Assembly (NCBI GenBank): GCA_964373045.1
Contig: CAYJSI010000004.1
Coordinates: 194-64,193, forward strand
Source of the DNA: an uncultured bacterium
Lineage (GTDB): Bacteria; Omnitrophota; Omnitrophia; Omnitrophales; Aquincolibacteriaceae
Direction: 5' to 3'
DNA length: 64,000 nt
Shown here: piece by piece, positions 1 to 64,000 of the stretch
How the letters are laid out: every line of letters starts with the position of its first letter
Position numbering within the stretch: position 1 is the first letter of the stretch
Made by a program: the position numbers and the translations under genes
The notes under the pieces: model-generated
Databases searched by the model: none
Seen by the model: the letters and a program-made list of their open reading frames with translations, nothing else
What the model was told of the DNA's origin: nothing

Positions 1-1623
1 AATGGGGCCCGCATCCTGGAAGGCAGCCCGCATGATCTGGAGCATCTCATCAAAACCGGGGAACTCGAGACGCTCAAGGGGATTGGAAAAGGAAGCATCT
101 CGCACATCCTGCACGAATTTTATGAAAAGGGAAAATCCAAAGACTACGAAAGCCTGAAAAAGGGTTTTCCGGAAACGCTTTTCGATCTCTTCAAAATTCC
201 GGGGCTTGGCGCCAAGCGCATCAAGGCCCTTTATGAAGAGCTCGACATCAAATCGGTGGGCGAATTGGAATATGCCTGCAAGGAAAACAGGCTTCTTGAT
301 CTTGATGGTTTTGGGTTAAAAAGTCAGGAGAAAATTCTTCAAGGGATCGAGCACCTTAAAAAATCGGCCGGGCAATTTCGCATCGATTTTGCCAAGGCTG
401 AGAGCGAAAGAATCGTTTCCTATCTTAGAAAACAAAAGGGAATTACAAAAATCGAAGTCGCGGGCAGTCTTCGCCGGCATAAGGAAATTATTAAAGACAT
501 TGATATTCTGGTGAGCGCCCGGGACCCCAAAAAAATCCATGAGGCCTTCGTGAAATATTCCGAAGCCGAAACCATAGTGGCCCACGGGGATACCAAATCA
601 AGCGTTACCTTAAAAAGCGGCATCAATTGCGATCTTCGCACGGTCTCCGAAAAAGAATTTCCTTTTGCCCTTTATTACTTCACCGGAAGCAAGGAACACA
701 ATGTGGTTGTCCGTACTCTGGCAAAAAAGAAGAATATCAAGGTGAATGAATACGGCCTCTTTAAAGGGAATCGTCCGTTGCCTTGTCAAGACGAAACCGA
801 TATTTTTAAAACCCTCGAGCTTCATTACATTCCTCCCGAAGCGCGCGAAAACATGGGCGAGGTCGAGTGGGCTCGGGAGCGTGAGTTTCCCAAGCTCTTG
901 GAAGAGAAAGACATTCGCGGCGTTTTTCATGTCCATTCTAATTACAGTGACGGCGTGGCGCCGCTTGAGGCTATGATCCGGACGGCAGAGGCAATGGGTT
1001 TGGAGTATGTCGGCATCTCGGACCACAGCCAGTCGGCCAAGTACGCCAAAGGCCTTGAACCCGAAAGGCTTCGGATTCAGTGGAAGGAAATCGATCAGCT
1101 TCAAAAGAAATTCAAGATCTGGATTTTTAAAGGCATTGAGTCCGATATCCTTGGGGACGGGAAATTGGATTATCCGGAAGCGATCCTCGCGCAATTTGAT
1201 TTTGTGATCGGCTCGATCCACAGCCGTTTCAATCTGCCGGAAAAAGAGATGACGGAGCGTATCCTTCGGGCCATGGAAAATAAGCATTTGACCTTTGTGG
1301 GGCATCCTACGGGAAGGTTGATTCTGGCGCGGGCGGGTTATCAAGTGAATCTAGAAAAGCTTCTTTCTTTCGCCAAAAAATCGGGGGTAGTGATGGAGCT
1401 CAATGCCAATCCGCACCGGCTTGATCTGGATTGGCGGGTTTGCCACGGCGCTAAGAAAGACGGCGTGCTTTTTAGCATTAATCCTGACGCCCATTCGATG
1501 GAAGGATTAAAAGACATCACTTACGGTGTGGGCATTGCCCGTAAAGCGTGGCTTGAGAAAAAAGACGTCGTGAATACTATGCCGGTTGCAGAAATCGAAA
1601 AATTTTTAAGGAAACGAAAATGA
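1..1623 (+). CDS. polX: DNA polymerase/3'-5' exonuclease PolX (family X polymerase with C-terminal PHP domain), 5' end truncated by window
   Basis: Frame 1 is open from nt 1. Tandem HhH motifs are present (GIGKGSISHI, IPGLGAKRIKAL, LKSQEKI). The C-terminal PHP signature (HVHSNYSDG ... GISDHS ... SIHS) is present. Confidence 0.8.
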   Translation, partial: NGARILEGSPHDLEHLIKTGELETLKGIGKGSISHILHEFYEKGKSKDYESLKKGFPETLFDLFKIPGLGAKRIKALYEELDIKSVGELEYACKENRLLDLDGFGLKSQEKILQGIEHLKKSAGQFRIDFAKAESERIVSYLRKQKGITKIEVAGSLRRHKEIIKDIDILVSARDPKKIHEAFVKYSEAETIVAHGDTKSSVTLKSGINCDLRTVSEKEFPFALYYFTGSKEHNVVVRTLAKKKNIKVNEYGLFKGNRPLPCQDETDIFKTLELHYIPPEARENMGEVEWAREREFPKLLEEKDIRGVFHVHSNYSDGVAPLEAMIRTAEAMGLEYVGISDHSQSAKYAKGLEPERLRIQWKEIDQLQKKFKIWIFKGIESDILGDGKLDYPEAILAQFDFVIGSIHSRFNLPEKEMTERILRAMENKHLTFVGHPTGRLILARAGYQVNLEKLLSFAKKSGVVMELNANPHRLDLDWRVCHGAKKDGVLFSINPDAHSMEGLKDITYGVGIARKAWLEKKDVVNTMPVAEIEKFLRKRK

Positions 1624-2264
1624 AGGAAACACCCGAACAAAAGAAAAAACGGGTTTTAAAAATTGTCGGGCGGCTGCGCAAGAGCAATCCGAATCCGAAA
1701 TGTGCCTTGGATTTTTCAAACCCTTTGGAGCTTCTGGTGGCGACGATTCTTTCGGCACAGTGTACGGATAAACGGGTGAACCTGGTAACGCCGGCTGTTT
1801 TTAAAAAATATAAGACCGCCCGGGATTATGCCAAGGCAAATCCCAGAGAGTTTGAAGAACTCATCCACTCAACGGGATTTTATAAGAACAAGGCTAAAAG
1901 TATTTTGGGGGCTGCGCGGGAAATCGTGAGGCGTTTTAAGGAGAAAATGCCGGATCGTCTCGAGGATCTTGTCACCCTTCCTGGGGTCGGAAGAAAAACG
2001 GCGAACGTGGTCCTGGGAAATGCCTTCGGGGTGCCTGGGCTCACAGTCGATACGCACATGATCCGCATCAATCGCCTGCTTGGGCTGACCAGAGAAAAGG
2101 ATCCGGTTAAAATCGAGTTCGACCTCATGAAGATCATACCCGAAAAGGAATGGACGGATTACTCGCATCGGATCATCCATCACGGCCGCGTGCGCTGCAT
2201 CGCTAGGCGCCCGGACTGCCCGCACTGCGAAATCAAAGACCTTTGCCCTTCCGCCAAAACCTAA
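1620..2264 (+). CDS. nth: endonuclease III (DNA glycosylase/AP lyase)
   Basis: HhH-GPD motif LPGVGRKTANVVL. C-terminal Cys cluster C-x6-C-x2-C-x5-C for a 4Fe-4S centre. Size fits (214 aa). The start overlaps the PolX stop. Confidence 0.9.
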   Translation: MKETPEQKKKRVLKIVGRLRKSNPNPKCALDFSNPLELLVATILSAQCTDKRVNLVTPAVFKKYKTARDYAKANPREFEELIHSTGFYKNKAKSILGAAREIVRRFKEKMPDRLEDLVTLPGVGRKTANVVLGNAFGVPGLTVDTHMIRINRLLGLTREKDPVKIEFDLMKIIPEKEWTDYSHRIIHHGRVRCIARRPDCPHCEIKDLCPSAKT

Positions 2265-3520
2265 TGAAAACCGCACCGGAAACAACAAGTCTTCTCAAAA
2301 ATCTGGCCCTTGAAATGGGATTTGATGTCGTAGGCGTGACGGTTCCCAAGGCGCTTCGCGAGGGCGAAGAAGCGATTCGCGCCTGGACGGAGGAAAAACG
2401 GCACGGCACCATGAAATATCTGGAGGATTTTGAAGCGCGCAGAAACCGTTTTTATCAAGATTTTCCGGATGCAAAAAGTGTGATTGTGCTCGGAGTGAAT
2501 TATTATTCGAACGAGAGGATAACACGTCATCCTGAGGAGTTTCGCCGCAGGCGAGACGACGAAGGATCTCGAGATTCTTCGTCCCGCAGCAGCGGGACTC
2601 AGAATGACGTTTACGGCCGTGTGGCGAGGTATGCGTGGGGCAAGGACTATCATCAGGTGATCCGGAAGAAGCATGAATTGTTGATTGAAAGGTTGAATGA
2701 AATATTTGTAAGGGCGAGGCAGGCCGTGCCCTTACGATTTCAGTCGTGCGTGGATACCCAGCCCCTCCCTGAGCGATTTGCCGCCAAGCAGGCCGGACTC
2801 GGCTTTATCGGAAAACATACGGGACTTTTAAGCCAAAAATTCGGGCCCTGGCTTTTTCTCTCGGAAATTGTGACCAATCTCGAACTCGAAGAAGATATGC
2901 CCTCTGAAGGAAATTGTGGAACATGCGTTCATTGTCAAAAAATTTGTCCGACCGGTGCGTTAGATGAGGATTACAAAATCGATGCAAAAAAATGCATTGC
3001 CTATCTTACGATCGAACACAAAGGAGTCATTGCGCGCGAGCTTCGTCCCAAGATCAAAAACTGGCTTTTTGGGTGTGACGAGTGCCTTGCGATCTGCCCT
3101 TTTACCTCCAAACAAAAAGAGGGAAGCTGGCCGGAACTCAAGGCCTCGGCCGGCTTCGGGGAATGGATCGATTTAAAAGAACTTTTCGAGATTCCATCCA
3201 ACGCCGCTTACGAACGAAAATTTTTTGGCACAGCGCTCATGCGTGTAAGCCGTAAGCAAATGCTTCGCAATGCCTGCCTTGTGCTCGGCAATATTGGCAG
3301 AGAAAATCCTGTAGGGGCGAGGCAGGCCGTGCCCTTACTTATGAAAGCCCTCAGGGATCCCGCTTCGCTTGTACGGCTTCACGCCGCCTGGGCGCTCGGC
3401 CAGCTTCCCTTTGAGGAGGCCAAAAAGGCCCTCAAGCGACACCAGCCCCTCGAAGAAGACACCGAGGTTTTAAGAGAGATCCGATCTTCTCTCACGCAGG
3501 CGTGCACAGTCATCCCATAA
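2264..3520 (+). CDS. queG: epoxyqueuosine reductase QueG (B12/4Fe-4S), with low-complexity and repeat-derived insertions
   Basis: The ATG overlaps the nth stop (TAATG). Ferredoxin-type motif CGTCVHCQKICPTGAL plus a second Cys cluster. HEAT-like C-terminus (LRDPASLVRLHAAWALGQL). It is longer than typical QueG because of RRRRDDEGSRDSSS and two copies of a 28-nt palindrome. Confidence 0.8.
   Translation: MKTAPETTSLLKNLALEMGFDVVGVTVPKALREGEEAIRAWTEEKRHGTMKYLEDFEARRNRFYQDFPDAKSVIVLGVNYYSNERITRHPEEFRRRRDDEGSRDSSSRSSGTQNDVYGRVARYAWGKDYHQVIRKKHELLIERLNEIFVRARQAVPLRFQSCVDTQPLPERFAAKQAGLGFIGKHTGLLSQKFGPWLFLSEIVTNLELEEDMPSEGNCGTCVHCQKICPTGALDEDYKIDAKKCIAYLTIEHKGVIARELRPKIKNWLFGCDECLAICPFTSKQKEGSWPELKASAGFGEWIDLKELFEIPSNAAYERKFFGTALMRVSRKQMLRNACLVLGNIGRENPVGARQAVPLLMKALRDPASLVRLHAAWALGQLPFEEAKKALKRHQPLEEDTEVLREIRSSLTQACTVIP
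2708..2735. repeat. GTAAGGGCGAGGCAGGCCGTGCCCTTAC hairpin element inside queG (copy 1)
   Basis: The 8-bp inverted repeat GTAAGGGC/GCCCTTAC is read directly. A near-identical copy lies at 3311-3338. It is translated in-frame as RARQAVPL. Confidence 0.7.
3311..3338. repeat. GTAGGGGCGAGGCAGGCCGTGCCCTTAC hairpin element inside queG (copy 2)
   Basis: 27 of 28 nt match 2708-2735. It is translated in-frame as GARQAVPL. Confidence 0.7.
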
Positions 3521-3719
3521 GGCTGTTCCGACTGTTACGTAGGTTATGACTCCGTCAATGCCGCCATTTTTAAAGATTGCCTTGAGATCCGGAATCCGGG
3601 TCTACTTTACGGTGATCTGACGATCGAAAAAATCACAAGCAAAATGGTCTCCGAGCGAATGAAGGGGGGGATTCTTTTGGCATTGAGACGTCAAGGGAAG
3701 AACGATAAAATCTATCCGC

Positions 3720-3752
3720 CCGCAGAAAATGACGAAATTTCCACGGGCAGTA
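3720..3752. repeat. 33-bp direct repeat (copy 1) CCGCAGAAAATGACGAAATTTCCACGGGCAGTA
   Basis: Identical 33-mer at 4204-4236. Each copy is followed by a short GC hairpin. The pair brackets the ORF6N gene. Confidence 0.8.
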
Positions 3753-3794
3753 CTCGCGCATAAGCGCGGGTGCGGTTCAGATTAGGGAATAGAG

Positions 3795-4172
3795 TTAAGA
3801 ATGGAAGCCGATTCGGCGTTTCGGCGGTACCGGAACGTCTGCGGGTGGCTCTAGCAATCGCATGACCTTGCGTAGAACATCCACAATGGCGAGTTCATGG
3901 ACGTCAAGGCGTTGGGTCAACTGCTTTTCCAGCTTTTTCAGCTCCTGTGCGAGTTCTCGGTTATTCGATAACAGGGTCCGCATCTTCACGAAGGCGCGCA
4001 CCACAAACACGCTCATTCGTGCCGCCGTCAGGCTGTTCAATACATTCGCAGCCATCAGGGCGCCTTGTTCCGTAAAGGCGAATGGCCGGAAGCGCGGATC
4101 CCGATGCTTCTTCGAACCGGTCACAAATTGTGACCGGTTCCCCTTGAGTTCCTGCCGGGAAAGCCGGAACAT
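3795..4172 (-). CDS. ORF6N-domain protein (phage/ICE-associated, KilA-N-like)
   Basis: The motif SQFVTGSKKHRDPRFRPFAFTEQGALMAANVLNS matches the conserved ORF6N core (S-Q-x-x-T-S-x-x-H-R-D-P-R-x-x-P-x-A-F-T-E-x-G). It is the only clear minus-strand gene in a + strand block. Confidence 0.6.
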   Translation of the reverse strand: MFRLSRQELKGNRSQFVTGSKKHRDPRFRPFAFTEQGALMAANVLNSLTAARMSVFVVRAFVKMRTLLSNNRELAQELKKLEKQLTQRLDVHELAIVDVLRKVMRLLEPPADVPVPPKRRIGFHS

Positions 4173-4203
4173 AAAATCAAACGGGAACCGGTCTTTGTTC
4201 CGT

Positions 4204-4236
4204 CCGCAGAAAATGACGAAATTTCCACGGGCAGTA
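4204..4236. repeat. 33-bp direct repeat (copy 2)
   Basis: Identical to 3720-3752. Confidence 0.8.
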
Positions 4237-4368
4237 TCAAGCCGCGGGGCTTGAGTATCTTAATAACCTGCTTTTGGAGAATAAACACGCGGTAAGGATG
4301 GAATCATGACCTACCCGGCCCTCGAAGAACTGCTCAGCCACTCATTGTTTCAATGTCCAATATAATAA

Positions 4369-4584
4369 ATGGAGAAAAGAGAAAAACTTATGCCCGGCAG
4401 AAAGACGCAAAATAAAGAAAAGACTTCAAATGGCGCCAACCTCGGATTTGAGGAAAAGCTTTGGAAAACAGCCGATAAACTCCGCAACAATATGGATGCT
4501 GCGGAATACAAGCATGTGGTGCTGGGTCTTATTTTCCTGAAATACATCTCAGATGCCGAGGTCTTAAACGAGATCCCATTCTAG
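4369..4584 (+). pseudogene. hsdM: N-terminal remnant of a type I restriction-modification methyltransferase HsdM
   Basis: [39 protein letters not shown] is the characteristic HsdM N-terminal helix. The ORF stops after 71 aa and nothing HsdM-like follows downstream. Confidence 0.55.
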
Positions 4585-4690
4585 ACAAAACTGTAGGGAA
4601 TATTGTATAGTACGCTCCCCTTAAGAGATGTGGATGGCATTATCCCTCCGCGGCTCACGGAATAGACCTAAGATACGGAGAATGCTGAAG

Positions 4691-5020
4691 ATGAGTAAGG
4701 AGAAAGTTGTTACGGACAGCAGTTTTAAAAGCGAGGTACTGGACTCCAAGACCCCTGTTTTGGTGGATTTTTGGGCGGAGTGGTGCGGCCCCTGCCGCAT
4801 GCTGGCCCCGGTGGTGGCCCGAATTGCCGAAGCCAACGACGGCAAGATCATTGTCGGTAAAATGAATGTGGATGACAATCAGGAAACGCCCCAGCGCTAC
4901 GGCATTCAAGGCATCCCGACCCTTCTTTTCTTCAAAGGCGGGGAGTTGGTTCAGCAAGTGGTGGGATTTCAATCGCAGGAGAATATTCAGCGTATCATTG
5001 ATGACATTATCGGTGCTTAA
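4691..5020 (+). CDS. trxA: thioredoxin
   Basis: WCGPC active site and FKGG motif. 109 aa from the internal ATG (MSKEKVV). The ORF extension upstream is unlikely to be real. Confidence 0.9.
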   Translation: MSKEKVVTDSSFKSEVLDSKTPVLVDFWAEWCGPCRMLAPVVARIAEANDGKIIVGKMNVDDNQETPQRYGIQGIPTLLFFKGGELVQQVVGFQSQENIQRIIDDIIGA

Positions 5021-5789
5021 CCCTAAACCTCTCACTCCTTTACAAGATGGCGCTGTCTACGGCCCCATTCGTTCCAGGCGCCTCGGATCATCGCTTGGAA
5101 TCAATCCGCTTCCCGTCAGTTACAAATTTTGCGATTTTGACTGCGTCTACTGTCAATATGGCTGGACGCCCGAAAAAGGAACGGGGGAAAAGTTAAAACG
5201 AGCTGCCGAACTTCTGGAAGAAATTGAACGCGCCTTTATCCATCACAAGCGGGTCGGAACGCCGGTCGATTGCATTACCATCGCAGGCAACGGCGAACCC
5301 ACCCTTCATCCCGAATTTCTAACATTAGTCGAGGGCCTGCTCAGTTTGCGGGATCAATTTTATCCCAAGGTCAAAATCGGTGTTCTCTCGGACTCCTCGC
5401 AGGCGCACCGGCCCGAAATTAAAGAGGCCCTTGTGATGTTAGATGAGCGTTACATGAAGCTCGATGCCGGCCACCGCGAACTTCACGAAAAAATCAATAA
5501 GCCGCGCGGGAATTTTGATTTTGAGCGCATGGTCAACGCCCTTCACTCGTTCCGTGATATCGTGATCCAAAGCCTCTTTATGCACGGGATTTACGATAAC
5601 ACCCATCGCGAAGACTTGGATCATTGGGTCGAGGTGCTTGGATTTATCCTGCCGCGTGAAGTACAGGTGTATACCGTGGACCGGGGTCCGGCGGATCCCT
5701 CGGTGACGGAAGTGAGCGCGGAAGAATTAAAAAAAATTGCGGAACTTTGTCAATCTATGACGGGAATCCCATCGCTCGTTTTTGAATAA
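5001..5789 (+). CDS. radical SAM protein (function unknown)
   Basis: CDFDCVYCQYG is a CxxxCxxC SAM-cluster motif. The start is uncertain; I take the first ATG, which overlaps the trx 3' end. Confidence 0.65.
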   Translation: MTLSVLNPKPLTPLQDGAVYGPIRSRRLGSSLGINPLPVSYKFCDFDCVYCQYGWTPEKGTGEKLKRAAELLEEIERAFIHHKRVGTPVDCITIAGNGEPTLHPEFLTLVEGLLSLRDQFYPKVKIGVLSDSSQAHRPEIKEALVMLDERYMKLDAGHRELHEKINKPRGNFDFERMVNALHSFRDIVIQSLFMHGIYDNTHREDLDHWVEVLGFILPREVQVYTVDRGPADPSVTEVSAEELKKIAELCQSMTGIPSLVFE

Positions 5790-5802
5790 TTGGAGGATTC
5801 GA

Positions 5803-6852
5803 ATGAATATCACGGAAGGAAAACTTAAGAAACTGGAAGCCTTGTCGGACTCACGCGGTATTATCCGGGCGGCGGCGATGGATCAGCGCGGTTCTTTAAG
5901 GAAGGCCATTGCCAAGGAAAAGGGCGTGGAAGCCAAAGAGGTGACGCGGGCCATGATGGAAGAATTCAAAGTGGCCGTAAGTAAAGTCCTCACACCTCAC
6001 GCAAGCGCCATTCTTCTTGACCCGGAATACGGACTTCCTGCAGCCAAGGCACGAAGCAAAAACGCCGGCCTCTTGCTCGCCTATGAATCGAGCGGCTATG
6101 ACAACACACGCCCGGGGAGAATTCCCGATCTCTTGGAAAATGAGACGGTGCGCACGATTAAAGAGGCGGGCGCGGATGCGATCAAGGTATTGATTTACTA
6201 CACGCCCCTTGATAAAAAAGAAGTGAATGACATCAAGCACGTTTTTACGGAGCGGATCGGCGCCGAATGCGCTGACCGCGATATTCCGTTCTTCCTCGAA
6301 TTTGTCGGCTACGATCCAAACGAAGGGGATGTGAATACGCTCGAATATGCCAAGCGCAAGCCCGAGGTCGTGGCAAAAAGCATGCAGGAATTTTCCAAGC
6401 CGGAGTATCAAGTGGATATCCTCAAGGTTGAAATCCCCATCAATATGAAATTCGTCGAAGGCGCGAAATCCTTTAAAGGGCAGAAGGCCTACACGAAAAA
6501 GGAAGCGATTAAGTATTTTCAGGAAACGGCGAAGGTCACGAAGAAACCCTTCATTTATTTGAGCGCGGGTGTGAGCGACGATGAATTCCGCGAGAGCCTT
6601 GAACTTGCGGCCGAGGCCGGCGTGAAATATAACGGGGTTCTTTGCGGACGCGCAACCTGGAAAGATGGGATACCCGTTTACGCCAGACAAGGTGTCAAGG
6701 CCCTTGAAAGTTGGCTCAAGGATCAGGGTGTTAAAAATATTCAGGCTTTGAACGCGGTGCTCGAGAAAAGCGCAAACCCCTGGTATGACGTCTACGGCGG
6801 GAAAAGCAACGTCAAACCCGTCGCAACAAAACGGCAAGCCGTTGGTGCTTGA
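5803..6852 (+). CDS. class I aldolase of the tagatose-1,6-bisphosphate aldolase (LacD/DeoC-like) family
   Basis: MDQRGSL ... LLDPEYG and the lysine-containing KVEIP region resemble LacD. The ATG at 5803 has an upstream GGAGG. Confidence 0.55.
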   Translation: MNITEGKLKKLEALSDSRGIIRAAAMDQRGSLRKAIAKEKGVEAKEVTRAMMEEFKVAVSKVLTPHASAILLDPEYGLPAAKARSKNAGLLLAYESSGYDNTRPGRIPDLLENETVRTIKEAGADAIKVLIYYTPLDKKEVNDIKHVFTERIGAECADRDIPFFLEFVGYDPNEGDVNTLEYAKRKPEVVAKSMQEFSKPEYQVDILKVEIPINMKFVEGAKSFKGQKAYTKKEAIKYFQETAKVTKKPFIYLSAGVSDDEFRESLELAAEAGVKYNGVLCGRATWKDGIPVYARQGVKALESWLKDQGVKNIQALNAVLEKSANPWYDVYGGKSNVKPVATKRQAVGA

Positions 6853-6855
6853 AAT

Positions 6856-6883
6856 GTAGGGGCGACTCGCGAGTCGCCCGTAC
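6856..6883. repeat. GTAGGGGC-family palindromic element (short form)
   Basis: GTAGGGGCGACTCGCGAGTCGCCCGTAC is a near-perfect hairpin in the spacer before the AKR gene. Confidence 0.7.
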
Positions 6884-6890
6884 TACCGCC

Positions 6891-7859
6891 ATGAAACACC
6901 GCATTCTCGGGAAAACGGGTCTTCGGGTTTCCGAAGTCGGTTTTGGCGCCTGGGCGATCGGGGGAACAAGCTATGGTCCCACCCGCGATGAAGATTCGCT
7001 CGATGCCCTCGAGGCCGCCTGGGAATCCGGGGTTAACTTTTTTGATACGGCCGATACCTACGGCCACGGTCACAGCGAAACTCTTCTCAGCCGTTTCCTA
7101 AAAAATAAACCGCGCCATCAAACCATCATCGCTTCAAAGGTGGGCTGGGATTTTTATCACGGCGCCAGCCGCAAAAATTTCGATCTCACTTATGTGCGTT
7201 TTGCGCTTGAGCAAAGCCTGAAGCGACTTGAACTTGAGACGATCGATCTTTATCAGCTTCACAACCCTTCGATTGAATTGATTAAGCGGGGTGAGCTCGT
7301 CGGCCTGCTTGAGGAGTTCAAAAGGGAAGGGAAGATCCGTTTCATCGGAACGTCCATCCATAGCAAAGACGAGGCCTTTGCCGCGATGGAGGATCCGCGG
7401 GTGGATACGCTTCAACTTGTCTTCAATCTCCTCGATCAGCGTATGGCCGAAGAGGTATTTCCTGAAGCTCAAGCGAAAAATATCGGCCTGATCGTGCGCG
7501 AACCCTTGGCCTTCGGCATGCTTACGGGCAAATACACGGCGGATCACGAGTTTCACAAAATAGATCACAGGCGCCGCTTCATGCGGGAGCAGCTGGAGAA
7601 CGATCTTAAAAAAATTGAAGCCGTCAAAGGTGTTTTATCAACGAAACATTTGCCGCTTGTGCGGGCAGCGCTTGAGTTTATTTTGAATTTTTATTCCCTT
7701 TCCACTGTGATCCCCGGCGCTAAATCAAGGGCTCAAGTGCTGGAGAATGTTCAGGCATCGAATGATCCGAAACTTCGGATGGAGGAATTGCGGCGTTTGA
7801 GGGAACTTTATTTGAAAGAACCGATTTTTCGGGAAATATTAAAATTTAAAATAATGTAG
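6891..7859 (+). CDS. aldo/keto reductase
   Basis: ILGKTGLRVSEVGFGAWAIGG and DTADTYGHGHSE are AKR signatures. Confidence 0.85.
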   Translation: MKHRILGKTGLRVSEVGFGAWAIGGTSYGPTRDEDSLDALEAAWESGVNFFDTADTYGHGHSETLLSRFLKNKPRHQTIIASKVGWDFYHGASRKNFDLTYVRFALEQSLKRLELETIDLYQLHNPSIELIKRGELVGLLEEFKREGKIRFIGTSIHSKDEAFAAMEDPRVDTLQLVFNLLDQRMAEEVFPEAQAKNIGLIVREPLAFGMLTGKYTADHEFHKIDHRRRFMREQLENDLKKIEAVKGVLSTKHLPLVRAALEFILNFYSLSTVIPGAKSRAQVLENVQASNDPKLRMEELRRLRELYLKEPIFREILKFKIM

Positions 7860-7918
7860 GGGCGCACCCGTGTGTGCGCCCTACGGATAGACGGGCAGAT
7901 ACATGGGTCTGCCCCTAC
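7856..7918. repeat. GTAGGGGC-family palindromic element (full two-hairpin form)
   Basis: GTAGGGGCGCACCCGTGTGTGCGCCCTAC followed by GGATAGACGGGCAGATACATGGGTCTGCCCCTAC. The outer ends are inverted (GTAGGGG/CCCCTAC). Confidence 0.75.
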
Positions 7919-7945
7919 AATTCACAACCGAGGTTTTGTCAAAAT

Positions 7946-9142
7946 ATGAAACACATCGTCATTGTTCCGGATGGTTTGGGGGATTGGCCGGTTGCTGAGC
8001 TCGGCAATAAAACACCGCTTGAGGCCGCCCACATTCCTCATCTTCATGCCCTTGCCAAAAAATATATACAGGGGACGCTGCGGACAACCCCTGAAGGGAT
8101 GTATCCGGGAAGCGACGTGTGCGGGCTCAGCCTCATGGGTTATGATCCGAAGGTCTGCTACACCGGCCGCGCACCGCTTGAAGCCGCTAATTTAAGTTTA
8201 GTGCTTGGGCCGGGCGAGCTTGCCTTCCGGACGAATCTTGTGAATGTGGAAAACGGCGTCCTCGCGGACTATAGCGCCGATCATGTAACAACCGAGGAAG
8301 CAGCCATCCTCATCCAGACGATTCAAAAGGAACTCGGGACGAAGGACATTCAGTTTTATCCCGGCAAGATGTACCGGCATATCATGATCTCTAGAAAACC
8401 TCTGACCTTTGACGTGAAGACGGATCAGCCGCATGATTTTCAGGGGGAGCCTTATGCCCAACACTTGCCGCGCGGCAAGGGAGCAGAAATCTTAATCGAT
8501 CTTACGGAAAAATCAAAAGCCGTGCTTGAAAATCACCCCGTCAATATTGAACGGGCAAGACGGGGGAAAAAGAAGGCCAATATGATTTGGTTTTGGGGCG
8601 GCGGCGGCGCGCCCAAGCTTGAGCGATTCGAAAAAAAATTCGGGGTGAAGGGCGGCGTGATTTCTGCCGTCGATCTTTTAAATGGTTTGGGCCGCTATCT
8701 CGGATGGGAAATTATATCGGTTCCCGGCGCCACGGGTTATTTTGACACGGATTACAGGGCGAAAGGGGAGTATGCCGTCAAGGCCCTGGAGCGCCTCGAC
8801 CTTGTGTTTGTGCATATCGAAGCGACGGACGAGGCGGGCCACTTAGGACTCGCCAAAGAAAAAGTGAAGGCCATCGAGGAAATCGACCGCCATGTGGTGG
8901 GCCCTCTCGTCAAACACACAAGCCGGTTAAAAGAGTGGCGCCTTTTCGTGGCCCCCGACCATTACACGCCGACGGCTAAAAAGACCCATGTGGGAGATCC
9001 CGTTCCCTTCATTTTTGCGGGTTCCGATGTGGCACGATCATCCCATTTGCCGTATACTGAAAAGGCCGCCGAGTCGACGGGTATCTATGTGGACCCCGGG
9101 CATGATCTCATGCGCCGGCTGATTCAAGGCTGGAATTATTAG
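7946..9142 (+). CDS. apgM: 2,3-bisphosphoglycerate-independent phosphoglycerate mutase, archaeal type
   Basis: VIVPDGLGD and HIEATDEAGH are metalloenzyme-superfamily motifs. Overall length and layout fit ApgM. Confidence 0.8.
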   Translation: MKHIVIVPDGLGDWPVAELGNKTPLEAAHIPHLHALAKKYIQGTLRTTPEGMYPGSDVCGLSLMGYDPKVCYTGRAPLEAANLSLVLGPGELAFRTNLVNVENGVLADYSADHVTTEEAAILIQTIQKELGTKDIQFYPGKMYRHIMISRKPLTFDVKTDQPHDFQGEPYAQHLPRGKGAEILIDLTEKSKAVLENHPVNIERARRGKKKANMIWFWGGGGAPKLERFEKKFGVKGGVISAVDLLNGLGRYLGWEIISVPGATGYFDTDYRAKGEYAVKALERLDLVFVHIEATDEAGHLGLAKEKVKAIEEIDRHVVGPLVKHTSRLKEWRLFVAPDHYTPTAKKTHVGDPVPFIFAGSDVARSSHLPYTEKAAESTGIYVDPGHDLMRRLIQGWNY

Positions 9143-9152
9143 GAGGATCTCA

Positions 9153-9554
9153 ATGGCAACGCTTACTTTGTTTCAGAAGAAAAAAGCAGCATCTCCCCGG
9201 GAAGGAAACGAGCGCTCCGAGCTCAGGCTTCCCATCCATGGATTTACGGTGGAGTTTAAACGCGGAAAAATTTTCAAGTGGATTGTAAGGGGAGAAGTCC
9301 GCGATCTTTCCATCCACGGGGTTCACTTTGTGACCTCAAAGAGATTTGCGCGGGGAAATCGTGTGAATCTCACCCTTTGCTTTCCTGAGGAGTTTCCGGG
9401 TCCGAAGAGATTGATGCTGGATGCCAAGGTGGTGCGGGTCATACGGCCGGAAGGGGCACGTGAATGGCGAGTGGCCTGCTGTCTTAGACATCCCGATGAT
9501 GCCACCCGAGAAACCATTCGGCAGTATTTGTGGTGGTATGAAACCCTTTCTTAA
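9153..9554 (+). CDS. PilZ-domain protein (c-di-GMP receptor)
   Basis: RxxxR (RSELR) and D-x-S-x-x-G (DLSIHG) motifs with appropriate spacing. Confidence 0.6.
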   Translation: MATLTLFQKKKAASPREGNERSELRLPIHGFTVEFKRGKIFKWIVRGEVRDLSIHGVHFVTSKRFARGNRVNLTLCFPEEFPGPKRLMLDAKVVRVIRPEGAREWRVACCLRHPDDATRETIRQYLWWYETLS

Positions 9555-9559
9555 AACTT

Positions 9560-10714
9560 ATGAATCTAACGCCTGAACAACTCACGCGCTACAGCCGCCA
9601 CTTCATCCTTCCTGAAATCGGGGAAGAGGGGCAGAAAAAACTCCTCAAGGCCAAGGTCTTATTGATCGGGGCCGGCGGGCTTGGCTCGCCCCTCGGGCTT
9701 TACCTTGCCGCCTCGGGTGTGGGGACGCTCGGGATTGTCGATTTTGACAATGTCGATCTTTCAAACCTCCAGCGCCAGATCCTTCACACCAATGATGAGA
9801 TCGGAAAGCCAAAAATCGATTCGGCCGAGAAACGCATCAAGGCCATGAATCCGGATACAAGGGTTGTGAAGTATCCGGTGCGCCTCGCCTCTGACAATGC
9901 GCTCGATATCCTGAAAGATTACGATATTGTGATTGACGGCACGGACAACTTTCCGACCCGCTATCTTACAAACGATGCCTGCGTTTTTTTAAAAAAACCC
10001 AATCTCTACGGCTCGATCTTCCGTTTTGATGGCCTCGCGACTGTTTTTTCCGCCGGAGGTCCTTGCTACCGGTGTCTTTATCCCGAGCCGCCTCCTCCCG
10101 GAATGGTCCCAAGCTGTGCCGAAGGGGGAGTGCTCGGAATTCTGCCGGGTGTGATTGGTCTTATCCAGGCCACGGAAGCGATCAAGCTGATTGTAGGGAT
10201 CGGCACGCCGCTCATTGGGCGTCTGCTTGTCTACGATGCCCTGCAGATGACCTTTCGCGAGCTTAAGATCCGCAAGGATCCGAATTGTCCCGTGTGCGGA
10301 AAAAACCCCACGGTTACAAAATTAATCGATTATGAAGTTTTCTGCGGTCTGGGACGGGGCGGGCAGGAAAACTCGGCCTCTGAAAATGGCGTGGCTGAAA
10401 TATCTGTCGAAGAGCTTAAGAAAAAGCTGGATCGCAAGGAAGATATTGTTTTCCTGGATGTTCGCGAAAACTTTGAATATCAAATCGCCAAAATCCCCGG
10501 GACAAAGCTCATTCCGCTGGGGCAGCTCCCAAATCACCTGGGCGAACTTGAGTCCTGCAAGGATAAAGAGGTGATTGCCCACTGCCATCACGGGGGCCGC
10601 AGCCGCCAAGCCCTTGAGTTTCTGAAGTCCAAGGGCTTCAAGAAACTCCGCAATGTCACAGGCGGTATCGACGAGTGGTCCCTTAAAGTCGATTCCTCCG
10701 TCCCCCGCTATTAG
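9560..10714 (+). CDS. ThiF/MoeB-family adenylyltransferase fused to a C-terminal rhodanese domain (MoeZ-like sulfur-carrier-protein activating enzyme)
   Basis: GAGGLGS nucleotide loop. CxxC ... CPVCG zinc motif. C-terminal rhodanese with active Cys (AHCHHGGRS). Confidence 0.85.
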   Translation: MNLTPEQLTRYSRHFILPEIGEEGQKKLLKAKVLLIGAGGLGSPLGLYLAASGVGTLGIVDFDNVDLSNLQRQILHTNDEIGKPKIDSAEKRIKAMNPDTRVVKYPVRLASDNALDILKDYDIVIDGTDNFPTRYLTNDACVFLKKPNLYGSIFRFDGLATVFSAGGPCYRCLYPEPPPPGMVPSCAEGGVLGILPGVIGLIQATEAIKLIVGIGTPLIGRLLVYDALQMTFRELKIRKDPNCPVCGKNPTVTKLIDYEVFCGLGRGGQENSASENGVAEISVEELKKKLDRKEDIVFLDVRENFEYQIAKIPGTKLIPLGQLPNHLGELESCKDKEVIAHCHHGGRSRQALEFLKSKGFKKLRNVTGGIDEWSLKVDSSVPRY

Positions 10715-10717
10715 TCC

Positions 10718-11815
10718 GTGCCTTCTCTCTGGCAAAAAATCCGCCTCGATTTTCCCATGGTAAAAAAATGGATTTACCTGGATCATGCCTCAGGGGGACC
10801 CATTCCGCGGCCCGTACTTCAAGCCTCCCGGCGCTATTTAAAAGAACATTTTGAATTGGGCGATCTCTCCTGGGCCGCGTGGATCAAACGCCGCGAGGAG
10901 GTCCGGAAAAAAGCAGCACGCTTGATCAACGCCGACCCCTCTGAAATTACATTTATTCAGAGCACCTCTCAGGGGATGAATCTTATTGCCGACCTTTTGG
11001 CGGATCAGGGCGCGGTTCTGACCAACGCAAGCGAATTTCCCGCGAGCACGCTTCCCTGGATTTGGCGGAAGGCCAGGATGATTTGGCAGAATCCCGAAAA
11101 TTCTGCCATCAGGCTTGATACGCTCAGGAAACTTTTGTCGCCTGAAGTTAAAACAATTCTTACGAGCTTCGTGCAATACGCGACCGGGTTTCGCCAGGAT
11201 TTGGAAGCCCTTGGCAGAATCAAAGGGAACCGCTTTCTGGTGGTCAATGCCACGCAGGGATTCGGCGCTTTTCCGATTAATGTGAAGCGCGCCAAAATCG
11301 ATTTCCTCTGCACCAATAGTTACAAGTGGCTTATGGCGGGCTACGGCGGCGGCATCCTTTATATGAAGAAGGATTGGATGCGAAAATTCAAACCCTCCCA
11401 AGTAGGGTGGCGGAGCATGCGGGAGCCTGAGCTCATGGACAATCGGCGCCTCGATCTTAAACCGGAGGCCTCCCGCTACGAACTTGGCTGCCCGAGTTTT
11501 CCCTCCATTTTTGCCTTGGGGGCGGCGGTGGATTATCTTTCGGAGATCGGCATCGAAAAAATCAGCCGCCGGATTTTAGAACTCACCGATTTCCTTATCG
11601 ACGGCCTTGAGCGAAGCGGGCTTGAAGTGGTTTCACCGCGCGAGCGGACGCATCGTTCGGGAATCGTTGTGTTTAAAATGAGCCACGCCGAAAAAGTATG
11701 CCGCCGGCTTCTTCGTGATCATATTTATGTCTCACCGCGCGGGGCCGGGATCCGCGTCGCGCCGCATTGTTATAATACATTTGAGGAAATTGAAACATTC
11801 CTAAATGCGCTGTAG
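10718..11815 (+). CDS. class V aminotransferase / cysteine desulfurase-like PLP enzyme
   Basis: Fold-type I PLP enzyme with a SYKW lysine region. It sits next to the MoeZ-like gene. Confidence 0.7.
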   Translation: MPSLWQKIRLDFPMVKKWIYLDHASGGPIPRPVLQASRRYLKEHFELGDLSWAAWIKRREEVRKKAARLINADPSEITFIQSTSQGMNLIADLLADQGAVLTNASEFPASTLPWIWRKARMIWQNPENSAIRLDTLRKLLSPEVKTILTSFVQYATGFRQDLEALGRIKGNRFLVVNATQGFGAFPINVKRAKIDFLCTNSYKWLMAGYGGGILYMKKDWMRKFKPSQVGWRSMREPELMDNRRLDLKPEASRYELGCPSFPSIFALGAAVDYLSEIGIEKISRRILELTDFLIDGLERSGLEVVSPRERTHRSGIVVFKMSHAEKVCRRLLRDHIYVSPRGAGIRVAPHCYNTFEEIETFLNAL

Positions 11816-11878
11816 GGGCGCACCTATGTGTGCGCCCGTTGTGCGGTCCACGAGTCGACACGTGGGTCGACCCCTGCA
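11812..11878. repeat. GTAGGGGC-family palindromic element
   Basis: GTAGGGGCGCACCTATGTGTGCGCCC ... GTCGACACGTGGGTCGACCCCTGCAGC. Confidence 0.75.
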
Positions 11879-11917
11879 GCCAATAAAAATGGACCTAGCC
11901 CCGTTAAAGGGAAGTTT

Positions 11918-12604
11918 ATGATGCCAAAAATCGGTGTTGTTTTATCCGGCTGCGGAGTCATGGATGGTTCTGAGATCCATGAATCGGTTTTGACGCTGCT
12001 TGCCTTGTCACAGGCGGGGGCCGAGGCGGTTTGCCTGGCCCCGAATGTGGACCAAGTGCAGGTCATCAATCACCTCACAGGGGAAGAGACGAAAGAAAAA
12101 CGCAATGTCCTTGTCGAGTCCGCCCGCATTGCCCGCGGAAAAATCAAAGACATCAAAACCGTAAAGGCGAGTGATTTCGACGCCCTCATTTTCCCCGGGG
12201 GTTACGGCGCGGCCAAAAATTTATGCACGTTTGCTTTCGACGGGGCCGATTGCAAGGTTCACCCGGAGGTGGCAAGGTTGGTGAAGGAAGTTCATCAAGC
12301 CGGGAAACCGATCGGGGCGATTTGCATTTCGCCCGCCCTCATGGCCAAGATTTTTCAAGGGGGAGCGGTGAAGCTTACGATCGGCGATGATCCCGAGACG
12401 GCGGGGGCGATCCAAAAAATGGGGCAAGAGCACGTACCATGCAACGTCCGCGAGACCTGTGTGGACGAAAAAAATAAAATAGTGACAACCCCCGCTTACA
12501 TGCTGGCTCAAAATCTTGCCGAGGCGTATGCGGGAATTGAAAAATTAGTGGGCGAGGTGCTCTCGCTTTCCAAAACCAAAGAGGTCAAAACCAAAGGAGT
12601 CTGA
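11918..12604 (+). CDS. elbB: DJ-1/PfpI-family protein ElbB (glyoxalase-like)
   Basis: MPKIGVVLSGCGVMDGSEIHE and the ICISPA cysteine are typical of ElbB. Confidence 0.8.
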   Translation: MMPKIGVVLSGCGVMDGSEIHESVLTLLALSQAGAEAVCLAPNVDQVQVINHLTGEETKEKRNVLVESARIARGKIKDIKTVKASDFDALIFPGGYGAAKNLCTFAFDGADCKVHPEVARLVKEVHQAGKPIGAICISPALMAKIFQGGAVKLTIGDDPETAGAIQKMGQEHVPCNVRETCVDEKNKIVTTPAYMLAQNLAEAYAGIEKLVGEVLSLSKTKEVKTKGV

Positions 12605-12636
12605 CCCTGCGGGGTCAGACTCCATCAGTTTTTATG
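12596..12636 (+). terminator. hairpin GGAGTCTGACCC-TGC-GGGTCAGACTCC plus T-run
   Basis: Read directly; it overlaps the elbB stop. Confidence 0.45.
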
Positions 12637-12638
12637 CC

Positions 12639-13868
12639 ATGATCAAGAAACGCATCCTTTTCCCGCTTTTGTTCCTCCTTTTTATTTTTCTCGCCAGGGG
12701 TTTTATTGTCGGGAGCGTCCTCGAGCCCTATTTCGAGAAAACATTGAGCGAGCTTTTCGGAATGCGGGTTGAAATTAAGGAACTCTTTCTCGATCCCCTC
12801 CATGGAAAGGTCCGGGCCTCGCGACTTACATTTCACCATCGCTCCGAGTTTGCCCCGGCGCCCCACCTGGACGCCAAGGGGATTGAATTTTCGATTCACC
12901 TCGGCGCCCTGCAAAATAAAAGCGTAGAAATTTCAAATCTTATTTTGAATCAGCCTTTCTATTTCATTGACCGCATCGCAACGCCCGAGGGCCCCCGCAA
13001 CAACGTGGTCACCTGGTTTCGCCATATCAAAAGCAGACGTCGACCCAGGGCAGCCGATGAGCCTGAGGATCCCAGGAAGTGGAAGGTCGCGATCGATAAA
13101 ATTTCACTGCGTGACACAACCTTTATCATCCATGACCGCAGCCCTAAGGAGGGTGAAAAGAAATTTGTCTTTCGCAAGATGGATGCCACACTCCTCGGTT
13201 TTGAGTGGCCTGCCGAGGACCCGGAGATTTTATCGCAGCGCGTGACAGTCAAGGGTCTCTTTGGGGAACATTACCCCGCCCCTTTTTGGATCACGGGAGA
13301 CGCTAATTTTGCCACGAGTCAGATCAATTTTGACTTGAAGGGCGCGATCAAGGAAGGAAATCTCCTTGAGCATAAACGGCTTTGGGAGGGGCTTCCGATT
13401 GAGATTAAGAAGGGAAGGTTTCAGCTTAAGATGCATGTCATTTGCGAAAAGCGGCAACTCAAGTCGATAAACCATTTAAGGCTCCAAACGCTGGAGGCAA
13501 AATCGGGTCCGGCAGCAGCGGATAAAATTTGGGGATTGCCGACGCTTGGGTTTATTGGGATCCTGCAGGACAAAAAAACGATCTCGCTTAAAGTTCCCGT
13601 GAAGGGCAATATTTCGGATCCGGAGTTTGGGTTTCACAAGGCTTTTCGTGAAGCCTTCCAGGTGTCTCTCAAAAAGCATACGACGGCAGGAATCAAGAAA
13701 GTAACGGAAGGGACGGCAAAAATCGCTACTCAAACCGGAGAACTCGTGCGCGAGACGCCGACCAAATTGGCCGAAAGTTTTGAAAAAGTAACCGGTCTTG
13801 TTTCCAGCATTTTGCCTCCGGCGGCGGAATCCGGTGCCTCGAAAGATCAGAAAGCGGTGCGTTCGTAA
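12639..13868 (+). CDS. membrane-anchored hypothetical protein (AsmA/DUF748-like?)
   Basis: N-terminal TM helix and a long ORF. Translationally coupled to era (TAATG). Confidence 0.5.
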   Translation: MIKKRILFPLLFLLFIFLARGFIVGSVLEPYFEKTLSELFGMRVEIKELFLDPLHGKVRASRLTFHHRSEFAPAPHLDAKGIEFSIHLGALQNKSVEISNLILNQPFYFIDRIATPEGPRNNVVTWFRHIKSRRRPRAADEPEDPRKWKVAIDKISLRDTTFIIHDRSPKEGEKKFVFRKMDATLLGFEWPAEDPEILSQRVTVKGLFGEHYPAPFWITGDANFATSQINFDLKGAIKEGNLLEHKRLWEGLPIEIKKGRFQLKMHVICEKRQLKSINHLRLQTLEAKSGPAAADKIWGLPTLGFIGILQDKKTISLKVPVKGNISDPEFGFHKAFREAFQVSLKKHTTAGIKKVTEGTAKIATQTGELVRETPTKLAESFEKVTGLVSSILPPAAESGASKDQKAVRS

Positions 13869-14779
13869 TGCCTTCCGAAAAACGCGCTCATCAACTCGGT
13901 TCCAGGCACTCCGGATTTGTCGCCATTATCGGCCGGCCGAATGTGGGAAAGTCGACACTTCTTAATTATCTCATCGGTGAAAAATTGGCCGGTGTATCTC
14001 CCAAGCCGCAAACCACGCGCGAAGTCATTCGAGGGATTCTCACGAAGCCGGAGGGGCAAATCGTCTTTCTCGATACCCCGGGATTTCATAAGCCGGAGGA
14101 TCTTCTCGGTCAATGGATGGTCCGCGAGGTCGAAAAAAGCCTGGAGGAGGCCGATCTCCTCTATTGGATGGTGATCCCGGAGGCCATGCGTCCCGAGGAA
14201 AGGAAAATCGCGGAAACGCTTAAGAGGGCGATGACGCCTGTCATTTTACTTGTGAATCAAATCGATCGTTATCCCAAGCCGCATCTCCTTCCCGTGCTGG
14301 CCGAATATCAATCGGCGCATCCCTTTCGCGAAATGATTCCCATTTCGGCCAAAACGGGCGATCAAGTGGAAGCGCTTCTTAAAAAAACCTTTGAGCTGCT
14401 CCCCGAGGGAGCGCCCCTTTTTCCCGAGGATCAAATCTCCGATCAACAGGAGCGGTTTCATGTGGGGGAAATCATCCGCGAAAAACTTTATCTTTTTACG
14501 GGCGAAGAAATCCCTTATGCGACGAGTGTGATGGTCGAATCTTTTAAAGATCGCAACGATCGCTTGACCGATATTCAGGCGACGATCATTGTGGAAAAAG
14601 ATTCTCAGAAGGGAATTGTGATCGGAAAAAATGGGGAAAAAATGAAACAAATCGGCCAAGCTGCCCGGCTCGATCTTGAAAGATTTCTCGGCCGCAAGGT
14701 CTTTCTCCAGCTTTGGGTTAAAACCCTGCCGCACTGGAAACGCGACAAGGCCGCTTTTCACCGCCTCGGCTATCACTAA
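13868..14779 (+). CDS. era: GTPase Era
   Basis: G1 motif GRPNVGKST, G3 DTPG and a C-terminal KH domain. Confidence 0.92.
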   Translation: MPSEKRAHQLGSRHSGFVAIIGRPNVGKSTLLNYLIGEKLAGVSPKPQTTREVIRGILTKPEGQIVFLDTPGFHKPEDLLGQWMVREVEKSLEEADLLYWMVIPEAMRPEERKIAETLKRAMTPVILLVNQIDRYPKPHLLPVLAEYQSAHPFREMIPISAKTGDQVEALLKKTFELLPEGAPLFPEDQISDQQERFHVGEIIREKLYLFTGEEIPYATSVMVESFKDRNDRLTDIQATIIVEKDSQKGIVIGKNGEKMKQIGQAARLDLERFLGRKVFLQLWVKTLPHWKRDKAAFHRLGYH

Positions 14780-14780
14780 C

Positions 14781-14840
14781 CACCAAATCAGTTGGTGCCA
14801 GGCACCGTGCCAGGCACGGTGCCTGGCACCATTAGGGTTT
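14781..14840. repeat. GGTGCCWGGCACC tandem palindrome element (terminator-like)
   Basis: GGTGCCAGGCACCGTGCCAGGCACGGTGCCTGGCACCATTAGGGTTT immediately 3' of era. Confidence 0.8.
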
Positions 14841-14855
14841 TAGGAATATTGATAT

Positions 14856-15653
14856 ATGAATAAAACAAATTTGTTGATGTGTCCGCCGGATTATTACGAA
14901 GTGGCCTACGAGATCAATCCCTGGATGCACGTGGAACGCAAAGTGGATTCCAAAAAGGCCGCGTGGCAGTGGAGGGCTTACTTCGATCTTCTCACCTCGA
15001 CCCTCCAAATTAAAGTCGAGCTCTTAAAACCCGTCAAGGGCCTGCCGGACCTTGTGTTTACCGCGAATGGAGGACTGGTGCGCAAAAGAACTTTTGTCCG
15101 CGGCAATTTCCGCCACCGCGAGCGTAAGGGTGAAGAGGTTCACTTTGAAACCTGGTTTAAGAAAAAAAATTATCTCGTGAAAACTATAGACCGCCCCTTT
15201 TGTTTCGAAGGGGAGGGCGACGCCCTTTTTATGGGCGATGAACTTTATACGGGATTTCATTTTAGGTCGGATGTGGAGGCCCACGATGCCGTCTCGGGGC
15301 TTCTTAAGACTTCCTACTTCGCCTTGGAGCTAAGTGACAAACGGTTTTATCACTTAGACACCTGCTTTGCCCCCTTGAATGATAAATCGGCCCTGGTTTA
15401 TCTCCCTGCCTTTGAGCCTTACGCCCAACTGGTGCTCTTAGAAAATATTCCGGATCCCATCAAGGTCTCCGAGAAGGAGGCCCTGAATTTTGCCTGCAAT
15501 GCCCTGGTGCTCGATCAAAATATTATTTTGCCGGAAGAGTGTCCGCAAACAACGAAAGAACTTGAAAAGCGGGGATTTCGCGTCTACCCTCTCGCCTTTT
15601 CCGAATTTATGAAGGCCGGCGCCGCCGCCAAGTGTTTGGTGTTGAGAATATGA
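14856..15653 (+). CDS. amidinotransferase/DDAH-superfamily protein
   Basis: A 265-aa protein ending in an active-site-like Cys (KCLVL). The family call is weak. Confidence 0.5.
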   Translation: MNKTNLLMCPPDYYEVAYEINPWMHVERKVDSKKAAWQWRAYFDLLTSTLQIKVELLKPVKGLPDLVFTANGGLVRKRTFVRGNFRHRERKGEEVHFETWFKKKNYLVKTIDRPFCFEGEGDALFMGDELYTGFHFRSDVEAHDAVSGLLKTSYFALELSDKRFYHLDTCFAPLNDKSALVYLPAFEPYAQLVLLENIPDPIKVSEKEALNFACNALVLDQNIILPEECPQTTKELEKRGFRVYPLAFSEFMKAGAAAKCLVLRI

Positions 15654-16267
15654 AAAAAAAGTGTCAGATCAAAACCATTATCTTCGACCTCGGAAACGTA
15701 CTTCTCAATTACGATGCGAGGAAGGCGGCTGCTCGATTTGCCAAGGTCTGCAAGGTCCCGCTTCTTAAAGTCTGGCTTCATTTTTTTACCTCGCCGACAG
15801 AAAAGGCCTACACGCGGGGTGAAATATCCTCCACTGAATTTTACCGCCACGCCAAGCAGGCGCTTCGTTTTCCCGTAAACTTCCGGACCTTCAAACATTA
15901 TTGGAACGATATTTTTTCGGAAAATCGGGAAATGGCCCCGGTCTTGCGGGCCCTCAAAAAAAATTATCCCCTATATCTCATCTCCAACACCAACCGCATG
16001 CACTTTGATTACGTGAAAAAAAAATTTAAGATCCTGCGTTATTTCAGCCGCACTTTTCCCTCGCATGAAGTGGGGCATCGGAAGCCTGAGATTGAAATTT
16101 ACCGAAAGGTGCTTCGCGCAATCTGCTGCCGCCCCGAGGAAACCGTTTTTATCGATGATGTCGCAAAGTTTGTGCAGGGGGCCCGCCGGGCGGGGATGCA
16201 CGCTATCCGTTTCCGAAACTTAAAACAACTGGTTCGTGACCTCAAAAAATTAGGGGTTATCATCTGA
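15650..16267 (+). CDS. HAD-family hydrolase
   Basis: IIFDLGNVLL is HAD motif I. The ATGA overlaps the upstream stop. Confidence 0.75.
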   Translation: MKKKCQIKTIIFDLGNVLLNYDARKAAARFAKVCKVPLLKVWLHFFTSPTEKAYTRGEISSTEFYRHAKQALRFPVNFRTFKHYWNDIFSENREMAPVLRALKKNYPLYLISNTNRMHFDYVKKKFKILRYFSRTFPSHEVGHRKPEIEIYRKVLRAICCRPEETVFIDDVAKFVQGARRAGMHAIRFRNLKQLVRDLKKLGVII

Positions 16268-16503
16268 CCATGTCTAAACGAGTTATGGAAACGCATCGGT
16301 CTTGTCCCAAAGAACTGGCCGACGGATAAAATTAAATTAGAGGTTTGGTCGCAAAATTAAAAAGGCACCCTTCCAAACGATCAAGGTTCACATCTGGGAC
16401 CCGCACAATTAGAAGGGGTACTTATACTTCTTGATTTTTGAGACTCGACCGTGTACCCTTTAGGTAGGAAAGTAAGGAAGTAATACCAAAGGAGCCTCCA
16501 GCC

Positions 16504-16767
16504 ATGACCATTATTGAAGCAACCAAAATGACCTCCAAGGGGCAGGTAACAATCCCGAACCGCGTCAGAAAACTTCTCCGTTTAGAGGAGGGCTCGTCGG
16601 TGGCTTTCACGGTCACAAGGCATGGTATTGTGCTTGTTCCGTGCGAAATCACCGCCCGGTCTCCCTACAGCCCGAACGAGTGGAAAAAGATCGAGAAATT
16701 AGCCGCCGAGGAAGGAAAGGCCTTTTCAAGTCCTGAAGCGGCCAAAAAACATCTTGCGGGGCTATGA
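16504..16767 (+). CDS. AbrB/MazE/SpoVT-family antitoxin
   Basis: SKGQVTIPNRVRKLL is a swapped-hairpin barrel motif. It overlaps the toxin by 4 nt. Confidence 0.75.
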   Translation: MTIIEATKMTSKGQVTIPNRVRKLLRLEEGSSVAFTVTRHGIVLVPCEITARSPYSPNEWKKIEKLAAEEGKAFSSPEAAKKHLAGL

Positions 16768-17042
16768 GATTTGAATTTAAGCCTTCTTTTGATCGTTCTC
16801 TCAAATGCCTACCTCCCGATGAAAAATCCGATGTCAAAGAAGCCGCCCTTGAGCTGATCAACATCCTTTCGAAGGACAGGCAGATTCACCGAGGCCTGGG
16901 GCTTAAGCGTTTAAGGAAAAATTTTTGGGAAGTTCGCCAGGGAATCAAGGTCAGAATCCTTTTCCGGTGGACAGGCGATCTGATTGAATTTGTGCTCGCC
17001 GGCAATCATGATGACGTTAAACGATTCCTCAAAAATGTTTGA
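16764..17042 (+). CDS. RelE/ParE-family toxin
   Basis: 92 aa, basic, partnered with the AbrB-like antitoxin. Confidence 0.65.
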   Translation: MRFEFKPSFDRSLKCLPPDEKSDVKEAALELINILSKDRQIHRGLGLKRLRKNFWEVRQGIKVRILFRWTGDLIEFVLAGNHDDVKRFLKNV

Positions 17043-17063
17043 ACATGTCCTTGAAATTGCGCC

Positions 17064-17930
17064 ATGACGAACTTACTTAAAACTACGTTTCTTTTAACGA
17101 CCCTGACGCTGCTTTTTGTTTTTGTGGGTCATCTGCTTGGCGGCGAAAGCGGAATGACCTCCGCTTTCCTGTTCGCCTGCCTCTTCAATCTGGGGGCCTA
17201 CTGGTTCAGTGATCGCATGGTGCTTGCGATTTATCGAGCGGTTCCGCTTGCGGAGTCAGATGCCCCTGAAATTTATTCGATGGTGCGCGAGCTCACTGAA
17301 AAGGCGAAGCTTCCCATGCCGAGAATTTATCTCATTCCAAGCGCGGCGCCAAATGCCTTTGCCACGGGCCGCAACCCCCGTCATGCGGTAGTGGCGGTTA
17401 CCAAGGGAATTGTGGATGTTTTAAACGAGGAAGAGCTGAAAGGCGTCTTGGCTCATGAGCTTGCGCATGTCGAGCACCGCGATATTCTTATTTCCACAAT
17501 GGCCGCGACACTGGCCGGGGCGATCAGCCTGCTGGCCGATATGGCGCGCTGGGCCTTGATGTTTGGAGGCTCACGGCGCGATGATCGCGGTGGCCGAAAC
17601 ACTCATCCGCTCGTGCTGATGTTGATGGTGATCCTTGTTCCACTCGCGGCGGCCTTGATTCAGCTTGCGGTTTCACGTTCGCGAGAATATGGAGCGGATG
17701 AAAAAGGGGGAGCGCTTTCCGGCAATCCTCTCTACCTAGCAAACGCCCTTCGCAAACTTGAGGCCGCCTCCAAACGGATTCCTTTACACGAGGCCAAGCC
17801 TTCCACCGCGCATTTATTCATTGTCAATCCCTTACGGGCCGATGCCTTTACCAAGCTCTTTAGTACCCATCCTCCGGTGGAGGATCGTGTGGCACGGCTT
17901 GAGGCCCAGGCCCGTGAAATGGGGCTCTAG
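17064..17930 (+). CDS. htpX: zinc metalloprotease HtpX (M48)
   Basis: [10 protein letters not shown] is an HExxH motif. Several TM helices. Confidence 0.88.
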
Positions 17931-18014
17931 CTTAAGCGATTCAGAATATTGACGATACTCCGAAACCACGTTACAATACGCGCAAATTACACCTTTGAAG
18001 AAGGAGATTAAACC

Positions 18015-18329
18015 ATGTCTTATGTGATTACTGAAAAGTGCTTAGGCGAACGTTACGCGTCCTGCGTGGCCGTCTGTCCAGTGGATTGCATCTACCCCGG
18101 TGATCACAAGGGGGAAGAATTCATGGTGATCGATCCCACGATTTGCATCACCTGCGGCGCGTGCTTGCCTGAGTGCCCGATCGGTGCCATTGTGGAGTCT
18201 GAGGATTACAGCCCGGAGTGGGCCAAGGTGAACGCGGAGCTTTCGCCCTCTTATAAAGAGAACCCCAAGGTTCCTGAGCGCGCCAAAAACGATCCTCCCC
18301 GCAAAGCAACCAACAAGCTGATTCAGTAA
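18015..18329 (+). CDS. 4Fe-4S ferredoxin
   Basis: CxxCxxCxxxCP appears twice (CITCGACLPECP). Confidence 0.8.
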   Translation: MSYVITEKCLGERYASCVAVCPVDCIYPGDHKGEEFMVIDPTICITCGACLPECPIGAIVESEDYSPEWAKVNAELSPSYKENPKVPERAKNDPPRKATNKLIQ

Positions 18330-18383
18330 AACATCCCTTTCCGAAAGTCTGTCTTTGCGGCAGCCTTCCGGAGTCTATGTCCT

Positions 18384-18611
18384 ATGCCAAAAGCCTTTGT
18401 CATGATCGATGTGCAGCCGGGGCAAGAAGACTTGGTGCGTGAGGCCGTCAAAAAAATTGCCGGCGTTCACATGATCTATGAGGTCACCGGTGAATTCGAT
18501 ATGATTGCCTTTATCGAGGCCGAACCCTACAATGCCTTTGCGCGGGTCGTGGATGTGATTCGCAAGACCCCCGGCATTCGCGATACTGACACCCAGCTCG
18601 TGCTTCGATAA
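18384..18611 (+). CDS. stand-alone Lrp/AsnC C-terminal (RAM) domain protein
   Basis: 75 aa with a beta-alpha-beta-beta-alpha-beta profile typical of AsnC_trans_reg. Confidence 0.55.
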   Translation: MPKAFVMIDVQPGQEDLVREAVKKIAGVHMIYEVTGEFDMIAFIEAEPYNAFARVVDVIRKTPGIRDTDTQLVLR

Positions 18612-18622
18612 TTGCAAGCAGT

Positions 18623-19273
18623 ATGCCGACCAAAAAAATAAACGTTAAATCCAAACCCGCATCAACGGGATCGAACGACCCCCTCGAAAAACTCCTCCAG
18701 GCTTATCTTTTGGACTTCATTGCCAATAATCATGCTGCGCGCGTGATCGCTGAAGGCCTGCGTGTCATAGGGATTGGTTTTCGCCCGATGATTGATCACC
18801 TTACTTTTCGGACGCTGGATGTTGAGAAGCGCGCCAAGGAATTTCTTGCCTTGGGTTACGTTTACGATGCCCAATTGGGCGTGATTGAGTATGATAACTG
18901 GTGGGCCAAGGTTTACCGGAAGCCCGGATACCCCGCCCTCTTTATCGATCAGGCCTTTCATGGGGAGCGCGGCAAAAAAAGCCTGATTCCCGATTGGGTT
19001 AAAACATTTGGCGATAAGACCCTGCATCATGTGGCGGTTCAAGTGGATGAAATTGAGAAGGCCATCTTTTTCTTAGAAAAGCAGGGCGTGGCATTTGCCG
19101 GCGAAATCGTAGGGGATAAAGTGACCGACCTCCGGCAAATTTTTACAAGACCCGAAATGAAAAAGAGCAAGGCCTTTAGCGTGATTGAGCTCACCGAGCG
19201 CCACCGCGGCTATGCCGGTTTTCTCCCTCCTCAGGCTGACGGCCTCATGGAATCCACGCGCGTTTCCTTTTAA
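18623..19273 (+). CDS. VOC/DUF1338-like hypothetical protein
   Basis: Weak similarity to metal-dependent dioxygenase folds (HHVAVQVDE). Confidence 0.4.
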   Translation: MPTKKINVKSKPASTGSNDPLEKLLQAYLLDFIANNHAARVIAEGLRVIGIGFRPMIDHLTFRTLDVEKRAKEFLALGYVYDAQLGVIEYDNWWAKVYRKPGYPALFIDQAFHGERGKKSLIPDWVKTFGDKTLHHVAVQVDEIEKAIFFLEKQGVAFAGEIVGDKVTDLRQIFTRPEMKKSKAFSVIELTERHRGYAGFLPPQADGLMESTRVSF

Positions 19274-19275
19274 GC

Positions 19276-20763
19276 GTGATCCGAAAAACCTCTCCTCAGG
19301 ATATTCAACCCTACCTTACGGATGCCTCTAACTTTCAAGGCGGTCATGCCGAGGGAGTTGCTTTTCCGGAGTCCGAGAAAGAAGTCGTTGAGTTTATAAA
19401 AGAGGCGCATGCACACGGAACCCCTGTAACTATTGCAGGGAATGGAACCGGTTTAACCGGCGCCCGCGTCCCGACAGGGGGCTGGGTGCTTGCCACGGAT
19501 CGCCTTTCAAAAATCAAGCGGATCGAAAAAGACCCGGTGCGAAGATCCTCTTACGCCGTTATCGAGCCGGGATGCCAGCTTAAAACCCTTCAAGACGCGC
19601 TTGGCTCGCTAGCTCTTTTTTATCCTCCGGACCCCACCTCCTTCAAATCTTTTTTGGGAGGCAATGTGGCCACGAACGCCTCGGGTCCGCGCTCCTTTCG
19701 CTATGGGCCGACGCGCGATTTCATTCGAAGATTGCGGATAGTACTGGCGGACGGATCCCTTCTTCATCTTGAGCGCGGAAAAATTTTTGCGAACGCCGTC
19801 GGTGAAATCGAAATCCCGGCCTCAGGTTCCAAAATTAAAATCAAGATCCCGAGTTATGCCATGCCTCCCATTAAACACACGGCGGGTTATTTTGCGAAAC
19901 CTAAGATGGATGCCATCGATCTTTTTATCGGGTCTGAGGGGACGCTGGGTATGGTGACAGAAATCGAAGTCGCCTTAGTGAATCCGCCCCGGGACTATTT
20001 TAGTTATGTCCTTTTTTTCGCAAGCGAGGAAGCTTCTTGGAATTTCGCGGAGGATGCGCGATTCGTGAGCCGCCGGCACCGGGGCGAGCGAAACGATGCC
20101 GCAATCCAAGCCCGCGCCTTGGAATATCTAGATGGCCCTTCTCTTGATTTCATCCGCGCAAAATATCCTACGGTGCCCCGTGAGGCCCGCGCCGCTATTT
20201 ATTTAGAGCAAGAGTGCCAGCCGGAAACGAAAGATTTATTGATCGATCGATGGGGCGCTCTCTTTGAAAAACATAAGGCGCTTGTGGAAGATGTGTGGCT
20301 GGGTGAAAGTGAGGAGGAACATGAAAAATTCAGAGCCTTCCGCCACGAAGTGCCGCTTGAAGTGAAGGCCTTCCTCGCCCAACACGGACAAAGCAAAGTC
20401 GGAACCGATATGGCGGTGCCTGAGAAGGCCTTTAAAGATTTAATGCTCTTTCAAAGAAAGCGACTGAATGACCTTGGGATTCGGAATATCACCTTTGGCC
20501 ACATCGGAGATTGCCATGTTCACCTCAATATTCTCGCGCAAAACGGGGAAGAGCATGCCCGGGCCTGGGGCCTCTACCATGAATTGATTCAAAAGGCCCT
20601 TCAGTTGGGGGGCACCATCGCCGCCGAGCATGGTGTCGGCAAGCTGAAAAAATGTTATCTTGTCGAAATGTTTGGCCAGAAGGGAATCGAAGAGATGGCG
20701 GCTGTCAAAAAAGCGTTTGACCCTAAGATAATCTTGGGGCGGGGGAATATATTGGATATGTAG
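19276..20763 (+). CDS. FAD-linked oxidase (GlcD/D-lactate dehydrogenase family)
   Basis: FAD_binding_4 motif VTIAGNGTGLTG. Confidence 0.8.
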   Translation: MIRKTSPQDIQPYLTDASNFQGGHAEGVAFPESEKEVVEFIKEAHAHGTPVTIAGNGTGLTGARVPTGGWVLATDRLSKIKRIEKDPVRRSSYAVIEPGCQLKTLQDALGSLALFYPPDPTSFKSFLGGNVATNASGPRSFRYGPTRDFIRRLRIVLADGSLLHLERGKIFANAVGEIEIPASGSKIKIKIPSYAMPPIKHTAGYFAKPKMDAIDLFIGSEGTLGMVTEIEVALVNPPRDYFSYVLFFASEEASWNFAEDARFVSRRHRGERNDAAIQARALEYLDGPSLDFIRAKYPTVPREARAAIYLEQECQPETKDLLIDRWGALFEKHKALVEDVWLGESEEEHEKFRAFRHEVPLEVKAFLAQHGQSKVGTDMAVPEKAFKDLMLFQRKRLNDLGIRNITFGHIGDCHVHLNILAQNGEEHARAWGLYHELIQKALQLGGTIAAEHGVGKLKKCYLVEMFGQKGIEEMAAVKKAFDPKIILGRGNILDM

Positions 20764-20822
20764 GGGCCGACCCATGTGTCGGCCCTGTGGTCCACGGGCG
20801 GACACGCGGGTCCGCCCCCTAC
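20760..20822. repeat. GTAGGGGC-family palindromic element
   Basis: GTAGGGGCCGACCCATGTGTCGGCCC ... GGGCGGACACGCGGGTCCGCCCCCTAC. Confidence 0.75.
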
Positions 20823-20860
20823 TTGCCAAAACTGTACTCTTTCGGTTATTATAACGTTCA

Positions 20861-21871
20861 ATGATTATCGGACTTACGGGAAAAAATGGGTCGGGGAAAG
20901 GGGAGGTTGCCAAGTACCTCCAGGAGCGAGGGTTCCGCTATTATTCCCTCTCGGATGTGCTTCGCGACGAAGCGAACAGGGAGGGGAAGGGCGTCACGCG
21001 TGATGTCTTAGTCGAGCTCGGCAATCGCCTTCGTGGGGAGCAGGGTCCCGGAGTCCTTGCCGAAAAGATCTTTGCCCGCCTGGATCCCGAAAAGTACTAC
21101 GTGGTTGATTCCATCCGCCACCCCTCCGAAGTCCAGGTCTTTCGCCGGCGAAGTGATTTTATCCTTGCCACGGTTCGAGCCCCCGAGAAGCTCCGCTTTG
21201 AGCGTTTGCGCCAGCGCGCCCGTGAAAATGATCCGAAGAGCTTCGATGATTTTAAGCAGCTTGAACAGAAAGAGGCAAAGAGCCAGCAATCAAGCGATCA
21301 GCAGCTCGACCAGGCCATTTCCATGGCCGATGTGGTGCTTGACAATACAAGCTCTCTTAAGATGCTTCACGATAAGGTGCGCGAGGTCTTACTTGAGTTT
21401 TCCAAAAAGCAGACGCGCCCTGATTGGGACGATTATTTCCTCGGCATTGCAAAAGTGGTGGCGCTTCGCTCGAATTGCATTAAGCGTAAGGTGGCGGCTG
21501 TGATCGTCAAAGATAAGCGCATTATTGCGACCGGTTACAACGGCACACCGCGCGGAGTTAAAAATTGCAGCGAAGGCGGATGTCCGCGCTGCAACCATAT
21601 CGATCCCTCGGGAAAAGGGTTGGATGAATGCGTCTGTTCGCACGCCGAGGAAAACGCCATTGTGCAGTCGGCCTACCACGGCGTCTCCATTAAAGATTCT
21701 GTGATTTATACAACTTTTTCTCCATGCCTGATGTGCACGAAGATGATCATTAACGCCGGCATCCGTGAAGTGGTTTACAATATCGATTACCCTTTAAGCG
21801 CTGTTTCGATCCAGCTTTTGAAAGAGGCCGGAATCACGGCGAAAAAATTGAGCCTCGGCGCCGCGGCTTAA
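20861..21871 (+). CDS. fusion protein: N-terminal P-loop nucleotide kinase domain plus C-terminal dCMP/cytidine deaminase domain
   Basis: Walker A motif GLTGKNGSGKG. Deaminase zinc motifs HAEENAI and PCLMCTKMI. Confidence 0.8.
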   Translation: MIIGLTGKNGSGKGEVAKYLQERGFRYYSLSDVLRDEANREGKGVTRDVLVELGNRLRGEQGPGVLAEKIFARLDPEKYYVVDSIRHPSEVQVFRRRSDFILATVRAPEKLRFERLRQRARENDPKSFDDFKQLEQKEAKSQQSSDQQLDQAISMADVVLDNTSSLKMLHDKVREVLLEFSKKQTRPDWDDYFLGIAKVVALRSNCIKRKVAAVIVKDKRIIATGYNGTPRGVKNCSEGGCPRCNHIDPSGKGLDECVCSHAEENAIVQSAYHGVSIKDSVIYTTFSPCLMCTKMIINAGIREVVYNIDYPLSAVSIQLLKEAGITAKKLSLGAAA

Positions 21872-21884
21872 AGGTCAAAATCTC

Positions 21885-23126
21885 ATGAGCCAAAAGTCCC
21901 CCATCATTCGAAAAAGCTTTGGCCTTAAAGAAGAGATCCGTCCGCAGCTCAAAGCCAGCTATCACAGCAACTTAATCGATCAGATTAAAACGAACGGATT
22001 TCAAATGAAATCCGGCCGCTTGACGCTCAAGCTCGCTGAGGAGTTTGGTTTTTGCTACGGAGTCGACCGGGCCATCGACTATGCCTATGAGACCCGTGCC
22101 CAATTTCCGGGCAAGCGAATTTTTATCACCAATGAAATCATCCACAATCCCCGCGTGAACGCCAAGCTTCAGGAAATGGGGATCCAGTTTCTCTCGGGCC
22201 CCTACGCTTGCGGGATTACCGCGGACGACATCCGCGAGGATGACGTCGTGATTTTCCCCGCCTTTGGAACCACGCTAAAAGAGCTCGATCAGCTTCAAAA
22301 ACGAGGCTGCGTGCTTGTGGACACGACCTGTGGCTCGGTGATGAGTGTGTGGAAGCGGGTCGAGTCTTACAGCCGTGATGCCTTTACCTCCGTCATTCAC
22401 GGCAAGTATGATCACGAAGAGACCATGGCCACAAGCTCTCGGGCCACCCAGTATCCCGGCGGTAAATATCTTATTGTGCGTGACAAAGTCCAGGCACAAA
22501 CCGTTTGTGATTATATTGAGGACCGGGGTGAGCGCGAAGCCTTCTTAAAGGAATTTGCCTCGAGTCTATCCGCCGGTTTTGATCCTGATCAGGATCTTGC
22601 GCATCTCGGCTGCGCGAATCAAACGACCATGCTTTCGAGCGAATCCTTGGAGATTGCCAGTATGCTTCAGGAATCCATGCGCAAGCGTTTTGGCGCCGAG
22701 GAGCTCCCCAAGCGATTCCGTCATTTTGATACGATTTGTTCGGCGACTCAGGAGCGCCAGGACGCTGTTTTTAAGCTCGTTCGCGCCGGTGTGGACCTCA
22801 TGATTGTGGTGGGCGGTTACAATTCGAGCAATACGGGGCACCTGGTGGAAATATCCCTCGATTTTTGTCCCGCCTTTCACGTGAAGGATGCCGAGTGCAT
22901 TATTTCGAGGAATCTCATTCAGCACAAAAAAGTTTTCAGCTCGGAGATTATCGAAACTGCAAACTGGCTTCCCGCGGGAGAGATGAGAATCGGTGTGACA
23001 GCCGGGGCCTCGACTCCGAATCGTGTGATTGAAGAAGTGATCGAACGAATCATTGCCGTAGGGGCCGACCCGCGTGTCGGCCCGTCAATCACAGGGCGGA
23101 CACATGGGTCCGCCCCTACGTTATGA
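21885..23126 (+). CDS. ispH: 4-hydroxy-3-methylbut-2-enyl diphosphate reductase IspH (long form); C-terminus runs into a palindromic repeat
   Basis: Conserved Cys residues are present, along with HNPRVN, the long insert, and TAGASTP near the end. The last ~22 aa are encoded by repeat 23058-23119. Confidence 0.85.
   Translation: MSQKSPIIRKSFGLKEEIRPQLKASYHSNLIDQIKTNGFQMKSGRLTLKLAEEFGFCYGVDRAIDYAYETRAQFPGKRIFITNEIIHNPRVNAKLQEMGIQFLSGPYACGITADDIREDDVVIFPAFGTTLKELDQLQKRGCVLVDTTCGSVMSVWKRVESYSRDAFTSVIHGKYDHEETMATSSRATQYPGGKYLIVRDKVQAQTVCDYIEDRGEREAFLKEFASSLSAGFDPDQDLAHLGCANQTTMLSSESLEIASMLQESMRKRFGAEELPKRFRHFDTICSATQERQDAVFKLVRAGVDLMIVVGGYNSSNTGHLVEISLDFCPAFHVKDAECIISRNLIQHKKVFSSEIIETANWLPAGEMRIGVTAGASTPNRVIEEVIERIIAVGADPRVGPSITGRTHGSAPTL
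23058..23119. repeat. GTAGGGGC-family palindromic element (forms the 3' end of the ispH ORF)
   Basis: GTAGGGGCCGACCCGCGTGTCGGCCC ... GGGCGGACACATGGGTCCGCCCCTAC. Confidence 0.75.
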
Positions 23127-23269
23127 GCGTTCAATTCCTCTGCTTGAACTGCGCCGCGCCGATGGCCGAACAGCAATGCAAGGTTCGTTGCCTTCGGTGC
23201 GGATATTTCGAAGATTGCTCAGACCTCGGCAATGATCAACCTAACATGGTGATACGGTAACGTTCCTGC

Positions 23270-23524
23270 ATGCCCCAAAACGTAACCCTCTACACAACCC
23301 GAACCTGCCCCCATTGCCGCCGCGCCAAACGGCTCCTCCAGTCCAAAAAGGCGGCTTTTCAGGAAATTGACCTGACGGACGATTCTGGAAAAAGGGAAAA
23401 GCTTGAAAAGCAAACCGGCTGGATGACCGTCCCCGTGATTTTTATCGGGGAGGAATTTATCGGGGGGGCGGATGATCTTTTTAAGCTTGAAGAGTCGGGA
23501 AAACTCGACGCAAAACTTGCTTGA
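23270..23524 (+). CDS. grxC: glutaredoxin
   Basis: CPHC active site, TVPVIFIG and GGxDD. Confidence 0.88.
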   Translation: MPQNVTLYTTRTCPHCRRAKRLLQSKKAAFQEIDLTDDSGKREKLEKQTGWMTVPVIFIGEEFIGGADDLFKLEESGKLDAKLA

Positions 23525-23528
23525 AAAG

Positions 23529-24752
23529 CTAAGGGTGCCTGGCACCTTTGGCTTTGGCGCCAGGCGCCTTTTGACTTAATAGCAGCACGATCGATCCCGC
23601 GGCTGCAGGAAAAACGAGTACCCGAAGGGCCGTAGGAAATCCCGCCTGATCGGCTACCACTGAAAAGATAAGGCTTCCCACCACGGAAACTTTGGTCGTA
23701 AGCCCGTAAAGCCCGAAGTATTCCCCCAGCCGGTCCGGCTCAACTAATTCGACGAGTGCTTTTCTTCCTGCCGTCCAAATGCCGGCAATGGCAAACGCCC
23801 CTGCGCTCAAGGTGATGGCCACAAATCCAGCGAAACTCGAAACCAAGGAAAGAGAGCCCAGCGTTAGGACCAAGAGAAATCCCGACAGAGTCAAAGTTTT
23901 TATCGCGCCCCACCGATCGGTGATCACGCCTGCGAGAAGACCGGCAAGAAAGGCAGCCGCATTTAAGGCGATCAGAAAACCGATCAAGAGATTCTGACCA
24001 GGGTGAAAAACCTCCCGCGCATAAACGGAGATCCAAAAAATAGCGCTATTTAAAGCGTCCACCACGAAAAAATTCCCCCCCAGAAAAAGAAGCAGCCTCG
24101 GCCGTTCGGAAAGTGAATAAATTGTTTTTGTTAATTTCTTCCATTCCCCTCGCCATGAAATTCGCTCAGGCACCCGCGGTCTGGAAAGAGGTCGTTCCGG
24201 CACCCAAAAAAAGAGGGGAAGGGAAAAAATAAAAAAAAGCAGGGCTCCCCCCAGAAAAACTTGCGATCTTCCAAAGGTCTGATCAACGGTATGGGCAATG
24301 GGAAGCGCGAAGACAACCCCAAGATAGCCGAGTCCTGTCCCCAGCCCCGAGGCGAATCCCTGCTTTTCGGGAGGCGCAACGACCACGAGAAGTGAATTAT
24401 AAAACACAAGCGAGGCGTGGTAGAAAAAACACGCCACAATAAAAATCATGATCAAAATTAAAGGCATGCGTGAAGCGGAGAGGAGGGCCATAAAACCGAT
24501 GCAAATAAGAGTGGATCGCAGGAGGTATTTTTTTGTTTTCCCGGTTTGATCGCTCAAGGCGCCGAAAAAGGGTATGGCAAGCCCCGCCAGGATCATGGCC
24601 GAGGTCGTGGCCGCACCCAGATACCAGTTGGCCCCTGTGAGCTCGGTTAAGTAAAGGGGGAAGTAGGCCGTTAGCACGACGGCAGAAAAAATGGTATTGG
24701 CAAAATCGTAAAGGGCCCAACTGGTGAGGGATAAGCGGGTGGGAGTTGTCAC
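23529..24752 (-). CDS. MFS transporter
   Basis: A 12-TM hydropathy profile is inferred from the sequence. Confidence 0.75.
   Translation of the reverse strand: MTTPTRLSLTSWALYDFANTIFSAVVLTAYFPLYLTELTGANWYLGAATTSAMILAGLAIPFFGALSDQTGKTKKYLLRSTLICIGFMALLSASRMPLILIMIFIVACFFYHASLVFYNSLLVVVAPPEKQGFASGLGTGLGYLGVVFALPIAHTVDQTFGRSQVFLGGALLFFIFSLPLFFWVPERPLSRPRVPERISWRGEWKKLTKTIYSLSERPRLLLFLGGNFFVVDALNSAIFWISVYAREVFHPGQNLLIGFLIALNAAAFLAGLLAGVITDRWGAIKTLTLSGFLLVLTLGSLSLVSSFAGFVAITLSAGAFAIAGIWTAGRKALVELVEPDRLGEYFGLYGLTTKVSVVGSLIFSVVADQAGFPTALRVLVFPAAAGSIVLLLSQKAPGAKAKGARHP
23533..23568. repeat. GGTGCCWGGCACC-family palindromes between convergent grx and the MFS gene (bidirectional terminator-like)
   Basis: GGGTGCCTGGCACC ... 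GGCGCCAGGCGCC. Confidence 0.7.
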
Positions 24753-24901
24753 GAGCGATACTTTCTAAAGGGAGGCATGAAAGTTTTTGCTAGGAATCGT
24801 GAATTGCAATTGTGTAGGAGGGTGCTATGCTTTAATTCAGAAGGCAAGAGTAACAATAGCAAAAAATCAACCATTTCTACCGTTGAGGGTTTGAGAGATA
24901 C

Positions 24902-25336
24902 GTGATGAATACGAATCCCAAAAAATTATATGCGAATCTGTGCGAAAAAGAAAAGGGTTTCACTTTGGTCGAAACGCTCGTCACGATTCTTGTGGTGGCG
25001 ACCGCGCTTCTGTCTTCGCTCATTGCGAGCACGGCGATTCAGAGAACGGCAGAAAGTATTCATGACCGCGCCGTGGCCATTCAAGATGCCAATCAAGTCG
25101 TGGAGCAAATGAGAAACACGGCCTTGACGGGAACATTTCCGGGTAATGTGACGGCGGCGTTTCCGGATGGGGCAGAGGTGGCCGGGTTTGACGATCTGAC
25201 CTATGAGGTGGTGACGGTTGATTTTGTGGACTCGAATGCCAATCCACTCGATGTGACAGTCACTGTTGCGTGGACCGACAACACGAATCGGGCCGTCACG
25301 CAGACACTCAGAACTCTCGTGACTCAAAGGACCTAA
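24902..25336 (+). CDS. type IV pilin-like minor pilin / pseudopilin (prepilin N-methylation motif)
   Basis: KGFTLVETLVTILVVA: G|FTLVE cleavage site with Glu+5. Confidence 0.8.
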   Translation: MMNTNPKKLYANLCEKEKGFTLVETLVTILVVATALLSSLIASTAIQRTAESIHDRAVAIQDANQVVEQMRNTALTGTFPGNVTAAFPDGAEVAGFDDLTYEVVTVDFVDSNANPLDVTVTVAWTDNTNRAVTQTLRTLVTQRT

Positions 25337-25337
25337 C

Positions 25338-25940
25338 ATGCAAAGAAACGAGCAAGGGTTTACCCTTCTTGAAGTGGTGGTGGCCGTGGCCATATCGTCT
25401 GTGATCTCTTACGCCCTTTTTCTTGCGCTTCGCATGGGGGATGAACAGATCCGAACCACGGACCTGAAAATGACGATTCAGGATTCCATGCGCGAGGGTC
25501 TTTACAAAATGATTCAGGAGATCCGCCAGTCGGCGCCCGGCAAAGTGAATATTGATTCCTCCGGCAACAGCATCTCCTTTTCTATACCGGACCCGAACAA
25601 TGCAGTCGGAGACGATTACAGCGCGAACTGGGACGATGCCATCCAAGTCTCTTATGCCTTAGGAGGAGACGACGGCAATCAAATCATGCGAACGGTGTCC
25701 AATGACGTAACCACGAAGGTGATGGCCAATGATGTGACGGGCGTAACGTTCGCGGGCAATGCCGGCAATCCGACGCTCGTGACCCTTACCATGAATGTTC
25801 AGCGGACGCTAACCAACGGGCGGCTTGTTCCGAGTACGCCCCTGCAGATGACGGGGCAGGCCGAGGTTCGAAATGTCTCCAATGTTGACGATTGCACTGA
25901 TGATGACAACGATAACGTTTGTGACGAGAATGAAACCTAA
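25338..25940 (+). CDS. type IV minor pilin (PilW/PilV-like)
   Basis: QGFTLLEVVVAVAISS is a class III signal. Confidence 0.8.
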   Translation: MQRNEQGFTLLEVVVAVAISSVISYALFLALRMGDEQIRTTDLKMTIQDSMREGLYKMIQEIRQSAPGKVNIDSSGNSISFSIPDPNNAVGDDYSANWDDAIQVSYALGGDDGNQIMRTVSNDVTTKVMANDVTGVTFAGNAGNPTLVTLTMNVQRTLTNGRLVPSTPLQMTGQAEVRNVSNVDDCTDDDNDNVCDENET

Positions 25941-25953
25941 GGGGGAGAAAAGA

Positions 25954-27156
25954 ATGATTCCATCAAAAGAGATGAAAGGTGTTTTAGGGAACCGGAAAGG
26001 ATTCATTTTACTTACGAGCTATCTCTTAATTTCGATGCTCTCCATTTTTTCTCTCGGGCTTTTTGCCAGGAGCGCGGCCTTTATTCAATCGGTCGAGCGA
26101 AATAAAAATAAGATCATCGCCTTCCAAAAAGCCGAGGCGGGGCTCGATCAAGCGATCGTAGAACTCACAGACGACCAAAACTATTCAGGGATGGCTTACA
26201 TCCCGCTGGGAGACGAGGGAGGCTACAGCGTTACGGTTTGTCCGCCGACCTGCGGGGGTGATCTCACCGAGCCGACGGATGCCAATGTACGTATGATTCA
26301 AACCACGGGTTTTGCTCCTGACAATGACCCAACCTCCACGGCCTATAGCAGCCGTTCCGTGATTTCTCATGTCAATGTAGCAGGCTCCTCGGGTTTCGAT
26401 TTTGCTATCTTTGCCGGAGATGATATCTCCATGAGCGGGAACGCAGTGGTTGATAGTTACAACTCTGACGAGGGTGCTTACAATGCAGCCACGGCGTACG
26501 ATAACGGAAATATCGGAACGGATAGCACAACGGCTGATACTGTGTCGTTATCAGGGAATGTCGCAGTGAATGGGGATGTGACCGTGGGCCCGAATGGAAA
26601 CCCCAGCAGCGTTGTCACGACCACTGGCAATGCTGTCATCTCCGGAACGGGGTCATCCGCGACCCAAGCTAAAAACTACCAGCTGATCGGAAGCAGCGAT
26701 ACCTCCCTTGGCGCCCTTAGTTTAAGCGGGAATACGAATTATGTCTTGCCCACAGGAAGCTACCGCTACAGCTCCTTAAAAATTAGCGGAAACGCTAAAC
26801 TGACGACCACCGGGGCGGTCAAGATTTATGTGGATGGCACCATCAGCATTTCGGGAAATGGTGTTTCTACGGCCAGCAACAAGCCGTCTAATTTCCTGCT
26901 CTATTCCACGGCCGGTGCGAGTGTCAGCTTATCAGGCAACGGAAATTTTTATGGGGCTGTTTACGCGCCCGAGTCTGATGTGAGCATCTCCGGAAACGGG
27001 CAGACTTACGGTGCGGTGGTTTCCGAAACCTATTCGCAAACCGGAAACGGTAAAGTCCATTTTGATGAATCTTTGAACGATTTAGAAGGCGCCACAGACA
27101 GCAATAGCACGCCCAATCTGCTTGCCTGGCGGGAGACGAATACGGCGGCTGCTTAG
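25954..27156 (+). CDS. PilX-like minor pilin with a Gly/Asn/Ser-rich beta-solenoid-like C-terminal domain (paralog A)
   Basis: PilX_N-like signature KGFILLTSYLL ... RNKNKIIAFQKAEAGLDQAI. The repeats are SGNxxxxGAVYAP. RBS GGGGGAG. Confidence 0.7.
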   Translation: MIPSKEMKGVLGNRKGFILLTSYLLISMLSIFSLGLFARSAAFIQSVERNKNKIIAFQKAEAGLDQAIVELTDDQNYSGMAYIPLGDEGGYSVTVCPPTCGGDLTEPTDANVRMIQTTGFAPDNDPTSTAYSSRSVISHVNVAGSSGFDFAIFAGDDISMSGNAVVDSYNSDEGAYNAATAYDNGNIGTDSTTADTVSLSGNVAVNGDVTVGPNGNPSSVVTTTGNAVISGTGSSATQAKNYQLIGSSDTSLGALSLSGNTNYVLPTGSYRYSSLKISGNAKLTTTGAVKIYVDGTISISGNGVSTASNKPSNFLLYSTAGASVSLSGNGNFYGAVYAPESDVSISGNGQTYGAVVSETYSQTGNGKVHFDESLNDLEGATDSNSTPNLLAWRETNTAAA

Positions 27157-27174
27157 GGGGAGCGGGAGGGTGAA

Positions 27175-28374
27175 GTGATGAACGACATGACAGGAAAAAA
27201 GATAACCCGCGCGGGCCAGAAGGGATTTATCCTGCTCACAAGTTATCTTTTAATCTCCATGATTTCCATTTTTTCTCTCGGGCTTTTTGCCAGGAGCGCG
27301 GCCTTTATTCAATCGGTCGAGCGAAATAAAAATAAGATCATCGCCTTCCAAAAAGCCGAGGCGGGGCTCGATCAAGCGATCGTAGAACTCACAGACGACC
27401 AAAACTATTCAGGGATGGCTTACATCCCGCTGGGAGACGAGGGAGGCTACAGCGTTACGGTTTGTCCGCCGACCTGCGGGGGTGATCTCACCGAGCCGAC
27501 GGATGCCAATGTACGTATGATTCAAACCACGGGTTTTGCTCCTGACAATGACCCAACCTCCACGGCCTATAGCAGCCGTTCCGTGATTTCTCATGTGAAT
27601 ATCGCCGGTTCTTCGGGTTTTGACTTTGCTGTTTTTGCCGGAGACAGCGTTACCTTGAACGGGACCACCTCTATCGATAGTTACAATTCCAACGACGGGC
27701 CTTACGGCGCAAACACGGCCTCAGCGAATGGCGATGTTGGAACGGATAGCGTGACCACTTCCACCGTGAGCTTGAACGGAAGTTCGACCATCAATGGCGA
27801 TGTGACGGTGGGCCCCAGCGGCAATCCAACGGATGTCATCTCCGCTTCGAGCCAATCGCTCATTACGGGCTCTCAAACGTCGGCATCCACCGAAAAAAAT
27901 TATCAGGTGATGACAAGCAGCAGCACTTCGCTTGGATCCCTTTCGGTTTCAGGGAGCACGAAGCTTACTTTGGCGGCCGGAACCTACCGCTACAGCTCGC
28001 TTAAGATTACGGGAAACGCTAAAATAACAACAACGGGTGCGGTCAAAATTTATGTCGACGGCACGGTGAATATCGGCGGAGGAGGCATTGTGAATGCGAC
28101 CGCGACACCAAGCAACCTGCTTGTTTACGCAACGACGAGCGCCAGCGTCAGCGTTTCCGGGAACAGCGATTTTTACGGGGCCGTTTACGCCCCCGCCTCG
28201 GCCGTAAGCGTTTCCGGGGCCTCTGATTTCTACGGGGCCGTGGTGGCAGACTCCTTTACTCAAAGCGGTGAATTCCATTACGATGAGGCCTTAAACGATT
28301 TAGAAGGCGCCACAGACAGCAATAGCACGCCCAATCTGCTTGCCTGGCGGGAGACGAATACCTCGGCCGCGTAA
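27175..28374 (+). CDS. PilX-like minor pilin (paralog B)
   Basis: Same architecture as paralog A. 332 nt at the 5' end and 68 nt at the 3' end are identical to paralog A. Confidence 0.7.
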   Translation: MMNDMTGKKITRAGQKGFILLTSYLLISMISIFSLGLFARSAAFIQSVERNKNKIIAFQKAEAGLDQAIVELTDDQNYSGMAYIPLGDEGGYSVTVCPPTCGGDLTEPTDANVRMIQTTGFAPDNDPTSTAYSSRSVISHVNIAGSSGFDFAVFAGDSVTLNGTTSIDSYNSNDGPYGANTASANGDVGTDSVTTSTVSLNGSSTINGDVTVGPSGNPTDVISASSQSLITGSQTSASTEKNYQVMTSSSTSLGSLSVSGSTKLTLAAGTYRYSSLKITGNAKITTTGAVKIYVDGTVNIGGGGIVNATATPSNLLVYATTSASVSVSGNSDFYGAVYAPASAVSVSGASDFYGAVVADSFTQSGEFHYDEALNDLEGATDSNSTPNLLAWRETNTSAA

Positions 28375-28463
28375 CTGTTTTCATTCCCTCGGGGGCCATC
28401 GGACCTAGGCCCTTGGCTCCCGAGGCTTCACCCCCCTTGACCCTCCCCGAGTAAGTCGATATC

Positions 28464-29222
28464 ATGCGGTTGATGAATCTCCAGGGGAAAACCGTACTCA
28501 TTACAGGGGCAGCACGGCGCATTGGCCGCGAAATCGCCCTGACATTAGTGCGCCGCGGCGCGCGAATCTTAATCCATTACCGCGATTCCAAAGCCGATGC
28601 CCTTTTACTTCAAGCCGAGATTCAAACCATGGGGGGAGAGGCCCTTAGGGTTAAGGCTGATTTTTCTCACCGTCCAAGACCCTTACTTCCGGTCATTCAA
28701 AAATTCATTAACGAGATCTATCAAAAAGTTGCGAATATCGATGTCTTGGTAAACAACGCCTCCCTTTTTTATCCTACCCCCTTTGGCGCCATTAAGGAAT
28801 CGGATTGGGATGCTTTTTTAGCCGTGAATCTGAAAGTGCCTTTTTTTCTCTCGCAGGAAATCGGGAAACGCATGATGCAACAAAAAAGAGGAAAGATTAT
28901 CAATCTGGTGGATTGGACCGCCCGGCGCCCCCATCCGAAGTATCTTCCCTACGCCATTTCAAAGGCGGGGCTTGCCGCCGCAACCGAAGGGTTGGCCAAG
29001 GCGCTTGCTCCTCATGTGCAGGTGATTTCCGTGGCGCCGGGCCCCATCCTTCCCACCAAGGATATGAAACCGAACGAAAAAAAGGCGGTGGCGGGGCGCA
29101 CGCTCCTAAAGCGTTTTGGCCACCCCAAGGATATTGCCAATACGGTTCGATTTTTGATCGAAGACACGGATTTTATGACCGGCGCCTTCATTCCTGTGGA
29201 GGGAGGAAGCCTGCTCTGCTGA
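28464..29222 (+). CDS. short-chain dehydrogenase, pteridine reductase (FolM/PTR1)-like
   Basis: TGAARRIGREIA with an Arg in the Gly-rich loop is typical of pteridine reductases. Confidence 0.7.
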   Translation: MRLMNLQGKTVLITGAARRIGREIALTLVRRGARILIHYRDSKADALLLQAEIQTMGGEALRVKADFSHRPRPLLPVIQKFINEIYQKVANIDVLVNNASLFYPTPFGAIKESDWDAFLAVNLKVPFFLSQEIGKRMMQQKRGKIINLVDWTARRPHPKYLPYAISKAGLAAATEGLAKALAPHVQVISVAPGPILPTKDMKPNEKKAVAGRTLLKRFGHPKDIANTVRFLIEDTDFMTGAFIPVEGGSLLC

Positions 29223-29290
29223 TACCGTGTTCACAAACTTAATGCAATTTGGGTCTGACCCCCTCGGTTTTGGGTGGAGTCAAAAGAGAC

Positions 29291-29692
29291 ATGTTTAGGA
29301 TTACACGTGAAATAAATTTTAGTTACGCGCACCGCCTGATCCACTATCAGGGAAAGTGCGCCAATCTTCATGGCCACAATGCCCGCGTGCTCGTAGAAGT
29401 TTCAAGCGAGAAATTAAATCACCAGGGCATGGTCATGGATTTTTGTGAGATCCGGGAAGTGGTGGAAAAATGGATCAATCAAAACCTGGATCATAAAACC
29501 ATTTTATGTGCGGACGATCCTCTCACGGAGGTTCTGCAAAAGTCAGGGGAGCCCATTGTCGTGATCAAGGAAAATCCGACGGCAGAAGTGCTCGCCAAGT
29601 GGATTTTTGAAGAGGCCAGAAAGGCGCGGCTTCCCGTTTCGCGGGTGACGTTGTGGGAGACAGAAGATAGTGCCGCTACGTATCACGAATGA
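29291..29692 (+). CDS. queD: 6-carboxy-5,6,7,8-tetrahydropterin synthase / 6-pyruvoyl-tetrahydropterin synthase (QueD-like)
   Basis: Zinc-binding His residues are present, along with the CxxxHGH motif (KCANLHGH). Confidence 0.8.
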   Translation: MFRITREINFSYAHRLIHYQGKCANLHGHNARVLVEVSSEKLNHQGMVMDFCEIREVVEKWINQNLDHKTILCADDPLTEVLQKSGEPIVVIKENPTAEVLAKWIFEEARKARLPVSRVTLWETEDSAATYHE

Positions 29693-29720
29693 AATGTAGC
29701 TTAAAAAGCTTCAGGCAAAT

Positions 29721-29757
29721 GGTGCCAGGCACGGTGCCAGGCACCGTGCCTGGCACC
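29721..29757. repeat. GGTGCCWGGCACC tandem palindrome element
   Basis: GGTGCCAGGCACGGTGCCAGGCACCGTGCCTGGCACCATTAGG, between queD and addB. Confidence 0.8.
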
Positions 29758-29767
29758 ATTAGGTTCT

Positions 29768-32700
29768 ATGAGTAAAATTCTTTTAGTAGGTCCTGCCGGC
29801 TGTGGGAAGACCCGCCTCCTCTTAAACGAATTTGTCGAAGCCCTTGAAAAGGCCCCGGATCCGCTTGCGGACGACTCCTTTTTTATTTTGCCCTCCGCCG
29901 AACACACCGAACGCGTCACATCCCTTCTTTTGCAGCGGGGTCTTAAAGGTTTTTTCCACCGCCGTGTGACAACCCTCTCGGAACTCCTTTACCGCTTTCT
30001 GGGTCTCGGGCAGGAACATTTTATTTCGGGAGGTGTGCGTACCTTTCTGCTTCAGGACATCTTAAGGCAAAACCCATGGGACTATTTTTGCGAGGTTCAG
30101 GGGATGCCCGGATTTCACGCGCTCGTGGCCCGCTTTCTCGACGAGCTTAAAGATTCTCTTTTTTCCGCTGCACACTTCCGCGAGCGGATGAATCACTTGA
30201 AAAAGATCGAGCCGGATCTCGCCCCCAAATATGAATCACTCGCCGGGATCTACGAGGCCTACCAGGGAAGACTCGCCGAAGAAGGACTTCGTGACCGCAA
30301 AGATGCCTGGACGCTTTTCCTTGAAGAGAGGCCGAAGGCGCTTGCCAGAAAAAAGCGCTACCGGAAAATTTGGCTCGACGGATTTTTTGATTTCACTCCG
30401 CTTCAGCTGGCCTATTTGAGGGAACTTGCGGAATCCTCCGAAGAAGTAACCGTCACCTTGACGAAAGATCAAGGGGACTCACGCTCGGGTCTTTTTGAAT
30501 CGATTCAGCAGACCGAGGCCGCGCTTCTCGAAATGGGTTTTAAAATGGAGTCTCTTAAACCGGTCTACCACAGAAGCACAAAACCCGCCCTGGTATTCCT
30601 TGAAAGGCGCTTATTTTCAGAATCAAACTCCACTCCCTCGCCGCCGCCAAACGATGCCCTCATGATTTTTGAGGCCGTGGGCATTCAAGGGGAGGTTGAG
30701 ATGATGGCTCGCGAAATTCACCGCCTCTATCAAACCGGCTCCTATCGATTGAGCGATTTTGCCCTTCTGTTTCGGCAAATCGGCAGTTATGAAGCAGTTA
30801 TTCGCTCAGTCTTCAATCATTACGACATCCCTTTCGAGATTCATGAGCGTGAGCGGCTAAAGCTCTCGCCTATGGTCCACGCCCTTGTCCTTCTTCTGCG
30901 GGTTATGAAAGACGGCTGGAAGCGCTCCGACCTTCTCAATTTTTTCAAATCATCTTATGTGGCTGCGGTGGGAGAGACGCCAAAAAATTATGAATGGGTG
31001 GGGGAGTTTGAACATCGTTCGCTTCGCGAGGGTGCTTTGGCGGGAAGGGAGGTGTGGCTCACGGATTGGACTCATCAGGGTTTTGGAGGTCCGGGAGAGG
31101 ACCTTGAGCGTTTCAACCAGATAAAAAGCGTCACCCTTGCGCCGCTTAGGGATCTTGAAGACGAATTGCGGTCCTCGGAAGATTTTAATCGGTTACGAAC
31201 CTTAATCTCCGAGGCCCTCCAAAAAACCTTCCGGATTATTCAGATTCAGGATTCTCTTGAGACCTCGGTGCGTAGAGAGGCCTTAAGTTTTCGCAGGCTG
31301 GAGTCACTTTTCGAGGAAATGAAATCACACCTGCGAATTTCCGGCCGTGCAAAAGTGAGCTTTGACGATTTTGCGGACTATCTTTTACGCTTAATCGAGC
31401 TTGATCTTTACTCGCTTCATGAGCAGGATAAAAACCGAGTGCAGATTTACGATGCCTCGCTTGCCCGCCAGAAGGAATACCGTATTGTTTTTGTGGCCGG
31501 GCTCCTGGAAAAGGGATTTCCCGTTCAAATCAAAGAAGACCCGCTTCTCTCAGATTGGGAGAGGCGGTTACTCAATGCGCACTCCGAGGCAAGGCTGGCG
31601 GAGCGATTACCCCGCCAGAGCCTCGAGCGCTATCTCTTTTACCTTGCCGTGACGCGCGCCAGCGAAAGGGTCACCCTTTGTTATCCCAGCCTCGACCGCG
31701 AGGGAAAACAAGCGCTTCCTTCTTTTTATGTGGAGGAGGTGCAATCGATTTTCGGAGGCAAGGTCCCAGTCCAAAAACAGAACCTCGCCCATCCCTTTCC
31801 GCGTCCCGAGGAAGCAGTCAATCTCCGCGAACTCGAGATCGCGGTTGTGGGCGAACTTTGCAATCCCGAAACTGAGGAGAAGCGCGAACCCGCGCTGCTT
31901 TATTTAACGCACACCCTCCTGAAGGACCCCGGAAGCCGTACCAGAATCCGGCGCTCCTTTGCGGAAATTAAGGCGGAACTGACCGATCCTCGCCTCCGGG
32001 AAATGGATGCCTTGCGCTCACATGAAACCAGCTCCACGCGCCTTGAGGAATACGGAAAATGTCCCTATCGATACTTTGCGAACCGCATTTTAAAACTGCA
32101 GGACCCGGACGAGGAAATCAATTTGAAACGCAAAGGCACCATCCTTCACCTCGTGCTTGAAAACTATTTTAGGTTTCAGCGGGAGCATGCGGGCACAGAC
32201 TTATCCTGGGAAAAGGTGGAGCGGCTCATCCTCCAGGAGCTCGAGGCCTCACTTGCCCAATACCCCCTGAACTATGAAAAGAAATACCAAGTCGAGCTCA
32301 ACCGGGAGGAGTTAAAAGATATGCTGTTACGATTTATGCGCTCAGAGCTTAAGCGGCTCCGCGATTCCAAGCTCAAGCCGCGTTATTTTGAATTCAGCTT
32401 CGGAGACAAAGATGGAGACGCGGCCCCTGCCTACGTGCTCGAGACGGAAGGGGAACCTGTGAAGATTTCGGGGAAAATCGACCGCATCGACACCGACGCG
32501 GAGGAGCATTTTGGGCTTGTGATCGATTACAAGCGCTCCGCCGAATTTAAAAAAGATGATTTGGAATTCGGCACCTCGCTGCAGCTTCCCATCTACCTTA
32601 CTGCCGTGGAAAAATTCCTGGCACTCAAACCCGTCGGGGGGGAGCTTTATTCCTTGAGAAAGTGCCAGAAAAAAGGATTTTATCACGCCGAAAACGCGGC

Positions 32701-32974
32701 CTCCCAAATGTCCTTATCGGCCCGGGCGCTTCAATTTTCTGAAAAAGAATACCGGGAACTGATAGAGCGAAGCCTTGGTTTTGCGCGGCGATACGTCTCG
32801 AGCGTCGCCAACCTTGAAATCCCGGTGCGGCCGAGATATTGTGACCCCTATTGCCCCTTTCCCGCTGTTTGCCGCATCGAAAAATGGAAACTTCCTTCCA
32901 TAGAAGAAGAGATCAAAGAAGAGGATCGAAAAAGGCAACGCGCTACTGCCGATGCTGAGAAAGTTGCAAAATGA
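29768..32974 (+). CDS. addB: helicase-nuclease complex subunit AddB-like (PD-(D/E)XK nuclease with Fe-S cluster)
   Basis: N-terminal Walker A motif GPAGCGKT. C-terminal CDPYCPFPAVC cysteines typical of the AddB nuclease domain. 1068 aa. Confidence 0.8.
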   Translation: MSKILLVGPAGCGKTRLLLNEFVEALEKAPDPLADDSFFILPSAEHTERVTSLLLQRGLKGFFHRRVTTLSELLYRFLGLGQEHFISGGVRTFLLQDILRQNPWDYFCEVQGMPGFHALVARFLDELKDSLFSAAHFRERMNHLKKIEPDLAPKYESLAGIYEAYQGRLAEEGLRDRKDAWTLFLEERPKALARKKRYRKIWLDGFFDFTPLQLAYLRELAESSEEVTVTLTKDQGDSRSGLFESIQQTEAALLEMGFKMESLKPVYHRSTKPALVFLERRLFSESNSTPSPPPNDALMIFEAVGIQGEVEMMAREIHRLYQTGSYRLSDFALLFRQIGSYEAVIRSVFNHYDIPFEIHERERLKLSPMVHALVLLLRVMKDGWKRSDLLNFFKSSYVAAVGETPKNYEWVGEFEHRSLREGALAGREVWLTDWTHQGFGGPGEDLERFNQIKSVTLAPLRDLEDELRSSEDFNRLRTLISEALQKTFRIIQIQDSLETSVRREALSFRRLESLFEEMKSHLRISGRAKVSFDDFADYLLRLIELDLYSLHEQDKNRVQIYDASLARQKEYRIVFVAGLLEKGFPVQIKEDPLLSDWERRLLNAHSEARLAERLPRQSLERYLFYLAVTRASERVTLCYPSLDREGKQALPSFYVEEVQSIFGGKVPVQKQNLAHPFPRPEEAVNLRELEIAVVGELCNPETEEKREPALLYLTHTLLKDPGSRTRIRRSFAEIKAELTDPRLREMDALRSHETSSTRLEEYGKCPYRYFANRILKLQDPDEEINLKRKGTILHLVLENYFRFQREHAGTDLSWEKVERLILQELEASLAQYPLNYEKKYQVELNREELKDMLLRFMRSELKRLRDSKLKPRYFEFSFGDKDGDAAPAYVLETEGEPVKISGKIDRIDTDAEEHFGLVIDYKRSAEFKKDDLEFGTSLQLPIYLTAVEKFLALKPVGGELYSLRKCQKKGFYHAENAASQMSLSARALQFSEKEYRELIERSLGFARRYVSSVANLEIPVRPRYCDPYCPFPAVCRIEKWKLPSIEEEIKEEDRKRQRATADAEKVAK

Positions 32975-35900
32975 AACTGACTAAAATTCAAAAGCTCATT
33001 GTCGAATCGAAAGGAAAAAATATTCTTGTCTCGGCCGGCGCCGGCACCGGAAAAACACGCGTGTTGGTGGAGCGTTTTTTGAGTTTAGTGAAAACGCAGG
33101 GGGTCCTTGTGAACGAGATCCTGGCGCTTACGTTTACGGACAAGGCAGCCATGGAAATGAAATCAAGGATTCTTGCGGGGCTCAAGGCACTTCACCTCGA
33201 GGCCGCCCGCCGAGAATTGGAGTCAGCCTACATCTCCACCATCCACGCCTTCGCGGCCAGGGTCTTGAGGGAGCATCCGATTGAAGCCGAAGTCGATCCT
33301 GATTTCAGCGTGATTGAGCCCGAAGAGGCCGAGGCCATGAAAGAGTCAGCCCTTGATACGGCCATTGAAAGCGGCTGCGCGGCCGGGGACGGCACCTTCG
33401 AGCTTCTTAAAACTTATGAGGAGCACGTGATTCGCCAGGGTGTGCTCAAAATCTTTGGGGCGGCCCGCAATCAAGGCCAGCCCCTCGGCACTTTTTTTAC
33501 CCAAACCAAGAACCGGCTTGCCGGGATTGGATTTCGCGAAGGAGATCTCCTCGCTTCCCTTTTTGAGCAAACAGGGGAGGAAGAATTTGCCCTGGCGTGG
33601 AAGAGGTTTGCCGCCCAACCCCTCATGGATTGGAAGCCAATCGAAGACTTTCGGGAGTGGTCCCGGAATTTCAACCGCCGCGGCGGAAAAAAAGATAAGG
33701 CCCTGTGGAAGGACATTGCGCGGCTTTCACGGAAATTCCTCGGAAGCCAGCTTGATCTTTTGGCTCAGAGCGAGCGGGAGAAGTTTGAAACATTAGCGCT
33801 CTCTTTTGAAGCCCTCTACGAGGCCGCGAAAAAAGAAAGGCGTTTTCTTGATTTCGATGACCTTCAGAGCCGTGTCCTTGACCTCTTCAGGAGGGAGACC
33901 TCTCCCAATCGAAAACTGCGGGAGCGTTACCAGCGTCAATTTAAACATGTGATGATGGATGAACTGCAGGATACGAATCCTCTCCAGGTTCAACTGGTTG
34001 AACTCCTGTCCTCGGAGGGGAATCAATTTTACGTGGGGGATTTCAGGCAATCTATCTACGGCTTTCGCGGTACCTCGCCCGAGCATTTTCTTGCCAAGAA
34101 AAGAGAATATGAATCGAATGAGGAAAAAGGCGTGTGCGTTTTTTTACCCGAAAACTTCCGGACCGAGCCGCCCTTACTTGAATTTATCAATACCCTCTTC
34201 CGTAAGATTTGGGCCGAGGACGGTTTTCAATTTGAAGATTTAATGCCGGGGATTGAAGCATCATCGCCGCCGCCTGAAAAGGGGGCCTCATGGGTTGAGC
34301 TCCTTGCTGTCCCGCTTCGTACCGAGGAGAAGGAATCGATGAATCACGCGCGGCTTCGTGAGGCGGCGGGGATCGCCGAGCGGATTTTGCGCTTGAGGGA
34401 TGCGGGAGTGCCCTACGGGGATATGGTGATCCTTTTTCAGGCCATGACCGTAAGCGGAATCTATGAACAGGCCTTGAAAGGCGCGGGGATTCCCTATTTT
34501 GTCGTGGCGGGAAGAGGTTTTTATCATCAGAGCGAGATCCGGGACATGATGAGCCTGCTTGCCTGTCTCGAAAATCCGCTTTCGGATATTCCGCTGGCCG
34601 CCACCCTGCGCTCGCCTTTCTTTCAAGTGAAAGATGATACGCTTTACTGGCTTTCTCATTATGCGAAAAAGACGGACAACAGAAACCCGCTCTTCTCCTC
34701 CCTGAAGGATCTTGAAAAGATCAACGAAGTGAGCGGCGAGGAAAAAGAAAAACTCCGGACCTTTAACAAGCTGCTTGAAGAACTGCTTGAAAAAAAAGAC
34801 CGTCTTAGACTGACCGAGCTTCTGGGTCAGATTCTCCATAAAACCTCTTTTGACCTCGCGGCCCTTGCCCATCCTCAGGGGGTGCGCCGCTACGCTAATC
34901 TAAAAAAATTAATGGACCTGGCGCGGGAATATGAATCCCGGGAGGTCCTCACCTTAAGCGATTTTATCCACATGATTCGCGGACTCGAATCGCGGGAGGT
35001 GCGTGAGTCCGAGGCCCCCATCGAAGCTGAAAAGGGTTCCCGCGCCGTGCGTCTTATGACGATTCACGCCGCCAAAGGCCTCGAGTTTCCGGTCGTGTTC
35101 GTTGCCGACCTCGCGCACGAACGCCGGTCCTTCGAATCCAAAACCTTTCTTGCGGAGGCGGGGAGGGGTTATGCCTTGGCACTGATTCATCCCGAGACGC
35201 AGAAAAAGGAAGCCCCTCTTTCATGGACGGAGATGGATGAAGCGCTTTCGCTTCGCGAGCATCAGGAGTGGAAAAGGCTTTTTTATGTCGCGTTGACGCG
35301 CTCCCGCTCCCGGCTCATTTTGAGCGGTGTGCACAAAGAAAGTGAAACCGTCAAAAAATCATTTTATGAGATGTCCTCTTGGATGGATTGGCTGATGGCC
35401 TGCCGGGAGGCGCTCAGTGACAAAATGCAGATTTCCTGGATGGAGCCATCGATGCCCTCTGGCCGCCCGGCGCTCTTGACGGCTGAGAAAAAGGCGTTTC
35501 AAGAGCTGCTGAGAGGCGACCCGCCGCAAGCGGCCGAAGATCTTTTTGAAAATTCAACCGAGTGGGCGGGCATCGCATCTCAAGCCGCGCCGCTTTTAAA
35601 AAATTTGGAAGTTCGCGCCAGGGTGCCGGCGCGCGCCGTCGATCTTTCGGTATCGGCCTACGTGGCCTTTATGAAAGACCACGAAAACTATCGCCGCTCT
35701 TATGAAATAGGATACCCCGCCGAGGTCCCGGAAAAAGCCGAAGAGATGTCTCCTGAAGAGGAACTCAGTCCGGCCGATTTTGGTACGGCTGTCCACCGCG
35801 TCCTCGAACGGCTCGATTTCGGGAATCCCGCCCAGAGTTTAAAGGCCATCCTTCCCGAGGTCTTTCGCGGCCTGAGTGCGGTTCATGCGAAAGAGGCGGG

Positions 35901-36303
35901 TGACCTCGTGGAAAAATTTGTCCAAAGCGCCGTCTTTCGTGAAATTCAAAAGGCCAAGAGGGTGTACCGCGAACTTCCCTTCACTTTGAATGAGCGTCAC
36001 GGCAGGGTGTATGGCGTGATCGATCTTCTTTTTCAAGATGCCTCGGGGCGGTGGCACCTTCTGGATTATAAAACAACGGTGGGGGATCCCTCCAAAATCA
36101 GGGAGGCGCTCTACGACCAACAGATCTCCCTTTACGGGCTTGCCGTGCATAACCTCTTGAGAATCGCCCCTCATTCGGCTATCATCTACTTCTTGAAAAA
36201 CCATTGGGAGCATCGAAGCGTGTTTCCAAAAGGTTTTTTTGAAAAGTCGGCGCAAGATTTTAGAAAAATTCAAGAAGAGGTTCTAGCCTTTAATGTTTTG
36301 TAA
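32971..36303 (+). CDS. addA: ATP-dependent helicase/nuclease AddA (UvrD-family SF1 helicase with C-terminal nuclease)
   Basis: GAGTGKT Walker A. UvrD motifs are present. C-terminal PD-(D/E)XK region (DLLFQD ... DYK). 1110 aa. Translationally coupled to addB. Confidence 0.85.
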   Translation: MKLTKIQKLIVESKGKNILVSAGAGTGKTRVLVERFLSLVKTQGVLVNEILALTFTDKAAMEMKSRILAGLKALHLEAARRELESAYISTIHAFAARVLREHPIEAEVDPDFSVIEPEEAEAMKESALDTAIESGCAAGDGTFELLKTYEEHVIRQGVLKIFGAARNQGQPLGTFFTQTKNRLAGIGFREGDLLASLFEQTGEEEFALAWKRFAAQPLMDWKPIEDFREWSRNFNRRGGKKDKALWKDIARLSRKFLGSQLDLLAQSEREKFETLALSFEALYEAAKKERRFLDFDDLQSRVLDLFRRETSPNRKLRERYQRQFKHVMMDELQDTNPLQVQLVELLSSEGNQFYVGDFRQSIYGFRGTSPEHFLAKKREYESNEEKGVCVFLPENFRTEPPLLEFINTLFRKIWAEDGFQFEDLMPGIEASSPPPEKGASWVELLAVPLRTEEKESMNHARLREAAGIAERILRLRDAGVPYGDMVILFQAMTVSGIYEQALKGAGIPYFVVAGRGFYHQSEIRDMMSLLACLENPLSDIPLAATLRSPFFQVKDDTLYWLSHYAKKTDNRNPLFSSLKDLEKINEVSGEEKEKLRTFNKLLEELLEKKDRLRLTELLGQILHKTSFDLAALAHPQGVRRYANLKKLMDLAREYESREVLTLSDFIHMIRGLESREVRESEAPIEAEKGSRAVRLMTIHAAKGLEFPVVFVADLAHERRSFESKTFLAEAGRGYALALIHPETQKKEAPLSWTEMDEALSLREHQEWKRLFYVALTRSRSRLILSGVHKESETVKKSFYEMSSWMDWLMACREALSDKMQISWMEPSMPSGRPALLTAEKKAFQELLRGDPPQAAEDLFENSTEWAGIASQAAPLLKNLEVRARVPARAVDLSVSAYVAFMKDHENYRRSYEIGYPAEVPEKAEEMSPEEELSPADFGTAVHRVLERLDFGNPAQSLKAILPEVFRGLSAVHAKEAGDLVEKFVQSAVFREIQKAKRVYRELPFTLNERHGRVYGVIDLLFQDASGRWHLLDYKTTVGDPSKIREALYDQQISLYGLAVHNLLRIAPHSAIIYFLKNHWEHRSVFPKGFFEKSAQDFRKIQEEVLAFNVL

Positions 36304-36529
36304 TTTCTGCGGCAAAAATTTTGACGCCCTGGAAGGATTCGAAGAGACCAACCGCAGCGGTCATCATCTTGTACGCTGCGAGAAATGCGTTTATGAACAG
36401 CGCGAGGAAGAATATGACTGGCGCTCCGAGATGTACGGCCCGAGGCCGTTTCATCCCCGGCAGTCTCAGGGAGGTTGAAGGTCCGCTATTTAGCGGTTAC
36501 ACTTTTAAAAGAAGAGGAGCGTTGATCGG

Positions 36530-36892
36530 ATGGCGAAGAAAATCCTTGTGGTGGATGATGAAGATGATGTGAGGCTCTTCTTGCAGGACTTCCTGTCGGA
36601 AAGAGACCTCGAGGTGGAGGCTGCCGCCAACGGTGAAGAAGCGCTCAAAAAGGTCAACACCTGGCAGCCGGATGTGGTGCTCCTTGATATCATGATGCCC
36701 GGTATTGACGGCCTGGAATGCTTAAAGCAGATCAAATCAAAATTCCCTAAAACCATCGTCATTATGATTACGGCTCTTAAGGATGAAGCGCGGATCGCAA
36801 TGGCTAAGAAATTGGGCGCCCACGATTACATCGTCAAGCCCTTCAGCCTGACTTACCTCGAAGAAGAGATCGGCAAACTCCTCCCGTCCTAA
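36530..36892 (+). CDS. single-domain response regulator (CheY-like receiver)
   Basis: DDEDD acid pocket. Phospho-acceptor Asp (VLLDIMMP). Conserved Lys (KPF). Confidence 0.85.
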   Translation: MAKKILVVDDEDDVRLFLQDFLSERDLEVEAAANGEEALKKVNTWQPDVVLLDIMMPGIDGLECLKQIKSKFPKTIVIMITALKDEARIAMAKKLGAHDYIVKPFSLTYLEEEIGKLLPS

Positions 36893-36969
36893 CTTACCTT
36901 TTATTTTTTCTGATGTTGATGGCAGGCCCCTGAGGGGTACTTTTCGTTTTAACCCCAAAAAGAGCAAAG

Positions 36970-37620
36970 ATGAAACGGCTCATCATTTACGATCTGGACG
37001 GAACGCTGGTGGATACCCGCGAAGATATTGCCTGCGCTGCGAATGACATGCTGAAAAAACTGGGGGGAAGCCCATTAACCACGGCCGCGGTGGCCGCCTT
37101 TGTGGGAAAAGGGCTCCATGCCCTCATCCGGGGTTGTCTCAAAACGGAAGATCCCAAAAAAATCGAGCAGGGATCTAAAATTTATCGCGCCTATTATGCC
37201 GAGCACATGCTGGATCATAGTAAGCTTTACCCCGGTGCGGTCGAATTTCTCGAGTATTTTAAACTGCGCAAACAGGCCGTGATCACGAATAAACCTAATC
37301 CCTATTCGCGGGAAATCCTGGAAGCACTCGGCATCGCCCGATATTTTATCGAAATTGTGGCGGGGGACTCGGACTATCCCAAAAAGCCGGACCCGGCCGC
37401 AGTTCTTTCCGTCATGAAACGCGAAAAGGTCAACCCCTCTTCAACCCTCTTTGTGGGGGATAGCGCCATTGATATTGAAACCGCGCGCAACGCGGGGATT
37501 TCAGCGGCTGTGGTGACGCATGGATTTTCGCACCGAGATGAGCTACAATCAAAGCGTCCCGACGCCCTGGTGAAGGACTTTTTTGAGCTCCTTTCCCAGG
37601 CGCGGAAAGAAAGGTGGTAA
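36970..37620 (+). CDS. gph: HAD-family phosphatase, phosphoglycolate phosphatase-like
   Basis: IYDLDGTLVDT is motif I. VGDSxxD is motif IV. Confidence 0.75.
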   Translation: MKRLIIYDLDGTLVDTREDIACAANDMLKKLGGSPLTTAAVAAFVGKGLHALIRGCLKTEDPKKIEQGSKIYRAYYAEHMLDHSKLYPGAVEFLEYFKLRKQAVITNKPNPYSREILEALGIARYFIEIVAGDSDYPKKPDPAAVLSVMKREKVNPSSTLFVGDSAIDIETARNAGISAAVVTHGFSHRDELQSKRPDALVKDFFELLSQARKERW

Positions 37621-38435
37621 AGCGCATGTCTTTATCTTCAAGCGAACCCATTGTTGCCGCGGGCGGCCTCCGCATTGCCGAGGGCGACCTTGTCCTTCTC
37701 TGGTTTGAGGAAGAGACGAGCTATCTCGTGGAGGTGGTTCGTGGAAAACGGGTCAGCATCCACTGCGGAAAACCCCTCCTCGCGGATGAGTGGATTGGGC
37801 AGGAATTCGGTAAGAAAGTGATTTGCGACCACGGCGCCGGCTATCTTCTGAAACCCACGGTGGAAGATTTAATGATGAAGGCCACGCGCGAAAGCGGCAT
37901 TATTTATCCCAAAGATGCCGGGCTTTTAATCCTGAAAGCCGGCATCCGTCCCGGCTCCAAGGTGCTGGAAGTGGGGACAGGATCCGGGGCCCTGACCCTT
38001 GCCCTGGCGGAGGCCGTGCGGCCTTACGGGAAGGTTTTTACTTTTGACCGGCGTACCGATTTACCCAAGAATGCGGTTAAAAATATCACCCGCGCAGGCC
38101 TTGCGGAATATGTTTCCTTCGAACAACGAGTGTCTTCAGAGCCCTTTCCGGAAGGGGGATTTGACGCCGCCATCCTCGACATTCCAACTCCCTGGGAAGA
38201 GGTAGCGGTGGTCAAAGACGCTCTTCGGGGAGGGGGAAAAATCGTGAGCCTTAATCCGACGTTCAATCAAATTGAGCGAATGGCGGAGGCGCTCCGAGCC
38301 CATGGATTCATTCAAGTGGAGGCCTTGGAACTTCTTGAACGGCCCATTTTGGCCCGGGAAGGCAAGACGCGGCCTGTTCAACGGATGGTTTCCCACACTG
38401 AATTCATGCTCTTTGCCACCCATCCCGCTGATTAG
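37614..38435 (+). CDS. trmI: tRNA (adenine-N1)-methyltransferase TrmI/GCD14 family
   Basis: N-terminal beta-barrel domain. SAM motif VLEVGTGSGALT. Confidence 0.75.
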   Translation: MVKRMSLSSSEPIVAAGGLRIAEGDLVLLWFEEETSYLVEVVRGKRVSIHCGKPLLADEWIGQEFGKKVICDHGAGYLLKPTVEDLMMKATRESGIIYPKDAGLLILKAGIRPGSKVLEVGTGSGALTLALAEAVRPYGKVFTFDRRTDLPKNAVKNITRAGLAEYVSFEQRVSSEPFPEGGFDAAILDIPTPWEEVAVVKDALRGGGKIVSLNPTFNQIERMAEALRAHGFIQVEALELLERPILAREGKTRPVQRMVSHTEFMLFATHPAD

Positions 38436-38524
38436 CTGATTAGCGGTTGATTTCAAAATATTGTTTTGCTAGACTACCACTGTTTTGCAGTTGCATCATT
38501 TTCGCCAAAAGGAGAGAAGAACCT

Positions 38525-39022
38525 ATGAATGTTCCGCGTTTAAGTTTTTTAAGCCTATTGGGGATCCTGCTTGTGACGACAGGATGTGCCTCCAAGAAAC
38601 AAACCGCTCGTCAAATCAATACCATTCAAGCCCAAGTCGGCGCCCTTACGGATGAAGTGGCGCGGCTCGATCGATCGCTTCAGGAAACTCGGGCTGCCAT
38701 TCAAGCCGAGGAAAATAAAGGCCAGGACCTTCAGAGTCAGCTGGGACAGTCTCGCTCCCGACTTCGTTCGCTGCGGGAAGAAGAGTCTGTGATCCGGGGA
38801 ATTTATCGGACCCCTTCCGGTTTCGAACTTCCCTCGATTAACATCCAGGAAGCGCTTAAGAATGCGGGCTATTATCAAGGGTCTCTGGATGGAAAAATCG
38901 GTCCCGGAACCCGCGAGGCCATTCGTTCCTTTCAAAACGATAACGGTCTTGATGCCGATGGCGTTGTCGGCCGGCGCACCTGGGCCAAATTGAAAGGGCA
39001 CTTGGAGAATCCGGGTAAGTAA
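38525..39022 (+). CDS. lipoprotein with coiled coil and C-terminal peptidoglycan-binding (PG_binding_1) domain
   Basis: Lipobox LLVTTGC. C-terminal GYYQGSLDGKIGPGTREAIRSFQNDNGLDADGVVG. Confidence 0.7.
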   Translation: MNVPRLSFLSLLGILLVTTGCASKKQTARQINTIQAQVGALTDEVARLDRSLQETRAAIQAEENKGQDLQSQLGQSRSRLRSLREEESVIRGIYRTPSGFELPSINIQEALKNAGYYQGSLDGKIGPGTREAIRSFQNDNGLDADGVVGRRTWAKLKGHLENPGK

Positions 39023-39052
39023 TTTTTCTGTTTTTAAGGTTCTTCACTCCGG

Positions 39053-39090
39053 AAAGGCCGGTACACCTCAGTGTATCGGCCTTTTATTTT
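39053..39090 (+). terminator. rho-independent terminator
   Basis: GGCCGGTACAC-CTCA-GTGTATCGGCC followed by TTTTATTTT. Confidence 0.6.
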
Positions 39091-39241
39091 CAACTGCTTC
39101 ATTCATAGAGACTTACACCCTCTCCTTTCCATGCCCTGCTTCGGCCAAAAGGCCTTCCGGTTCCGGGGGGCGTAATTTTTCTTATCACTAATCGTCCTTA
39201 GACGATATAATAGCGCGTCTTAAAAAAGGAGGTTTGAGAAA

Positions 39242-39790
39242 GTGACTCAAACCGATTTTGATTCGCTCAACAATCTCTCGCCCGGGCAGCATCGCTACCA
39301 ATTTTATAAATCAGAAGACGATTACGTGGAAAGCATGAGCCGCTTTTTCCGGGCAGGTCTTGAAAAAGGAGATGCCTGTCTCTGGCTCGCTTCCGAAAAA
39401 ATGGGTTTGGAGCGAATCTCCGGTCTCCTAGAAACTCTCATCCCGAACTTTCTTTTTTACCTGAGTGCCGGCCAGTTTCAGATTCGCTCGGCTGAAGAGT
39501 GGTACCTGCGGGACGGTTATTTCTCGGAAGAGCAGGCGCTGGCCAATGCGGCAAATTACATGGAATACGTTCAAAAAATAGGTTTCAATCGATTGCGCGG
39601 GGCGGGAGACGCAAGCGCCATTCCCCGCGCCGAATGGCCCAAATTAAAATCGTACGAAAAGAAAGTCGATGAAATAATCAAATCCTCGCCCATCATGGCC
39701 GTCTGCGCCTATCCCATTTTGGAATGCACGCTTCAAGACACCAAGATGGTGCTGGACTGCCATGACGGTGTGCTGAGCGGAAAGCTGTAA
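39242..39790 (+). CDS. MEDS-domain-like sensory protein
   Basis: N-terminal HRYQFYKSEDDY ... ACLWLA resembles the MEDS/DcmR domain. GTG start with an AAAGGAGG RBS. Confidence 0.5.
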   Translation: MTQTDFDSLNNLSPGQHRYQFYKSEDDYVESMSRFFRAGLEKGDACLWLASEKMGLERISGLLETLIPNFLFYLSAGQFQIRSAEEWYLRDGYFSEEQALANAANYMEYVQKIGFNRLRGAGDASAIPRAEWPKLKSYEKKVDEIIKSSPIMAVCAYPILECTLQDTKMVLDCHDGVLSGKL

Positions 39791-39834
39791 CCCTTTTTCT
39801 TTTCCCACTTCTTCCTTCAACCTTCCTTCCTTTA

Positions 39835-41040
39835 TTGTTACAATACGCGCCTATGTTTTGGCTTAAATGTTTCCTCATTCTTTCTGTTTCCTTTTGGCCT
39901 TTGGGGGGTTCCGAGGAAACGAAGGGTGGCCCTCCGAAGAAGACTTCGCTGGATCTTCCGCGCAACCCGTCTGATTTTAATTCCATCCGCATCTTGCTTG
40001 CCAAGGGACTCTCGCAGATTTCTGTTTCCACTCGCTCGCCCTACGTCTTAACGGACCCAGTGGGAAGAACGCTTTTAAATGGTGATGGGATTGCGGGGAC
40101 TCAGATTCGCTCCGGGGCGGCGGGGATTCAGTTCGGTGGTCAAACCTTTGGAGACAACCCGCTTCGCATCGAGAGCCAGGGAGAGGGGATCAAAGTCGAT
40201 AGCCGTCTTTATCGGGAAACGATTGAGATTTGGCAGGAGGCGAACGGCAAACTTTCCTTAATTAACGAGATTTTAATCGAAGACTATCTTAAAGGAGTCC
40301 TCCCCTGGGAGGCCAATCCGAAGTGGTCCTCCGAGGCCCTGATGGCCCAGGCCATCGCGGCCCGGACCTACGCGCTTTTCAAGGCCATCGAAAACCGAAA
40401 CGAGCGCTTTACCCTCTCCAAAGATGTTCTGAGTCAAGTTTATGGGGGAAAGAGTTCTGAAAAATCGGCGACCTCGCAAGCGGTAGATCTTACGCGCGGA
40501 CAAATCCTGACCTTTAAGGGGAAAATTTTCCCCGCCTATTTCCACTCCACCTGCGGCGGGGCCACTACACGGGCAGAATATATTTGGAAGGTAGAGCCAC
40601 ACCCCTCGCTTGAAGGAGTGGCCTGCAATTTTTGCCGTCCCTCCAAGCATTATCGCTGGGAGGCTACTTTTTCGGCTTTTGATATCGAAGCGAAACTAAA
40701 AAAACAGGGTTTTTCCATCTCGGGTATTCGGGATGTTTTTCTGCGTGACAAAGACGCCACGGGCCGGGTTCGCGAGATTGACATTGAGCATTCCAAAGGA
40801 AAAACTCAATTTCAATCCAACGATTTTCGCCTTTGGCTGGATCCCGGGCGCCTCAAGAGCACGTTAATCCCATCGATCGAAAGAGAGGGAGACCGATATC
40901 ATTTTCGCGGTCGGGGATGGGGACATGGAGTGGGTCTTTGCCAATATGGGATGAAAGAATTGGCGGATCTCGGATATTCCCACGAACAAATTTTGCTGTA
41001 CTATTATCCCGGTGCTCAGATTACCAATCTCAACGAGTAA
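39835..41040 (+). CDS. SpoIID/LytB-domain protein (peptidoglycan amidase enhancer/lytic transglycosylase-like)
   Basis: SpoIID core motifs (MAQAIAARTYA, FHSTCGGAT) and a signal peptide. Confidence 0.75.
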   Translation: MLQYAPMFWLKCFLILSVSFWPLGGSEETKGGPPKKTSLDLPRNPSDFNSIRILLAKGLSQISVSTRSPYVLTDPVGRTLLNGDGIAGTQIRSGAAGIQFGGQTFGDNPLRIESQGEGIKVDSRLYRETIEIWQEANGKLSLINEILIEDYLKGVLPWEANPKWSSEALMAQAIAARTYALFKAIENRNERFTLSKDVLSQVYGGKSSEKSATSQAVDLTRGQILTFKGKIFPAYFHSTCGGATTRAEYIWKVEPHPSLEGVACNFCRPSKHYRWEATFSAFDIEAKLKKQGFSISGIRDVFLRDKDATGRVREIDIEHSKGKTQFQSNDFRLWLDPGRLKSTLIPSIEREGDRYHFRGRGWGHGVGLCQYGMKELADLGYSHEQILLYYYPGAQITNLNE

Positions 41041-41131
41041 AAGCTTCTTGCGCCCGTAGCTCCCGCCACAAATCATGGCGGGCAGGCAATTGGAACAATC
41101 CAATCTCGCTACGGGCACTGAAAAAGATTAC

Positions 41132-41205
41132 GCGCCCGTAGCTCAATTGGATAGAGCGTCACCCTCCGAAGGTGAAGGTTACGTGTTCAACTCACGTCGG
41201 GCGCA
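41132..41205 (+). tRNA. tRNA-Arg (anticodon CCG)
   Basis: Cloverleaf read by hand: acceptor GCGCCCG/CGGGCGC, D-arm GCTC/GAGC, anticodon stem TCACC/GGTGA with loop CTCCGAA, T-arm ACGTG/CACGT with TTCAACT, discriminator A. CCA is not encoded. Confidence 0.85.
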
Positions 41206-41220
41206 TTCTCAATAAAGATC

Positions 41221-42357
41221 ATGAATTTATCCGATTTTGATTTTAAACTTCCCGAAGGGCGTATCGCGGTTTTCCCGCCCGAAGATCGAGCCAGCGCCCG
41301 TCTCCTCAGAGTCGACAAACAGTCAGGAACTATTTCGCACCACGTTTTCCGCGACCTTCCTCAATTTCTTCAAGCCGGAGATCTGCTTGTGCTGAATGAT
41401 ACGAAAGTGATTCCCGCAAGAATTTTCGGCCAAAAAGAGACCGGAGGCCGGGTGGAGGCCCTCCTCCTTGAGGATTTGGGAGAAGGGAAGTGGGAAGCCT
41501 TGCTCCGTTCCGGAGGACGAATTAAAAAAAATTCGATGCTCGCTTTTGGAGAAAACGGCCTGAGGGTTGAGGCCGAGGTTTTAGATGACGCAAGGCCGGA
41601 TTCAGGGGAACGCCTTTTGGATTTCAATGTAGGGGCCGATCTGCGCCCGCCCACCGGCGAGGCGGGTGTCGGCCCGCATACGGGCGGACACATGGGTCCG
41701 TCCCTACGACAAATTTTTAAAAAAATCGGGCATATACCCCTGCCGCCCTACATCGACCGCCCGGATTCTCCGATCGATCGGAAAATGTACCAAACGGTTT
41801 TTGCTGAAAAAGAGGGGGCGGTAGCATCGCCCACCGCCGGTCTTCATTTTGATGAAAAACTTCTCGATAAGATTCGAGCCAAAGGAATCGAAATAGCTTT
41901 TGTCACACTTCACGTCAGTTACGGGACGTTTCAGCCCATTGCAGTCGAAAATTTAGCCGAGCACAAAATGTTTGAAGAACGATTTGAAATCACTGCCGAA
42001 ACTGCCGGCCAAATCAACCGTGCCTTGAGCGAAAAGCGGCGAATCATTGCTTGCGGGACTACGGTGGTAAGGGTATTAGAGTCTGCCTGTAGGGGCGCGG
42101 TCCCCGCGCCCGGGACTCAGGGCGGGGGAACTTTACCCCTGCAACCCATGAAGGGCAGGACCCGGCTTTTTATTTATCCTCCCTATGAATTTAAAATCGT
42201 GCAGGGGCTGATTACCAATTTTCATCTGCCCAAAAGTTCTCTTCTGCTTTTGGTGAGCGCGTTCTTGGGCCGCCAAAAATTATTAAATGCCTATGACGAA
42301 GCGATCCGTGAAGGATATCGTTTTTATAGTTACGGGGATGCGATGGTGATCTTGTGA
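41221..42357 (+). CDS. queA: S-adenosylmethionine:tRNA ribosyltransferase-isomerase QueA, carrying two in-frame palindromic-element insertions
   Basis: Collinear with E. coli QueA (GHIPLPPYIDRPD, TAGLHFDE, TNFHLP, YRFYSYGDAM). It is about 25-30 aa longer, with the extra residues at 41629-41707 and 42089-42146. Confidence 0.9.
   Translation: MNLSDFDFKLPEGRIAVFPPEDRASARLLRVDKQSGTISHHVFRDLPQFLQAGDLLVLNDTKVIPARIFGQKETGGRVEALLLEDLGEGKWEALLRSGGRIKKNSMLAFGENGLRVEAEVLDDARPDSGERLLDFNVGADLRPPTGEAGVGPHTGGHMGPSLRQIFKKIGHIPLPPYIDRPDSPIDRKMYQTVFAEKEGAVASPTAGLHFDEKLLDKIRAKGIEIAFVTLHVSYGTFQPIAVENLAEHKMFEERFEITAETAGQINRALSEKRRIIACGTTVVRVLESACRGAVPAPGTQGGGTLPLQPMKGRTRLFIYPPYEFKIVQGLITNFHLPKSSLLLLVSAFLGRQKLLNAYDEAIREGYRFYSYGDAMVIL
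41629..41707. repeat. GTAGGGGC-family palindromic element inside queA
   Basis: GTAGGGGCCGATCTGCGCCCGCCCACCGGCGAGGCGGGTGTCGGCCCGCATACGGGCGGACACATGGGTCCGTCCCTAC. Confidence 0.75.
42089..42146. repeat. GTAGGGGC-family palindromic element inside queA (second copy)
   Basis: GTAGGGGCGCGGTCCCCGCGCCC ... CCCCTGCAAC; the end type matches the element at 11812. Confidence 0.65.
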
Positions 42358-43547
42358 AAGTTGAACAAGAAAGACGAGGAAAGAAAGACGATGGACGAAT
42401 CAAGGAGGCGCTCCTCGTCTCTCGTCCGTCATCCTTCGCTTTTTCCATTACCGCTCACGATGCCCACACATCCGCCCGTATCGGCGTGATCAAAACCGCA
42501 CACGGGGTTTTCGAAACCCCTGTTTTCATGCCGGTCGGAACCCAGGGGACCGTGAAGGCCTTGACGCCGCGCGATCTTTTGGACGCGGGCTCCACGATCA
42601 TCCTAGCCAATGCCTATCACCTTTACATTCGACCCGGAATCGATATAATCCGTCAATTCGGCGGCCTGCACCGCTTCATGGGATGGCCCGGCCCCATCTT
42701 GACGGATAGCGGCGGCTATCAGGTTTTTTCTTTGAGCCGCCTCAGGAAAATTTCAGAAGAGGGTGTTCGGTTTCATTCCCATTTTGACGGCCGAGAGATC
42801 TTTCTCAGCCCTGAAAAAGTGATCGAGATTCAGGAAGCCATTGCCAGCGACATCGCCATGGCGTTTGACGAATGTCCGCCGCCGACGCGGGACCGCAAAA
42901 AAATTAAAGAGTCTCTCGAATTAACGCTCCGTTGGTCGAGGCGGGCAAAAAAATGCCACAGGCTTAAAACGCAGGCCTTGTTCGGTATTGTGCAGGGAGG
43001 CATTTTTCCGGATCTACGCCGCGAATCACTCGAGCGAACGGTGGAAATCGGTTTTGACGGCTATGCCTTGGGCGGGCTTTGCGTGGGGGAAGATAAAAAA
43101 GAAACTCTCGAAGTTTTAGACGCGGTTCTGCCCCTTATGCCGAAAGAAGCTCCCCGCTATCTTATGGGGGTGGGAACACCGCTTGATTTTCTCGAGGCTG
43201 TGGAGCGCGGCGCCGATCTGTTTGATTGCGTCAATCCCACTCGCTACGGAAGAACGGGGAGTGCCTTTAGCGCGGAAGGTTTGGTCGTGGTTCGCAATGC
43301 CAAATATCAGAAAGACGAAGACCCAATCGCTCAGGATTGCGGCTGTTACACCTGCCGCCATTTTTCCAGAAGTTACCTCCGCCACCTTTTCAATACGGAG
43401 GAGATGCTGGGTCCGCAGCTTGTTTCGCTGCATAATATCCATTTCTTTGTGAATTTTTTGAAAACGATTCGCGAGAAAATTCTGGACGGCAGCTTTCTTA
43501 AATTTAAAAAGGATTTTTTCAACCAGTTTGACCCGGAAGGCCGGTAA
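42354..43547 (+). CDS. tgt: queuine tRNA-ribosyltransferase
   Basis: FMPVGT and LTDSGG motifs. Zn site CxCxxC ... H. GTG start overlapping the queA stop. Confidence 0.9.
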   Translation: MKVEQERRGKKDDGRIKEALLVSRPSSFAFSITAHDAHTSARIGVIKTAHGVFETPVFMPVGTQGTVKALTPRDLLDAGSTIILANAYHLYIRPGIDIIRQFGGLHRFMGWPGPILTDSGGYQVFSLSRLRKISEEGVRFHSHFDGREIFLSPEKVIEIQEAIASDIAMAFDECPPPTRDRKKIKESLELTLRWSRRAKKCHRLKTQALFGIVQGGIFPDLRRESLERTVEIGFDGYALGGLCVGEDKKETLEVLDAVLPLMPKEAPRYLMGVGTPLDFLEAVERGADLFDCVNPTRYGRTGSAFSAEGLVVVRNAKYQKDEDPIAQDCGCYTCRHFSRSYLRHLFNTEEMLGPQLVSLHNIHFFVNFLKTIREKILDGSFLKFKKDFFNQFDPEGR

Positions 43548-43559
43548 AGGAGTATTCTT

Positions 43560-43871
43560 ATGTTTGAAAAAGTAGCGTACGCAGCAGACACTCAAGCCGC
43601 CGCCCCCATGAATCCCTTCATGAATTTCCTGCCGTTTGTGCTTGTTTTCTTTATCTTTTATTTTTTGATGATTCGTCCCCAGCAGAAGCGCCAGCAGGAG
43701 CTTCAAAAAATGGTGCAAGATCTTAAAAAAGGGGATCGTATTGTCACGGCGGGAGGCATTATCGGTTCGGTCACGAGCGTTCAAAATGATTATGTTGTGA
43801 TCAAAGTGGGCGATAACGAAAATATGAAGATGGAAATTCTAAAAAGCGCCATTACCGGATTAAGACAATAA
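43560..43871 (+). CDS. yajC: preprotein translocase subunit YajC
   Basis: Single TM helix followed by MIRPQQKRQ. Lies between tgt and secD as in many genomes. Confidence 0.88.
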   Translation: MFEKVAYAADTQAAAPMNPFMNFLPFVLVFFIFYFLMIRPQQKRQQELQKMVQDLKKGDRIVTAGGIIGSVTSVQNDYVVIKVGDNENMKMEILKSAITGLRQ

Positions 43872-43886
43872 AATCAAAGGGGAATC

Positions 43887-46058
43887 ATGGACAAATTCTA
43901 TAAGTGGAAGGTCCTACTGATCATTGCGGCCGTAGCTTTCTCCATCTGGCGGGCCTACCCTCCTCAGGAGAAAATCAATCTCGGTCTTGACCTGCAAGGC
44001 GGCATGCAGCTTTTGCTTGAGATTGATACTCAGAGTATTTCTGAGGAGGCCAAAGAGGACGCGACCGAGCGGGTTGTAGAAATCATCCGCAATCGTATCG
44101 ATGAATTAGGAGTTCGCGAACCTGTGATCACGAAGCAGGGAAGCATCCATGTCGTGGTCCAGCTTCCCGGCGTCACGGATCGTGAACGCGCCAAAGAAAT
44201 TGTCGGCAAAACCGCCCACCTTGAATTCAAACTGGTTTCTGAAAGTACGGATCTCATTAAAAAAGCCGAAGAGGGCGCCGTCCCTGAGGGTTTCGAATAT
44301 AAAGAAATGAAGGGCGAGCTTGGGACGACCTCCGTTCTGATGGCAAAAGAGAGCGTTGTCACGGGAGATCATCTGACCACGGCCTCTGTGGGCTTCGATC
44401 AGTACGGACAGTCCATCGTCCAGCTTCAGTTTGATAAGGAAGGTGCCAAGCTCTTTGAAAAGGCGACTTACGAAAATATCGGCAAACAACTGGCCATTGT
44501 GCTTGATGGTAAGGTGCATTCGGCCCCTGTGATCCGGGACCGGATTCCGAATGGTCAGGCGCAGATCTCGGGCAATTTTACTCCCGAGGATGCAAGCGAT
44601 CTCGCCCTGGTGCTCCGTGCCGGCGCCCTGCCTGCTCCCGTTCACATCGTCGAAGAAAGAACGGTGGGACCCAGCCTCGGCCGCGATTCCATTGAAAAGG
44701 GCGTCAAGTCAGGCCTTGCGGGAACGGTTCTTGTTTTTCTTTCCATGCCACTTTATTACCTGCTTGCCGGGTTCATCTCAAGTCTTGGGCTCATCGTTTA
44801 TGTAGTGGTCGTGATCGGCGCCCTGGCGGCCTTTCAGGCGTCCCTTACGCTCCCCGGTATTGCCGGCTTCATTCTTTCCGTCGGCATGGCTGTCGACGCC
44901 AACGTCCTCATTTTTGAACGTATGCGCGAAGAATTGCAAACGGGGAAAACGCCCCGCGCTGCCATCTCAGCGGGGTATCACAAGGCCTTTGCCGCGATCC
45001 TGGATTCCAACATCACAACGCTCATAACCTCCGTGTTGCTTTTTATCTTCGGCACGGGTCCGGTCAAAGGTTTTGCCGTCACGCTTACCATTGGTATTCT
45101 GGCCAGCATGTTTTCGGCGCTTCTTGTTACGCGCGTCATTTTTGATTTTTTCGCGAGCCGCAATCCCCATCTCAACCTTAAAATGTTTCAACTCATCCAT
45201 GCCACGCACATCCCGTTTTTGCGCGGCCGTTTCCTCGCTTACGGGTTTTCCCTTCTTGCAGTCGGACTCGGGATCACTTCGTTTGTGATGCGCGGACAGC
45301 AGAACTTTGGCGTGGAATTCACGGGGGGCACGCTGGTCCAGGTGCAATTCCAAAAACCCATTGAAGTCGGCGCACTTCGTAAGGCCATCGAAAACAAAAA
45401 AATCACCGGCGCCTCCATTCAGCACTACGGAGAAGATGCGGAAAATCAATACATCATTAAAACGGCCGAGAAGGATTCCAAAATCATCGAAGAAGCGGCG
45501 CGGGATGCGGCTCCCGAAAATTCCTTTCAGGTCCAGCGCGTTGACCAGGTGGGACCGGCGGTCAGCGGCGGCCTTAGAGAAAAAGCCCTTTTGGCTGTTT
45601 TTTGGTCCTGCATCGGGATTTTGGTGTACCTGGGGTGGCGTTTTGAGTGGAAGTTTGCGCTGGCGGCCGTTGCCGCGCTCCTTCACGACACGCTCTTTAC
45701 CTTTGGGGTTTATGCCCTAAGCGGCCGCGAGATCAATCTTCCGATTGTGGCCGCAATCCTCACCATCATGGGTTATTCGGTGAATGATACCATCGTGACT
45801 TTTGATCGGGTGCGGGATAATCTCAAACTGATGCGCAAAACCCCTTTTTCCCAGATCGTGGAGACGAGCATCAACCAGACCTTAAGCCGGACCCTTCTCA
45901 CAAGCTTTACGGTTTTAGTCGCGACCGCGGCCCTTTTCTTTTTTGGCGGCAGCGGAATCAATGATTTTGCCTTTTGTCTTTTGGTTGGATTTTCAATCGG
46001 AATTTACTCGACTGTCTTTGTGGCCTCCGCCCTCGTGGTGGATTGGAAGGCGCATTGA
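43887..46058 (+). CDS. secDF: protein-export membrane protein, fused SecD-SecF
   Basis: 723 aa with two 6-TM bundles and a periplasmic domain. Both the SecD and SecF signatures are present. Confidence 0.9.
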   Translation: MDKFYKWKVLLIIAAVAFSIWRAYPPQEKINLGLDLQGGMQLLLEIDTQSISEEAKEDATERVVEIIRNRIDELGVREPVITKQGSIHVVVQLPGVTDRERAKEIVGKTAHLEFKLVSESTDLIKKAEEGAVPEGFEYKEMKGELGTTSVLMAKESVVTGDHLTTASVGFDQYGQSIVQLQFDKEGAKLFEKATYENIGKQLAIVLDGKVHSAPVIRDRIPNGQAQISGNFTPEDASDLALVLRAGALPAPVHIVEERTVGPSLGRDSIEKGVKSGLAGTVLVFLSMPLYYLLAGFISSLGLIVYVVVVIGALAAFQASLTLPGIAGFILSVGMAVDANVLIFERMREELQTGKTPRAAISAGYHKAFAAILDSNITTLITSVLLFIFGTGPVKGFAVTLTIGILASMFSALLVTRVIFDFFASRNPHLNLKMFQLIHATHIPFLRGRFLAYGFSLLAVGLGITSFVMRGQQNFGVEFTGGTLVQVQFQKPIEVGALRKAIENKKITGASIQHYGEDAENQYIIKTAEKDSKIIEEAARDAAPENSFQVQRVDQVGPAVSGGLREKALLAVFWSCIGILVYLGWRFEWKFALAAVAALLHDTLFTFGVYALSGREINLPIVAAILTIMGYSVNDTIVTFDRVRDNLKLMRKTPFSQIVETSINQTLSRTLLTSFTVLVATAALFFFGGSGINDFAFCLLVGFSIGIYSTVFVASALVVDWKAH

Positions 46059-47704
46059 GGGTCGCCCCCGCCATCGAAATCTCGCCTCTTTTTTCCCGCC
46101 TATTGGCCAAGCGTGGGCTGATCGACCCCCTCGAAATTGATACCTTCCTGCGATCTGATTTAAAAGACCTCGAAGATCCCTTCCTGATGAAGGGGATGAA
46201 AGAGGCCGTTTTACGCATTCAAGAAGCCCTTCGCCGCCGCGAAAAAATTATGATCCACGGAGATTACGATGTGGACGGCATCACGGGCGCTGCGATTCTC
46301 ACGAGAACGCTGAATATCCTCGGCGCCGATCACTTTGCCTTTCTCCCCGAACGAACCAAGGATGGTTATGGGGTGAGCGAAGCCGCGCTCCGTGAAGCGC
46401 ACCAGAAAGGTGTGACCCTTGTCATCACCGTTGACTGCGGCATTAGCGCGCGCGAAGAGATTACCGTTGCCCGCTCCCTCGGTCTGGATGTGATTGTGAT
46501 CGACCATCACCGGCTGCCCGCCGAGGGCCTGCCTCCGGCCACGGTGATTTTAAATCCGCTTCAAGAAAATTGCGCCTATCCCTTTAAAGAGCTTTCCGCA
46601 GGCGGACTTGCCTTCAAGCTGAGCCAAGCCCTCGTGGGAGATCGCGCCTTTGCGCTCCTCGATCTTACGGCCCTTTCAACGGTTTGCGATGTGGCGCCGC
46701 TTAAGGGTGAAAATCGGATTTTGGTGAAACATGGTCTCGAGGTTCTCTCGAAGCGGACCAACCCGGGCATCAAGGCCTTGGCTGAAATCGCAGGACTTAA
46801 GAGCCGCGAAATGAATACCGGTCATATTGGATTTGTCCTTGGCCCCCGTATCAATGCCGCAGGCCGGATGAGCTCGGCTGAGATTGCCCTTCGGCTGCTC
46901 TTAACGGATCATATCAAAGAGGCTGAAAGTTTGGCTGCGGTTTTAAATGAGGAAAATAAGACCCGCCAGCGCGAGGAGCGCGAAATGGTGAAGGAGGCCA
47001 TCTGCGAAGTTGAGCGCACGGTCAATTTTAATCGGGATCGCGTGATTGTCGTGGGCCGGGAAGGCTGGCATGCCGGGGTGATTGGGATCGTGGCCTCACG
47101 CCTCGCAGAAAAATACTATCGCCCCGCGGTCGTCGCGGCTTTTGAAAAGGGAATCGGGAAGGCCTCCGGCCGCTCGGTTAAAAATTTTCATCTCTTTCAT
47201 GCCTTCGAGGCCTGCAGGGAAGATCTTGCCGAATTCGGCGGTCACGCTCAGGCCGCAGGGCTTTCGATTCACCAGGAAAAATTTAATTCCTTCCGAACCC
47301 GGATCAATCAACATGCCCGCGAGTATCCGGCCGAAACCTTTATCCGGGAAATCCCTATTGACCTTGAGCTTAAGTTGGAGGATCTGGGCCCCCACTTTAT
47401 CCGGGAGCTTGCGCTCCTTGAGCCGCTCGGCGCCGGCAATCCACGCCCTGTCTTTCTTACCCGCGCTCTTCGCATGAGAACTCAGGGTCAGGGCGGCGCG
47501 TTTGCAAGCACTCCCTCTTCACGTCGATTTTGGGTTACAGACGGCGCTTTAACTTATCAGGCCGAGTGGCGCCCCAAGGAAGGAGAGCAAGGGCGGCTTC
47601 AAAGCGCACCAACGTTTGACTTAATTTATTCGATTAAAACGAGCGTCTGGGACGGCATTGAAAGCCTGACGCTTGAAGTGAAGGAAGTTAAGCCGCAGCT
47701 TTAA
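46055..47704 (+). CDS. recJ: single-stranded-DNA-specific exonuclease RecJ
   Basis: DHH motifs (IHGDYDVDGITG, DHH). DHHA1 domain. C-terminal OB fold. A TTG start overlapping the secDF stop is preferred over the long ORF beginning at 45974. Confidence 0.85.
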   Translation: MRVAPAIEISPLFSRLLAKRGLIDPLEIDTFLRSDLKDLEDPFLMKGMKEAVLRIQEALRRREKIMIHGDYDVDGITGAAILTRTLNILGADHFAFLPERTKDGYGVSEAALREAHQKGVTLVITVDCGISAREEITVARSLGLDVIVIDHHRLPAEGLPPATVILNPLQENCAYPFKELSAGGLAFKLSQALVGDRAFALLDLTALSTVCDVAPLKGENRILVKHGLEVLSKRTNPGIKALAEIAGLKSREMNTGHIGFVLGPRINAAGRMSSAEIALRLLLTDHIKEAESLAAVLNEENKTRQREEREMVKEAICEVERTVNFNRDRVIVVGREGWHAGVIGIVASRLAEKYYRPAVVAAFEKGIGKASGRSVKNFHLFHAFEACREDLAEFGGHAQAAGLSIHQEKFNSFRTRINQHAREYPAETFIREIPIDLELKLEDLGPHFIRELALLEPLGAGNPRPVFLTRALRMRTQGQGGAFASTPSSRRFWVTDGALTYQAEWRPKEGEQGRLQSAPTFDLIYSIKTSVWDGIESLTLEVKEVKPQL

Positions 47705-47951
47705 GTTCAGCTTTTCGGTAGGAGATGGCCTTGGTGACTCGACCCGCCTGAATGCAGCTTGCGCAAACCCAAACACGCCTTACCGTTCCATTCAAAAAAC
47801 GAACCTTGATCCGCTGGAGATTGGGGAAGAAGCGGCGGCGGGTAATCCCGGTCGTTTTTAAACCAACCCCGCCTGTTTTCTTGGGCAAACCGCGCCGTGC
47901 AATGGAGCGGCCGACAATAGGCTTTTTATCGCAGATGGCACAGTGGTTCAT
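47688..47951 (-). CDS. rpmB: 50S ribosomal protein L28
   Basis: C-x-x-x-GK-x-P ... TRRRFFPNLQ is conserved bL28 sequence. Confidence 0.8.
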   Translation of the reverse strand: MNHCAICDKKPIVGRSIARRGLPKKTGGVGLKTTGITRRRFFPNLQRIKVRFLNGTVRRVWVCASCIQAGRVTKAISYRKAELKAAA

Positions 47952-47981
47952 AGGCGGTGCATTATAGGGGTGAGATCCATC

Positions 47982-48010
47982 TTGGCAAGGCCTTTTTTCT
48001 GAGTTATACT
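47982..48010 (+). promoter_or_regulatory. sigma-70-like promoter for the CBM48-glgA operon
   Basis: TTGGCA, a 17-nt spacer, then TATACT. AAGGAGG RBS lies 6 nt before the ATG at 48045. Confidence 0.45.
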
Positions 48011-48044
48011 CACAACCCTCACCGACAAGTTAAGGAGGTCTTCT

Positions 48045-48344
48045 ATGGTGACTAATATCTTCCGCACTGCCCCCAAACCCAAGCTGGGAAGAAAGATCGA
48101 GTTTGAATTCTACGCGCCTCAAACAAAAAAGGTTGAGCTTGCCGCCGCCTTTAATGATTGGAATGCTTCCGAGAGCCCTCTCAAGAAAGATCGGGATGGA
48201 AAATGGAGGATTACAGTGAACCTCCCGCCCGGCCGGTACGAATACCGCTTTCTTGTGGACGGTGATTGGCAAAATGATCAGCGCCCTGTTGAGTGCATTC
48301 CGAATGCCTTTGGCACCTGGAACTGCGTCCTCGAAGTTCAGTAA
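48045..48344 (+). CDS. stand-alone glycogen-binding module (CBM48 / AMPK-beta GBD-like) protein
   Basis: EFEFYAPQTKKVELAAAFNDWN ... GRYEYRFLVDGDW is the CBM48 signature. Confidence 0.75.
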   Translation: MVTNIFRTAPKPKLGRKIEFEFYAPQTKKVELAAAFNDWNASESPLKKDRDGKWRITVNLPPGRYEYRFLVDGDWQNDQRPVECIPNAFGTWNCVLEVQ

Positions 48345-48376
48345 GGACTGATCGTTAGGCCGTTCCCCCTTCTTCC

Positions 48377-49846
48377 GTGAAAATTGTTTTCGCAGCTTCC
48401 GAGATGGTCCCGTTTGCCAAGACGGGTGGTTTGGCAGATGTCATCGGAGCCCTTCCCGACGAAATTCATCGTTTAGGTCACGAGGCGGCGGTTTTCATCC
48501 CTCGCTATAAAAGCCTGAATCTTGAAAGAGGCGGTTTTCATTCCGAAATCGACCGGCTTGAAGTTCCGCTTGGCAGCGATCAGGAGACAGGGCGGATTTT
48601 CAAATGCGTCCTTCCGAGCGGGCTTGTGGTTTATGCGGTGGATCATCCCGAATTTTTCTGCCGCGACGGCATCTACGGAACCGTGCTGGGCGATTATCCG
48701 GATAATGACCGGCGTTTCATTTTTTTTCAGCGGGCGCTTTTAGAGTCGCTCAAGCTCTTGGGTTTTAAGCCGGATGTCATTCATTGTCATGATTGGCAGA
48801 CAGGTCTGATACCGGTTTATATCAAAACATTCTATGCCAATGACTCGTTCTTTCAAAAAACCAAGACCGTTTTTACGATTCACAATTTAGGCTATCAAGG
48901 TAATTTCCCGCCGGACTCGCTTCCGGCCACGAACCTATCCTGGGATCAATTTCGGATCGAGCGCCTCGAATTCTACGGCAAGTTCAGCTCGATGAAGGGC
49001 GGGATCCTCGATGCCGACGCCGTGACAACCGTAAGCGAACGCTACGCGCGCGAAATCCAGTCCAAGGAATTCGGCTGTGGCCTGGAAGGCGTACTCTCGA
49101 AGCGCCATTCCACGATTTCCGGTATCTTGAACGGGATCGACCACGAGGAGTGGGACCCGGAAAAAGATCCTGATATTGCGAGTCCTTACGGTTTAAAGAA
49201 GCTCGATGGGAAGGCGCTTAATAAAAGCGCGCTTCAAAAGGAAAACGATCTTGCGCCGGATCCCAGGGCCCCGTTGATCGGGATGGTCTCACGCCTTACG
49301 GATCAGAAGGGGATCGATATCTTGATTCCTGCGATCACAACACTTCTGAGGCGGGGAGCGCAATTTGTTTTGCTCGGGACCGGCGAAGAAAGATACCACC
49401 AAGTTTTTCGTGAGTTTGCCAAAAAACATAAAGGGGTCTGCGCCGTTCATATCTTATTTGATGCCAAAATGGCGAAGCGTATTTATGCCGGCTGCGATAT
49501 GATGTTCTGGCCTTCCTATTACGAACCCTGCGGCCTCGGGCAGTTGATCGCCCTTCGCTACGGAACGATCCCGGTGGTCCGAGCCACGGGAGGGTTGGCA
49601 GACACAGTGAAGGATTTTGATCCCAAATCGGGAGAGGGAAACGGATTTTCCTTTTTGGAATACACAAGCGATGCATTTCTTGAGGCCGCCGACCGCGCCA
49701 TCGGCATTTACCGGAATCCGGAGAAGTGGCAGCGTGTGATCCAAAATGCCATGGAAAGTGATTACTCCTGGACGGTCTCAGCCAAGAAATATGTGGCACT
49801 TTACGAAAAGACAAAACGCCGCATGGTCGAAAATTTAGAAAGTTGA
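48377..49846 (+). CDS. glgA: glycogen synthase
   Basis: KTGGLADV motif. GT-B fold, 489 aa. Confidence 0.9.
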
Positions 49847-49857
49847 GGGTGAAAAAT

Positions 49858-50637
49858 ATGCTGGATGTTTTAAAAATTGGCCGCTATGAACTTCGTTCCC
49901 CCTTGATCCTGGGGACAGGGAAGTACACGACTTTCGAGGTGATGGTGCGTGCCCTTGAGGCCTCGGGGACCGAGATGGTGACTGTCGCGATCGGGCGGGT
50001 CAATCTTGCGAACAGAAATGAGAAAAACATTTTGGATTATATCGATCGCGATAAATTCACCCTGCTTCCCAACACCGCGGGGGCCTACACGGCAGAAGAT
50101 GCCATCCGCATTGCAAGGCTGGCCCGGGCAGCGGGGATCGGGGACCTCGTGAAACTCGAAGTCCTGGGGAATCAAAAAACCCTGCTTCCGGATACCGTGG
50201 CACTTCTGGAAGCGACCAAGGTTTTGGTGAAGGAGGGTTTCACGGTGATGCCCTACACGAACGATGATCCGATTATGGCCAAGAGATTGGAAGACGCGGG
50301 TGCGGCGTGTGTCATGCCGCTTGCCGCTCCCATCGGTTCCGGGCGTGGCATTCAAAACCGGCTCAATCTGAAATTTATTTTGGAATCTGTTTCCTGCCCC
50401 GTGATTATCGATGCGGGGGTTGGTACGGCCTCAGATGCAGCGATTTGTATGGAGCTTGGCGCCGACGGCGTTTTAATGAATACGGCGATCGCCGAGGCGA
50501 AGGATCCTATCCTTATGGCAGAGGCCATGCGTGAGGCGATTTCGGCCGGCCGCAAGGCGTACTTCGCCGGCCGCATGCCGATCAAAGAATACGCCTCCGC
50601 CTCGAGTCCGCAGGAAGGGTTGGCGATTAAAACGTAA
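49858..50637 (+). CDS. thiG: thiazole synthase
   Basis: TIM-barrel ThiG motifs ([20 protein letters not shown]). Confidence 0.88.
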
Positions 50638-50643
50638 TGCGAT

Positions 50644-50760
50644 GTAGGGGTCGACCCATGTGTCGACCCGTGTTATCTCGCCCACCCATATTGGGCGGGG
50701 CAACCCCGCCCCTACAATCCAATTGCATTATGACGGGCAGACACGCGGGTCTGCCCCTAC
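50644..50760. repeat. compound GTAGGGGC-family palindromic element (three hairpins)
   Basis: GTAGGGGTCGACCCATGTGTCGACCC ... GCCCACCCATATTGGGCGGGG ... GACGGGCAGACACGCGGGTCTGCCCCTAC. Confidence 0.75.
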
Positions 50761-50781
50761 ATATTTAAAGAGGAATGATTC

Positions 50782-51855
50782 ATGTACAAAATCTTAATCT
50801 TACCCGGCGACGGAATCGGCCCCGAAGTCACGGAACAAGCCGTCAAGGTTCTCCGCAAACTCGCCAAAACCTTTCATCTGGTTTTTGAAACGGAAGAAGC
50901 CTTGATGGGTGGGTGTTCGATCGACCGCACCGGCGAACCCATCACCCAAGAGACACTTCTGCGCGCTCAAAAAGCGGATGCCGTTTTCTTGGGCGCAGTC
51001 GGTGGTCCCAAGTGGGATGAGGTCGATCCCTCTCGCCGCCCCGAAAAAGGATTGCTTCAAATTAGAAAGACACTCGAGGTTTTTGCAAACTTAAGGCCGG
51101 TCAAAATGTTCGATGAGCTTGCAGGCATCTCTCCTTTAAAAGAAGAGGTGGTGAAGGGCGTCGATTTTCTCATCCTGCGCGAACTTGTGGGCGGGATTTA
51201 TTTTGGGATCCCGCGCGGCATCGAAACCCTTCCGGGCGGGGGTGAAAAAGGGGTGAATACGGAAGTTTATACGACGAAGGAAATCGAGCGGATCGCACAC
51301 AAGGCCTTTGAATTTGCCAGGAAGCGCCGCCGCAAAGTCACTTCGGTCGATAAAGCAAACGTCCTTGAATCAAGCCGCCTGTGGCGAAAAGTCGTCACCG
51401 AAGTTCATCAACAGTATTCAGACGTGGTGCTTGATCACCGCTACGTGGATGAGTGCGCCATGCAATTTATCAAGAATCCCAAACAATTTGATGTGGTGGT
51501 GACCACGAATCTCTTTGGCGACATCCTGAGCGACGAATCGGCCATGCTTGCGGGATCGATCGGGATGCTGCCCTCGGCCTCTGTCGGTGCCAAGCACGCG
51601 CTTTACGAGCCTGTGCACGGTTCAGCGCCTGATATTGCGGGCCGTGACGTGGGAAATCCCTTGGCCGCCATCTTGTCAATGGCCATGATGATGGAGTATA
51701 GCTTTCAGCTCTTCGAGCTTGCCGAAGTCATCCGGAAGGCTGTGGCAAGTGTGCTCCGCGATGGCTGCCGCACGGCGGATATTTATCAGGAAGGAACCCG
51801 AAAGGTCAGCTGCTCCAAAATGGGGGATCTCGTTTGCGAAAGGATTAAAGCGTAA
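50782..51855 (+). CDS. leuB: 3-isopropylmalate dehydrogenase
   Basis: NLFGDILSDE is the IDH/IMDH signature. Confidence 0.9.
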   Translation: MYKILILPGDGIGPEVTEQAVKVLRKLAKTFHLVFETEEALMGGCSIDRTGEPITQETLLRAQKADAVFLGAVGGPKWDEVDPSRRPEKGLLQIRKTLEVFANLRPVKMFDELAGISPLKEEVVKGVDFLILRELVGGIYFGIPRGIETLPGGGEKGVNTEVYTTKEIERIAHKAFEFARKRRRKVTSVDKANVLESSRLWRKVVTEVHQQYSDVVLDHRYVDECAMQFIKNPKQFDVVVTTNLFGDILSDESAMLAGSIGMLPSASVGAKHALYEPVHGSAPDIAGRDVGNPLAAILSMAMMMEYSFQLFELAEVIRKAVASVLRDGCRTADIYQEGTRKVSCSKMGDLVCERIKA

Positions 51856-51886
51856 ATCAAATGCTAAACGCTCCACGCTCACCGCT

Positions 51887-52894
51887 ATGAAAAAGTTAAA
51901 TGTTGCGATTTTAGGTGTGACTGGTGCTGTCGGTCAGGAGTTTCTTTCTATTTTAGAAGAAAGGAAATTTCCGATTGCGAGCCTCAAATTACTCGCCTCC
52001 AAAAAATCAGCCGGTAAAAAAATTAAATTTCAAGACCGCGAACTTACGATTGAAGAAGCGACCCCTACATCTTTCAAAGGCGTCGAACTTGTTTTATCGA
52101 GCGCCGGAAGTGCCGTGAGCCGCGAACTTGCTCCGCCTATCGTAAAGGCCGGGGCCGTCATGGTGGATAACACAAGCGCTTTCCGCATGGATCCTGACGT
52201 GCCGCTTGTGGTGCCTGAGATCAACCCCGAAGACGTTAAAAAACAAAAGGGGATTATCGCAAACCCCAACTGCTCGACCATCATTATGCTCGTTCCGCTT
52301 TTTCCGCTTCACATAGCGGCAAAGATTCGCCGTGTCGTGGCCGCCACTTATCAGGCTGCTAGTGGTGCCGGGGCCCAGGCCATGAAAGAGCTTGAGAATC
52401 AATCGCGCGAAATTTTAGCGGGGCAAAAGCCAACTAAAAAAGTTTTCCCTCATCAGGCGGCCTTTAATCTTTTTTCGCACAACAGCCCCATCCAAGAAGG
52501 CGGTTACTGCGAAGAAGAAATCAAGATGGCGGAGGAAACGAAAAAGATTTTTCATGATGACCGCATTCAGGTCACTGCGACCTGTGTGCGCGTACCCGTT
52601 TTCCGCGCTCATTCAGAGGCCCTTGTCATCGAGACCGAAAAAAAGCTTTCGGTCAAAGAAGCCCGTGAAATCCTCGCGAAGGCGCCCGGCGTCACCGTAA
52701 TCGATGAGCGCGAGAAAAATTATTTCCCCATGCCGATTGAGGCCACCGGAAAAGACAATGTGCTAGTCGGAAGGCTCCGCGAAGACTTAAGCTCTCCGAA
52801 CGGCCTTGCTCTTTTTGTTTCGGGCGATCAGCTGCGCAAAGGCGCCGCTTTGAACGCCATCCAAATCGCCGAACTCTGGGTCAGAAGAGGATAA
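51887..52894 (+). CDS. asd: aspartate-semialdehyde dehydrogenase
   Basis: NVAILGVTGAVGQ is the Rossmann fold. Active-site NPNCSTI. The ORF extension upstream of this ATG is unlikely. Confidence 0.9.
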   Translation: MKKLNVAILGVTGAVGQEFLSILEERKFPIASLKLLASKKSAGKKIKFQDRELTIEEATPTSFKGVELVLSSAGSAVSRELAPPIVKAGAVMVDNTSAFRMDPDVPLVVPEINPEDVKKQKGIIANPNCSTIIMLVPLFPLHIAAKIRRVVAATYQAASGAGAQAMKELENQSREILAGQKPTKKVFPHQAAFNLFSHNSPIQEGGYCEEEIKMAEETKKIFHDDRIQVTATCVRVPVFRAHSEALVIETEKKLSVKEAREILAKAPGVTVIDEREKNYFPMPIEATGKDNVLVGRLREDLSSPNGLALFVSGDQLRKGAALNAIQIAELWVRRG

Positions 52895-52899
52895 TTTTT

Positions 52900-52968
52900 A
52901 GGCTCCAAAATACGCGACGTCGCGTATTTTGGAGCCTAACCCCAAAACGCTCGACGTCGAGCCTTTTT
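52900..52968 (+). terminator. two consecutive hairpins ending in a T-run
   Basis: Perfect 38-nt palindrome AGGCTCCAAAATACGCGACGTCGCGTATTTTGGAGCCT, then GCTCGACGTCGAGC followed by CTTTTT. Confidence 0.6.
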
Positions 52969-53359
52969 GAAAAACGATTAAGTGTGTCCCTTTTGGGGCT
53001 GTCCTCGGATGTCTAGCGCTCATCAAACCTTAATGAGCCCCCTGCATACCTTACAGCTTCAAGATGAAAACCCTCTGGCCTTTCTCAAAAAGGCTTATCT
53101 CAAACACCGCCAGGGAAATCCTCTCCCCCTCCTCAGGATCGCTTCAAGCAGCTAAATAGTTACGCGCCCTCGGGTTTCGCCTGAGTGACTTTTTTAGGGA
53201 GTTTGAAGAGGGTGAAAAAAAGCGGTTGATTTTATCCCGCCGCCGTCTCGAAGGCATCGCGCTCACCATCGTTTCAGGAAAACCCTGCATCTCTCAATTG
53301 GAAGAAGGTCACGCATTCACTACCTGGATTACCGGAAAACCGCGATCCCTTACAAAAAA

Positions 53360-53656
53360 GTGGGCAGGCTCGAAATTCGATTGATCGCGCCCGGGCATTG
53401 GACCATTGGCAAAATGGCGAGGTTCCTCGAGCTTGATATTCAAGATATGGCCAAGATGATCCGAAGAAAAAAACTCAGGGCGGCCTCCTTGATTCACCTT
53501 TGGGCAAAGGCGCTTAACGCCAGCGATCTTTCCTTAGAGCTCGACCAGTTCCGGGACCACGTCGTCCTCTTTCTGAAACGCTACAGCCAGCACCTTTGGG
53601 GGAAGAGGGCGGATCCCGAATCCCTCATCCAAAGCTTCCTCAGGCAGATCGCTTAG
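53360..53656 (+). CDS. hypothetical protein (possibly part of a disrupted gene)
   Basis: 98-aa ORF. Upstream frames hold further ORF fragments that overlap its start. Confidence 0.3.
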   Translation: MGRLEIRLIAPGHWTIGKMARFLELDIQDMAKMIRRKKLRAASLIHLWAKALNASDLSLELDQFRDHVVLFLKRYSQHLWGKRADPESLIQSFLRQIA

Positions 53657-53689
53657 AATTCCTCGAAATCGGGGGTGTAATTTGATATC

Positions 53690-54757
53690 ATGCCCCCCAC
53701 GATGCAGCCCATCCTGGCTCAAAAATTCCTGGGAAATTCGCTTCAGAGTTATCTGACGGTGCTCGCCGTCTTTCTCGGGGCGGCCCTCCTTCTCAAATTT
53801 TTGAGCCGAAGAGCGTTGCATCAGCTGAAACTTGCCCAGTCAAAAACCCCTTCGAAGCTTTTCCATCTCTTCTCAGAGTTAGGCTCAAAGGCCGTCCTTC
53901 CGCTTCTTTATCTCGGGGCTTTTTATTTTTCGTCCCGGCAGCTTCGATTGAGCGCGAGCGTGGATCAAGCCATTCGATCGTTCGCCTTGATCCTTCTCAC
54001 CTTTCAACTGACGCGAATTGTGCTGGCGCTTGCCCTCCATTTTATGGAAGAGTCCTGGTTTAAGCGTGAAGCCCAAACCGGGGTGACGCCCGTCTCCAAG
54101 AGCATTCTCACCGTGACCAAGGTCGTAATTTGGGCCGTGGCCCTCACTTTCCTCCTCGATAACCTGGGGTTTAATGTCTCGGCCGTGGTGGCGGGCCTTG
54201 GGATCGGAGGCGTGGCGGTGGCCCTTGCCGCTCAAACCATCCTGGGAGATCTCTTCAATTATTTTGTCATCTTTTTTGATAAGCCTTTTGAAGAGGGCGA
54301 CTTTGTGATTGTCGATGATTATCGGGGGACGATCGAGCACGTGGGGATCAAATCGACTAGGATCCGCTCGGCGGGCGGGGAGCAAATCGTCATTTCAAAT
54401 TCCAATCTGACTTCAAGCCGCATTCGTAATTACAAACGCATGCACGAGAGGCGTGTTTCCTTTAAGATCGGGGTCGTCTATGAGACGCCGCTTGAGCAGC
54501 TTAAGAAAATTCCGGTGATCATGAAACAAATCATCGAAGGGGCGGGAGGCGCCCGTTTTGATCGCTCTCACTTTAAAGATTTCGGCGACTTCAGCCTCAA
54601 TTTTGAGGTGGTTTATAATGTGCTCACCCCGGATTACGTGATTTATATGGACATCCAGCAGAAAATCAACCTTGCGATTAAGGAAGCCTTCGAGCGTGAG
54701 GGAATTGAATTCGCCTACCCCACGCAAGTCGCCATTCAAAAACAAACGCATAATTAA
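53690..54757 (+). CDS. mechanosensitive ion channel, MscS family
   Basis: TM helices, then the MscS beta-domain (GDLFNYFVIFFDKPFEEGDFV ... TRIRSAGGEQIVISNS). Confidence 0.85.
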   Translation: MPPTMQPILAQKFLGNSLQSYLTVLAVFLGAALLLKFLSRRALHQLKLAQSKTPSKLFHLFSELGSKAVLPLLYLGAFYFSSRQLRLSASVDQAIRSFALILLTFQLTRIVLALALHFMEESWFKREAQTGVTPVSKSILTVTKVVIWAVALTFLLDNLGFNVSAVVAGLGIGGVAVALAAQTILGDLFNYFVIFFDKPFEEGDFVIVDDYRGTIEHVGIKSTRIRSAGGEQIVISNSNLTSSRIRNYKRMHERRVSFKIGVVYETPLEQLKKIPVIMKQIIEGAGGARFDRSHFKDFGDFSLNFEVVYNVLTPDYVIYMDIQQKINLAIKEAFEREGIEFAYPTQVAIQKQTHN

Positions 54758-54764
54758 AAAAATC

Positions 54765-54800
54765 ATTTGGGTCAGACCCAGTTGGGTCTGACCCAAATGG
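54765..54800 (+). terminator. hairpin TTGGGTCAGACCCA-GT-TGGGTCTGACCCAA
   Basis: Read directly 3' of mscS. Confidence 0.5.
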
Positions 54801-54818
54801 GGTTTTAGGAAATTAAAA

Positions 54819-55358
54819 ATGGATATTCAGAAATCCTGGGAAAGGGCCTTGAAGGCAACGGAGATTATCCGTTCGCGGATTCAGCCCCTCTCGGTTCACG
54901 CCGAAACGCACCTGCCGTATATTTTTCTGGCGGAGTCCTCCGTCAATTTGGGCGACAGCCTGGTGCGCAAAGGGGAGATTATGGTGGAGAAACCCTCCAT
55001 TATCCTGCCGCCTCATCTTCCGCAATTTGAGGGTTTTGATTCGGAGGACGTTAAAACAAAAGACCTGGACATGCTCACCACTTTTTTCATGGTCCGCGGC
55101 ATCAAATTTCCCTCCTTCAAATACAACAATAAAACTTTTTCTCTGGATGTCCACGAAGGAAAGTTGCACACCGCCATCGAACATTACAAACACGAACTCG
55201 AAAAAGAAGAAAATATTTCAGCCGGCCTCGTGATCGGCCCCGAGGACTGCTGGCAGTTTTCCATTCTGATCTTTGTGGCAAGCCAGGTGATCCGCCAGGC
55301 CGATGGCGATATCCGCAAGCTGCTGGATGAATTCAGGAAAGGAGAAGCGGGTGGATAA
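54819..55358 (+). CDS. hypothetical protein
   Basis: 179-aa ORF with no recognisable motifs. Coding-like composition. Confidence 0.5.
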   Translation: MDIQKSWERALKATEIIRSRIQPLSVHAETHLPYIFLAESSVNLGDSLVRKGEIMVEKPSIILPPHLPQFEGFDSEDVKTKDLDMLTTFFMVRGIKFPSFKYNNKTFSLDVHEGKLHTAIEHYKHELEKEENISAGLVIGPEDCWQFSILIFVASQVIRQADGDIRKLLDEFRKGEAGG

Positions 55359-56268
55359 GGGTTTGCTTGGTTGGATTATTTTTGGGCTTGTCATTGTTTC
55401 GATGCTGGTCTTGGATCTCCGGCGCAAGGTGCATGAGATTAAGCTCAAAGAGGCTCTCCTCTGGAGCGCGGTTTGGATCGGCCTGGCACTTCTTTTTAAT
55501 GTGGGTGTCTTCATTTTTAAAGGACACGATGCCGCGCTTAAATTTTTTACGGGGTATTTGCTGGAAGAATCGCTTAGTATCGATAATCTTTTTGTTTTTA
55601 TCCTGATCTTTTCCTTTTTTCGCGTCCCCGCAGTCTATGAACACGAAGTGCTCTTTTGGGGAATTGTGGGGGCCATTGTGATGCGCGCCTTTTTTATTGC
55701 GGCGGGCGTGACTCTCCTTCATCACTTTCACTGGGTGATTTACATCTTTGGGGCCATCCTCGTTCTGACCGGTTTTAAGCTCATCTCGGGCAAAGGAAAG
55801 AAAATGGACCCTTCCAAGAATCCTGTGATAAAAATCTTTCGGCGTTTCATGCCCTTGACGGAGGAATACCATGGCGGAAAATTTTTTATCCGGAAAAATG
55901 GCAAACTCTTTGCCACCCCGCTCTTTATTGTGCTCCTTGTGATTGAAAGCACAGACGTGGTTTTTGCCATTGACTCCATCCCCGCGATTCTAGGTATCAC
56001 GACGGACCCCTTTATTGTTTATACCTCCAACATCTTCGCCATTTTAGGGCTGCGATCGCTTTATTTTTCCCTGGCGGGTGTGATGAAGCTTTTTGCTTAC
56101 CTTAACTACGGCCTGGCTGTCATCCTGATCTTTATCGGGGTGAAGATGCTTATCTCCGAATACGTCAAGATTCCGATTGCCCTTGCCCTTGGCGTGATTG
56201 CAGGGGTGTTATTGACGACCATCGTAGCGTCTATTTTATGGCCGCCCAAGGGTAAAGGTCATTCTTAA
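55345..56268 (+). CDS. TerC-family integral membrane protein
   Basis: Multiple TM helices with conserved acidic residues (LSIDNLFVF, DSIPA). GTG start with an AGGAAAGGAG RBS. An upstream ATG at 55303 is also possible. Confidence 0.75.
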   Translation, partial: KRVDKGLLGWIIFGLVIVSMLVLDLRRKVHEIKLKEALLWSAVWIGLALLFNVGVFIFKGHDAALKFFTGYLLEESLSIDNLFVFILIFSFFRVPAVYEHEVLFWGIVGAIVMRAFFIAAGVTLLHHFHWVIYIFGAILVLTGFKLISGKGKKMDPSKNPVIKIFRRFMPLTEEYHGGKFFIRKNGKLFATPLFIVLLVIESTDVVFAIDSIPAILGITTDPFIVYTSNIFAILGLRSLYFSLAGVMKLFAYLNYGLAVILIFIGVKMLISEYVKIPIALALGVIAGVLLTTIVASILWPPKGKGHS

Positions 56269-56378
56269 AAGGGCCGATCTTTGAAGGCGGTGTTCGGCGG
56301 TCAGAATGACGGTTCACTTAGGTTTATTAATGAGGAGGAACAATGACAGTCTTAACACAATTTAGCCAGGGGGAAGTG

Positions 56379-58556
56379 ATGGCCCTTTGGTCGGTTTTGG
56401 GAACAGCCATTTTAGGGCTGCTTTATGCAGGATTTTTAATGGGCCAGGTCCTGCGCGAGGACCGGGGCACTGCGGAAATGATCAAGATCAGTGATGCCAT
56501 CCGTTCGGGGGCCAATGCCTACCTCGCGAAGCAATTTAAAACCATCACCTTCTTTATTCTTATTTTGACAGGCGTTCTTTATTTTACGGCGCATGAGCAT
56601 CACATTGCGATCGGACGAGCCTGCGCCTTTCTCATGGGTTCTATTTTTTCCGCGACCGTGGGTTTTGTAGGAATGAATCTTGCCGTGCGCGGCAACGTGC
56701 GCGTGGCCGCCGCCGCGAATCGTAATAGTTTCAGCAGCGCGCTTAAAATTGCTTACCGCACCGGCACGATCACAGGCATGCTCACCGACGGCCTCGGGCT
56801 TTTGGGCGGCACGCTCATTTTTATGATTTATGGGGAAAAGGCCTATGAAGTCCTGCTCGGATTCGGGTTCGGCGGCACCCTCCTTGCGCTTTTTATGCGT
56901 GTCGGCGGCGGAATTTTCACCAAGGCAGCGGACGTAGGCGCCGACCTTGTGGGAAAGATTGAAAAAAATATTCCGGAAGACGATCCCCGCAATGCGGCCA
57001 CGATTGCGGATAATGTAGGCGATAACGTGGGGGACTGCGCCGGGATGGCGGCCGATATTTTTGAATCCTATGAAGTCACCATTGTCTCGGCCATGATTTT
57101 GGGATACGCCTCTTACGGCCATAAGGGAGTCATTTTCCCGCTTCTGGTGCGCGCCATTGGTGTCATTAGCTCCATCATTGGGACTTATGCCGTGCGCACC
57201 AAAGAAGAGGTGCGCGATGCCATGAAGGCGATCAATGTTGGCTTCGTGCTTTCCGCCGCGGTGTCTATCGTCGGGTTTATCTTCGTTGGCTATTATTACC
57301 TTCGGTTTCCGGATGCGGCCCAGCTTCCCGCCTGGCTTAGTTTTGGAGTGGCGGGGCTCGATCTTCGCCCGGTCTATACCACAATGGTGGGGATCCTTCT
57401 TGCGATTACGATCAACCGCATCACCGAATATTTCACGGATACGCACAAACCCCCCGTGCAATTTGTGGCTGATTCCTGCCAAACCGGCCACGCCACCAAT
57501 ATCATTGCGGGACTCGCCATCGGCCTTGAAAGTACGGTCTGGGCGATTCTGGTGATCGCGGTCTCAATTGTGATCTCCGCCTTCATCTATCAGGGGATGA
57601 GCCCGACTTATATCGCCTACGGGGTTTCGATGGCGGGGATCGGGCTCCTCACTCTTACCGGCAACAATATTTCCATGGATGTCTTTGGCCCGGTGGCGGA
57701 TAACGCGAATGGGATCGGTGAAATGGCGCATTTGCCTAAGCCGGCGCGCCAGATCCTGGCGGATCTTGATGCGGTAGGCAATACCACAAAGGCCATTACC
57801 AAGGGTGTGGCCATTGCTTCCGCCGTGGTGGCCGCCATCTCGCTTTTCAACGCCTTCATCACGGATATCAGCCACATTACGAACCAAACTTACGAACAGA
57901 TTGCCGCCGCGCTCTCCATTGCCGATCATAATGTTTTTATCGGCCTGTTGATCGGGGGAGCGATTCCCTTCCTCTTTAGTTCGCTCACGATTAAGGCCGT
58001 GGGCCGCGCCGCCTCTCTTATCGTCAACGAAGTACGCACTCAGTTGCAGGACAAGGCTATTTGGGAGGGGAAGAAGCTGCCGGATTATGCGCGTGTCGTC
58101 TCGATTTGCACGGCGGCGGCACAAAAAGAACTCATTCGGCCGGGCTTGCTCGCCATCCTGGCGCCGATTTTCATCGGAGTGCTTCTTCAAAAAGAAGCCC
58201 TGGGAGGTTTTTTGGCGGGGATGATTCTCTCCGGGCAGCTACTGGCGGTCTTTATGGCGAATGCGGGCGGCGCTTGGGATAACGCCAAGAAATTTATTGA
58301 AGACGGCCACTACGGCGGCAAGGGATCCGAGACCCACAAGGCCTCCGTCACGGGGGATACCGTCGGCGATCCTTTAAAAGACACGGCAGGCCCGGCCTTA
58401 AATCCGCTCATCAAGGTGATGAACATGGTGGCCCTGTTGGCCATTCCGCTCATCATCCGTTTTCAAGGCAATGCGTCCGCTTTTTGGATCGCGGCGGCGG
58501 GCTCCGTCTTTCTCGTGTTTTTGGTGCTCCATGATCCAAAACCGAAAAAGGCATAA
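56379..58556 (+). CDS. hppA: membrane-bound proton/sodium-translocating pyrophosphatase
   Basis: GGG ... DVGADLVGK and DNVGDNVGD motifs. About 15 TM helices, ~725 aa. Confidence 0.92.
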
Positions 58557-58574
58557 ACATTAATCGTAACTATC

Positions 58575-58603
58575 GGTGCCCGGCACCGTCGGTGCCTGGC
58601 ACC
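58575..58603. repeat. GGTGCCWGGCACC tandem palindrome element
   Basis: GGTGCCCGGCACCGTCGGTGCCTGGCACC, 3' of hppA. Confidence 0.8.
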
Positions 58604-58624
58604 GTCTGGTTTACATAAACCGGC

Positions 58625-60283
58625 ATGCCCCTTTATTGGATTGCGCTTGTTGTCTGCCCTCTTTTTTTAGCGGCCTACTTCACTTACGGGCGATTTCTCA
58701 GCCGCCACTTTGACCTTAAGCGAAATCGCAAAACCCCTGCCCATGAAATAAACGACGGCGTTGATTTTGTCCCCACCGAAGCCGGCTTTCTCCTCGGCCA
58801 GCACTTCTCAGCCATTGCCGCCGCGGGCCCCATTGTGGGACCCATCCTCGCCGGGCTCTGGTTTGGATGGCTGCCCGTACTGCTTTGGATTGTAGGCGGG
58901 GCTATTTTTTTCGGAGCCGTTCACGACTTTTCAAGTCTCATCGGTTCCGTCCGCCACAAGGCGGCCTCGATCGTTGAAATCGTCAAAGATATTTTAGGGG
59001 CGAGAGGCCACCTTCTCTTTCTTATCTTTGTCTGGCTTTCGCTGATTTATGTGATCACGGCTTTCACGGATCTGACCAGCAGTTCCTTTGTCAATCCGGA
59101 GCTGGGGGGCGGGGTGGCCACCTCTTCCCTCCTTTATCTTTTAATCGGTCTTGCCATGGGCGTTGCCCTTTATCGCTTTAAAATGCCGCTTCTTCCCGCC
59201 ACGCTTTTTTTTCTGGTCCTTGTCGTAGCCGCGATTTGGCTCGGCCGCCTCATCCCCATCCGCATTCCGGAAAATCCATTCATCCGTCCGCAGCAAGCCT
59301 GGAATATCATTCTCCTTGGTTATTGTTTTGTCGCCTCCATCATCCCGGTGTGGCTACTCCTTCAGCCGCGCGGTTATCTGGGCGGATTTTTCCTTTACGT
59401 GACCCTTGCGGCAGGCATCGTCGGACTTTTCTTGGGTGCGGAGAAAATTCAATATCCGGCGTTTGTGGGTTTTACGAGCGCCAAAGGGGTTCCTCTTTTC
59501 CCCTTTCTTTTTGTCACCGTGGCCTGCGGGGCCTGTTCCGGGTTTCACGGCATCGTAAGCTCGGGCACGACCTCCAAGCAAATTTCCAAAGAAACGGATT
59601 GTCACTTAGTGGGGTACGGAGGGATGCTTTTGGAGGGGCTTGTGGCCTTGGTGGCGCTTTCAACTGTCATGATCCTTGCGCCCGGCGATGCGCTCACAAG
59701 CGCCTCTCCCGATCGAGTTTATGCGGAAGGCTTAAGCCGATTCGTGGAGCATTTCGGAATCCCGCGCGCGTTTGCCCGTTCGTTTACGCTTCTTGCTTTT
59801 ACAACGTTCATCTATGACACGCTCGATGTCTCAACCCGTCTTTGCCGCTATATTTTTCAGGAGCTTACGGGATGGAAGGACTCGCGCGGGAGGATCGTCG
59901 CGACTTTGATCAGTCTTGCCGTGCCCTTGTGTTGTGTGAGTATCCAAATGACGGATGCGAGCGGCCAGCTCGTGCCGGCCTGGCGCGTTTTCTGGACCAT
60001 CTTCGGGACCTCCAATCAATTGCTTGCGGCGCTCACCCTTATGATTTTGTCGCTTTGGCTTATGAGAAGCGGAAAATCCTGGTGGATGGGGGGTTTTCCT
60101 ATGGTTTTTATGATGATGATGACGCTTTGGTCGCTTACCCTCACGATTCAACCTGCTCTCTCGAAACTCTTTTCTACGGCTCCCCAATTCGATATCATAG
60201 GGTTTGTCGCGCTCTTGCTCTTTAGCCTGGCGGTTCTGTTGATTCTCGAAGCGCTCAAAGTAGTAAGAGTCGGCCGACTCTAG
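58625..60283 (+). CDS. cstA: carbon starvation protein CstA-family transporter
   Basis: N-terminal CstA motifs (GQHFSAIAAAGPIVGP, HDF). 552 aa, polytopic. Confidence 0.8.
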   Translation: MPLYWIALVVCPLFLAAYFTYGRFLSRHFDLKRNRKTPAHEINDGVDFVPTEAGFLLGQHFSAIAAAGPIVGPILAGLWFGWLPVLLWIVGGAIFFGAVHDFSSLIGSVRHKAASIVEIVKDILGARGHLLFLIFVWLSLIYVITAFTDLTSSSFVNPELGGGVATSSLLYLLIGLAMGVALYRFKMPLLPATLFFLVLVVAAIWLGRLIPIRIPENPFIRPQQAWNIILLGYCFVASIIPVWLLLQPRGYLGGFFLYVTLAAGIVGLFLGAEKIQYPAFVGFTSAKGVPLFPFLFVTVACGACSGFHGIVSSGTTSKQISKETDCHLVGYGGMLLEGLVALVALSTVMILAPGDALTSASPDRVYAEGLSRFVEHFGIPRAFARSFTLLAFTTFIYDTLDVSTRLCRYIFQELTGWKDSRGRIVATLISLAVPLCCVSIQMTDASGQLVPAWRVFWTIFGTSNQLLAALTLMILSLWLMRSGKSWWMGGFPMVFMMMMTLWSLTLTIQPALSKLFSTAPQFDIIGFVALLLFSLAVLLILEALKVVRVGRL

Positions 60284-60315
60284 GCATTCGTCATTCCCGC
60301 GCATAGGGCGCCAGG

Positions 60316-60396
60316 CACCTTCTGGGTTTTGAAAGCACGCGGGGATGACGTTGTAGGGTGCCAGGCTCCGACGGTGCCTGGCACCATCTGGGTTTC
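60316..60396. repeat. two GGTGCCWGGCACC-family palindromes with TCTGGGTTT tails
   Basis: GCGCCAGGCACCTTCTGGGTTTT ... GGGTGCCAGGCTCCGACGGTGCCTGGCACCATCTGGGTTTCGG. Confidence 0.75.
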
Positions 60397-60420
60397 GGAT
60401 TCCTGGGGCGCACCGTCAAT

Positions 60421-62958
60421 ATGGATTCCATGTCCGAGAAAAAAATCTACCTAGCCATCCACGGTCACTTCTATCAGCCGCCGCGCGAAAATCCCTGGCT
60501 CGAGGCCATTGAGCTTCAGGAGAGCGCAAGTCCTTTCCACGATTGGAATGAGCGCATCCACCATGAGTGCTATCTTCCGAACGCCGAAGCCCGTGTGCTC
60601 GATGAAAAAGGTTTGATCCTTGATATCGTGAACAATTTTGAGGATATCAGTTTTAACTTTGGGCCTACCCTGATGTCCTGGCTTCGGAGCCATCACCCTG
60701 AGACCTATCGGCGCATTCTGGAGGTCGATCGCATCAGCCAGGTCGAGCACGCGGGACACGGCAATGCCATGGCCCAGGTCTATCATCACATCATTATGCC
60801 GCTTGCAAGCCGACGCGATCAGGTCACGCAGGTGCGCTGGGGGATCGAGGATTTTCGTTTTCACTTCCGCCGGGATCCGGAATCCATTTGGCTGCCTGAA
60901 ACGGCTTGTCATCAGGAAACACTCGAAGTCTTGATGGAGGCGGGAATCCGCTTCGTCATTCTTGACGCCCATCAAGCGGAGGCGGTGCGTGTCATGGGGG
61001 CTGAGGATTGGCAGGATGTCTCTGTCGGCACCCTTGACCCGCGATTTCCCTACCGTGCCTTTTCTAAAAATGACCCTGAAAAATTCATCGACATTTTTTT
61101 CTATGACGGCCCCGTTGCCCGGGCTGTCGGTTTTGGAGATCTGGCTTTTGATGCCAAGCGCTTTGCGGAGCGTCTTCAAGGGTCGGTGCGTAAGGATCTC
61201 AATGCTCCCCAGTTGATTCATGTGGCCACCGATGGCGAAACCTACGGCCATCACAAGCCCTTTGGGGACCGTGTCCTGGCTTATTTAACACGCGTGGAAG
61301 CCCCCCGGCGGGGGTTTCGGCTTGTGAACTATGGGGAATTTCTTGATCTTTCGCCGCCCGAATTCGAGGTGCGCTTAAAGCCGGGCGAGGAAGGGGAAGG
61401 GACCTCCTGGAGTTGTGCGCACGGGGTTAGGCGCTGGAAGGATCACTGCGGTTGCCGGGGCGGCGGTCCCGCAGAGTGGAAACAACACTGGCGAGGGCCG
61501 CTTCGAGATTCCTTGGATTGGCTGAGAGATCAGCTCGCCACTATTTTTGAAACCGTGGGTTCAAGGTATTTGAGGGATGTATGGGAGGTGCGTGATCACT
61601 ATATTCAAGTCCTCCTCAACCCGACGGAGGATGCCCTCCAGCTCTTTTTTGATCGGGAGGCAAGGCATTCCTTAAATCGGGAAGAAAAAGTGGTGTGTCT
61701 TAAGCTCCTTGAGATGCAGCGTCACGCCATGATGATGTACACAAGCTGCGGGTGGTTTTTTACGGAAATCTCAGGCATTGAAACCGTTCAGATTCTGCAG
61801 TATGCGGCCCGCGCCCTTGAGCTGGCGGAAGAATTGACCGAAAGCGGCGGGGAGCTGGAGGAGGAATTCTTAAGTTATTTGTCTTCTGCCCCGAGCAATG
61901 TGCCGGAGTTTCGTGACGGACGGGGTGTTTACGAGCGTTTCGTTCGGCCGACTAAAGCCTCCCAGGCGCATCTTGTGAGCGCTTATGCGATCGAGTCTCT
62001 TTTTGAAGATTATTTTGGCAACAGAACCCAATTTGATTTTTATACGTCTCACCTGGAGGTCCTTGACCGCCGTAAGGAATCCTCGGGTAATAGCACGCTT
62101 CACTTTGGAAGGGTGAAGGCAGCTTCGATGAAGACCCTGGAGGAGCGGGATTTTGTTTTTGCGGTGGTTCAAATCGGGCTCTATGATTTCCGCTGTTCGC
62201 TTTGCCCCTTTGCCGAGATTCAGGAGATTGAGGCGGTGGAAAAAAAGCTCTTTCACGCGCTGCACAAGTTGCACCTTGTGGATTTGCTGAAACAAATCGA
62301 CGAGACCTTTGGCGAAAAATACTTTACGCTAAAAGATCTACCCATGCTCGAGCGGAGAAAATTGATCGCCTACCTCACCCGCGAAGTGATTGAAAAAATA
62401 GGATCTGTTTATGAAAACCTTTATGATGAAAATAAAAGGATGAACGAAATCTACCGATCGATTCAACTTCCCATCCCGGAGCAGGTCCGCTATGCCGTGG
62501 AGCATACCCTCCGTAAGCGATTAAAAATCGCCGTCGAACAGCTTGCCCTTGCGGGCTTTGATCCCCATAAGGTGACGCCCCTTTACCGCGTCCTGGAAGC
62601 GGCCCATTCTTTCGATGCGGAGCTCAAAACCAAGAATGAAGAAATCGCACGTTTGCTCAGCGAAGAACTGGCTGCACGCACAAAAAAACTTTTGGGGAAG
62701 CTCGAGCCGGAGGTTTTGGCAGAATGCCTTTATATTCCGAGGATTGCCCGAAAAATCGGAGTCGAGCTTGATCTCAGAAGCGCCCAAAATGATCTTTTTT
62801 TTCTTGCCAGACGCTGGTGCGAGCATCCCGAGACACTTCCTGAAGGAATCCATTCTTTAGCCGATACCCTTTTGCAGCTCATGCAGGAGCTTTATCTTCA
62901 TTCCGGAGAGTTTCAAAAACTTATGCATCATCCAAAACCAAGCGCCTTGTCTTTATGA
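60421..62958 (+). CDS. glycoside hydrolase family 57 enzyme (alpha-glucan branching/4-alpha-glucanotransferase-like) with long C-terminal extension
   Basis: HGHFYQPPREN and the catalytic DGETYGHH are GH57 signatures. 846 aa from the ATG at 60421. Confidence 0.8.
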   Translation: MDSMSEKKIYLAIHGHFYQPPRENPWLEAIELQESASPFHDWNERIHHECYLPNAEARVLDEKGLILDIVNNFEDISFNFGPTLMSWLRSHHPETYRRILEVDRISQVEHAGHGNAMAQVYHHIIMPLASRRDQVTQVRWGIEDFRFHFRRDPESIWLPETACHQETLEVLMEAGIRFVILDAHQAEAVRVMGAEDWQDVSVGTLDPRFPYRAFSKNDPEKFIDIFFYDGPVARAVGFGDLAFDAKRFAERLQGSVRKDLNAPQLIHVATDGETYGHHKPFGDRVLAYLTRVEAPRRGFRLVNYGEFLDLSPPEFEVRLKPGEEGEGTSWSCAHGVRRWKDHCGCRGGGPAEWKQHWRGPLRDSLDWLRDQLATIFETVGSRYLRDVWEVRDHYIQVLLNPTEDALQLFFDREARHSLNREEKVVCLKLLEMQRHAMMMYTSCGWFFTEISGIETVQILQYAARALELAEELTESGGELEEEFLSYLSSAPSNVPEFRDGRGVYERFVRPTKASQAHLVSAYAIESLFEDYFGNRTQFDFYTSHLEVLDRRKESSGNSTLHFGRVKAASMKTLEERDFVFAVVQIGLYDFRCSLCPFAEIQEIEAVEKKLFHALHKLHLVDLLKQIDETFGEKYFTLKDLPMLERRKLIAYLTREVIEKIGSVYENLYDENKRMNEIYRSIQLPIPEQVRYAVEHTLRKRLKIAVEQLALAGFDPHKVTPLYRVLEAAHSFDAELKTKNEEIARLLSEELAARTKKLLGKLEPEVLAECLYIPRIARKIGVELDLRSAQNDLFFLARRWCEHPETLPEGIHSLADTLLQLMQELYLHSGEFQKLMHHPKPSALSL

Positions 62959-64000
62959 GCCTGCGAAGGGGTGTCAAAAAGCGATGCGTTTCGTTGACCG
63001 CTCACAGCGCGCGAAAGATCCTTAAATTCTTGGAGCGTCGGAAGAGTTCTCTCTCGCCTCTCCTGATTCTGACGCACGACTATCCCGACCCGGATGCCCT
63101 GGCGAGCGCCGTTTGTCTCCACTATATCGCAGAAAAAAAATTTAGGATCGAATCCCGGGTTGTGTTTGGGGGCATCATCGGCCGCATGGAAAATCGCGCC
63201 ATGGTGAACATCCTTAAGCTGCCTGTTCACAAAATCAAGGCCGCTGATTTCAAAAAATATCCTCACGTGGCCTTGATGGACACGCAGCCTGATTTTGAAA
63301 ACAATTCCTTTCCCAAGGATCGTGAGGCCACGATCGTGATCGACCAGCATCCTTCGGTCACCAAGCCCTCGGCGGACCTTGTCATTGTAGATACGGAATG
63401 CGCGGCCACAAGCGTGATTTTGGCGGAGGCCCTTTTGATGCTCAAGATCGAAATCCCCGAGATGATCGCAACGGCCCTGGCCTATGGCATCTTATCTGAC
63501 ACCTTGAATCTCTACCGCTCCGGGCGGCCCGATGTGGTTCAAACCTACCTGGATCTACTTCCTTTCTGCAATTTAAAGGCCTTGGCGCGGATTCAAAACC
63601 CGCCCCGCTCGCGCAAGTTTTTTGCCACCCTCGCTCACGGTATCCGCTTAGCCCTGGTGGGGAGGGGACTTATTTATTCCCATCTGGGTTTCGTGGAAAG
63701 CCCCGACCTGGTCGCTCAAATTGCGGATTTTCTCCTCACCTATAAAAACATCCGCTGGTCGCTTTGCACGGGCCGTTTCAATGGAAAGCTACACGTCTCT
63801 TTTCGCACCGCTGCCACCCAGGCGCAGGCGGCTGAAATTTTGCGCGATGCCTTTTGGGTTCGGGAAGAGGCCGGAGGCCATGACACGATTGCCGGAGGAA
63901 GTTTTAAAGTGGGAAAAAATGTTGCGGAAAGACATTGGCAAGAAGCAGAAGAATCCTTTGTCCAAAGGCTTCGCAAACGGCTCCGCATTCCGCGCAGAAG
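62955..64000 (+). CDS. DHH/DHHA1-family phosphoesterase (NrnA-like), 3' end truncated by window
   Basis: ILTHDYPDPDALAS and IVIDQHP are DHH motifs. Found by manual translation; it is absent from the ORF track because there is no stop before the window end. ATGA overlaps the GH57 stop. Confidence 0.7.
   Translation, partial: MSLRRGVKKRCVSLTAHSARKILKFLERRKSSLSPLLILTHDYPDPDALASAVCLHYIAEKKFRIESRVVFGGIIGRMENRAMVNILKLPVHKIKAADFKKYPHVALMDTQPDFENNSFPKDREATIVIDQHPSVTKPSADLVIVDTECAATSVILAEALLMLKIEIPEMIATALAYGILSDTLNLYRSGRPDVVQTYLDLLPFCNLKALARIQNPPRSRKFFATLAHGIRLALVGRGLIYSHLGFVESPDLVAQIADFLLTYKNIRWSLCTGRFNGKLHVSFRTAATQAQAAEILRDAFWVREEAGGHDTIAGGSFKVGKNVAERHWQEAEESFVQRLRKRLRIPRR

Follow-up and report, generated by a model that had tools for sequence, protein, structure and literature searches.

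Two in-frame 28-nt hairpins in an Omnitrophota queG gene are probably degenerate GTAG-type REP units

The queG gene in the 64-kb stretch of DNA analyzed here (hereafter the window) contains two near-identical 28-nt hairpins that are read as part of the protein. Both are probably degenerate members of a real GTAG-type REP family and go back to one common ancestor that had already diverged from the family consensus. The pair is a tidy case of an already described phenomenon, and the element is of a known kind. In 2013 Di Nocera, De Gregorio & Rocco reported GTAG REPs that lie within genes and keep the reading frame, with some ORFs containing two (PMC3733652). Such units reach their highest numbers in Opitutus terrae, a PVC bacterium, and some families have degenerate GTAG heads (PMC3733652).

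The queG gene and its two hairpins

The gene and the palindromes within it are located as follows.

2264..3520, + strand: queG, coding for the tRNA-modification enzyme epoxyqueuosine reductase, assigned by Pfam and homology; 418 aa with the ATG at 2264 as start.
2523..2610, + strand: compound palindrome of 88 nt, in frame, about aa 94–123; fold of -51 kcal/mol, z = -5.25.
2708–2735, + strand: hairpin copy 1, GTAAGGGCGAGGCAGGCCGTGCCCTTAC, encoding VRARQAVPL (aa 156–164 of the 425-aa ORF), with the degenerate head GTAA.
3311–3338, + strand: hairpin copy 2, GTAGGGGCGAGGCAGGCCGTGCCCTTAC, encoding VGARQAVPL (aa 357–365), with the canonical head GTAG.

The Pfam domains QueG_DUF1730, Fer4_16 and HEAT_2 identify the ORF as QueG, and its product is 63–67% identical to QueG of Candidatus Omnitrophota. 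It measures 425 aa as a mechanical ORF from the TTG at 2243 and 418 aa from the gene-caller ATG at 2264, the 418-aa product being called identically on three Logan contigs. An earlier note on this DNA had considered the 425-aa protein longer than typical QueG and had viewed the hairpins as inserts within it. Most homologues are indeed 345–400 aa long (304–431 aa over the 120 listed homologues), but the 28-mer sites add just 5 and 6 residues. The remaining extra length comes, on sequence comparison, mostly from the 88-nt palindrome at 2523–2610. The loop holding this palindrome comprises 36 aa in the window as against a mode of 12 (range 11–60) in homologues, AF2 pLDDT is below 50 for aa 89–119, and no second copy of the palindrome occurs within the window. 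In protein clustering at 90%, the 418-aa QueG falls in a cluster whose representative is an unrelated 54-aa VapB fragment.

The two 28-mers are as the earlier note had described them: they are identical at 27 of 28 positions, lie 603 nt apart from start to start (about 600 nt had been given), and share one frame of the ORF 2243–3520, each beginning at a codon boundary. No third match exists in the 64 kb at up to 3 mismatches, where shuffles predict 0, and the 20-nt core of the 28-mer has no further match within the window at up to 5 mismatches. The geometry is that of a 13 + AG + 13 palindrome with two arm mismatches, each element being a single 24-nt unit with a 4-nt complementary tail. In the GGGCGAGG / CCGTGCCC stem, 6 of 8 positions are paired and the two mismatches are adjacent; the predicted fold instead draws on head and tail, forming 9 bp and, beyond an internal loop, 2 bp more, and reaches -19.9 kcal/mol for copy 1 (z = -3.85) and -17.8 kcal/mol for copy 2 (z = -2.47).

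The allele with both 28-mers is no assembly artefact, because contigs from three independent runs (ERR4904391, ERR4904390 and ERR3478686) are 100% identical to the window across queG and include both copies. A pre-insertion queG allele was not found, all three Logan contigs being identical to the window; site junctions, the order of events and the overlay on native codons are therefore inferred from orthologues that are 63–67% identical.

Relationship to GTAG-type REP sequences

From the 5' arm of the window copies we predicted a perfect-stem version, GTAGGGGCGAGG-N(2-10)-CCTCGCCC, and scanned metagenomes for it. It is present in at least 120 metagenome stretches, and the family is widespread among environmental bacteria, which bears out the proposal that the queG 28-mers belong to a dispersed hairpin family. 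Among the matches listed, 68/164 have CATG as the loop, 55/164 have a tail of CTAC or TTAC that completes a 28-nt palindrome, and 132/164 are preceded by a pyrimidine (position -1), where the window copies have T; full 28-nt palindromes account for 26/133 placements among the matches listed. Relative to the family consensus palindrome, copy 2 is identical at 24/28 positions, or 26/28 if natural variants are allowed (a CAGG loop in L122, a TTAC tail in L032 and L062), and copy 1 at 23/28. One family unit is itself read in frame, as VGARHASPL, inside a type IIG RM methylase, between Pfam domains and with a net gain of 24 nt. The metagenome units avoid long ORFs relative to random positions. The suggestion that the hairpin preferentially survives as an in-frame insert thus gives way to simple survivorship, as one of the three frames has TAG or TAA.

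The exact 28-mer and its 20-nt core do not form a dispersed family of their own. Across 185,579 species-representative genomes, a set to which the source genome does not belong, there were 8 single matches in unrelated phyla, without GTAR/YTAC flanks, and these are attributed to chance. Scans of viral and metagenome contigs gave 0 matches to either sequence. A literature search for the 28-mer sequence, and for its peptide in the Di Nocera supplements, likewise gave no match.

The window has further GTAG-headed elements.

6856..6883, + strand: intergenic single unit, GTAGGGGCGACTCGCGAGTCGCCCGTAC, with the order GTAG / 8-nt stem / 4-nt loop / 8-nt stem / NTAC.
7856, 20760, 23058, 41629 and 50644: inverted GTAG doublets of the REPIN type.

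The kinship of the queG hairpins to these elements, as proposed earlier, stands in part. They have the 28-nt architecture and, in copy 2, the 11-nt head TGTAGGGGCGA in common with the unit at 6856, and the alignment score of 12 between that unit and copy 2 compares with a null maximum of 11 (3000 random 32-mers); however, their GGGCGAGG stem differs from the GGGCNGAC stems of the doublets. GTAG doublets also occur in frame in queA and ispH, where two in-frame hairpin inserts and a hairpin-encoded tail, respectively, were confirmed. In all five in-frame palindromic inserts of the window, the net gain is 10–21 nt below the element length. At 7859, 11815 and 20763, the TAG of the GTAG head serves as the stop codon of upstream ORFs.

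Much of this agrees with the published description of GTAG REPs, which like the queG units combine a terminal GTAG with a GC-rich stem of ~8 bp, a 4-nt loop and a total of 20–40 bp, and which can be embedded in frame in genes of known proteins, at times as a pair in one ORF (PMC3733652). Subfamilies with alternative complementary stems and head TAGs that act as stop codons of upstream ORFs are likewise common to GTAG REPs and the window. The published criteria admit a stem of 5–13 bp, a loop of 2–20 nt and at most about one stem mismatch. The queG units depart from them in their two adjacent stem mismatches, which would fail the pruning rule of Di Nocera et al., and in the GTAA of copy 1. They are also known here as 2 copies in 64 kb, both in queG, whereas the criterion is many per genome, and their net gain is smaller than the unit, part of which occupies native codon positions. 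Neither the family sequence nor the peptide appears in the text or supplements of PMC3733652.

In REP/RAYT (TnpA_REP) REPtrons, GTAG is the guide-like tetranucleotide 5' of the hairpin (Nunvar 2010 PMC2817692; Messing 2012 PMC3479197; Corneloup 2021 PMC8266576). RAYTs cut single-stranded DNA at C|T, on the 5' or the 3' side of the REP, and the C|T borders of the queG unit at site 2 (the site of copy 2, copy 1 marking site 1) are the counterpart. The resemblance to REP/RAYT systems is one of sequence, and no RAYT was found among the window ORFs searched (20 of small or middle size, none matching a Y1 transposase family in Pfam). As a genome usually has a single RAYT copy (PMC5581495), their absence from 64 kb says little.

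Other palindromic systems are more distant. In each queG 28-mer, the head and tail of one unit pair with each other, and there is no second, inverted REP beyond a spacer. REPINs, in contrast, reportedly are REP doublets that form long hairpins, a view ascribed to Bertels and Rainey in 2011; the other GTAG elements of the window resemble them in being inverted doublets. REPIN populations have been modelled (PMC8049555). Palindromic repeats that survive in functional genes as a loop or surface peptide are also a trait of the Rickettsia palindromic elements (RPEs), and this likeness is functional only. Ogata et al. are said to have described RPEs in 2000 as lying in frame inside protein-coding genes. 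RPEs differ from the queG units in being longer (CGTC-type or about 100–150 bp), in belonging to another lineage with no sequence relationship, and in having been described as additions and not as partial replacements of native residues.

Overlay of the hairpins on native codons

Segment lengths in 120 QueG homologues and profile scoring against 117 orthologues indicate how much of each 28-mer is extra.

3308..3325, + strand: truly extra 18 nt (PVGARQ) at site 2, best-scoring placement by profile scoring.
2708..2722, + strand: extra 15 nt (VRARQ) at site 1, one among several equal-scoring placements.
3329..3330 (2726–2727 in copy 1), + strand: GT dinucleotide, TC in the family, the only change specific to the window.

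The segment around site 1 has 21 aa in the window and 16 aa in 105/120 homologues (net +5 aa, +15 nt), and that around site 2 has 23 aa and 17 aa in 118/120 (net +6 aa, +18 nt). These gains of 15 and 18 nt do not fit the reading of the 28-mers as in-frame 28-nt inserts, 28 being no multiple of 3, and 10–13 nt of each copy fall on codons whose residues have native counterparts in the alignment. A clean insertion of 24 or 28 nt is disfavoured, as it would require that 2 and 3 native residues had also been lost from segments of fixed length.

At site 2, the profile score is 36.4 bits with PVGARQ deleted and 34.5 bits with NPVGAR deleted; it falls by ~14 bits if ARQAVP is deleted instead, and AVPLLMKAL is retained as native. 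The sequence 3' of the extra 18 nt, GCC GTG CCC TTA CTT (AVPLL), corresponds to the start of a native HEAT helix. The same 6-residue gap is seen relative to B. subtilis QueG (5D08), and P356–Q361 form an N-terminal extension of helix 356–370 in the AF2 model. The alternative placements at site 1 are indistinguishable by profile (25.4–26.7 bits). Site 1 is not part of the HEAT domain; in the AF2 model it takes in the end of helix 136–157 and the loop before strand 166–168, and orthologue L010 natively reads GGC GTG CCT TTG CGC (GVPLR) at this position. A 9-nt match to the same orthologue at site 2, GGCAGGCCG, is in a different reading frame and was judged coincidental. Their positions, one in a loop and the other at the N-terminus of a helix, explain why the inserts are tolerated; no function is implied.

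The overlay also bears on the refuting condition of the earlier note, namely that the peptide is a native QueG repeat such as a HEAT consensus, with the nucleotide identity as a by-product. The C-terminal half of the peptide does belong to QueG at site 2, where 118/120 homologues, and B. subtilis QueG as well, begin the helix with A-[ILV]-P-[YL]-L and have no palindrome, and where several orthologues read exactly AVPLL. However, VGARQ or NPVGAR occurs in 0/120 homologues, 105/120 have no such motif at site 1, where the copy is unconserved and not part of a HEAT repeat, and an identity of 27/28 nt that includes rare codons is no by-product of protein conservation. A native repeat can practically be dismissed as an explanation of the pair.

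The GT dinucleotide breaks two stem pairs and turns a family Ser (TCG) into Val (GTG). The corresponding QueG column has L, I or V in 110/117 homologues and Ser in none, and the TC-to-GT change occurs in no retrieved family member. It also weighs against the idea that the palindromes are selected cis-acting sites, whether they bind a dimeric protein, recombine as a dif-like 28-bp pair, or form hairpins that govern expression or decay of the queG mRNA. The near-perfect conservation of two 28-bp palindromes and their stable predicted hairpins would suit such a role, and REPs elsewhere can affect mRNA stability and bind proteins (PMC3733652). Nevertheless, the window-specific change weakens the hairpin instead of preserving it, the palindromes occur in no orthologue, recombination between them would destroy the gene by removing its conserved Fe-S core, and Rfam matches only a tRNA within the window and nothing at the queG hairpins. 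As REP membership fully explains the sequence, selected sites are scarcely credible. A dif/Xer-like 28-bp site was rejected specifically on account of the conserved gene core between the copies and REP membership; the template and variable repeats of a DGR were rejected on the same two grounds, the queG repeats also being far too short.

Origin of the pair and its meaning

Identity between the two sites extends over exactly 29 nt, which at site 2 are T 3310 and the 28-mer. The borders of this unit are C|T and C|T at site 2, and T|T and C|G at site 1. The RAYT cut at C|T can lie 5' or 3' of the REP, with the joined strand ending up next to the T (PMC8266576); C|T borders on both sides are expected by chance about 1 in 16 times. 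Both copies show the same four deviations from the family consensus, which points to one diverged ancestor. Four identical 3'-arm codons have a chance probability of p = 0.009 under the codon usage of this genome, and the arm includes rare codons (GTA 7%, TTA 9%). An independent native origin of the two 3' arms is unlikely.

The REP-family origin that we favour would unfold in several steps. A unit would first have been grafted at site 2, where its 3' arm (family ...ASPL) came to lie over similar native codons (...AVPL), either by microhomology-guided integration or by insertion and subsequent collapse of two similar 13-mers. The product would be a chimera with a Val codon that breaks the stem. 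The 29-nt unit would then have been copied 603 nt upstream into a variable surface loop, replacing about 14 nt, the likely agent being a RAYT-type HUH transposase that cuts single-stranded DNA at C|T, and a later G-to-A change at position 4 of copy 1 would have turned GTAG into GTAA. The 29-nt unit with C|T borders at site 2 suggests the direction from site 2 to site 1, on which we hold the balance to be even; the chimera mechanism at site 2 has, in our estimate, an equal chance of being right or wrong.

The shared deviations could alternatively stem from two independent insertions of an unseen master subfamily that already had the CAGG loop, the GT mismatch and the TTAC tail, so that the match to AVPL reflects tolerance only. 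REP families are normally genome-wide, with two units in some ORFs (PMC3733652), 0 further copies in the other 62.7 kb still permit up to ~1 copy per 20 kb genome-wide, and the loop and tail deviations are each present in natural family members. However, random insertion is unlikely to place two units in a gene of 1.3 kb and leave the other 62.7 kb without any, two adjacent stem mismatches are unusual for a REP, and the exact sequence is absent from every collection scanned. In addition, the C|T...C|T borders exist at site 2 only, and the mismatch falls on the very codon where QueG needs L, I or V at site 2, as expected if it arose there. We regard an unseen master as unlikely.

A different possibility is an endogenous origin, in which a template switch copied the complement of the AVPL codons, gene conversion duplicated the result, and the likeness to REPs is coincidental. 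Quasi-palindrome template switching, as in the Ripley model, can create or perfect an inverted repeat beside existing sequence. Such a mutation would fit a 5' arm that is complementary to native codons: this arm is complementary to the 3' one at 11 of 13 positions, a perfect palindrome would encode the same VRARQAVPL, so that the two mismatches are synonymous, the 3' arm at site 2 behaves as native, and 13 nt with a spacer of 2 nt would account for the net +15 nt at site 1. It fails on the exact REP head, the family membership and the second copy. Copy 2 has the exact 11-nt head TGTAGGGGCGA found in units of the window itself, and at least 120 metagenome contigs have a family to which the 28-mer is 24–26/28 identical. 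Templating from GCCCTTAC would yield GTAAGGGC, but the native-motif site has GTAG, and the gain at site 2 is 18 nt, not 15. Gene conversion, moreover, needs flanking homology, whereas the identity ends after exactly 29 nt. An endogenous origin is thus highly improbable.

Returning to the REP-family origin, the pair may have a wider implication for this lineage. We tentatively raise the rather doubtful possibility that its REP hairpins enter genes not by simple insertion but by replacing a short run of native sequence with microhomology to one of the REP arms, in which case the queG pair would be an intragenic copy of a 29-nt unit cut from C|T to C|T in the manner of a RAYT. The length shortfall across the five in-frame inserts hints at such replacement-type integration. 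Inserts of this kind lengthen proteins, break short-read assemblies and can upset protein clustering and annotation.

In vitro, RAYTs cut REP DNA and join it again. To our knowledge, no experiment or reconstitution has yet shown, for any RAYT or family, that a REP integrates at a new site. The boundaries of the queG pair are exact, at 29 nt, and match the C|T cleavage dinucleotides at just one of the two sites. If replacement-type integration is true, the pair would be a natural snapshot of REP mobilisation, of which the integration step is not known to have been observed, and a REP arm would have been recruited directly as codons of a conserved motif, here the A-x-P-L of a HEAT helix. Where the selfish hairpin came to lie over this motif, the protein appears to be the winner, with the stem broken and the Val restored.

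Two hairpins translated within queG

The two near-identical 28-nt hairpins reported by the earlier note were confirmed in their positions, their single mismatch and their reading frame:

2708–2735: copy 1 (site 1) in queG, GTAAGGGCGAGGCAGGCCGTGCCCTTAC, peptide VRARQAVPL
3311–3338: copy 2 (site 2) in queG, GTAGGGGCGAGGCAGGCCGTGCCCTTAC, peptide VGARQAVPL

Both start on a codon boundary of the ORF at 2243–3520, which encodes QueG (domains DUF1730, Fer4_16 and HEAT_2; nearest homologues in Candidatus Omnitrophota at 63–67% identity). Each 28-mer consists of two 13-nt arms around AG with two arm mismatches, and both hairpins are predicted to be stable (−19.9 kcal/mol for copy 1, −17.8 kcal/mol for copy 2). 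Allowing up to three mismatches, the 64 kb contained no further match (shuffles gave none), and the 20-nt core had no further match in the 64-kb window at up to five mismatches. The allele carrying both 28-mers is real: the 418-aa product (ATG at 2264) is encoded on contigs of three separate sequencing runs, each with both copies and 100% identity to the window, and it is also recorded in NCBI, on a contig of 68.7 kb. Through a clustering artefact, the protein collection (entries P0241 and P0242) places this QueG in a 90%-identity cluster represented by a 54-aa VapB-like fragment that is unrelated to it and carries the label DegV.

A GTAG-headed repeat family

The 5′ arm of the 28-mer, TGTAGGGGCGA, has exactly the sequence that forms the head of the GTAG-headed hairpins in the window; we therefore predicted a parent with a perfect stem and searched for it with the pattern GTAGGGGCGAGG-N(2–10)-CCTCGCCC, which was present in at least 120 metagenome stretches. 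Among the matches listed, the loop was CATG in 68 of 164, the tail CTAC or TTAC in 55 of 164 and position −1 a pyrimidine in 132 of 164, the host contigs spanned 40–73% GC, and 133 placements comprised 102 single units, 26 full 28-nt palindromes and five doublets. By these features the matches represent a real family. The exact 28-mer did not occur in viral contigs, nor its 26-nt version in metagenome contigs, and in 185,579 genomes the 20-nt core gave eight chance matches, all of which lacked the stem.

Copy 2 is identical to the consensus palindrome GTAGGGGCGAGGCATGCCTCGCCCCTAC at 24 of 28 positions. A CAGG loop (metagenome locus L122) and a TTAC tail (loci L032 and L062) are present in natural members, and the sole window-specific change is therefore the adjacent TC-to-GT substitution in the 3′ stem. 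Judged from its sequence, the queG element appears to carry the defining features of the GTAG-tagged superfamily of repetitive extragenic palindromes (REPs; PMC3733652), members of which likewise occur in frame within genes that encode known proteins, at times two per ORF, and supply TAG stop codons from their GTAG head (Di Nocera et al. 2013, PMC3733652). Counts of such in-gene REPs were highest in Opitutus terrae (PMC3733652). Our literature search did not find the family's sequence, its peptide is absent from the supplements of Di Nocera et al. (PMC3733652), and Rfam had no match for the queG hairpins. The interpretation as mobile hairpins stands insofar as the queG pair belongs to a family of mobile GTAG hairpins and is read in frame, a phenomenon already known, but this family is distinct from the doublets of the window, with which the earlier note had grouped it.

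Related elements in the window and in other genes

Other palindromes in the window
2523–2610: 88-nt compound palindrome in queG, outer stem ACGTCATCCTGAG...CTCAGAATGACGT around three inner hairpins
6856–6883: intergenic single 28-nt unit GTAGGGGCGACTCGCGAGTCGCCCGTAC, perfect 8-bp stem, directly upstream of an aldo/keto-reductase-like ORF
7856–7918: inverted REP doublet (REPIN-like)
11812–11877: inverted REP doublet
20760–20822: inverted REP doublet
23058–23119: inverted REP doublet, 62 nt, in ispH (21885–23126)
41629–41707: inverted REP doublet, 79-nt insert 1 of queA, +22 aa
42089–42142: 54-nt insert 2 of queA, +11 aa
50644–50760: inverted REP doublet
14793–14831, 29718–29760, 60302–60390: separate palindrome family, (T)GGTGCCAGGCACCGTGCC / GGCACGGTGCCTGGCACC(A)

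The unit at 6856 shares its length and layout (GTAG, 8, 4, 8, NTAC) with the queG 28-mers and has a different, compensated stem. Doublets are built as GTAGGGGC-N-GACCC..GTGTC-N-GCCC, a spacer and the inverted unit, with a nested extra hairpin in each of those at 41629 and 50644. In three of them the TAG of the GTAG head (7857–7859, 11813–11815 and 20761–20763) terminates the ORF that lies upstream (ORF ends at 7859, 11815 and 20763), as is common for GTAG REPs (Di Nocera et al. 2013, PMC3733652). In the separate palindrome family, two copies have perfect 19–21-nt arms and all three lie in short gaps between same-strand ORFs; they may act as terminators or belong to a further class of REP.

What had been claimed for queA and ispH also holds. 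QueA (41221–42357) contains two in-frame GTAG-hairpin inserts, and both of these sites are also occupied by inserts (+8 and +22 aa) in P0122, a relative with 63% identity, which points either to hot spots of insertion or to old events that are shared. The homology of IspH to solved structures stops at residue 392, exactly at the start of the 23058 doublet, which therefore encodes the C-terminal tail, the last 22 residues (VGADPRVGPSITGRTHGSAPTL) being read from the hairpin through to the next stop. The 88-nt queG palindrome (−51 kcal/mol, z = −5.25), of which the window holds no second copy, encodes about 30 in-frame residues of a variable loop that is disordered in the AF2 model; orthologues carry other, unrelated repeat-like peptides there (11–60 aa, mode 12).

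In an unrelated organism (L062), a unit of the 28-mer's family is translated as VGARHASPL in a type IIG restriction-modification methylase, between genuine Pfam domains. A further unit (L088, metagenome contig Ga0315277_10099319) separates the NrfD-like (ActC) part of an alternative complex III operon from its ActD part, and a single open frame spans both, representing a gene fusion or read-through of an intergenic REP.

Proposed chimeric origin and possible copying between sites

Across 120 QueG homologues, the site-2 segment (LGN...KAL) measures 17 residues in 118 vs 23 in the window, and the site-1 segment 16 residues in 105 vs 21; the net gains are therefore 18 and 15 nt. As 28 is no multiple of 3, and by this comparison, the queG 28-mers are not clean 28-nt inserts. 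B. subtilis QueG (PDB 5D08) has the identical six-residue gap at site 2.

Element length and net gain of in-frame palindromic inserts
queG site 1: element 28 nt, net +15 nt
queG site 2: element 28 nt, net +18 nt
queG variable loop: element 88 nt, net about +72 nt
queA site 1: element 79 nt, net +66 nt
queA site 2: element 54 nt, net +33 nt

In all five the net gain falls 10–21 nt below the element length, unlike the near-clean +24 nt of the L062 methylase unit (36 residues vs 28 in 77 of 109 homologues). Measured against orthologues only about 65% identical, this contrast hints that REP integration in the window's lineage replaced some native codons.

At site 2, the orthologue pattern is GRx-EA[ILV]P[YL]L-xKAL and the window has GRENPVGARQAVPLLMKAL, so the hairpin's 3′ arm (GCC GTG CCC TTA C, AVPL) aligns in register with the first, conserved residues of a HEAT helix. 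Profile scoring retained AVPLLMKAL as native (removing AVP costs about 14 bits) and identified PVGARQ or NPVGAR as the additional residues. In the AlphaFold model (mean pLDDT 76), P356–Q361 form an N-terminal extension of helix 356–370, and site 1 is a helix end and loop. This loop is variable, with GVPLR or FPLK native in some orthologues, and the DNA of one (L010), GGC GTG CCT TTG CGC, lines up codon by codon with GCC GTG CCC TTA CGA of the window. The possibility that the peptide is a conserved QueG repeat is thus borne out for AVPL at site 2 and fails for VGARQ and the whole site-1 copy. The view of both hairpins as inserts needs correction: neither is clean, and half of the site-2 peptide coincides with the conserved motif.

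Translated in the frame used in the window, the family gives VGAR(H/Q)ASPL, and its 3′ arm therefore already resembles the HEAT motif A-[ILV]-P-[YL]-L at the peptide level and also in its DNA (GCC TCG CCC YTA C in the family vs native-type GCC GTN CCN YTN C). The simplest reading is that a REP unit entered queG at site 2, its 3′ arm superimposed on similar native codons, in a single microhomology-guided step or by insertion and subsequent collapse of two similar 13-mers; either route would yield a REP/native-codon chimera. Alternatively, a full insertion could have been followed by selection for Ser to Val. The TC-to-GT change makes this replacement at a QueG position where 110 of 117 homologues have L, I or V and none has Ser, and it disrupts two stem pairs.

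Because the copies have all four deviations from the consensus in common, they probably derive from a single diverged ancestor. The 3′ arms are unlikely to be identical as independent native sequences (chance of four identical codons, 0.009; rare codons TTA 9% and GTA 7%). The identity of the copies extends over exactly 29 nt, adding a single T on the upstream side and no base on the other. At site 2, C/T flanks this 29-nt unit at both ends (aatcC/T GTAG...TTAC/Ttatg; the slash marks the junction), and the site 1 junctions are T/T and C/g. REP-associated transposases (RAYTs) cleave at C/T on the 5′ or the 3′ side of a REP, with the joined strand lying directly next to the T (PMC8266576). From these bounds we infer site 2 as donor and site 1 as recipient, a direction we consider evenly balanced because the boundary coincidence alone has a chance of about 1 in 16. 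One later G-to-A change at position 4 would have given copy 1 its GTAA head. None of 20 ORFs tested in the window was a RAYT gene, and the retrieved contigs, all identical to the window, included no pre-insertion allele. Overall, the queG pair is of modest interest as a proposed REP/native-codon chimera that may also record a local C/T-to-C/T copy.

Follow-up and report, generated by a model that had tools for sequence, protein, structure and literature searches.

What is a 1.1-kb islet of broken genes doing between queG and trxA, and why does one of the fragments carry a perfect palindrome? The islet lies within the window analysed here, a stretch of 64,000 nucleotides (64 kb) from an uncultured Omnitrophota-like genome, and its features are collected in Table 1. 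An earlier note on this DNA had placed it between queG and trxA and had read it as the scar of foreign or defence DNA. Both points are borne out: the flanking genes, which are housekeeping genes, are identified as QueG and thioredoxin by Pfam, and the islet holds three gene fragments of families typical of type I restriction-modification (R-M) loci and defence islands, with zero intact genes and no further long ORF within 3520-4620. The ORF6N gene is, as the note had it, the sole minus-strand gene of the region, counted among the credible genes of 1-9142.

Table 1. Coordinates of the features of the queG-trxA islet, as positions in the window.
Feature	Position	Strand	Remarks
AlbA_2/HATPase_c_4 internal fragment	3524-3658	+	45 aa; Pfam, phmmer
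Direct repeat copy 1	3715-3752		38 nt; exact 33-mer 3720-3752; 43 nt past the ORF6N stop (minus-strand sense)
GC hairpin beside repeat copy 1	3753-3770		CTCGCGC ATAA GCGCGGG; z -3.9 for 91-nt context, + strand
5'-truncated ORF6N gene	3795-4202	-	125-aa ORF at 3795-4172; in-frame homology on to 4202 (RNKDRFPFDF...)
Perfect 13+1+13 palindrome GAACCGGTCACAA-W-TTGTGACCGGTTC	4114-4140		Encodes NRSQFVTGS
Direct repeat copy 2	4199-4236		Exact 33-mer 4204-4236; 4-nt overlap with the ORF6N homology break
GC hairpin beside repeat copy 2	4237-4254		TCAAGCC GCGG GGCTTGA
hsdM remnant	4369-4584	+	71-aa ORF; HsdM match only in residues 28-64 (4450-4560)

The 125-aa ORF matches Pfam ORF6N (PF10543) at 53.2 bits (E 3.7e-14; cut-off 27.8). 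Because the alignment covers only profile positions 34-86 of 86, we regard the gene as 5'-truncated: the N-terminal part of the domain (profile positions 1-33, motif IRGxxVILDxDLA) is absent, and the missing ~45 N-terminal residues are the predicted strand-helix DNA-binding part. In the AlphaFold model, this small strand-helix domain is followed by long helices. Homologues are 69-79% identical to the window copy and mostly 176-229 aa long. By tblastn, homology begins at 4202, and upstream of that break there is an in-frame stop and no start codon.

The window gene also matches PADLOC PDC-S05 (E 6.6e-23), a candidate single-gene anti-phage system. Intact homologues match nearly the whole of profile PDLC04856 (positions 2-164, E 2.9e-43), whereas the window copy, which is without the N-terminal third, aligns with positions 57-162 of 177 (E 1.3e-20). 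One PDC-S05 representative lowered T7 and T5 plating about 1000-fold (bioRxiv 10.1101/2024.09.26.614923). However, the gene tried experimentally has a RhuM domain, and the ORF6N coiled-coil subfamily found here shows none. ORF6N had no PDB match by sequence and no significant one by fold (best E 0.31, MarR/MerR-like), and the viral contigs gave no match to the ORF6N subfamily alignment.

The hsdM remnant aligns with positions 2-38 of 135 in Pfam HsdM_N (47.9 bits) and 4-40 of 515 in TIGR00497. Its ORF stops after 71 codons and the N6-adenine methyltransferase domain is absent, in agreement with the earlier view that just the HsdM N-terminal part is kept. Neither hsdS nor hsdR adjoins it; Pfam identifies the surrounding genes as those for QueG, thioredoxin, an aldolase and a radical SAM protein.

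The third fragment, at 3524-3658 on the plus strand, had been missed previously. It matches Pfam HATPase_c_4 at positions 4-38 of 89 (E 6.8e-5, under the cut-off), and phmmer returned 26 matches among 1.8 billion representatives (best E 1e-9). The fragment aligns at 69% identity with residues 271-315 of P0122, a 459-aa protein with AlbA_2, HATPase_c_4 and HTH domains. Its parent gene type is the 'ATP-binding protein' made up of SLFN_AlbA_2, HATPase_c_4 and wHTH; 45 residues are left, without the AlbA_2 domain and with HATPase_c_4 incomplete. Weak similarity to a HATPase_c_4-type gene may run on to about 3697. We rejected insertion of the ORF6N segment into a HATPase_c_4 gene, as there is no collinear continuation of that gene past repeat copy 2.

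RhuM-family genes are enriched neighbours within type I R-M loci (PMC9881135), and PADLOC puts the RhuM family and ORF6N together under PDC-S05. Type I R-M loci with passenger genes between hsdM, hsdS and hsdR (RhuM/ORF6N-type, Fic/DOC, AlbA_2 'ATP-binding protein') resemble the islet in that hsdM, ORF6N and AlbA_2/HATPase_c_4 occur together. The islet differs in having fragments only, without hsdS, hsdR or a methyltransferase domain, and in its scrambled gene order and orientation. A plasmid of Bacteroides ovatus has ORF6N with a Fic gene on one side and, on the other, a gene whose label, 'ATP-binding protein', is an annotation only; fragment 3524-3658 has no similarity to this Bacteroides protein, and it found no match among plasmids.

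Because the ORF6N, hsdM and HATPase_c_4 pieces each cover only part of their profile or relative, we read the islet as decayed. It is probably what is left of a type I R-M or defence island, and its 27-bp palindrome was probably inherited with the ORF6N gene as the local copy of a family element. Such an island would once have stood between queG and trxA and since eroded, deletions leaving three non-functional pieces: an internal part of the AlbA_2/HATPase_c_4 gene, the 3' two-thirds of ORF6N and the opening ~64 codons of hsdM. In a scan of genome contigs with QueG, the nearest QueG relatives were 51-57% identical, none of them close; the polX-nth-queG order is kept in these and the genes downstream differ. 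The islet itself is of little weight, meaning only that an Omnitrophota-like genome would have carried, then lost, a type I R-M or defence island at queG-trxA.

The identical 33-bp direct repeats that had been reported to flank ORF6N are indeed present, and they extend to 38 nt with one mismatch. They lie 484 nt apart, and the 64-kb window has no third copy when up to 3 mismatches are allowed (0 expected from shuffles). The small GC hairpin described after each repeat folds in both places. Copy 1 read on the minus strand folds as a 13-bp hairpin including G-U pairs, and copy 2 reads in frame as TARGNFVIF, which resembles the ORF6N N-terminal motif RGxxVI[LF] at a non-significant level (E 0.07). 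An alignment by MAFFT suggested that the 38-mer is the true ORF6N N-terminus followed by an 18-codon deletion; this stays no more than a hint (tblastn E 2.5, the same profile E of 0.07, no better than other frames).

The earlier note saw in the ORF6N segment the scar of a small integrated element, possibly a cassette, for which the 33-mers would have been the att-like sites of site-specific recombination. Near-identical 38-mers do flank the remnant in direct orientation, far beyond chance, with a hairpin after each. However, ORF6N homology starts within the last 4 nt of copy 2, so that copy 2 marks where a pseudogene was truncated rather than where an intact cassette ends. Only a broken gene lies between the repeats, and two of the three foreign fragments (hsdM and HATPase_c_4) lie outside them. 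A Pfam check of the long ORFs between 256 and 6852 found no integrase or recombinase, and the only tRNA is at 41132, with none near the islet. A check for further copies of the 33-mer found none in the window, in the viral contigs or in 171 fetched loci. Mobilisation as a cassette is therefore unsupported and very unlikely, and the 38-nt repeats are probably not attachment sites.

Most likely, the local rearrangements that truncated ORF6N produced the repeats as a side effect, through a partial local duplication that was later eroded. One could go further and suppose that an ORF6N unit, truncated beforehand, was long ago duplicated in tandem at a period of about 484-497 nt, and that nearly all of the outer copies was then deleted. 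The similarity around the repeats is collinear, with TTCCATTCTTAA at the ORF6N end (3795-3806) resembling TTCCATCCTTAC at 4292-4303; GATTTTAT..GTTC..TTCCC follows both copies; the junction sequence is common to both; and the in-frame RGNFVIF recalls the ORF6N motif. Yet the flank similarity is marginal (reached by 16/500 and 36/500 shuffles; p about 0.03 and 0.07), the repeat gives a non-significant result in the profile test, and a single duplication would not readily leave 97% identity within the 38-mer and about 60% beyond it. We hold this derivation as a doubtful possibility. It is more far-fetched still that the repeat is an artefact of metagenome assembly, made when the assembler passed through a loop at a shared 33-mer. 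While 33 nt is a common de Bruijn k-mer size and the source is an uncultured genome, the similarity reaches 38 nt with one mismatch, ORF6N and the repeat are joined in frame by the sequence that separates the copies, and the protein is on record at NCBI, on a 68.7-kb contig; we consider an artefact extremely improbable.

The palindrome in the ORF6N coding region is perfect over its 27 bp, as stated earlier, and occurs once in the window (0 expected), with a predicted fold of -21 kcal/mol (z -4.2). Its position near the 5' end of the gene holds for the window copy because that copy is truncated, about 60 nt from the palindrome; in intact genes the palindrome lies at about codons 62-74. Since the window protein has lost its DNA-binding half, the palindrome here would be a relic. 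The proposal that it is an operator specific to this locus is unsupported in that form, as the palindrome is a family-wide element of ORF6N genes, while an operator-like role for the family is a live hypothesis. Rfam 15 covariance models gave no relevant match at E <= 1 in 3400-4750 or in five array-bearing loci. An alternative pairing of 4132-4145 with 4180-4193 was dropped, being unconserved in homologues.

The same codons form a CAAWTTG-centred palindrome in 69 distinct ORF6N homologues, compared here as gene segments anchored by protein alignment. In these segments 96.3% of cells are paired, compared to 70.2% in shuffles and 22-44% when the partners are slid. Both-sided changes occur in 9 of the 13 pairs, and 233 cells are double-changed (79.7 +/- 7.5 in shuffles). 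When synonymous codons are redrawn with the peptides fixed, pairing falls to 0.46 +/- 0.014 from an observed 0.958, and perfect arms, present in 55 of 69 segments, are expected in 0.01. The peptide shifts with arm type (NRSQFVTGS, LRSQIATSS, LRCQFGISS, LISQIAISS, MRSQFVTA). Synonymous codon entropy is ~0 at Q (CAA 76/77), I (ATT 40/40), A (GCG 38/38) and G (GGT 26/26), but along most of the gene it runs at about 0.5-1.1 of the value for the gene set. A second nucleotide-conserved stretch seen by blastn, 3979-4016 (encoding RMSVFVVRAFV), was dropped, as codon entropy there is not unusual.

As far as aligned sequences can tell, paired base changes keep the palindrome, overriding codon and amino-acid choice. 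A Pfam family would then owe its most conserved 'protein motif' to nucleic-acid constraint, which affects the modelling of ORF6N/KilA-N-like domains and the reading of their conservation, and the palindrome is an unusually clean example from nature of how paired nucleotide changes can override the choice of amino acid. We found no family or paper describing it in the literature or in Rfam, and it is apparently undescribed so far.

The palindrome is also found in Bacteroides, Segatella, Butyrivibrio, Legionella and Sulfuricurvum plasmids, and in Bacteroidota-type viral contigs. Its range takes in Bacteroidota, Bacillota, Legionella and Campylobacterota, with the same codons used in at least five phyla. 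There are 177 palindromes in 330 kb of ORF6N loci; control loci have 1 in 848 kb, and the window has 1. Among mismatches, G:T and A:C number 5 and 13 in genes and 44 and 24 in the arrays found upstream of the genes. This lack of a consistent G:T preference makes a hairpin of the sense RNA a less likely sole explanation, although the numbers from the arrays point in the opposite direction.

Could such a palindrome be functionless and self-perpetuating, with intrastrand template switching copying one arm onto the other and co-variation arising where the protein loop tolerates it? Pairing is strictly Watson-Crick with hardly any wobble, the arms are mostly perfect, and the encoded peptide falls in a low-confidence loop (residues 66-74 of the AlphaFold model, in coil, held in two 10-residue blocks with mean pLDDT of 75 and 56). 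Template-switch correction of quasi-palindromes is, moreover, an established mechanism, reportedly described by Ripley in 1982 and by Dutra and Lovett in 2006. On the other hand, drift alone should have erased the element in many lineages, yet the same codons are retained across the phyla just mentioned, extra copies stand at a fixed upstream position and are enriched for the gene's own type, and ORF6N loci far exceed control loci in palindrome density. We think a functionless origin improbable.

The upstream copies occur in 34 of 77 loci, as 1 to at least 4 extra palindromes about 40-250 nt before the ATG. No extra palindromes were present in the N-terminal coding half of those loci, and the palindromes of ORF6N loci cluster within about 450 nt of the gene. 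Thirteen of the 34 arrays include the intragenic arm type of their own gene, compared to 6.5 +/- 2.1 after permutation (14 of 2000 permutations reach this), and in Butyrivibrio the arms upstream and within the gene are identical.

Most likely, the palindrome has a putative function as the ORF6N protein's own binding site or as a structure-forming recombination site. As a binding site, each palindrome would be a putative cognate DNA site of a dimeric ORF6N protein, and the upstream and intragenic sites would act as a pair like the lac O1/O2 or gal OE/OI operators; template-switch repair inside the hairpin could help hold the arms perfect. Auxiliary operators within coding regions that work by DNA looping are exemplified by lac O2 in lacZ and gal OI in galE. 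ORF6N loci resemble these in pairing an in-gene palindrome with a matching one some 245-385 bp away, near the promoter or ribosome-binding site, with upstream arrays enriched for their own type. They differ in that the site lies inside the putative regulator's own gene, family-wide, that the arms are 12-19 nt with paired changes, and that one array holds several arm types. Several findings speak against an operator. Array members differ in their outer arms while each is internally perfect, so a dimer that reads sequence alone would not enforce the pattern; arms of this length exceed those of typical operators; and of 43 viral loci that share one 19-nt palindrome, 26 lack an ORF6N gene in the vicinity.

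It is also possible, though not likely, that the palindromes act by structure, as cruciforms or single-stranded hairpins that serve as recombination or processing sites, with CAAWTTG as the crossover, shuffling or truncating ORF6N and seeding the upstream arrays. Complementarity is kept while arm sequence is free to vary, the centre is AT-rich and the arms GC-rich, and predicted folds are strong (the z of the window palindrome given above; -8.5 for the array of locus L122). Hybrid palindromes, with left and right arms of unlike types (L105; hairpin 4 of L122), and C-terminal-only ORF6N copies that start at or within ~10 codons of the palindrome (L105-107, L108, L114) point toward recombination there, and array number and order vary among orthologous loci downstream of argG. 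However, no recombinase consistently co-occurs with ORF6N genes, the window truncation lies some 60 nt off its palindrome, and conservation of the core may just reflect the coding of S-Q-[FI]. Nor did any locus have the N- and C-terminal halves inverted, on opposite strands, and programmed inversion between palindromes of the same type was rejected for this.

It is tempting to speculate that ORF6N genes, a family widespread in phages, plasmids and defence islands, carry an undescribed cis-element: a CAAWTTG-centred in-gene palindrome that dictates the signature peptide x-[RK]-S-Q-[FI]-[VA]-T-x-x, is duplicated in fast-evolving upstream arrays and is recognised by the ORF6N protein, whether as a pair of operators for autoregulation or as a site of recombination or cruciform formation at which ORF6N genes are shuffled or truncated. 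We offer this only tentatively. If true, the ORF6N protein motif would be largely a translation of its own DNA target. A defined DNA site also provides a testable handle (binding, looping, cruciform formation, recombination) on proteins whose annotation so far goes no further than anti-repressor or candidate defence gene (PDC-S05).

Other palindromic systems share some of these traits. ParS centromere sites include one within parB/spo0J, and the parS sequence is conserved across bacteria. The ORF6N element is likewise a perfect palindrome inside the gene of its recogniser (a putative one for ORF6N), but it keeps just the core and the symmetry. REP/BIME elements form arrays, and Rickettsia palindromic elements are in-frame palindromes in genes; with these, the ORF6N loci share tandem short palindromic units directly after stop codons and the tolerance of in-frame palindromic DNA. 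Unlike REP/BIME, the ORF6N palindromes are not dispersed, keep to one protein family, where their position is fixed, and have no associated RAYT transposase. Integron attC sites are conserved in structure and variable in sequence. ORF6N arrays differ from them in their spacers of 5-40 nt without cassettes, in perfect palindromes without extrahelical bases and in having no linked integrase, while the two are alike in that structure is kept as sequence varies, in a conserved core as a possible crossover and in the occurrence of hybrid sites.

The islet between queG and trxA contains three gene fragments and no intact gene (see table). Relatives of the window's ORF6N protein are mostly 176-229 aa long, and both protein and DNA alignments place the start of in-frame homology at RNKDRFP (window 4202). 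What is missing is the IRGxxVILDxDLA...VKRN part, about 45 residues of the N-terminus, and upstream of the ORF lies an in-frame stop with no start codon. The hsdM match, which stops after ...FLKYISDA, is the N-terminal remnant that the earlier note had taken it for. The AlbA_2/HATPase_c_4 fragment is new in this analysis. Its product shares 69% identity with residues 271-315 of an SLFN_AlbA_2 + HATPase_c_4 + wHTH protein of 459 aa, and in a full HMMER scan it had 26 matches among 1.8 billion representatives (best E 1e-9); with Pfam alone it reaches E 6.8e-5, below the cut-off.

Features of the islet and its flanks (window positions)
Feature	Position	Strand	Description
queG (QueG)	2243-3520		flank of islet
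AlbA_2/HATPase_c_4 fragment	3524-3658	+	45 residues, directly past the queG stop
Repeat copy 1	3715-3752		38 nt; exact 33 nt at 3720-3752
GC hairpin after copy 1	3753-3770		
ORF6N fragment	3795-4172	-	125-aa ORF; 53 bits against Pfam ORF6N, profile positions 34-86 of 86 only
Palindrome	4114-4140		13+1+13, perfect; sole copy in window
Repeat copy 2	4199-4236		38 nt; exact 33 nt at 4204-4236
GC hairpin after copy 2	4237-4254		
hsdM fragment	4369-4584	+	71-aa ORF; HsdM_N positions 2-38 of 135 only, TIGR00497 positions 4-40 of 515
Thioredoxin	within 4628-5020		other flank of islet

Because ORF6N, hsdM and AlbA_2/HATPase_c_4 are all typical of type I R-M loci and defence islands, the suggestion that the islet is the scar of a decayed defence island is well supported, and we regard it as an ordinary case of type I R-M/defence-island decay that also carries a local 38-nt duplication. 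RhuM-family genes have been reported as over-represented within type I R-M loci (PMC9881135), and PDC-S05, the PADLOC candidate defence family that groups ORF6N and RhuM genes, is matched by the window fragment and by ORF6N homologues. PHROGs labels both as anti-repressors. Neighbours of ORF6N homologues include a Schlafen-AlbA_2/NB-ARC gene with a methylase/Vsr pair, an IS481 element, and Fic and 'ATP-binding protein' genes.

GC content is unremarkable and the nearest tRNA is at 41132. Beyond queG and trxA, the surroundings encode PolX/PHP, Nth, a radical SAM protein and an aldolase. The closest QueG relatives found come from Omnitrophota-like MAGs and, at 51-57% identity, are too distant for an empty-site comparison; the polX-nth-queG order is kept in these relatives and the genes downstream differ. 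The window QueG has 425 aa versus 373-376 aa in them; its DUF1730 region and Fe-S domain are separated by a charged insert of low complexity (...RHPEEFRRRRDDEGSRDSSSRSSGTQNDV..., residues ~95-135). A sigma-70-like promoter match (TAGACA-18-TATAGT, 4582-4611) is found where the hsdM remnant ends, shortly before trxA. In the 130-aa ORF the thioredoxin domain begins only at residue 26, which makes ATG 4691 (MSKEKVV) the probable start of trxA.

The direct repeats around the ORF6N fragment are exact over 33 nt, as described earlier, and extend to 38 nt with one mismatch; each is followed by a different GC hairpin. The 38-mer occurs twice in 64 kb even when up to 3 mismatches are allowed, with none expected by chance, and its minus strand can itself fold into a hairpin of 9-13 pairs. 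The idea that the 33-mers delimit a mobilisable cassette is not supported. Copy 2 sits on the truncation breakpoint, overlapping it by 4 nt, copy 1 lies 43 nt beyond the ORF6N stop, and two of the three foreign fragments fall outside the repeats. We found no recombinase among the identified genes of 1-9142 and no further 33-mer in the window, 171 fetched loci or viral contigs. The repeats are thus not supported as att sites, and our best guess is that they are a rearrangement by-product. Nor was the ORF6N segment inserted into the HATPase_c_4 gene, since that gene does not resume after copy 2. Weak collinear similarity around the copies, TTCCATTCTTAA (3795-3806) against TTCCATCCTTAC (4292-4303), with p of about 0.03 and 0.07 for the flank similarities, and GATTTTAT..GTTC..TTCCC after both copies hint that an ORF6N unit was duplicated in tandem long ago. 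Read in the ORF6N frame, the repeat gives TARGNFVIFCGR, which looks like the RGxxVI[LF] hallmark of the N-terminus with a gap of 18 codons after it; as an ORF6N N-terminus it was rejected, the resemblance not being significant (tblastn E 2.5; profile E 0.07).

The palindrome, more than the islet, carries the main interest. In a four-gene DNA alignment GAACCGGTCACAAWTTGTGACCGGTYC was invariant amid varying synonymous sites. We fetched 80 metagenomic loci by protein patterns outside the palindrome and anchored segments on the Q codon by tblastn, yielding 69 distinct sequences, nearly all of which have a perfect palindrome with the centre CAA-W-TTG at the same codons. Arms differ among genes and the encoded peptide changes in step: AACCGGTCACAAWTTGTGACCGGTT encodes NRSQ[FI]VTGS, CTTGAGGTCGCAAWTTGCGACCTCAAG LRSQ.ATSS, CTTGAGATGCCAATTTGGCATCTCAAG LRCQFGISS, CTTGATATCGCAAATTGCGATATCAAG LISQIAISS, ATGCGGTCACAATTTGTGACCGCAT MRSQFVTA and AACCCATCGCAAATTGCGATGGGTT NPSQIAMGS. 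Pairing was seen in 96.3% of cells; shuffling gave 70.2 ± 1.0% and sliding the partners 22-44%. Both sides change in 9/13 pairs, with 233 double-changed cells versus 79.7 ± 7.5 in shuffles. Counting outwards from the centre, pairing at positions 1-12 is 90-100% Watson-Crick (at least 96% apart from position 1), and 56 of the 69 palindromes have arms of at least 12 nt. Mismatches have no consistent G:T wobble bias (G:T 5 versus A:C 13 in genes, 44 versus 24 in the upstream arrays described below).

Codon entropy is ~0.5-1.1 of the gene-set value across most of the ORF6N gene and collapses at Q (CAA 76/77), I (ATT 40/40), A (GCG 38/38), T (ACC 49/58) and G (GGT 26/26). When peptides were kept and synonymous codons redrawn, pairing fell to 0.46 ± 0.014, against 0.958 observed, and perfect arms to an expected 0.01, against 55/69. 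The palindrome thus cannot be accounted for by the protein sequence; rather, it is the palindrome that shapes the peptide. These results show that, at fixed codons, ORF6N genes are under strong selection or a strong mutational drive to keep the DNA self-complementary. Elsewhere in this subfamily, a proline-rich stretch near the C-terminus precedes a strongly conserved R-R-x-I-G-F-[HQ] (window 3795-3830 and homologues), whose I175, G176 and F177 columns are invariant or nearly so.

The ORF6N palindrome is phylogenetically broad. It occurs in a Bacteroides ovatus plasmid (ATGTCATCACAATTTGTGATGACAT), a 4-kb Segatella copri plasmid (12+3+12, different core), Butyrivibrio pCY186 (14+1+14, 15 nt upstream of the ATG, plus a same-arm 10/12 copy inside the gene), Legionella (TATCGCA-AAA-TGCGATA) and Sulfuricurvum (10/12 complementary), and with perfect arms of at least 9 nt in 9/17 Bacteroidota-type viral contigs. 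The Segatella copri plasmid (NZ_CP152486.1, 4140 bp), whose palindrome core is TCAAA-AAA-TTTGA, is annotated with just ORF6N and a replication initiator gene and offers a compact system to probe the role of ORF6N and its palindrome. No Rfam family matched the palindrome, and our literature search found no paper connecting ORF6N with a palindrome; it is a robust and, it appears, undescribed feature of a large gene family.

Further copies lie upstream of the gene. Scanning for CAAWTTG centres with arms of at least 9 nt and at most 1 mismatch, we counted 177 palindromes in 330 kb of ORF6N loci, compared with one each in 848 kb of control loci and in the window. Among 77 distinct loci, 34 have an array ahead of the ATG; it comprises 1 to at least 4 additional palindromes at ~40-250 nt from the ATG, with intervals of roughly 30-110 nt. 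The N-terminal half of the coding sequence contains no extra copies, and there are almost none downstream. In metagenomic locus L122, four fill the 150-nt non-coding gap from the argG stop to the ORF6N start (fold z -8.5). Arrays draw on the same set of arm types as the genes, and the gene's own type is present in 13/34 arrays versus 6.5 ± 2.1 in permutations, a count reached in only 14/2000. This own-type enrichment, together with the phylogenetic breadth and fixed position, makes it quite improbable that the element is a function-less, self-perpetuating quasi-palindrome.

Our preferred, if tentative, model is that the palindromes are binding sites of a dimeric ORF6N protein. In an AlphaFold model of a full-length homologue (mean pLDDT 71), a small strand-helix N-terminal domain precedes long helices through which the protein could dimerise; the palindrome-encoded residues 66-74 are modelled as coil, and the two 10-residue blocks containing them have mean pLDDT 75 and 56. 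The homologue has no PDB relative by sequence or fold (best fold E 0.31, MarR/MerR-like). By analogy with lac O1/O2, an upstream and an intragenic site 245-385 bp apart would act together, and intrastrand template switching would help hold the arms perfect. The operator proposed for the window can be kept as a putative role for the family. At this locus the ORF6N copy lost its N-terminal half and any upstream array, so its palindrome is an inherited relic, not a working operator. The window palindrome's right arm can pair instead with the upstream RFP-coding segment (4132-4145 with 4180-4193, a 14-nt inverted repeat, 93% complementary), a pairing not kept in three homologues.

Alternatively, the palindromes could be structure-dependent (cruciform or hairpin) recombination or processing sites, which we consider rather unlikely, though three observations favour it. 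Some palindromes are hybrids with left and right arms of different types, such as TTGAGGTCGCAA|T|TTGTGACCGGTTC (L105 2930-3040, also L106 and L107; L122 2850-2870, hairpin 4), and their make-up suggests exchange at the CAAWTTG core. C-terminal-only ORF6N copies that start at or within ~10 codons of a palindrome recur (L105-107, L108, L114); inverted N- and C-terminal halves were found in no locus. Finally, hairpin number and order differ among orthologous argG loci, pointing to fast array turnover.

In many metagenomic loci the ORF6N module and hairpin array directly follow the argG stop (...RLNALRLKVAAKVQRKK; L122 2722-2875, also L168, L126, L117, L153, L100, L112, L150, L154, L147, L128, L116, L166, L141 and L142), and in one bacterial group the argG 3' side recurs as a point of insertion or synteny. 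In L155 and L167, an insert of ~300 nt lies between part of the array and ORF6N, some 250-550 nt ahead of the gene's start; it contains ...gctcctacggagc... along with further inverted repeats and is possibly a small mobile element.

The motif is found outside ORF6N as well. Among 43 viral loci with AGGTCACAAWTTGTGACCT, it lies within ORF6N coding sequence in 14 and ORF6N is at or near it in 17; at the 26 lacking the gene, some copies resemble bidirectional terminators. Six viral contigs (L197, L201, L208, L221, L222, L228), with ORF6N absent from the fetched stretch, carry TATAAGGTCACAAWTTGTGACCTTATA, whose core and inner arms are the same as those of the ORF6N element.

Follow-up and report, generated by a model that had tools for sequence, protein, structure and literature searches.

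What is the palindromic element that recurs across this 64-kb stretch of DNA (the window) from Candidatus Omnitrophota, and how was it dispersed? A sequence-only reading had described about 10 copies of one structured element and had offered a REP/BIME, a MITE, or an RNA motif as its possible identity. We consider it very probable that the repeats are GTAG super-family REPs, most of which are paired as inverted dimers with their heads outward (REPIN/BIME-like), and that they are non-autonomous selfish DNA. This class of element has already been described: the 26-nt form is published as the REP of subclass 2.4, for example in the Nitrosococcus entries of Quentin et al. 2018 (PMC6006769).

Repeat units and stem covariation

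The repeat family is real and far above chance. Over both strands of the window, GTAGGGGC occurs 13 times (mean of 1.08 and maximum of 4 in shuffled sequences), and the paired form GTAGGGGC-N20-50-GCCCC occurs 5 times (0.04 expected). All ten of the positions that had been listed (2708, 3311, 6856, 7856, 11812, 20760, 23058, 41629, 42089, and 50644) hold an element. Ten is the number of sites, though, and not of elements, as the window contains about 18 REP units. Each unit is 26 nt long: GTAG leads into an 8-bp stem (GGGC-NN-AC), which a 6-nt loop (CCRYGT) joins to the return arm. Most sites are inverted pairs of units (REPINs or BIMEs) with the GTAG heads outside. Two separate, inverted hairpins had thus been read as one element, and its conserved central "core" (CCRYGT / ACRYGG) corresponds to their loops. 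Left units mostly have GCGCAC or GCCGAC, while right units have GGCGGAC or GGCAGAC. The spacers of the dimers (6-16 nt) are conserved in neither sequence nor length, and every dimer differs from the others, which implies either that the copies are old or that the dimer is not the replication unit here. A covariance model from the 11 canonical units found no further canonical copies in the window.

The stem pairs that had been quoted (GCGCAC/GTGCGC, GCCGAC/GTCGGC, GTCGAC/GTCGAC, GGCAGA/TCTGCC, and GGCGGA/TCCGCC) are all present and complementary, and the claim of compensatory covariation holds up. Across the 11 canonical units, standard pairs fill 97.7% of stem cells, three of the eight stem pairs vary on both sides (10 cells), and the observed covariation score was reached by 0 of 500 shuffles. 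The pairing was lost when the 3' partner was shifted by 1-3 columns. GTAG, the basal GGG/CCC, the AC/GT at the top of the stem, and the loop CCRYGT are invariant. In a second sample, of units that were anchored only on GTAGGGG in loci picked by protein, the stem pairs again took several standard types each: one was GC in 64 units, AT in 47, and CG in 9; another was GC in 69, AT in 53, and CG in 15; and another was AT in 82, CG in 31, and GC in 21. Such complementary covariation is normal for REP sub-families (PMC3733652, section "GTAG families"). Also, the six sites that are head-out dimers or a trimer fold as long hairpins (z of −2 to −6).

Placement of the repeats

Five of the ten sites lie directly 3' of co-directional genes. 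At 6856..6883 (+ strand), a single intergenic REP (GTAG and GGGCGACT, a CGCG loop, then AGTCGCCC and a GTAC foot) begins 3 nt past the stop codon of a tagatose-bisphosphate aldolase-like gene; its predicted DNA fold has −11.8 kcal/mol (z = −3.9) and it matches the covariance model with 18.3 bits. At the head-out dimers at 7856..7918, 11812..11877, and 20760..20822, the left GTAG supplies the upstream gene with its TAG stop codon (the genes encode an aldo-keto reductase, an aminotransferase-like protein, and a GlcD-like FAD-oxidase, respectively). The first of these dimers (7856-7881, +, stem GGGCGCAC; 7893-7918, −, stem GGGCAGAC) folds into a single long hairpin (−18.8 kcal/mol, z = −4.1). The right unit of the second has a GCAG head (11812-11837, +, GGGCGCAC; 11852-11877, −, GGGTCGAC), and that of the third has an extra G after its head (20760-20785, +, GGGCCGAC; 20796-20822, −, GGGCGGAC; −22.6 kcal/mol, z = −4.4). 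Finally, a triple at 50644..50760 (−31.9 kcal/mol, z = −5.2) comprises units at 50644-50669 (+, GGGTCGAC), 50693-50715 (−, the short form GGGCGGG/GTTGC/CCCGCCC), and 50735-50760 (−, GGGCAGAC). These three REPs fill the 144 bp between thiG and leuB. In a related Omnitrophota genome (GCA_016196565.1), a gap of 3 bp separates the two genes, and no REP is present there. The relative thus has an empty orthologous site, and the distribution is insertion-like.

The other five sites, which the sequence-only reading had overlooked as intragenic, are in frame inside queG, queA, or the 3' end of ispH. The ORF at 2243-3520 encodes QueG (TIGR00276, E = 8e-90) and contains two double-foot variants on the + strand. 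The copy at 2708..2735 (GTAA-GGGCGAGG-CAGG-CCGTGCCC-TTAC) encodes VRARQAVPL, and an alignment to PDB 5D08 shows extra residues at this place. The copy at 3311..3338, with a GTAG head, encodes VGARQAVPL; PDB 5D08 has a 6-residue gap at "NPVGAR", and the match to the covariance model is weak (13.5 bits). In ispH, the head-out dimer at 23058..23119 (23058-23083, +, GGGCCGAC; 23094-23119, −, GGGCGGAC; −26.0 kcal/mol, z = −5.9) is translated as a 22-residue C-terminal tail (VGADPRVGPSITGRTHGSAPTL), and the IspH profile stops at residue 393 of 413. In queA, the head-out dimer at 41629..41707 is a 27-residue insertion between residues 142 and 148 (relative to QueA in PDB 1VKY); its left unit (41629-41675) is broken up by a nested GC hairpin and its right unit is at 41682-41707 (−). 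A degenerate pair lies at 42089..42146, where PDB 1VKY has a 10-residue gap. Its left unit (42089-42111, +) has a 7-bp stem (GGGCGCG) and a 5-nt loop, and on the right there is an eroded remnant with CCCCTGCA at its end (covariance model, 18 bits). REPs inside genes are atypical for "extragenic" palindromes, yet have been reported before (in the GTAG families of PMC3733652).

Association with RAYT genes

As the sequence-only reading had stated, the window encodes no cognate transposase: a profile of 120 RAYTs matched only REP-encoded peptides there. In other genomes, 80 metagenomic loci were selected by the RAYT protein alone. Canonical REP units were inside the RAYT gene in 57 of the 80 loci and within 400 bp of it in 28, and the rest of these loci (253 kb) contained only 14 units. 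Also, the stems of units outside the gene equal the in-gene stems of their own locus in 28 of 48 cases (7.0 with loci permuted). For example, in a metagenome-assembled genome of Alkaliphilus (locus L070), a 201-aa RAYT (NHVH ... YIETNP) includes a window-type REP in frame, and a head-out REP dimer lies 80 bp downstream. REP-encoded peptides were found in 107 of the 120 RAYT homologues, whose family consensus is ...NHFH..VGADLRVCP...GEHxGSPL...WQRNYYEH...YIxNNP. A relationship between the RAYT of this family and E. coli RayT can be detected (E = 9e-7), and the REP pattern is present in at least 20 phyla. So, in other genomes, the window's type of REP is physically associated with subclass 2.4 RAYT genes, and the source genome presumably encodes such a RAYT as well. 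Dispersed REPs are few in most of the RAYT loci that we sampled, and the density in the window is high (about 18 units in 64 kb), whereas RAYT loci of other genomes have 0.055 units per kb in their far flanks.

We propose that in single-stranded DNA, each unit would form a hairpin whose 5' foot is the tetranucleotide GTAG, and that a RAYT (TnpA_REP), an HUH-Y1 single-strand DNA endonuclease/transposase, would recognize the foot and the hairpin. The subclass would be 2.4, which is Group 4 in the classification of Bertels et al. 2017 (PMC5581495). By cutting and rejoining the strand, the enzyme would disperse copies, most of which would settle just behind genes; those landing in any of five stop-free reading frames could also settle inside genes. 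The single-strand cut-and-paste chemistry is suggested by analogy to work on E. coli TnpA_REP (PMC3479197, PMC8266576). If recognition and propagation are limited to copies that retain their fold, the stems would vary without losing complementarity. The invariant positions are presumably read by the enzyme.

Alternative explanations

The hairpins might instead be primarily RNA elements (3'-end stabilizers, processing sites, or factor-dependent terminators), with RAYT mobility being irrelevant or secondary. The five sites that directly follow co-directional genes would fit this, as would the stable folds (z of −4 to −6) and the argument of Di Nocera et al. (PMC3733652) that numerous REPs are found in transcripts and function at the RNA level. 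On the GTAG strand, wobble G.T pairs outnumber A.C pairs by 34 to 17 (P = 0.02), which is consistent with selection for a hairpin on that strand and counts for the REP explanation as well as for the RNA one, but two of the three non-Watson-Crick pairs in the window's stems are A.C on the GTAG strand. Also, the dimers combine units that point with and against the direction of transcription, translation runs through half of the sites, and no Rfam family was matched at the gathering threshold, which speaks against the suggested RNA motif. No unit is followed by a T-tract, so these are not intrinsic terminators; a terminator scan called none of them, even though it did call a genuine bidirectional terminator at 12596-12623. 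This explanation seems unlikely to us, as it leaves unexplained the invariant GTAG foot and the sharing of one consensus, tied to one transposase subclass, across so many phyla.

Another idea is that the dimers are classical MITEs, derived by deletion from a DDE-type insertion sequence, with the GTAGGGGC ends as terminal inverted repeats and double-stranded cut-and-paste movement. The dimers are short (60-120 bp), dispersed, and non-coding, with inverted ends, and the empty site in the relative would be expected. However, target-site duplications are absent around all ten sites, so they are not classical MITEs. Also, solitary units exist, the internal spacer is unconserved, and no DDE transposase recurs near 119 unit-carrying loci. 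The only recurrent partner is a Y1 HUH RAYT. We view this idea as extremely improbable. Or, the units could be binding sites for a host chromosomal protein (for example, gyrase or a nucleoid protein, as has been suggested for E. coli BIMEs) and be kept for chromosome organization, in which case the link to RAYT would be only historical. The high density in the window and the retention of conserved positions in old and diverged copies might be explained this way. But those positions are identical in unrelated phyla of very different base composition, which is better accounted for by co-transfer of the RAYT than by proteins of the host, and the intragenic copies speak against a positional role. 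This seems very unlikely.

Comparison to known REPs

Table S1 of Quentin et al. lists GTAGGGGCGGACCTGTGTGTCCGCCC and GTAGGGGCGAACCTGTGTGTTCGCCC as REPs of subclass 2.4 TnpA_REP from Nitrosococcus, with the structure ....((((((((......)))))))). The window's units are nearly identical to these published examples: the only differences are one base of the loop and stem positions that covary. They share the GTAG foot, the three basal G-C pairs, the 8-bp stem, and the 6-nt loop, as well as double-foot variants, in-frame genic copies, and a patchy distribution across phyla. (According to PMC6006769, the foot of subclass 2.4 REPs bears three G-C pairs, double-foot forms occur, and copies can lie within the tnpA_REP gene; the window's intragenic copies are in housekeeping genes instead.) Candidatus Omnitrophota is not among the phyla named in the available portions of PMC6006769 and PMC5581495. 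The latter ties Group 4 RAYTs to repeats of only modest abundance, which the local density in the window exceeds.

The REP/BIME reading is favored by the GT[AG]G foot and the pairing in inverted dimers, which are the defining traits of GTAG REPs (PMC3733652). The units also resemble the E. coli REPs of RayT (subclass 2.2 or Group 2): a GT[AG]G foot, an imperfect palindrome, placement behind genes, and, as with the Y and Z REPs, at least two stem sub-types that alternate in inverted dimers. However, the stems of E. coli REPs are longer and bulged, and their linkers carry defined motifs with IHF sites, whereas the window has perfect 8-mer stems, a fixed 6-nt loop, and unconserved linkers, and the RAYT subclass differs as well (motifs NH[IFV]H / YIxNNP). 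As in the REPINs of Pseudomonas fluorescens (Bertels and Rainey, 2011, PMC3116915), an inverted pair forms one long hairpin and is presumably mobilized in trans by a single-copy RAYT. In Pseudomonas, though, the whole doublet including its spacer is the conserved replicating unit, with many identical copies, while the window's spacers vary and no doublets are identical. The GTAGGGGC-type consensus is absent from the text and supplements of Di Nocera et al. 2013 (PMC3733652, 24 families), so far as these were available. Nevertheless, GTAG families described there, such as SMAG of Stenotrophomonas, likewise have a GTAG tag, mostly head-head (HH) dimers, sub-families that arise by complementary stem changes, G.T pairs, and some genic copies.

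Anatomy of the window elements

The sequence-only reading placed a palindromic element at ten sites in the window (2708, 3311, 6856, 7856, 11812, 20760, 23058, 41629, 42089, and 50644), and both inspection of the sequence and a hairpin scan found it at all ten. These sites hold about 18 REP units in the 64 kb of the window. In each 26-nt unit, GTAG is followed by a stem of 8 bp (GGGC-NN-AC) that encloses a loop of 6 nt (CCRYGT) and closes with the return arm (GT-NN-GCCC). Of the roughly 18 units, 14 have GTAG ahead of the GGG-led stem (the foot variants are GCAG at 11877 and 42146 and GTAA at 2708), and every unit has the GGG...CCC base. The octamer GTAGGGGC occurs 13 times in the window, counting both strands, as compared to a mean of 1.08 and a maximum of 4 in dinucleotide-preserving shuffles. 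The pattern GTAGGGGC-N20-50-GCCCC was observed five times, versus 0.04 expected.

At six of the ten sites, the units form head-out inverted dimers or a trimer (50644 has three units), with the GTAG heads outermost. Because such sites hold two inverted units with their heads outside, the "conserved central core" that had been described is the loops of two hairpins: the core motifs are present, but they do not belong to a single element. As single-stranded DNA, the minimum-energy fold of a dimer is a single long hairpin (−19 to −32 kcal/mol, z = −2.1 to −5.9). Left units mostly have the stems GCGCAC or GCCGAC while right units have GGCGGAC or GGCAGAC, a split that recalls the Y/Z alternation of E. 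coli BIMEs. There are also variant units: double-foot forms, with a foot on both ends, at 2708, 3311, and 6856; short-stem forms at 42089 and 50693; and a unit (41629-41675) that a nested hairpin interrupts. A covariance model trained on the 11 canonical window units gave the variants weak scores (13-20 bits) and found no further canonical copies in the window.

Compensatory changes in the stems

The compensatory covariation proposed from the sequence alone is real. Across the 11 canonical units, 97.7% of stem cells hold standard pairs, and three of the eight stem pairs show double-sided changes, in 10 cells (CG/UA at one pair, GC/CG/AU at another, and GC/CG at the third). None of 500 shuffles matched the covariation score, and sliding the 3' partner by 1-3 columns reduced pairing to 32-57%. 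Units from elsewhere behave in the same way. We collected every GTAGGGG head, blind to pairing, from 80 loci that were picked by protein match (see below), and in this set the middle stem pairs each take three standard types in large numbers. Similarly, in a cross-genome scan that did not demand pairing at the two free stem positions, these were complementary in 147 of the 158 matches listed.

Correspondence with published GTAG REPs

GTAG-type REPs, as defined in the descriptions of Di Nocera et al. (PMC3733652) and Quentin et al. 2018 (PMC6006769), have a short GC-rich palindrome on a GT[AG]G foot, form head-out dimers, and fall into sub-families with compensatory stems. Di Nocera et al. (PMC3733652) call the head-out GTAG pair an "HH dimer"; another name for it is REPIN. 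The REPs of subclass 2.4 are further described as having three G-C pairs in a row at the foot, with GT[AG]G ahead of them, and as occurring in "double-foot" forms (PMC6006769); by that description, the window units share both features. In particular, Table S1 of Quentin et al. 2018 (PMC6006769) lists GTAGGGGCGGACCTGTGTGTCCGCCC, GTAGGGGCGGACCTATGTGTCCGCCC, and GTAGGGGCGAACCTGTGTGTTCGCCC as the REPs of Nitrosococcus subclass-2.4 genes, with the structure ....((((((((......)))))))). As they appear in that table, these REPs have the same dot-bracket structure as the window unit and are one loop base apart from it. The octamer GTAGGGGC has 105 occurrences within Table S1. (A main-text literature search with the unit sequence and its encoded peptides returned nothing relevant; the match came from this supplementary table.) REP/BIME had been the leading interpretation of the window elements, and the GTAG foot, the covarying 8-bp stems, the head-out dimers, and the Table S1 correspondence bear it out. 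The element type, the covariation, the transposase subclass, the tolerance of intragenic copies, and the patchy spread across phyla are all already published, and the window REPs reveal no new kind of system.

Placement relative to genes

Five of the ten sites are intergenic and lie right after stop codons. The other five are translated in frame within queG, queA, and ispH, an even split for a kind of element that is expected mainly outside genes, behind coding regions. Two of these three housekeeping genes (queG and queA) are involved in queuosine synthesis. queG (2243-3520; TIGR00276, E = 8e-90) carries two identical 28-nt double-foot copies, which encode VRARQAVPL and VGARQAVPL. Relative to PDB 1VKY, the product of queA (41221-42357) has insertions of 27 and about 10 residues exactly at both REP sites. 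In ispH (21885-23126), the reading frame continues through the dimer at 23058-23119 and gains a C-terminal tail of 22 residues. In other genomes, long ORFs hold 36% of units, as compared to 83% of random positions. A stop codon (the TAG of the foot) occurs in just one of the unit's six reading frames, and the other five are open.

At 7857-7859, 11813-11815, and 20761-20763 in the window, the upstream gene has the TAG of the GTAG foot as its stop codon. We considered whether this stop codon might be a targeting signal, but it is not clearly enriched: 15 of the 224 units across all loci (6.7%) are placed in this way, versus 4.6% of all TAGs. Directly downstream of the dimer at 20760 is a gene (20861-21871) that resembles anti-phage dCTP deaminases (NF041025, E = 7.6e-45, which is below the curated cut-off); its deaminase-like part is fused to a kinase-like N-terminus.

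For the annotation of this Omnitrophota genome, REPs account for GC-rich palindromes behind genes, for extended or interrupted QueA, QueG, and IspH, and for stop codons that are supplied by the repeat. Short ORFs or "insertions" at REP sites should not be called.

Linkage to RAYT genes in other genomes

The window was said to lack a cognate transposase, and this holds: we found no Y1/HUH transposase in the window, where a profile of 120 RAYTs matches just the peptides that are encoded by REPs. Nor did all-against-all clustering of 2,841 ORFs from 119 REP-bearing loci elsewhere identify a recurrent neighbor gene. The biggest cluster spans 8 loci, and its sequence resembles that of an ABC-type ATPase. 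As the REP loci have no common neighbor, the link to RAYT had to come from a profile search. In a metagenome-assembled Alkaliphilus (locus L070), a 201-amino-acid ORF with the motifs NHVH and YIETNP shows homology to E. coli RayT (E = 9e-7). This ORF contains a REP unit in frame (VGADPCVCP), and there is a head-out dimer 80 bp downstream. With a cut-off of E ≤ 1e-10, the protein has over 2,000 homologues, assigned to PF01797, and 107 of the 120 best homologues contain REP-encoded peptides. The family consensus is MPNHFH - VGADLRVCP - GEHxGSPL - WFKTMTTNEY - WQRNYYEHIIRNE - YIxNNP. Subclass 2.4 (Group 4) of TnpA_REP is described as having the motifs NH[IFV]H, WQ, and YIxNNP, a length of about 195 amino acids, and REPs within the gene (PMC6006769), and our family fits that description by its motifs, its length, and its in-gene REPs. 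Group 4 RAYTs are reported to span 17 bacterial classes (Bertels et al. 2017, PMC5581495).

We then chose 80 metagenomic loci by the RAYT protein alone. Canonical units lie within the RAYT gene at 57 of the 80 loci and within 400 bp of it at 28 of the 80, while the remaining 253 kb of these loci contain just 14 units. Also, in 28 of 48 cases the units outside the gene have the stems of the in-gene units at their locus, versus a mean of 7.0 and a maximum of 17 when loci are permuted.

Mechanism and alternatives

The best-supported reading is that the window REPs are non-autonomous elements that are propagated in trans by a presumed subclass-2.4 RAYT. On single-stranded DNA, the RAYT would recognize the GTAG foot together with the hairpin; only copies that fold would be propagated, which would lead to compensatory changes in the stems; and the invariant positions would presumably be those that the enzyme reads. 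The single-strand chemistry is proposed by analogy with work on E. coli TnpA_REP (PMC3479197, PMC8266576).

If the units were simple intrinsic terminators, which is the outcome that would have undone the proposal of a structured family, they should be followed by T runs, but no unit is, and none of the 41 terminator-like sites in 6000-24000 is a unit. A classical MITE (a derivative of a DDE transposon) does not fit either: the 12-nt flanks show no target-site duplication at any of the ten sites, and no recurrent DDE transposase is found near the 119 REP-bearing loci. As for a known RNA family, the Rfam check that had been suggested gave no match for the window REPs: in Rfam 15, tRNA-Arg alone passes its gathering threshold in the window, and the scores around two dimers are at chance level (22 bits, versus thresholds of 45 and 100). 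The five copies behind genes may also act secondarily in transcripts, but the data can be explained without such a role. In distinct units that have a single non-Watson-Crick pair, this pair is more often G.T than A.C when read on the GTAG strand (34 versus 17, P = 0.02). This weakly favors strand-specific folding, and the same signal is expected for DNA or RNA.

A more ambitious extension of propagation by a RAYT seems to us improbable as a whole. It holds that the near-invariant consensus GTAG-GGGC-NN-AC-CCRYGT-GT-NN-GCCC, common to at least 20 phyla, is carried in frame in its own RAYT gene, that the embedded doublet is a heritable master copy that re-seeds each invaded genome, and that it is also a recurrent source of VGADPxVxP and GxTHGSAPT peptide insertions in essential enzymes (here QueA, QueG, and IspH). 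The embedded doublet could be a master copy because the in-gene copy shares its stems with the dispersed copies of the locus, and the recurrent insertion of peptides would follow from the openness of five of the six frames.

Two other hairpins in the window were noted. At 12596-12623, a GC-rich hairpin with a perfect 12-bp stem (GGAGTCTGACCC-TGCG-GGGTCAGACTCC) has a T-rich tail on either strand. The terminator scan called this hairpin, which seems to be a genuine bidirectional terminator and has no relation to the REP family. At 54765-54798 is a perfect 9-bp palindrome (GGGTCAGAC-CCAGTTGG-GTCTGACCC) with the flanks ATTT/AAAT and no GTAG foot. It has the core GTCAGAC in common with the 12596 hairpin and may represent a second, small hairpin family.

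Distribution across genomes and viruses

We scanned 185,579 species genomes with GTAGGGGCNNACCCRYGTGTNNGCCC, and at least 119 stretches matched, as compared to an estimated chance expectation of less than about 3, even at 70% G+C. The 26-nt pattern occurs in at least 20 phyla, including AT-rich Firmicutes, Bacteroidota, and GC-rich Chloroflexota, with the same few stem variants, so across phyla the REP sequence is rigidly kept. The matches listed include the isolates Nodosilinea sp. P-1105, Dysgonomonas sp. PF1-14, and Ruminococcus sp. JL13D9. Other Omnitrophota genomes (L037, L088, and L110) carry the unit, and one of these has a GCAC/AGAC head-out dimer like that at 7856. The host range of REPs of the subclass-2.4/Group-4 RAYT type now includes a candidate phylum without a cultured model.

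LeuB from the window has 65-75% identity to LeuB proteins whose sources label them Candidatus Omnitrophica/Omnitrophota, so the window most likely comes from a metagenome-assembled Omnitrophota. The strain is also present in the metagenomes ERR3478686, ERR4904390, and ERR4904392. A related Omnitrophota genome (GCA_016196565.1; L204, 1-12032) has the same thiG-leuB-asd order, with the genes nearly abutting, and we found no REP units in these 12 kb. The thiG-leuB spacer is 3 bp there, versus 144 bp, with three REP units inside, in the window. The empty site in the relative is the pattern expected from insertion, and, given the REP-free 12 kb, REP expansion is lineage-specific within the phylum. 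The copies do not seem to be recent, as no two window dimers are identical and their spacers vary in length and sequence.

In IMG/VR, the pattern is present in 28 stretches of viral contigs, in some cases as dimers. We detected no RAYT gene in any of the 28 stretches, so phage-borne REPtrons are unsupported.

A few loci have REPs in unusual arrangements. Tandem arrays with a fixed spacer occur in Shackletoniella antarctica (L084, 2140-2510; six repeats with a period of 69 bp), in a metagenome-assembled Bacteroidales (L031, about 1700-1880; four repeats with a period of 48 bp), and directly upstream of the RAYT gene in one of the 80 metagenomic loci (L135, about 57-355; four repeats with a period of 91 bp). 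These are not CRISPR arrays because their spacers are near-identical. Finally, in Peptococcaceae bacterium SCADC1_2_3 (L038), two units (148-173 and 4496-4521) lie 4.3 kb apart in direct orientation, with about 10 nt of identical sequence upstream and about 50 nt of near-identical sequence downstream, and this repeat may be a larger element that is bounded by REPs.
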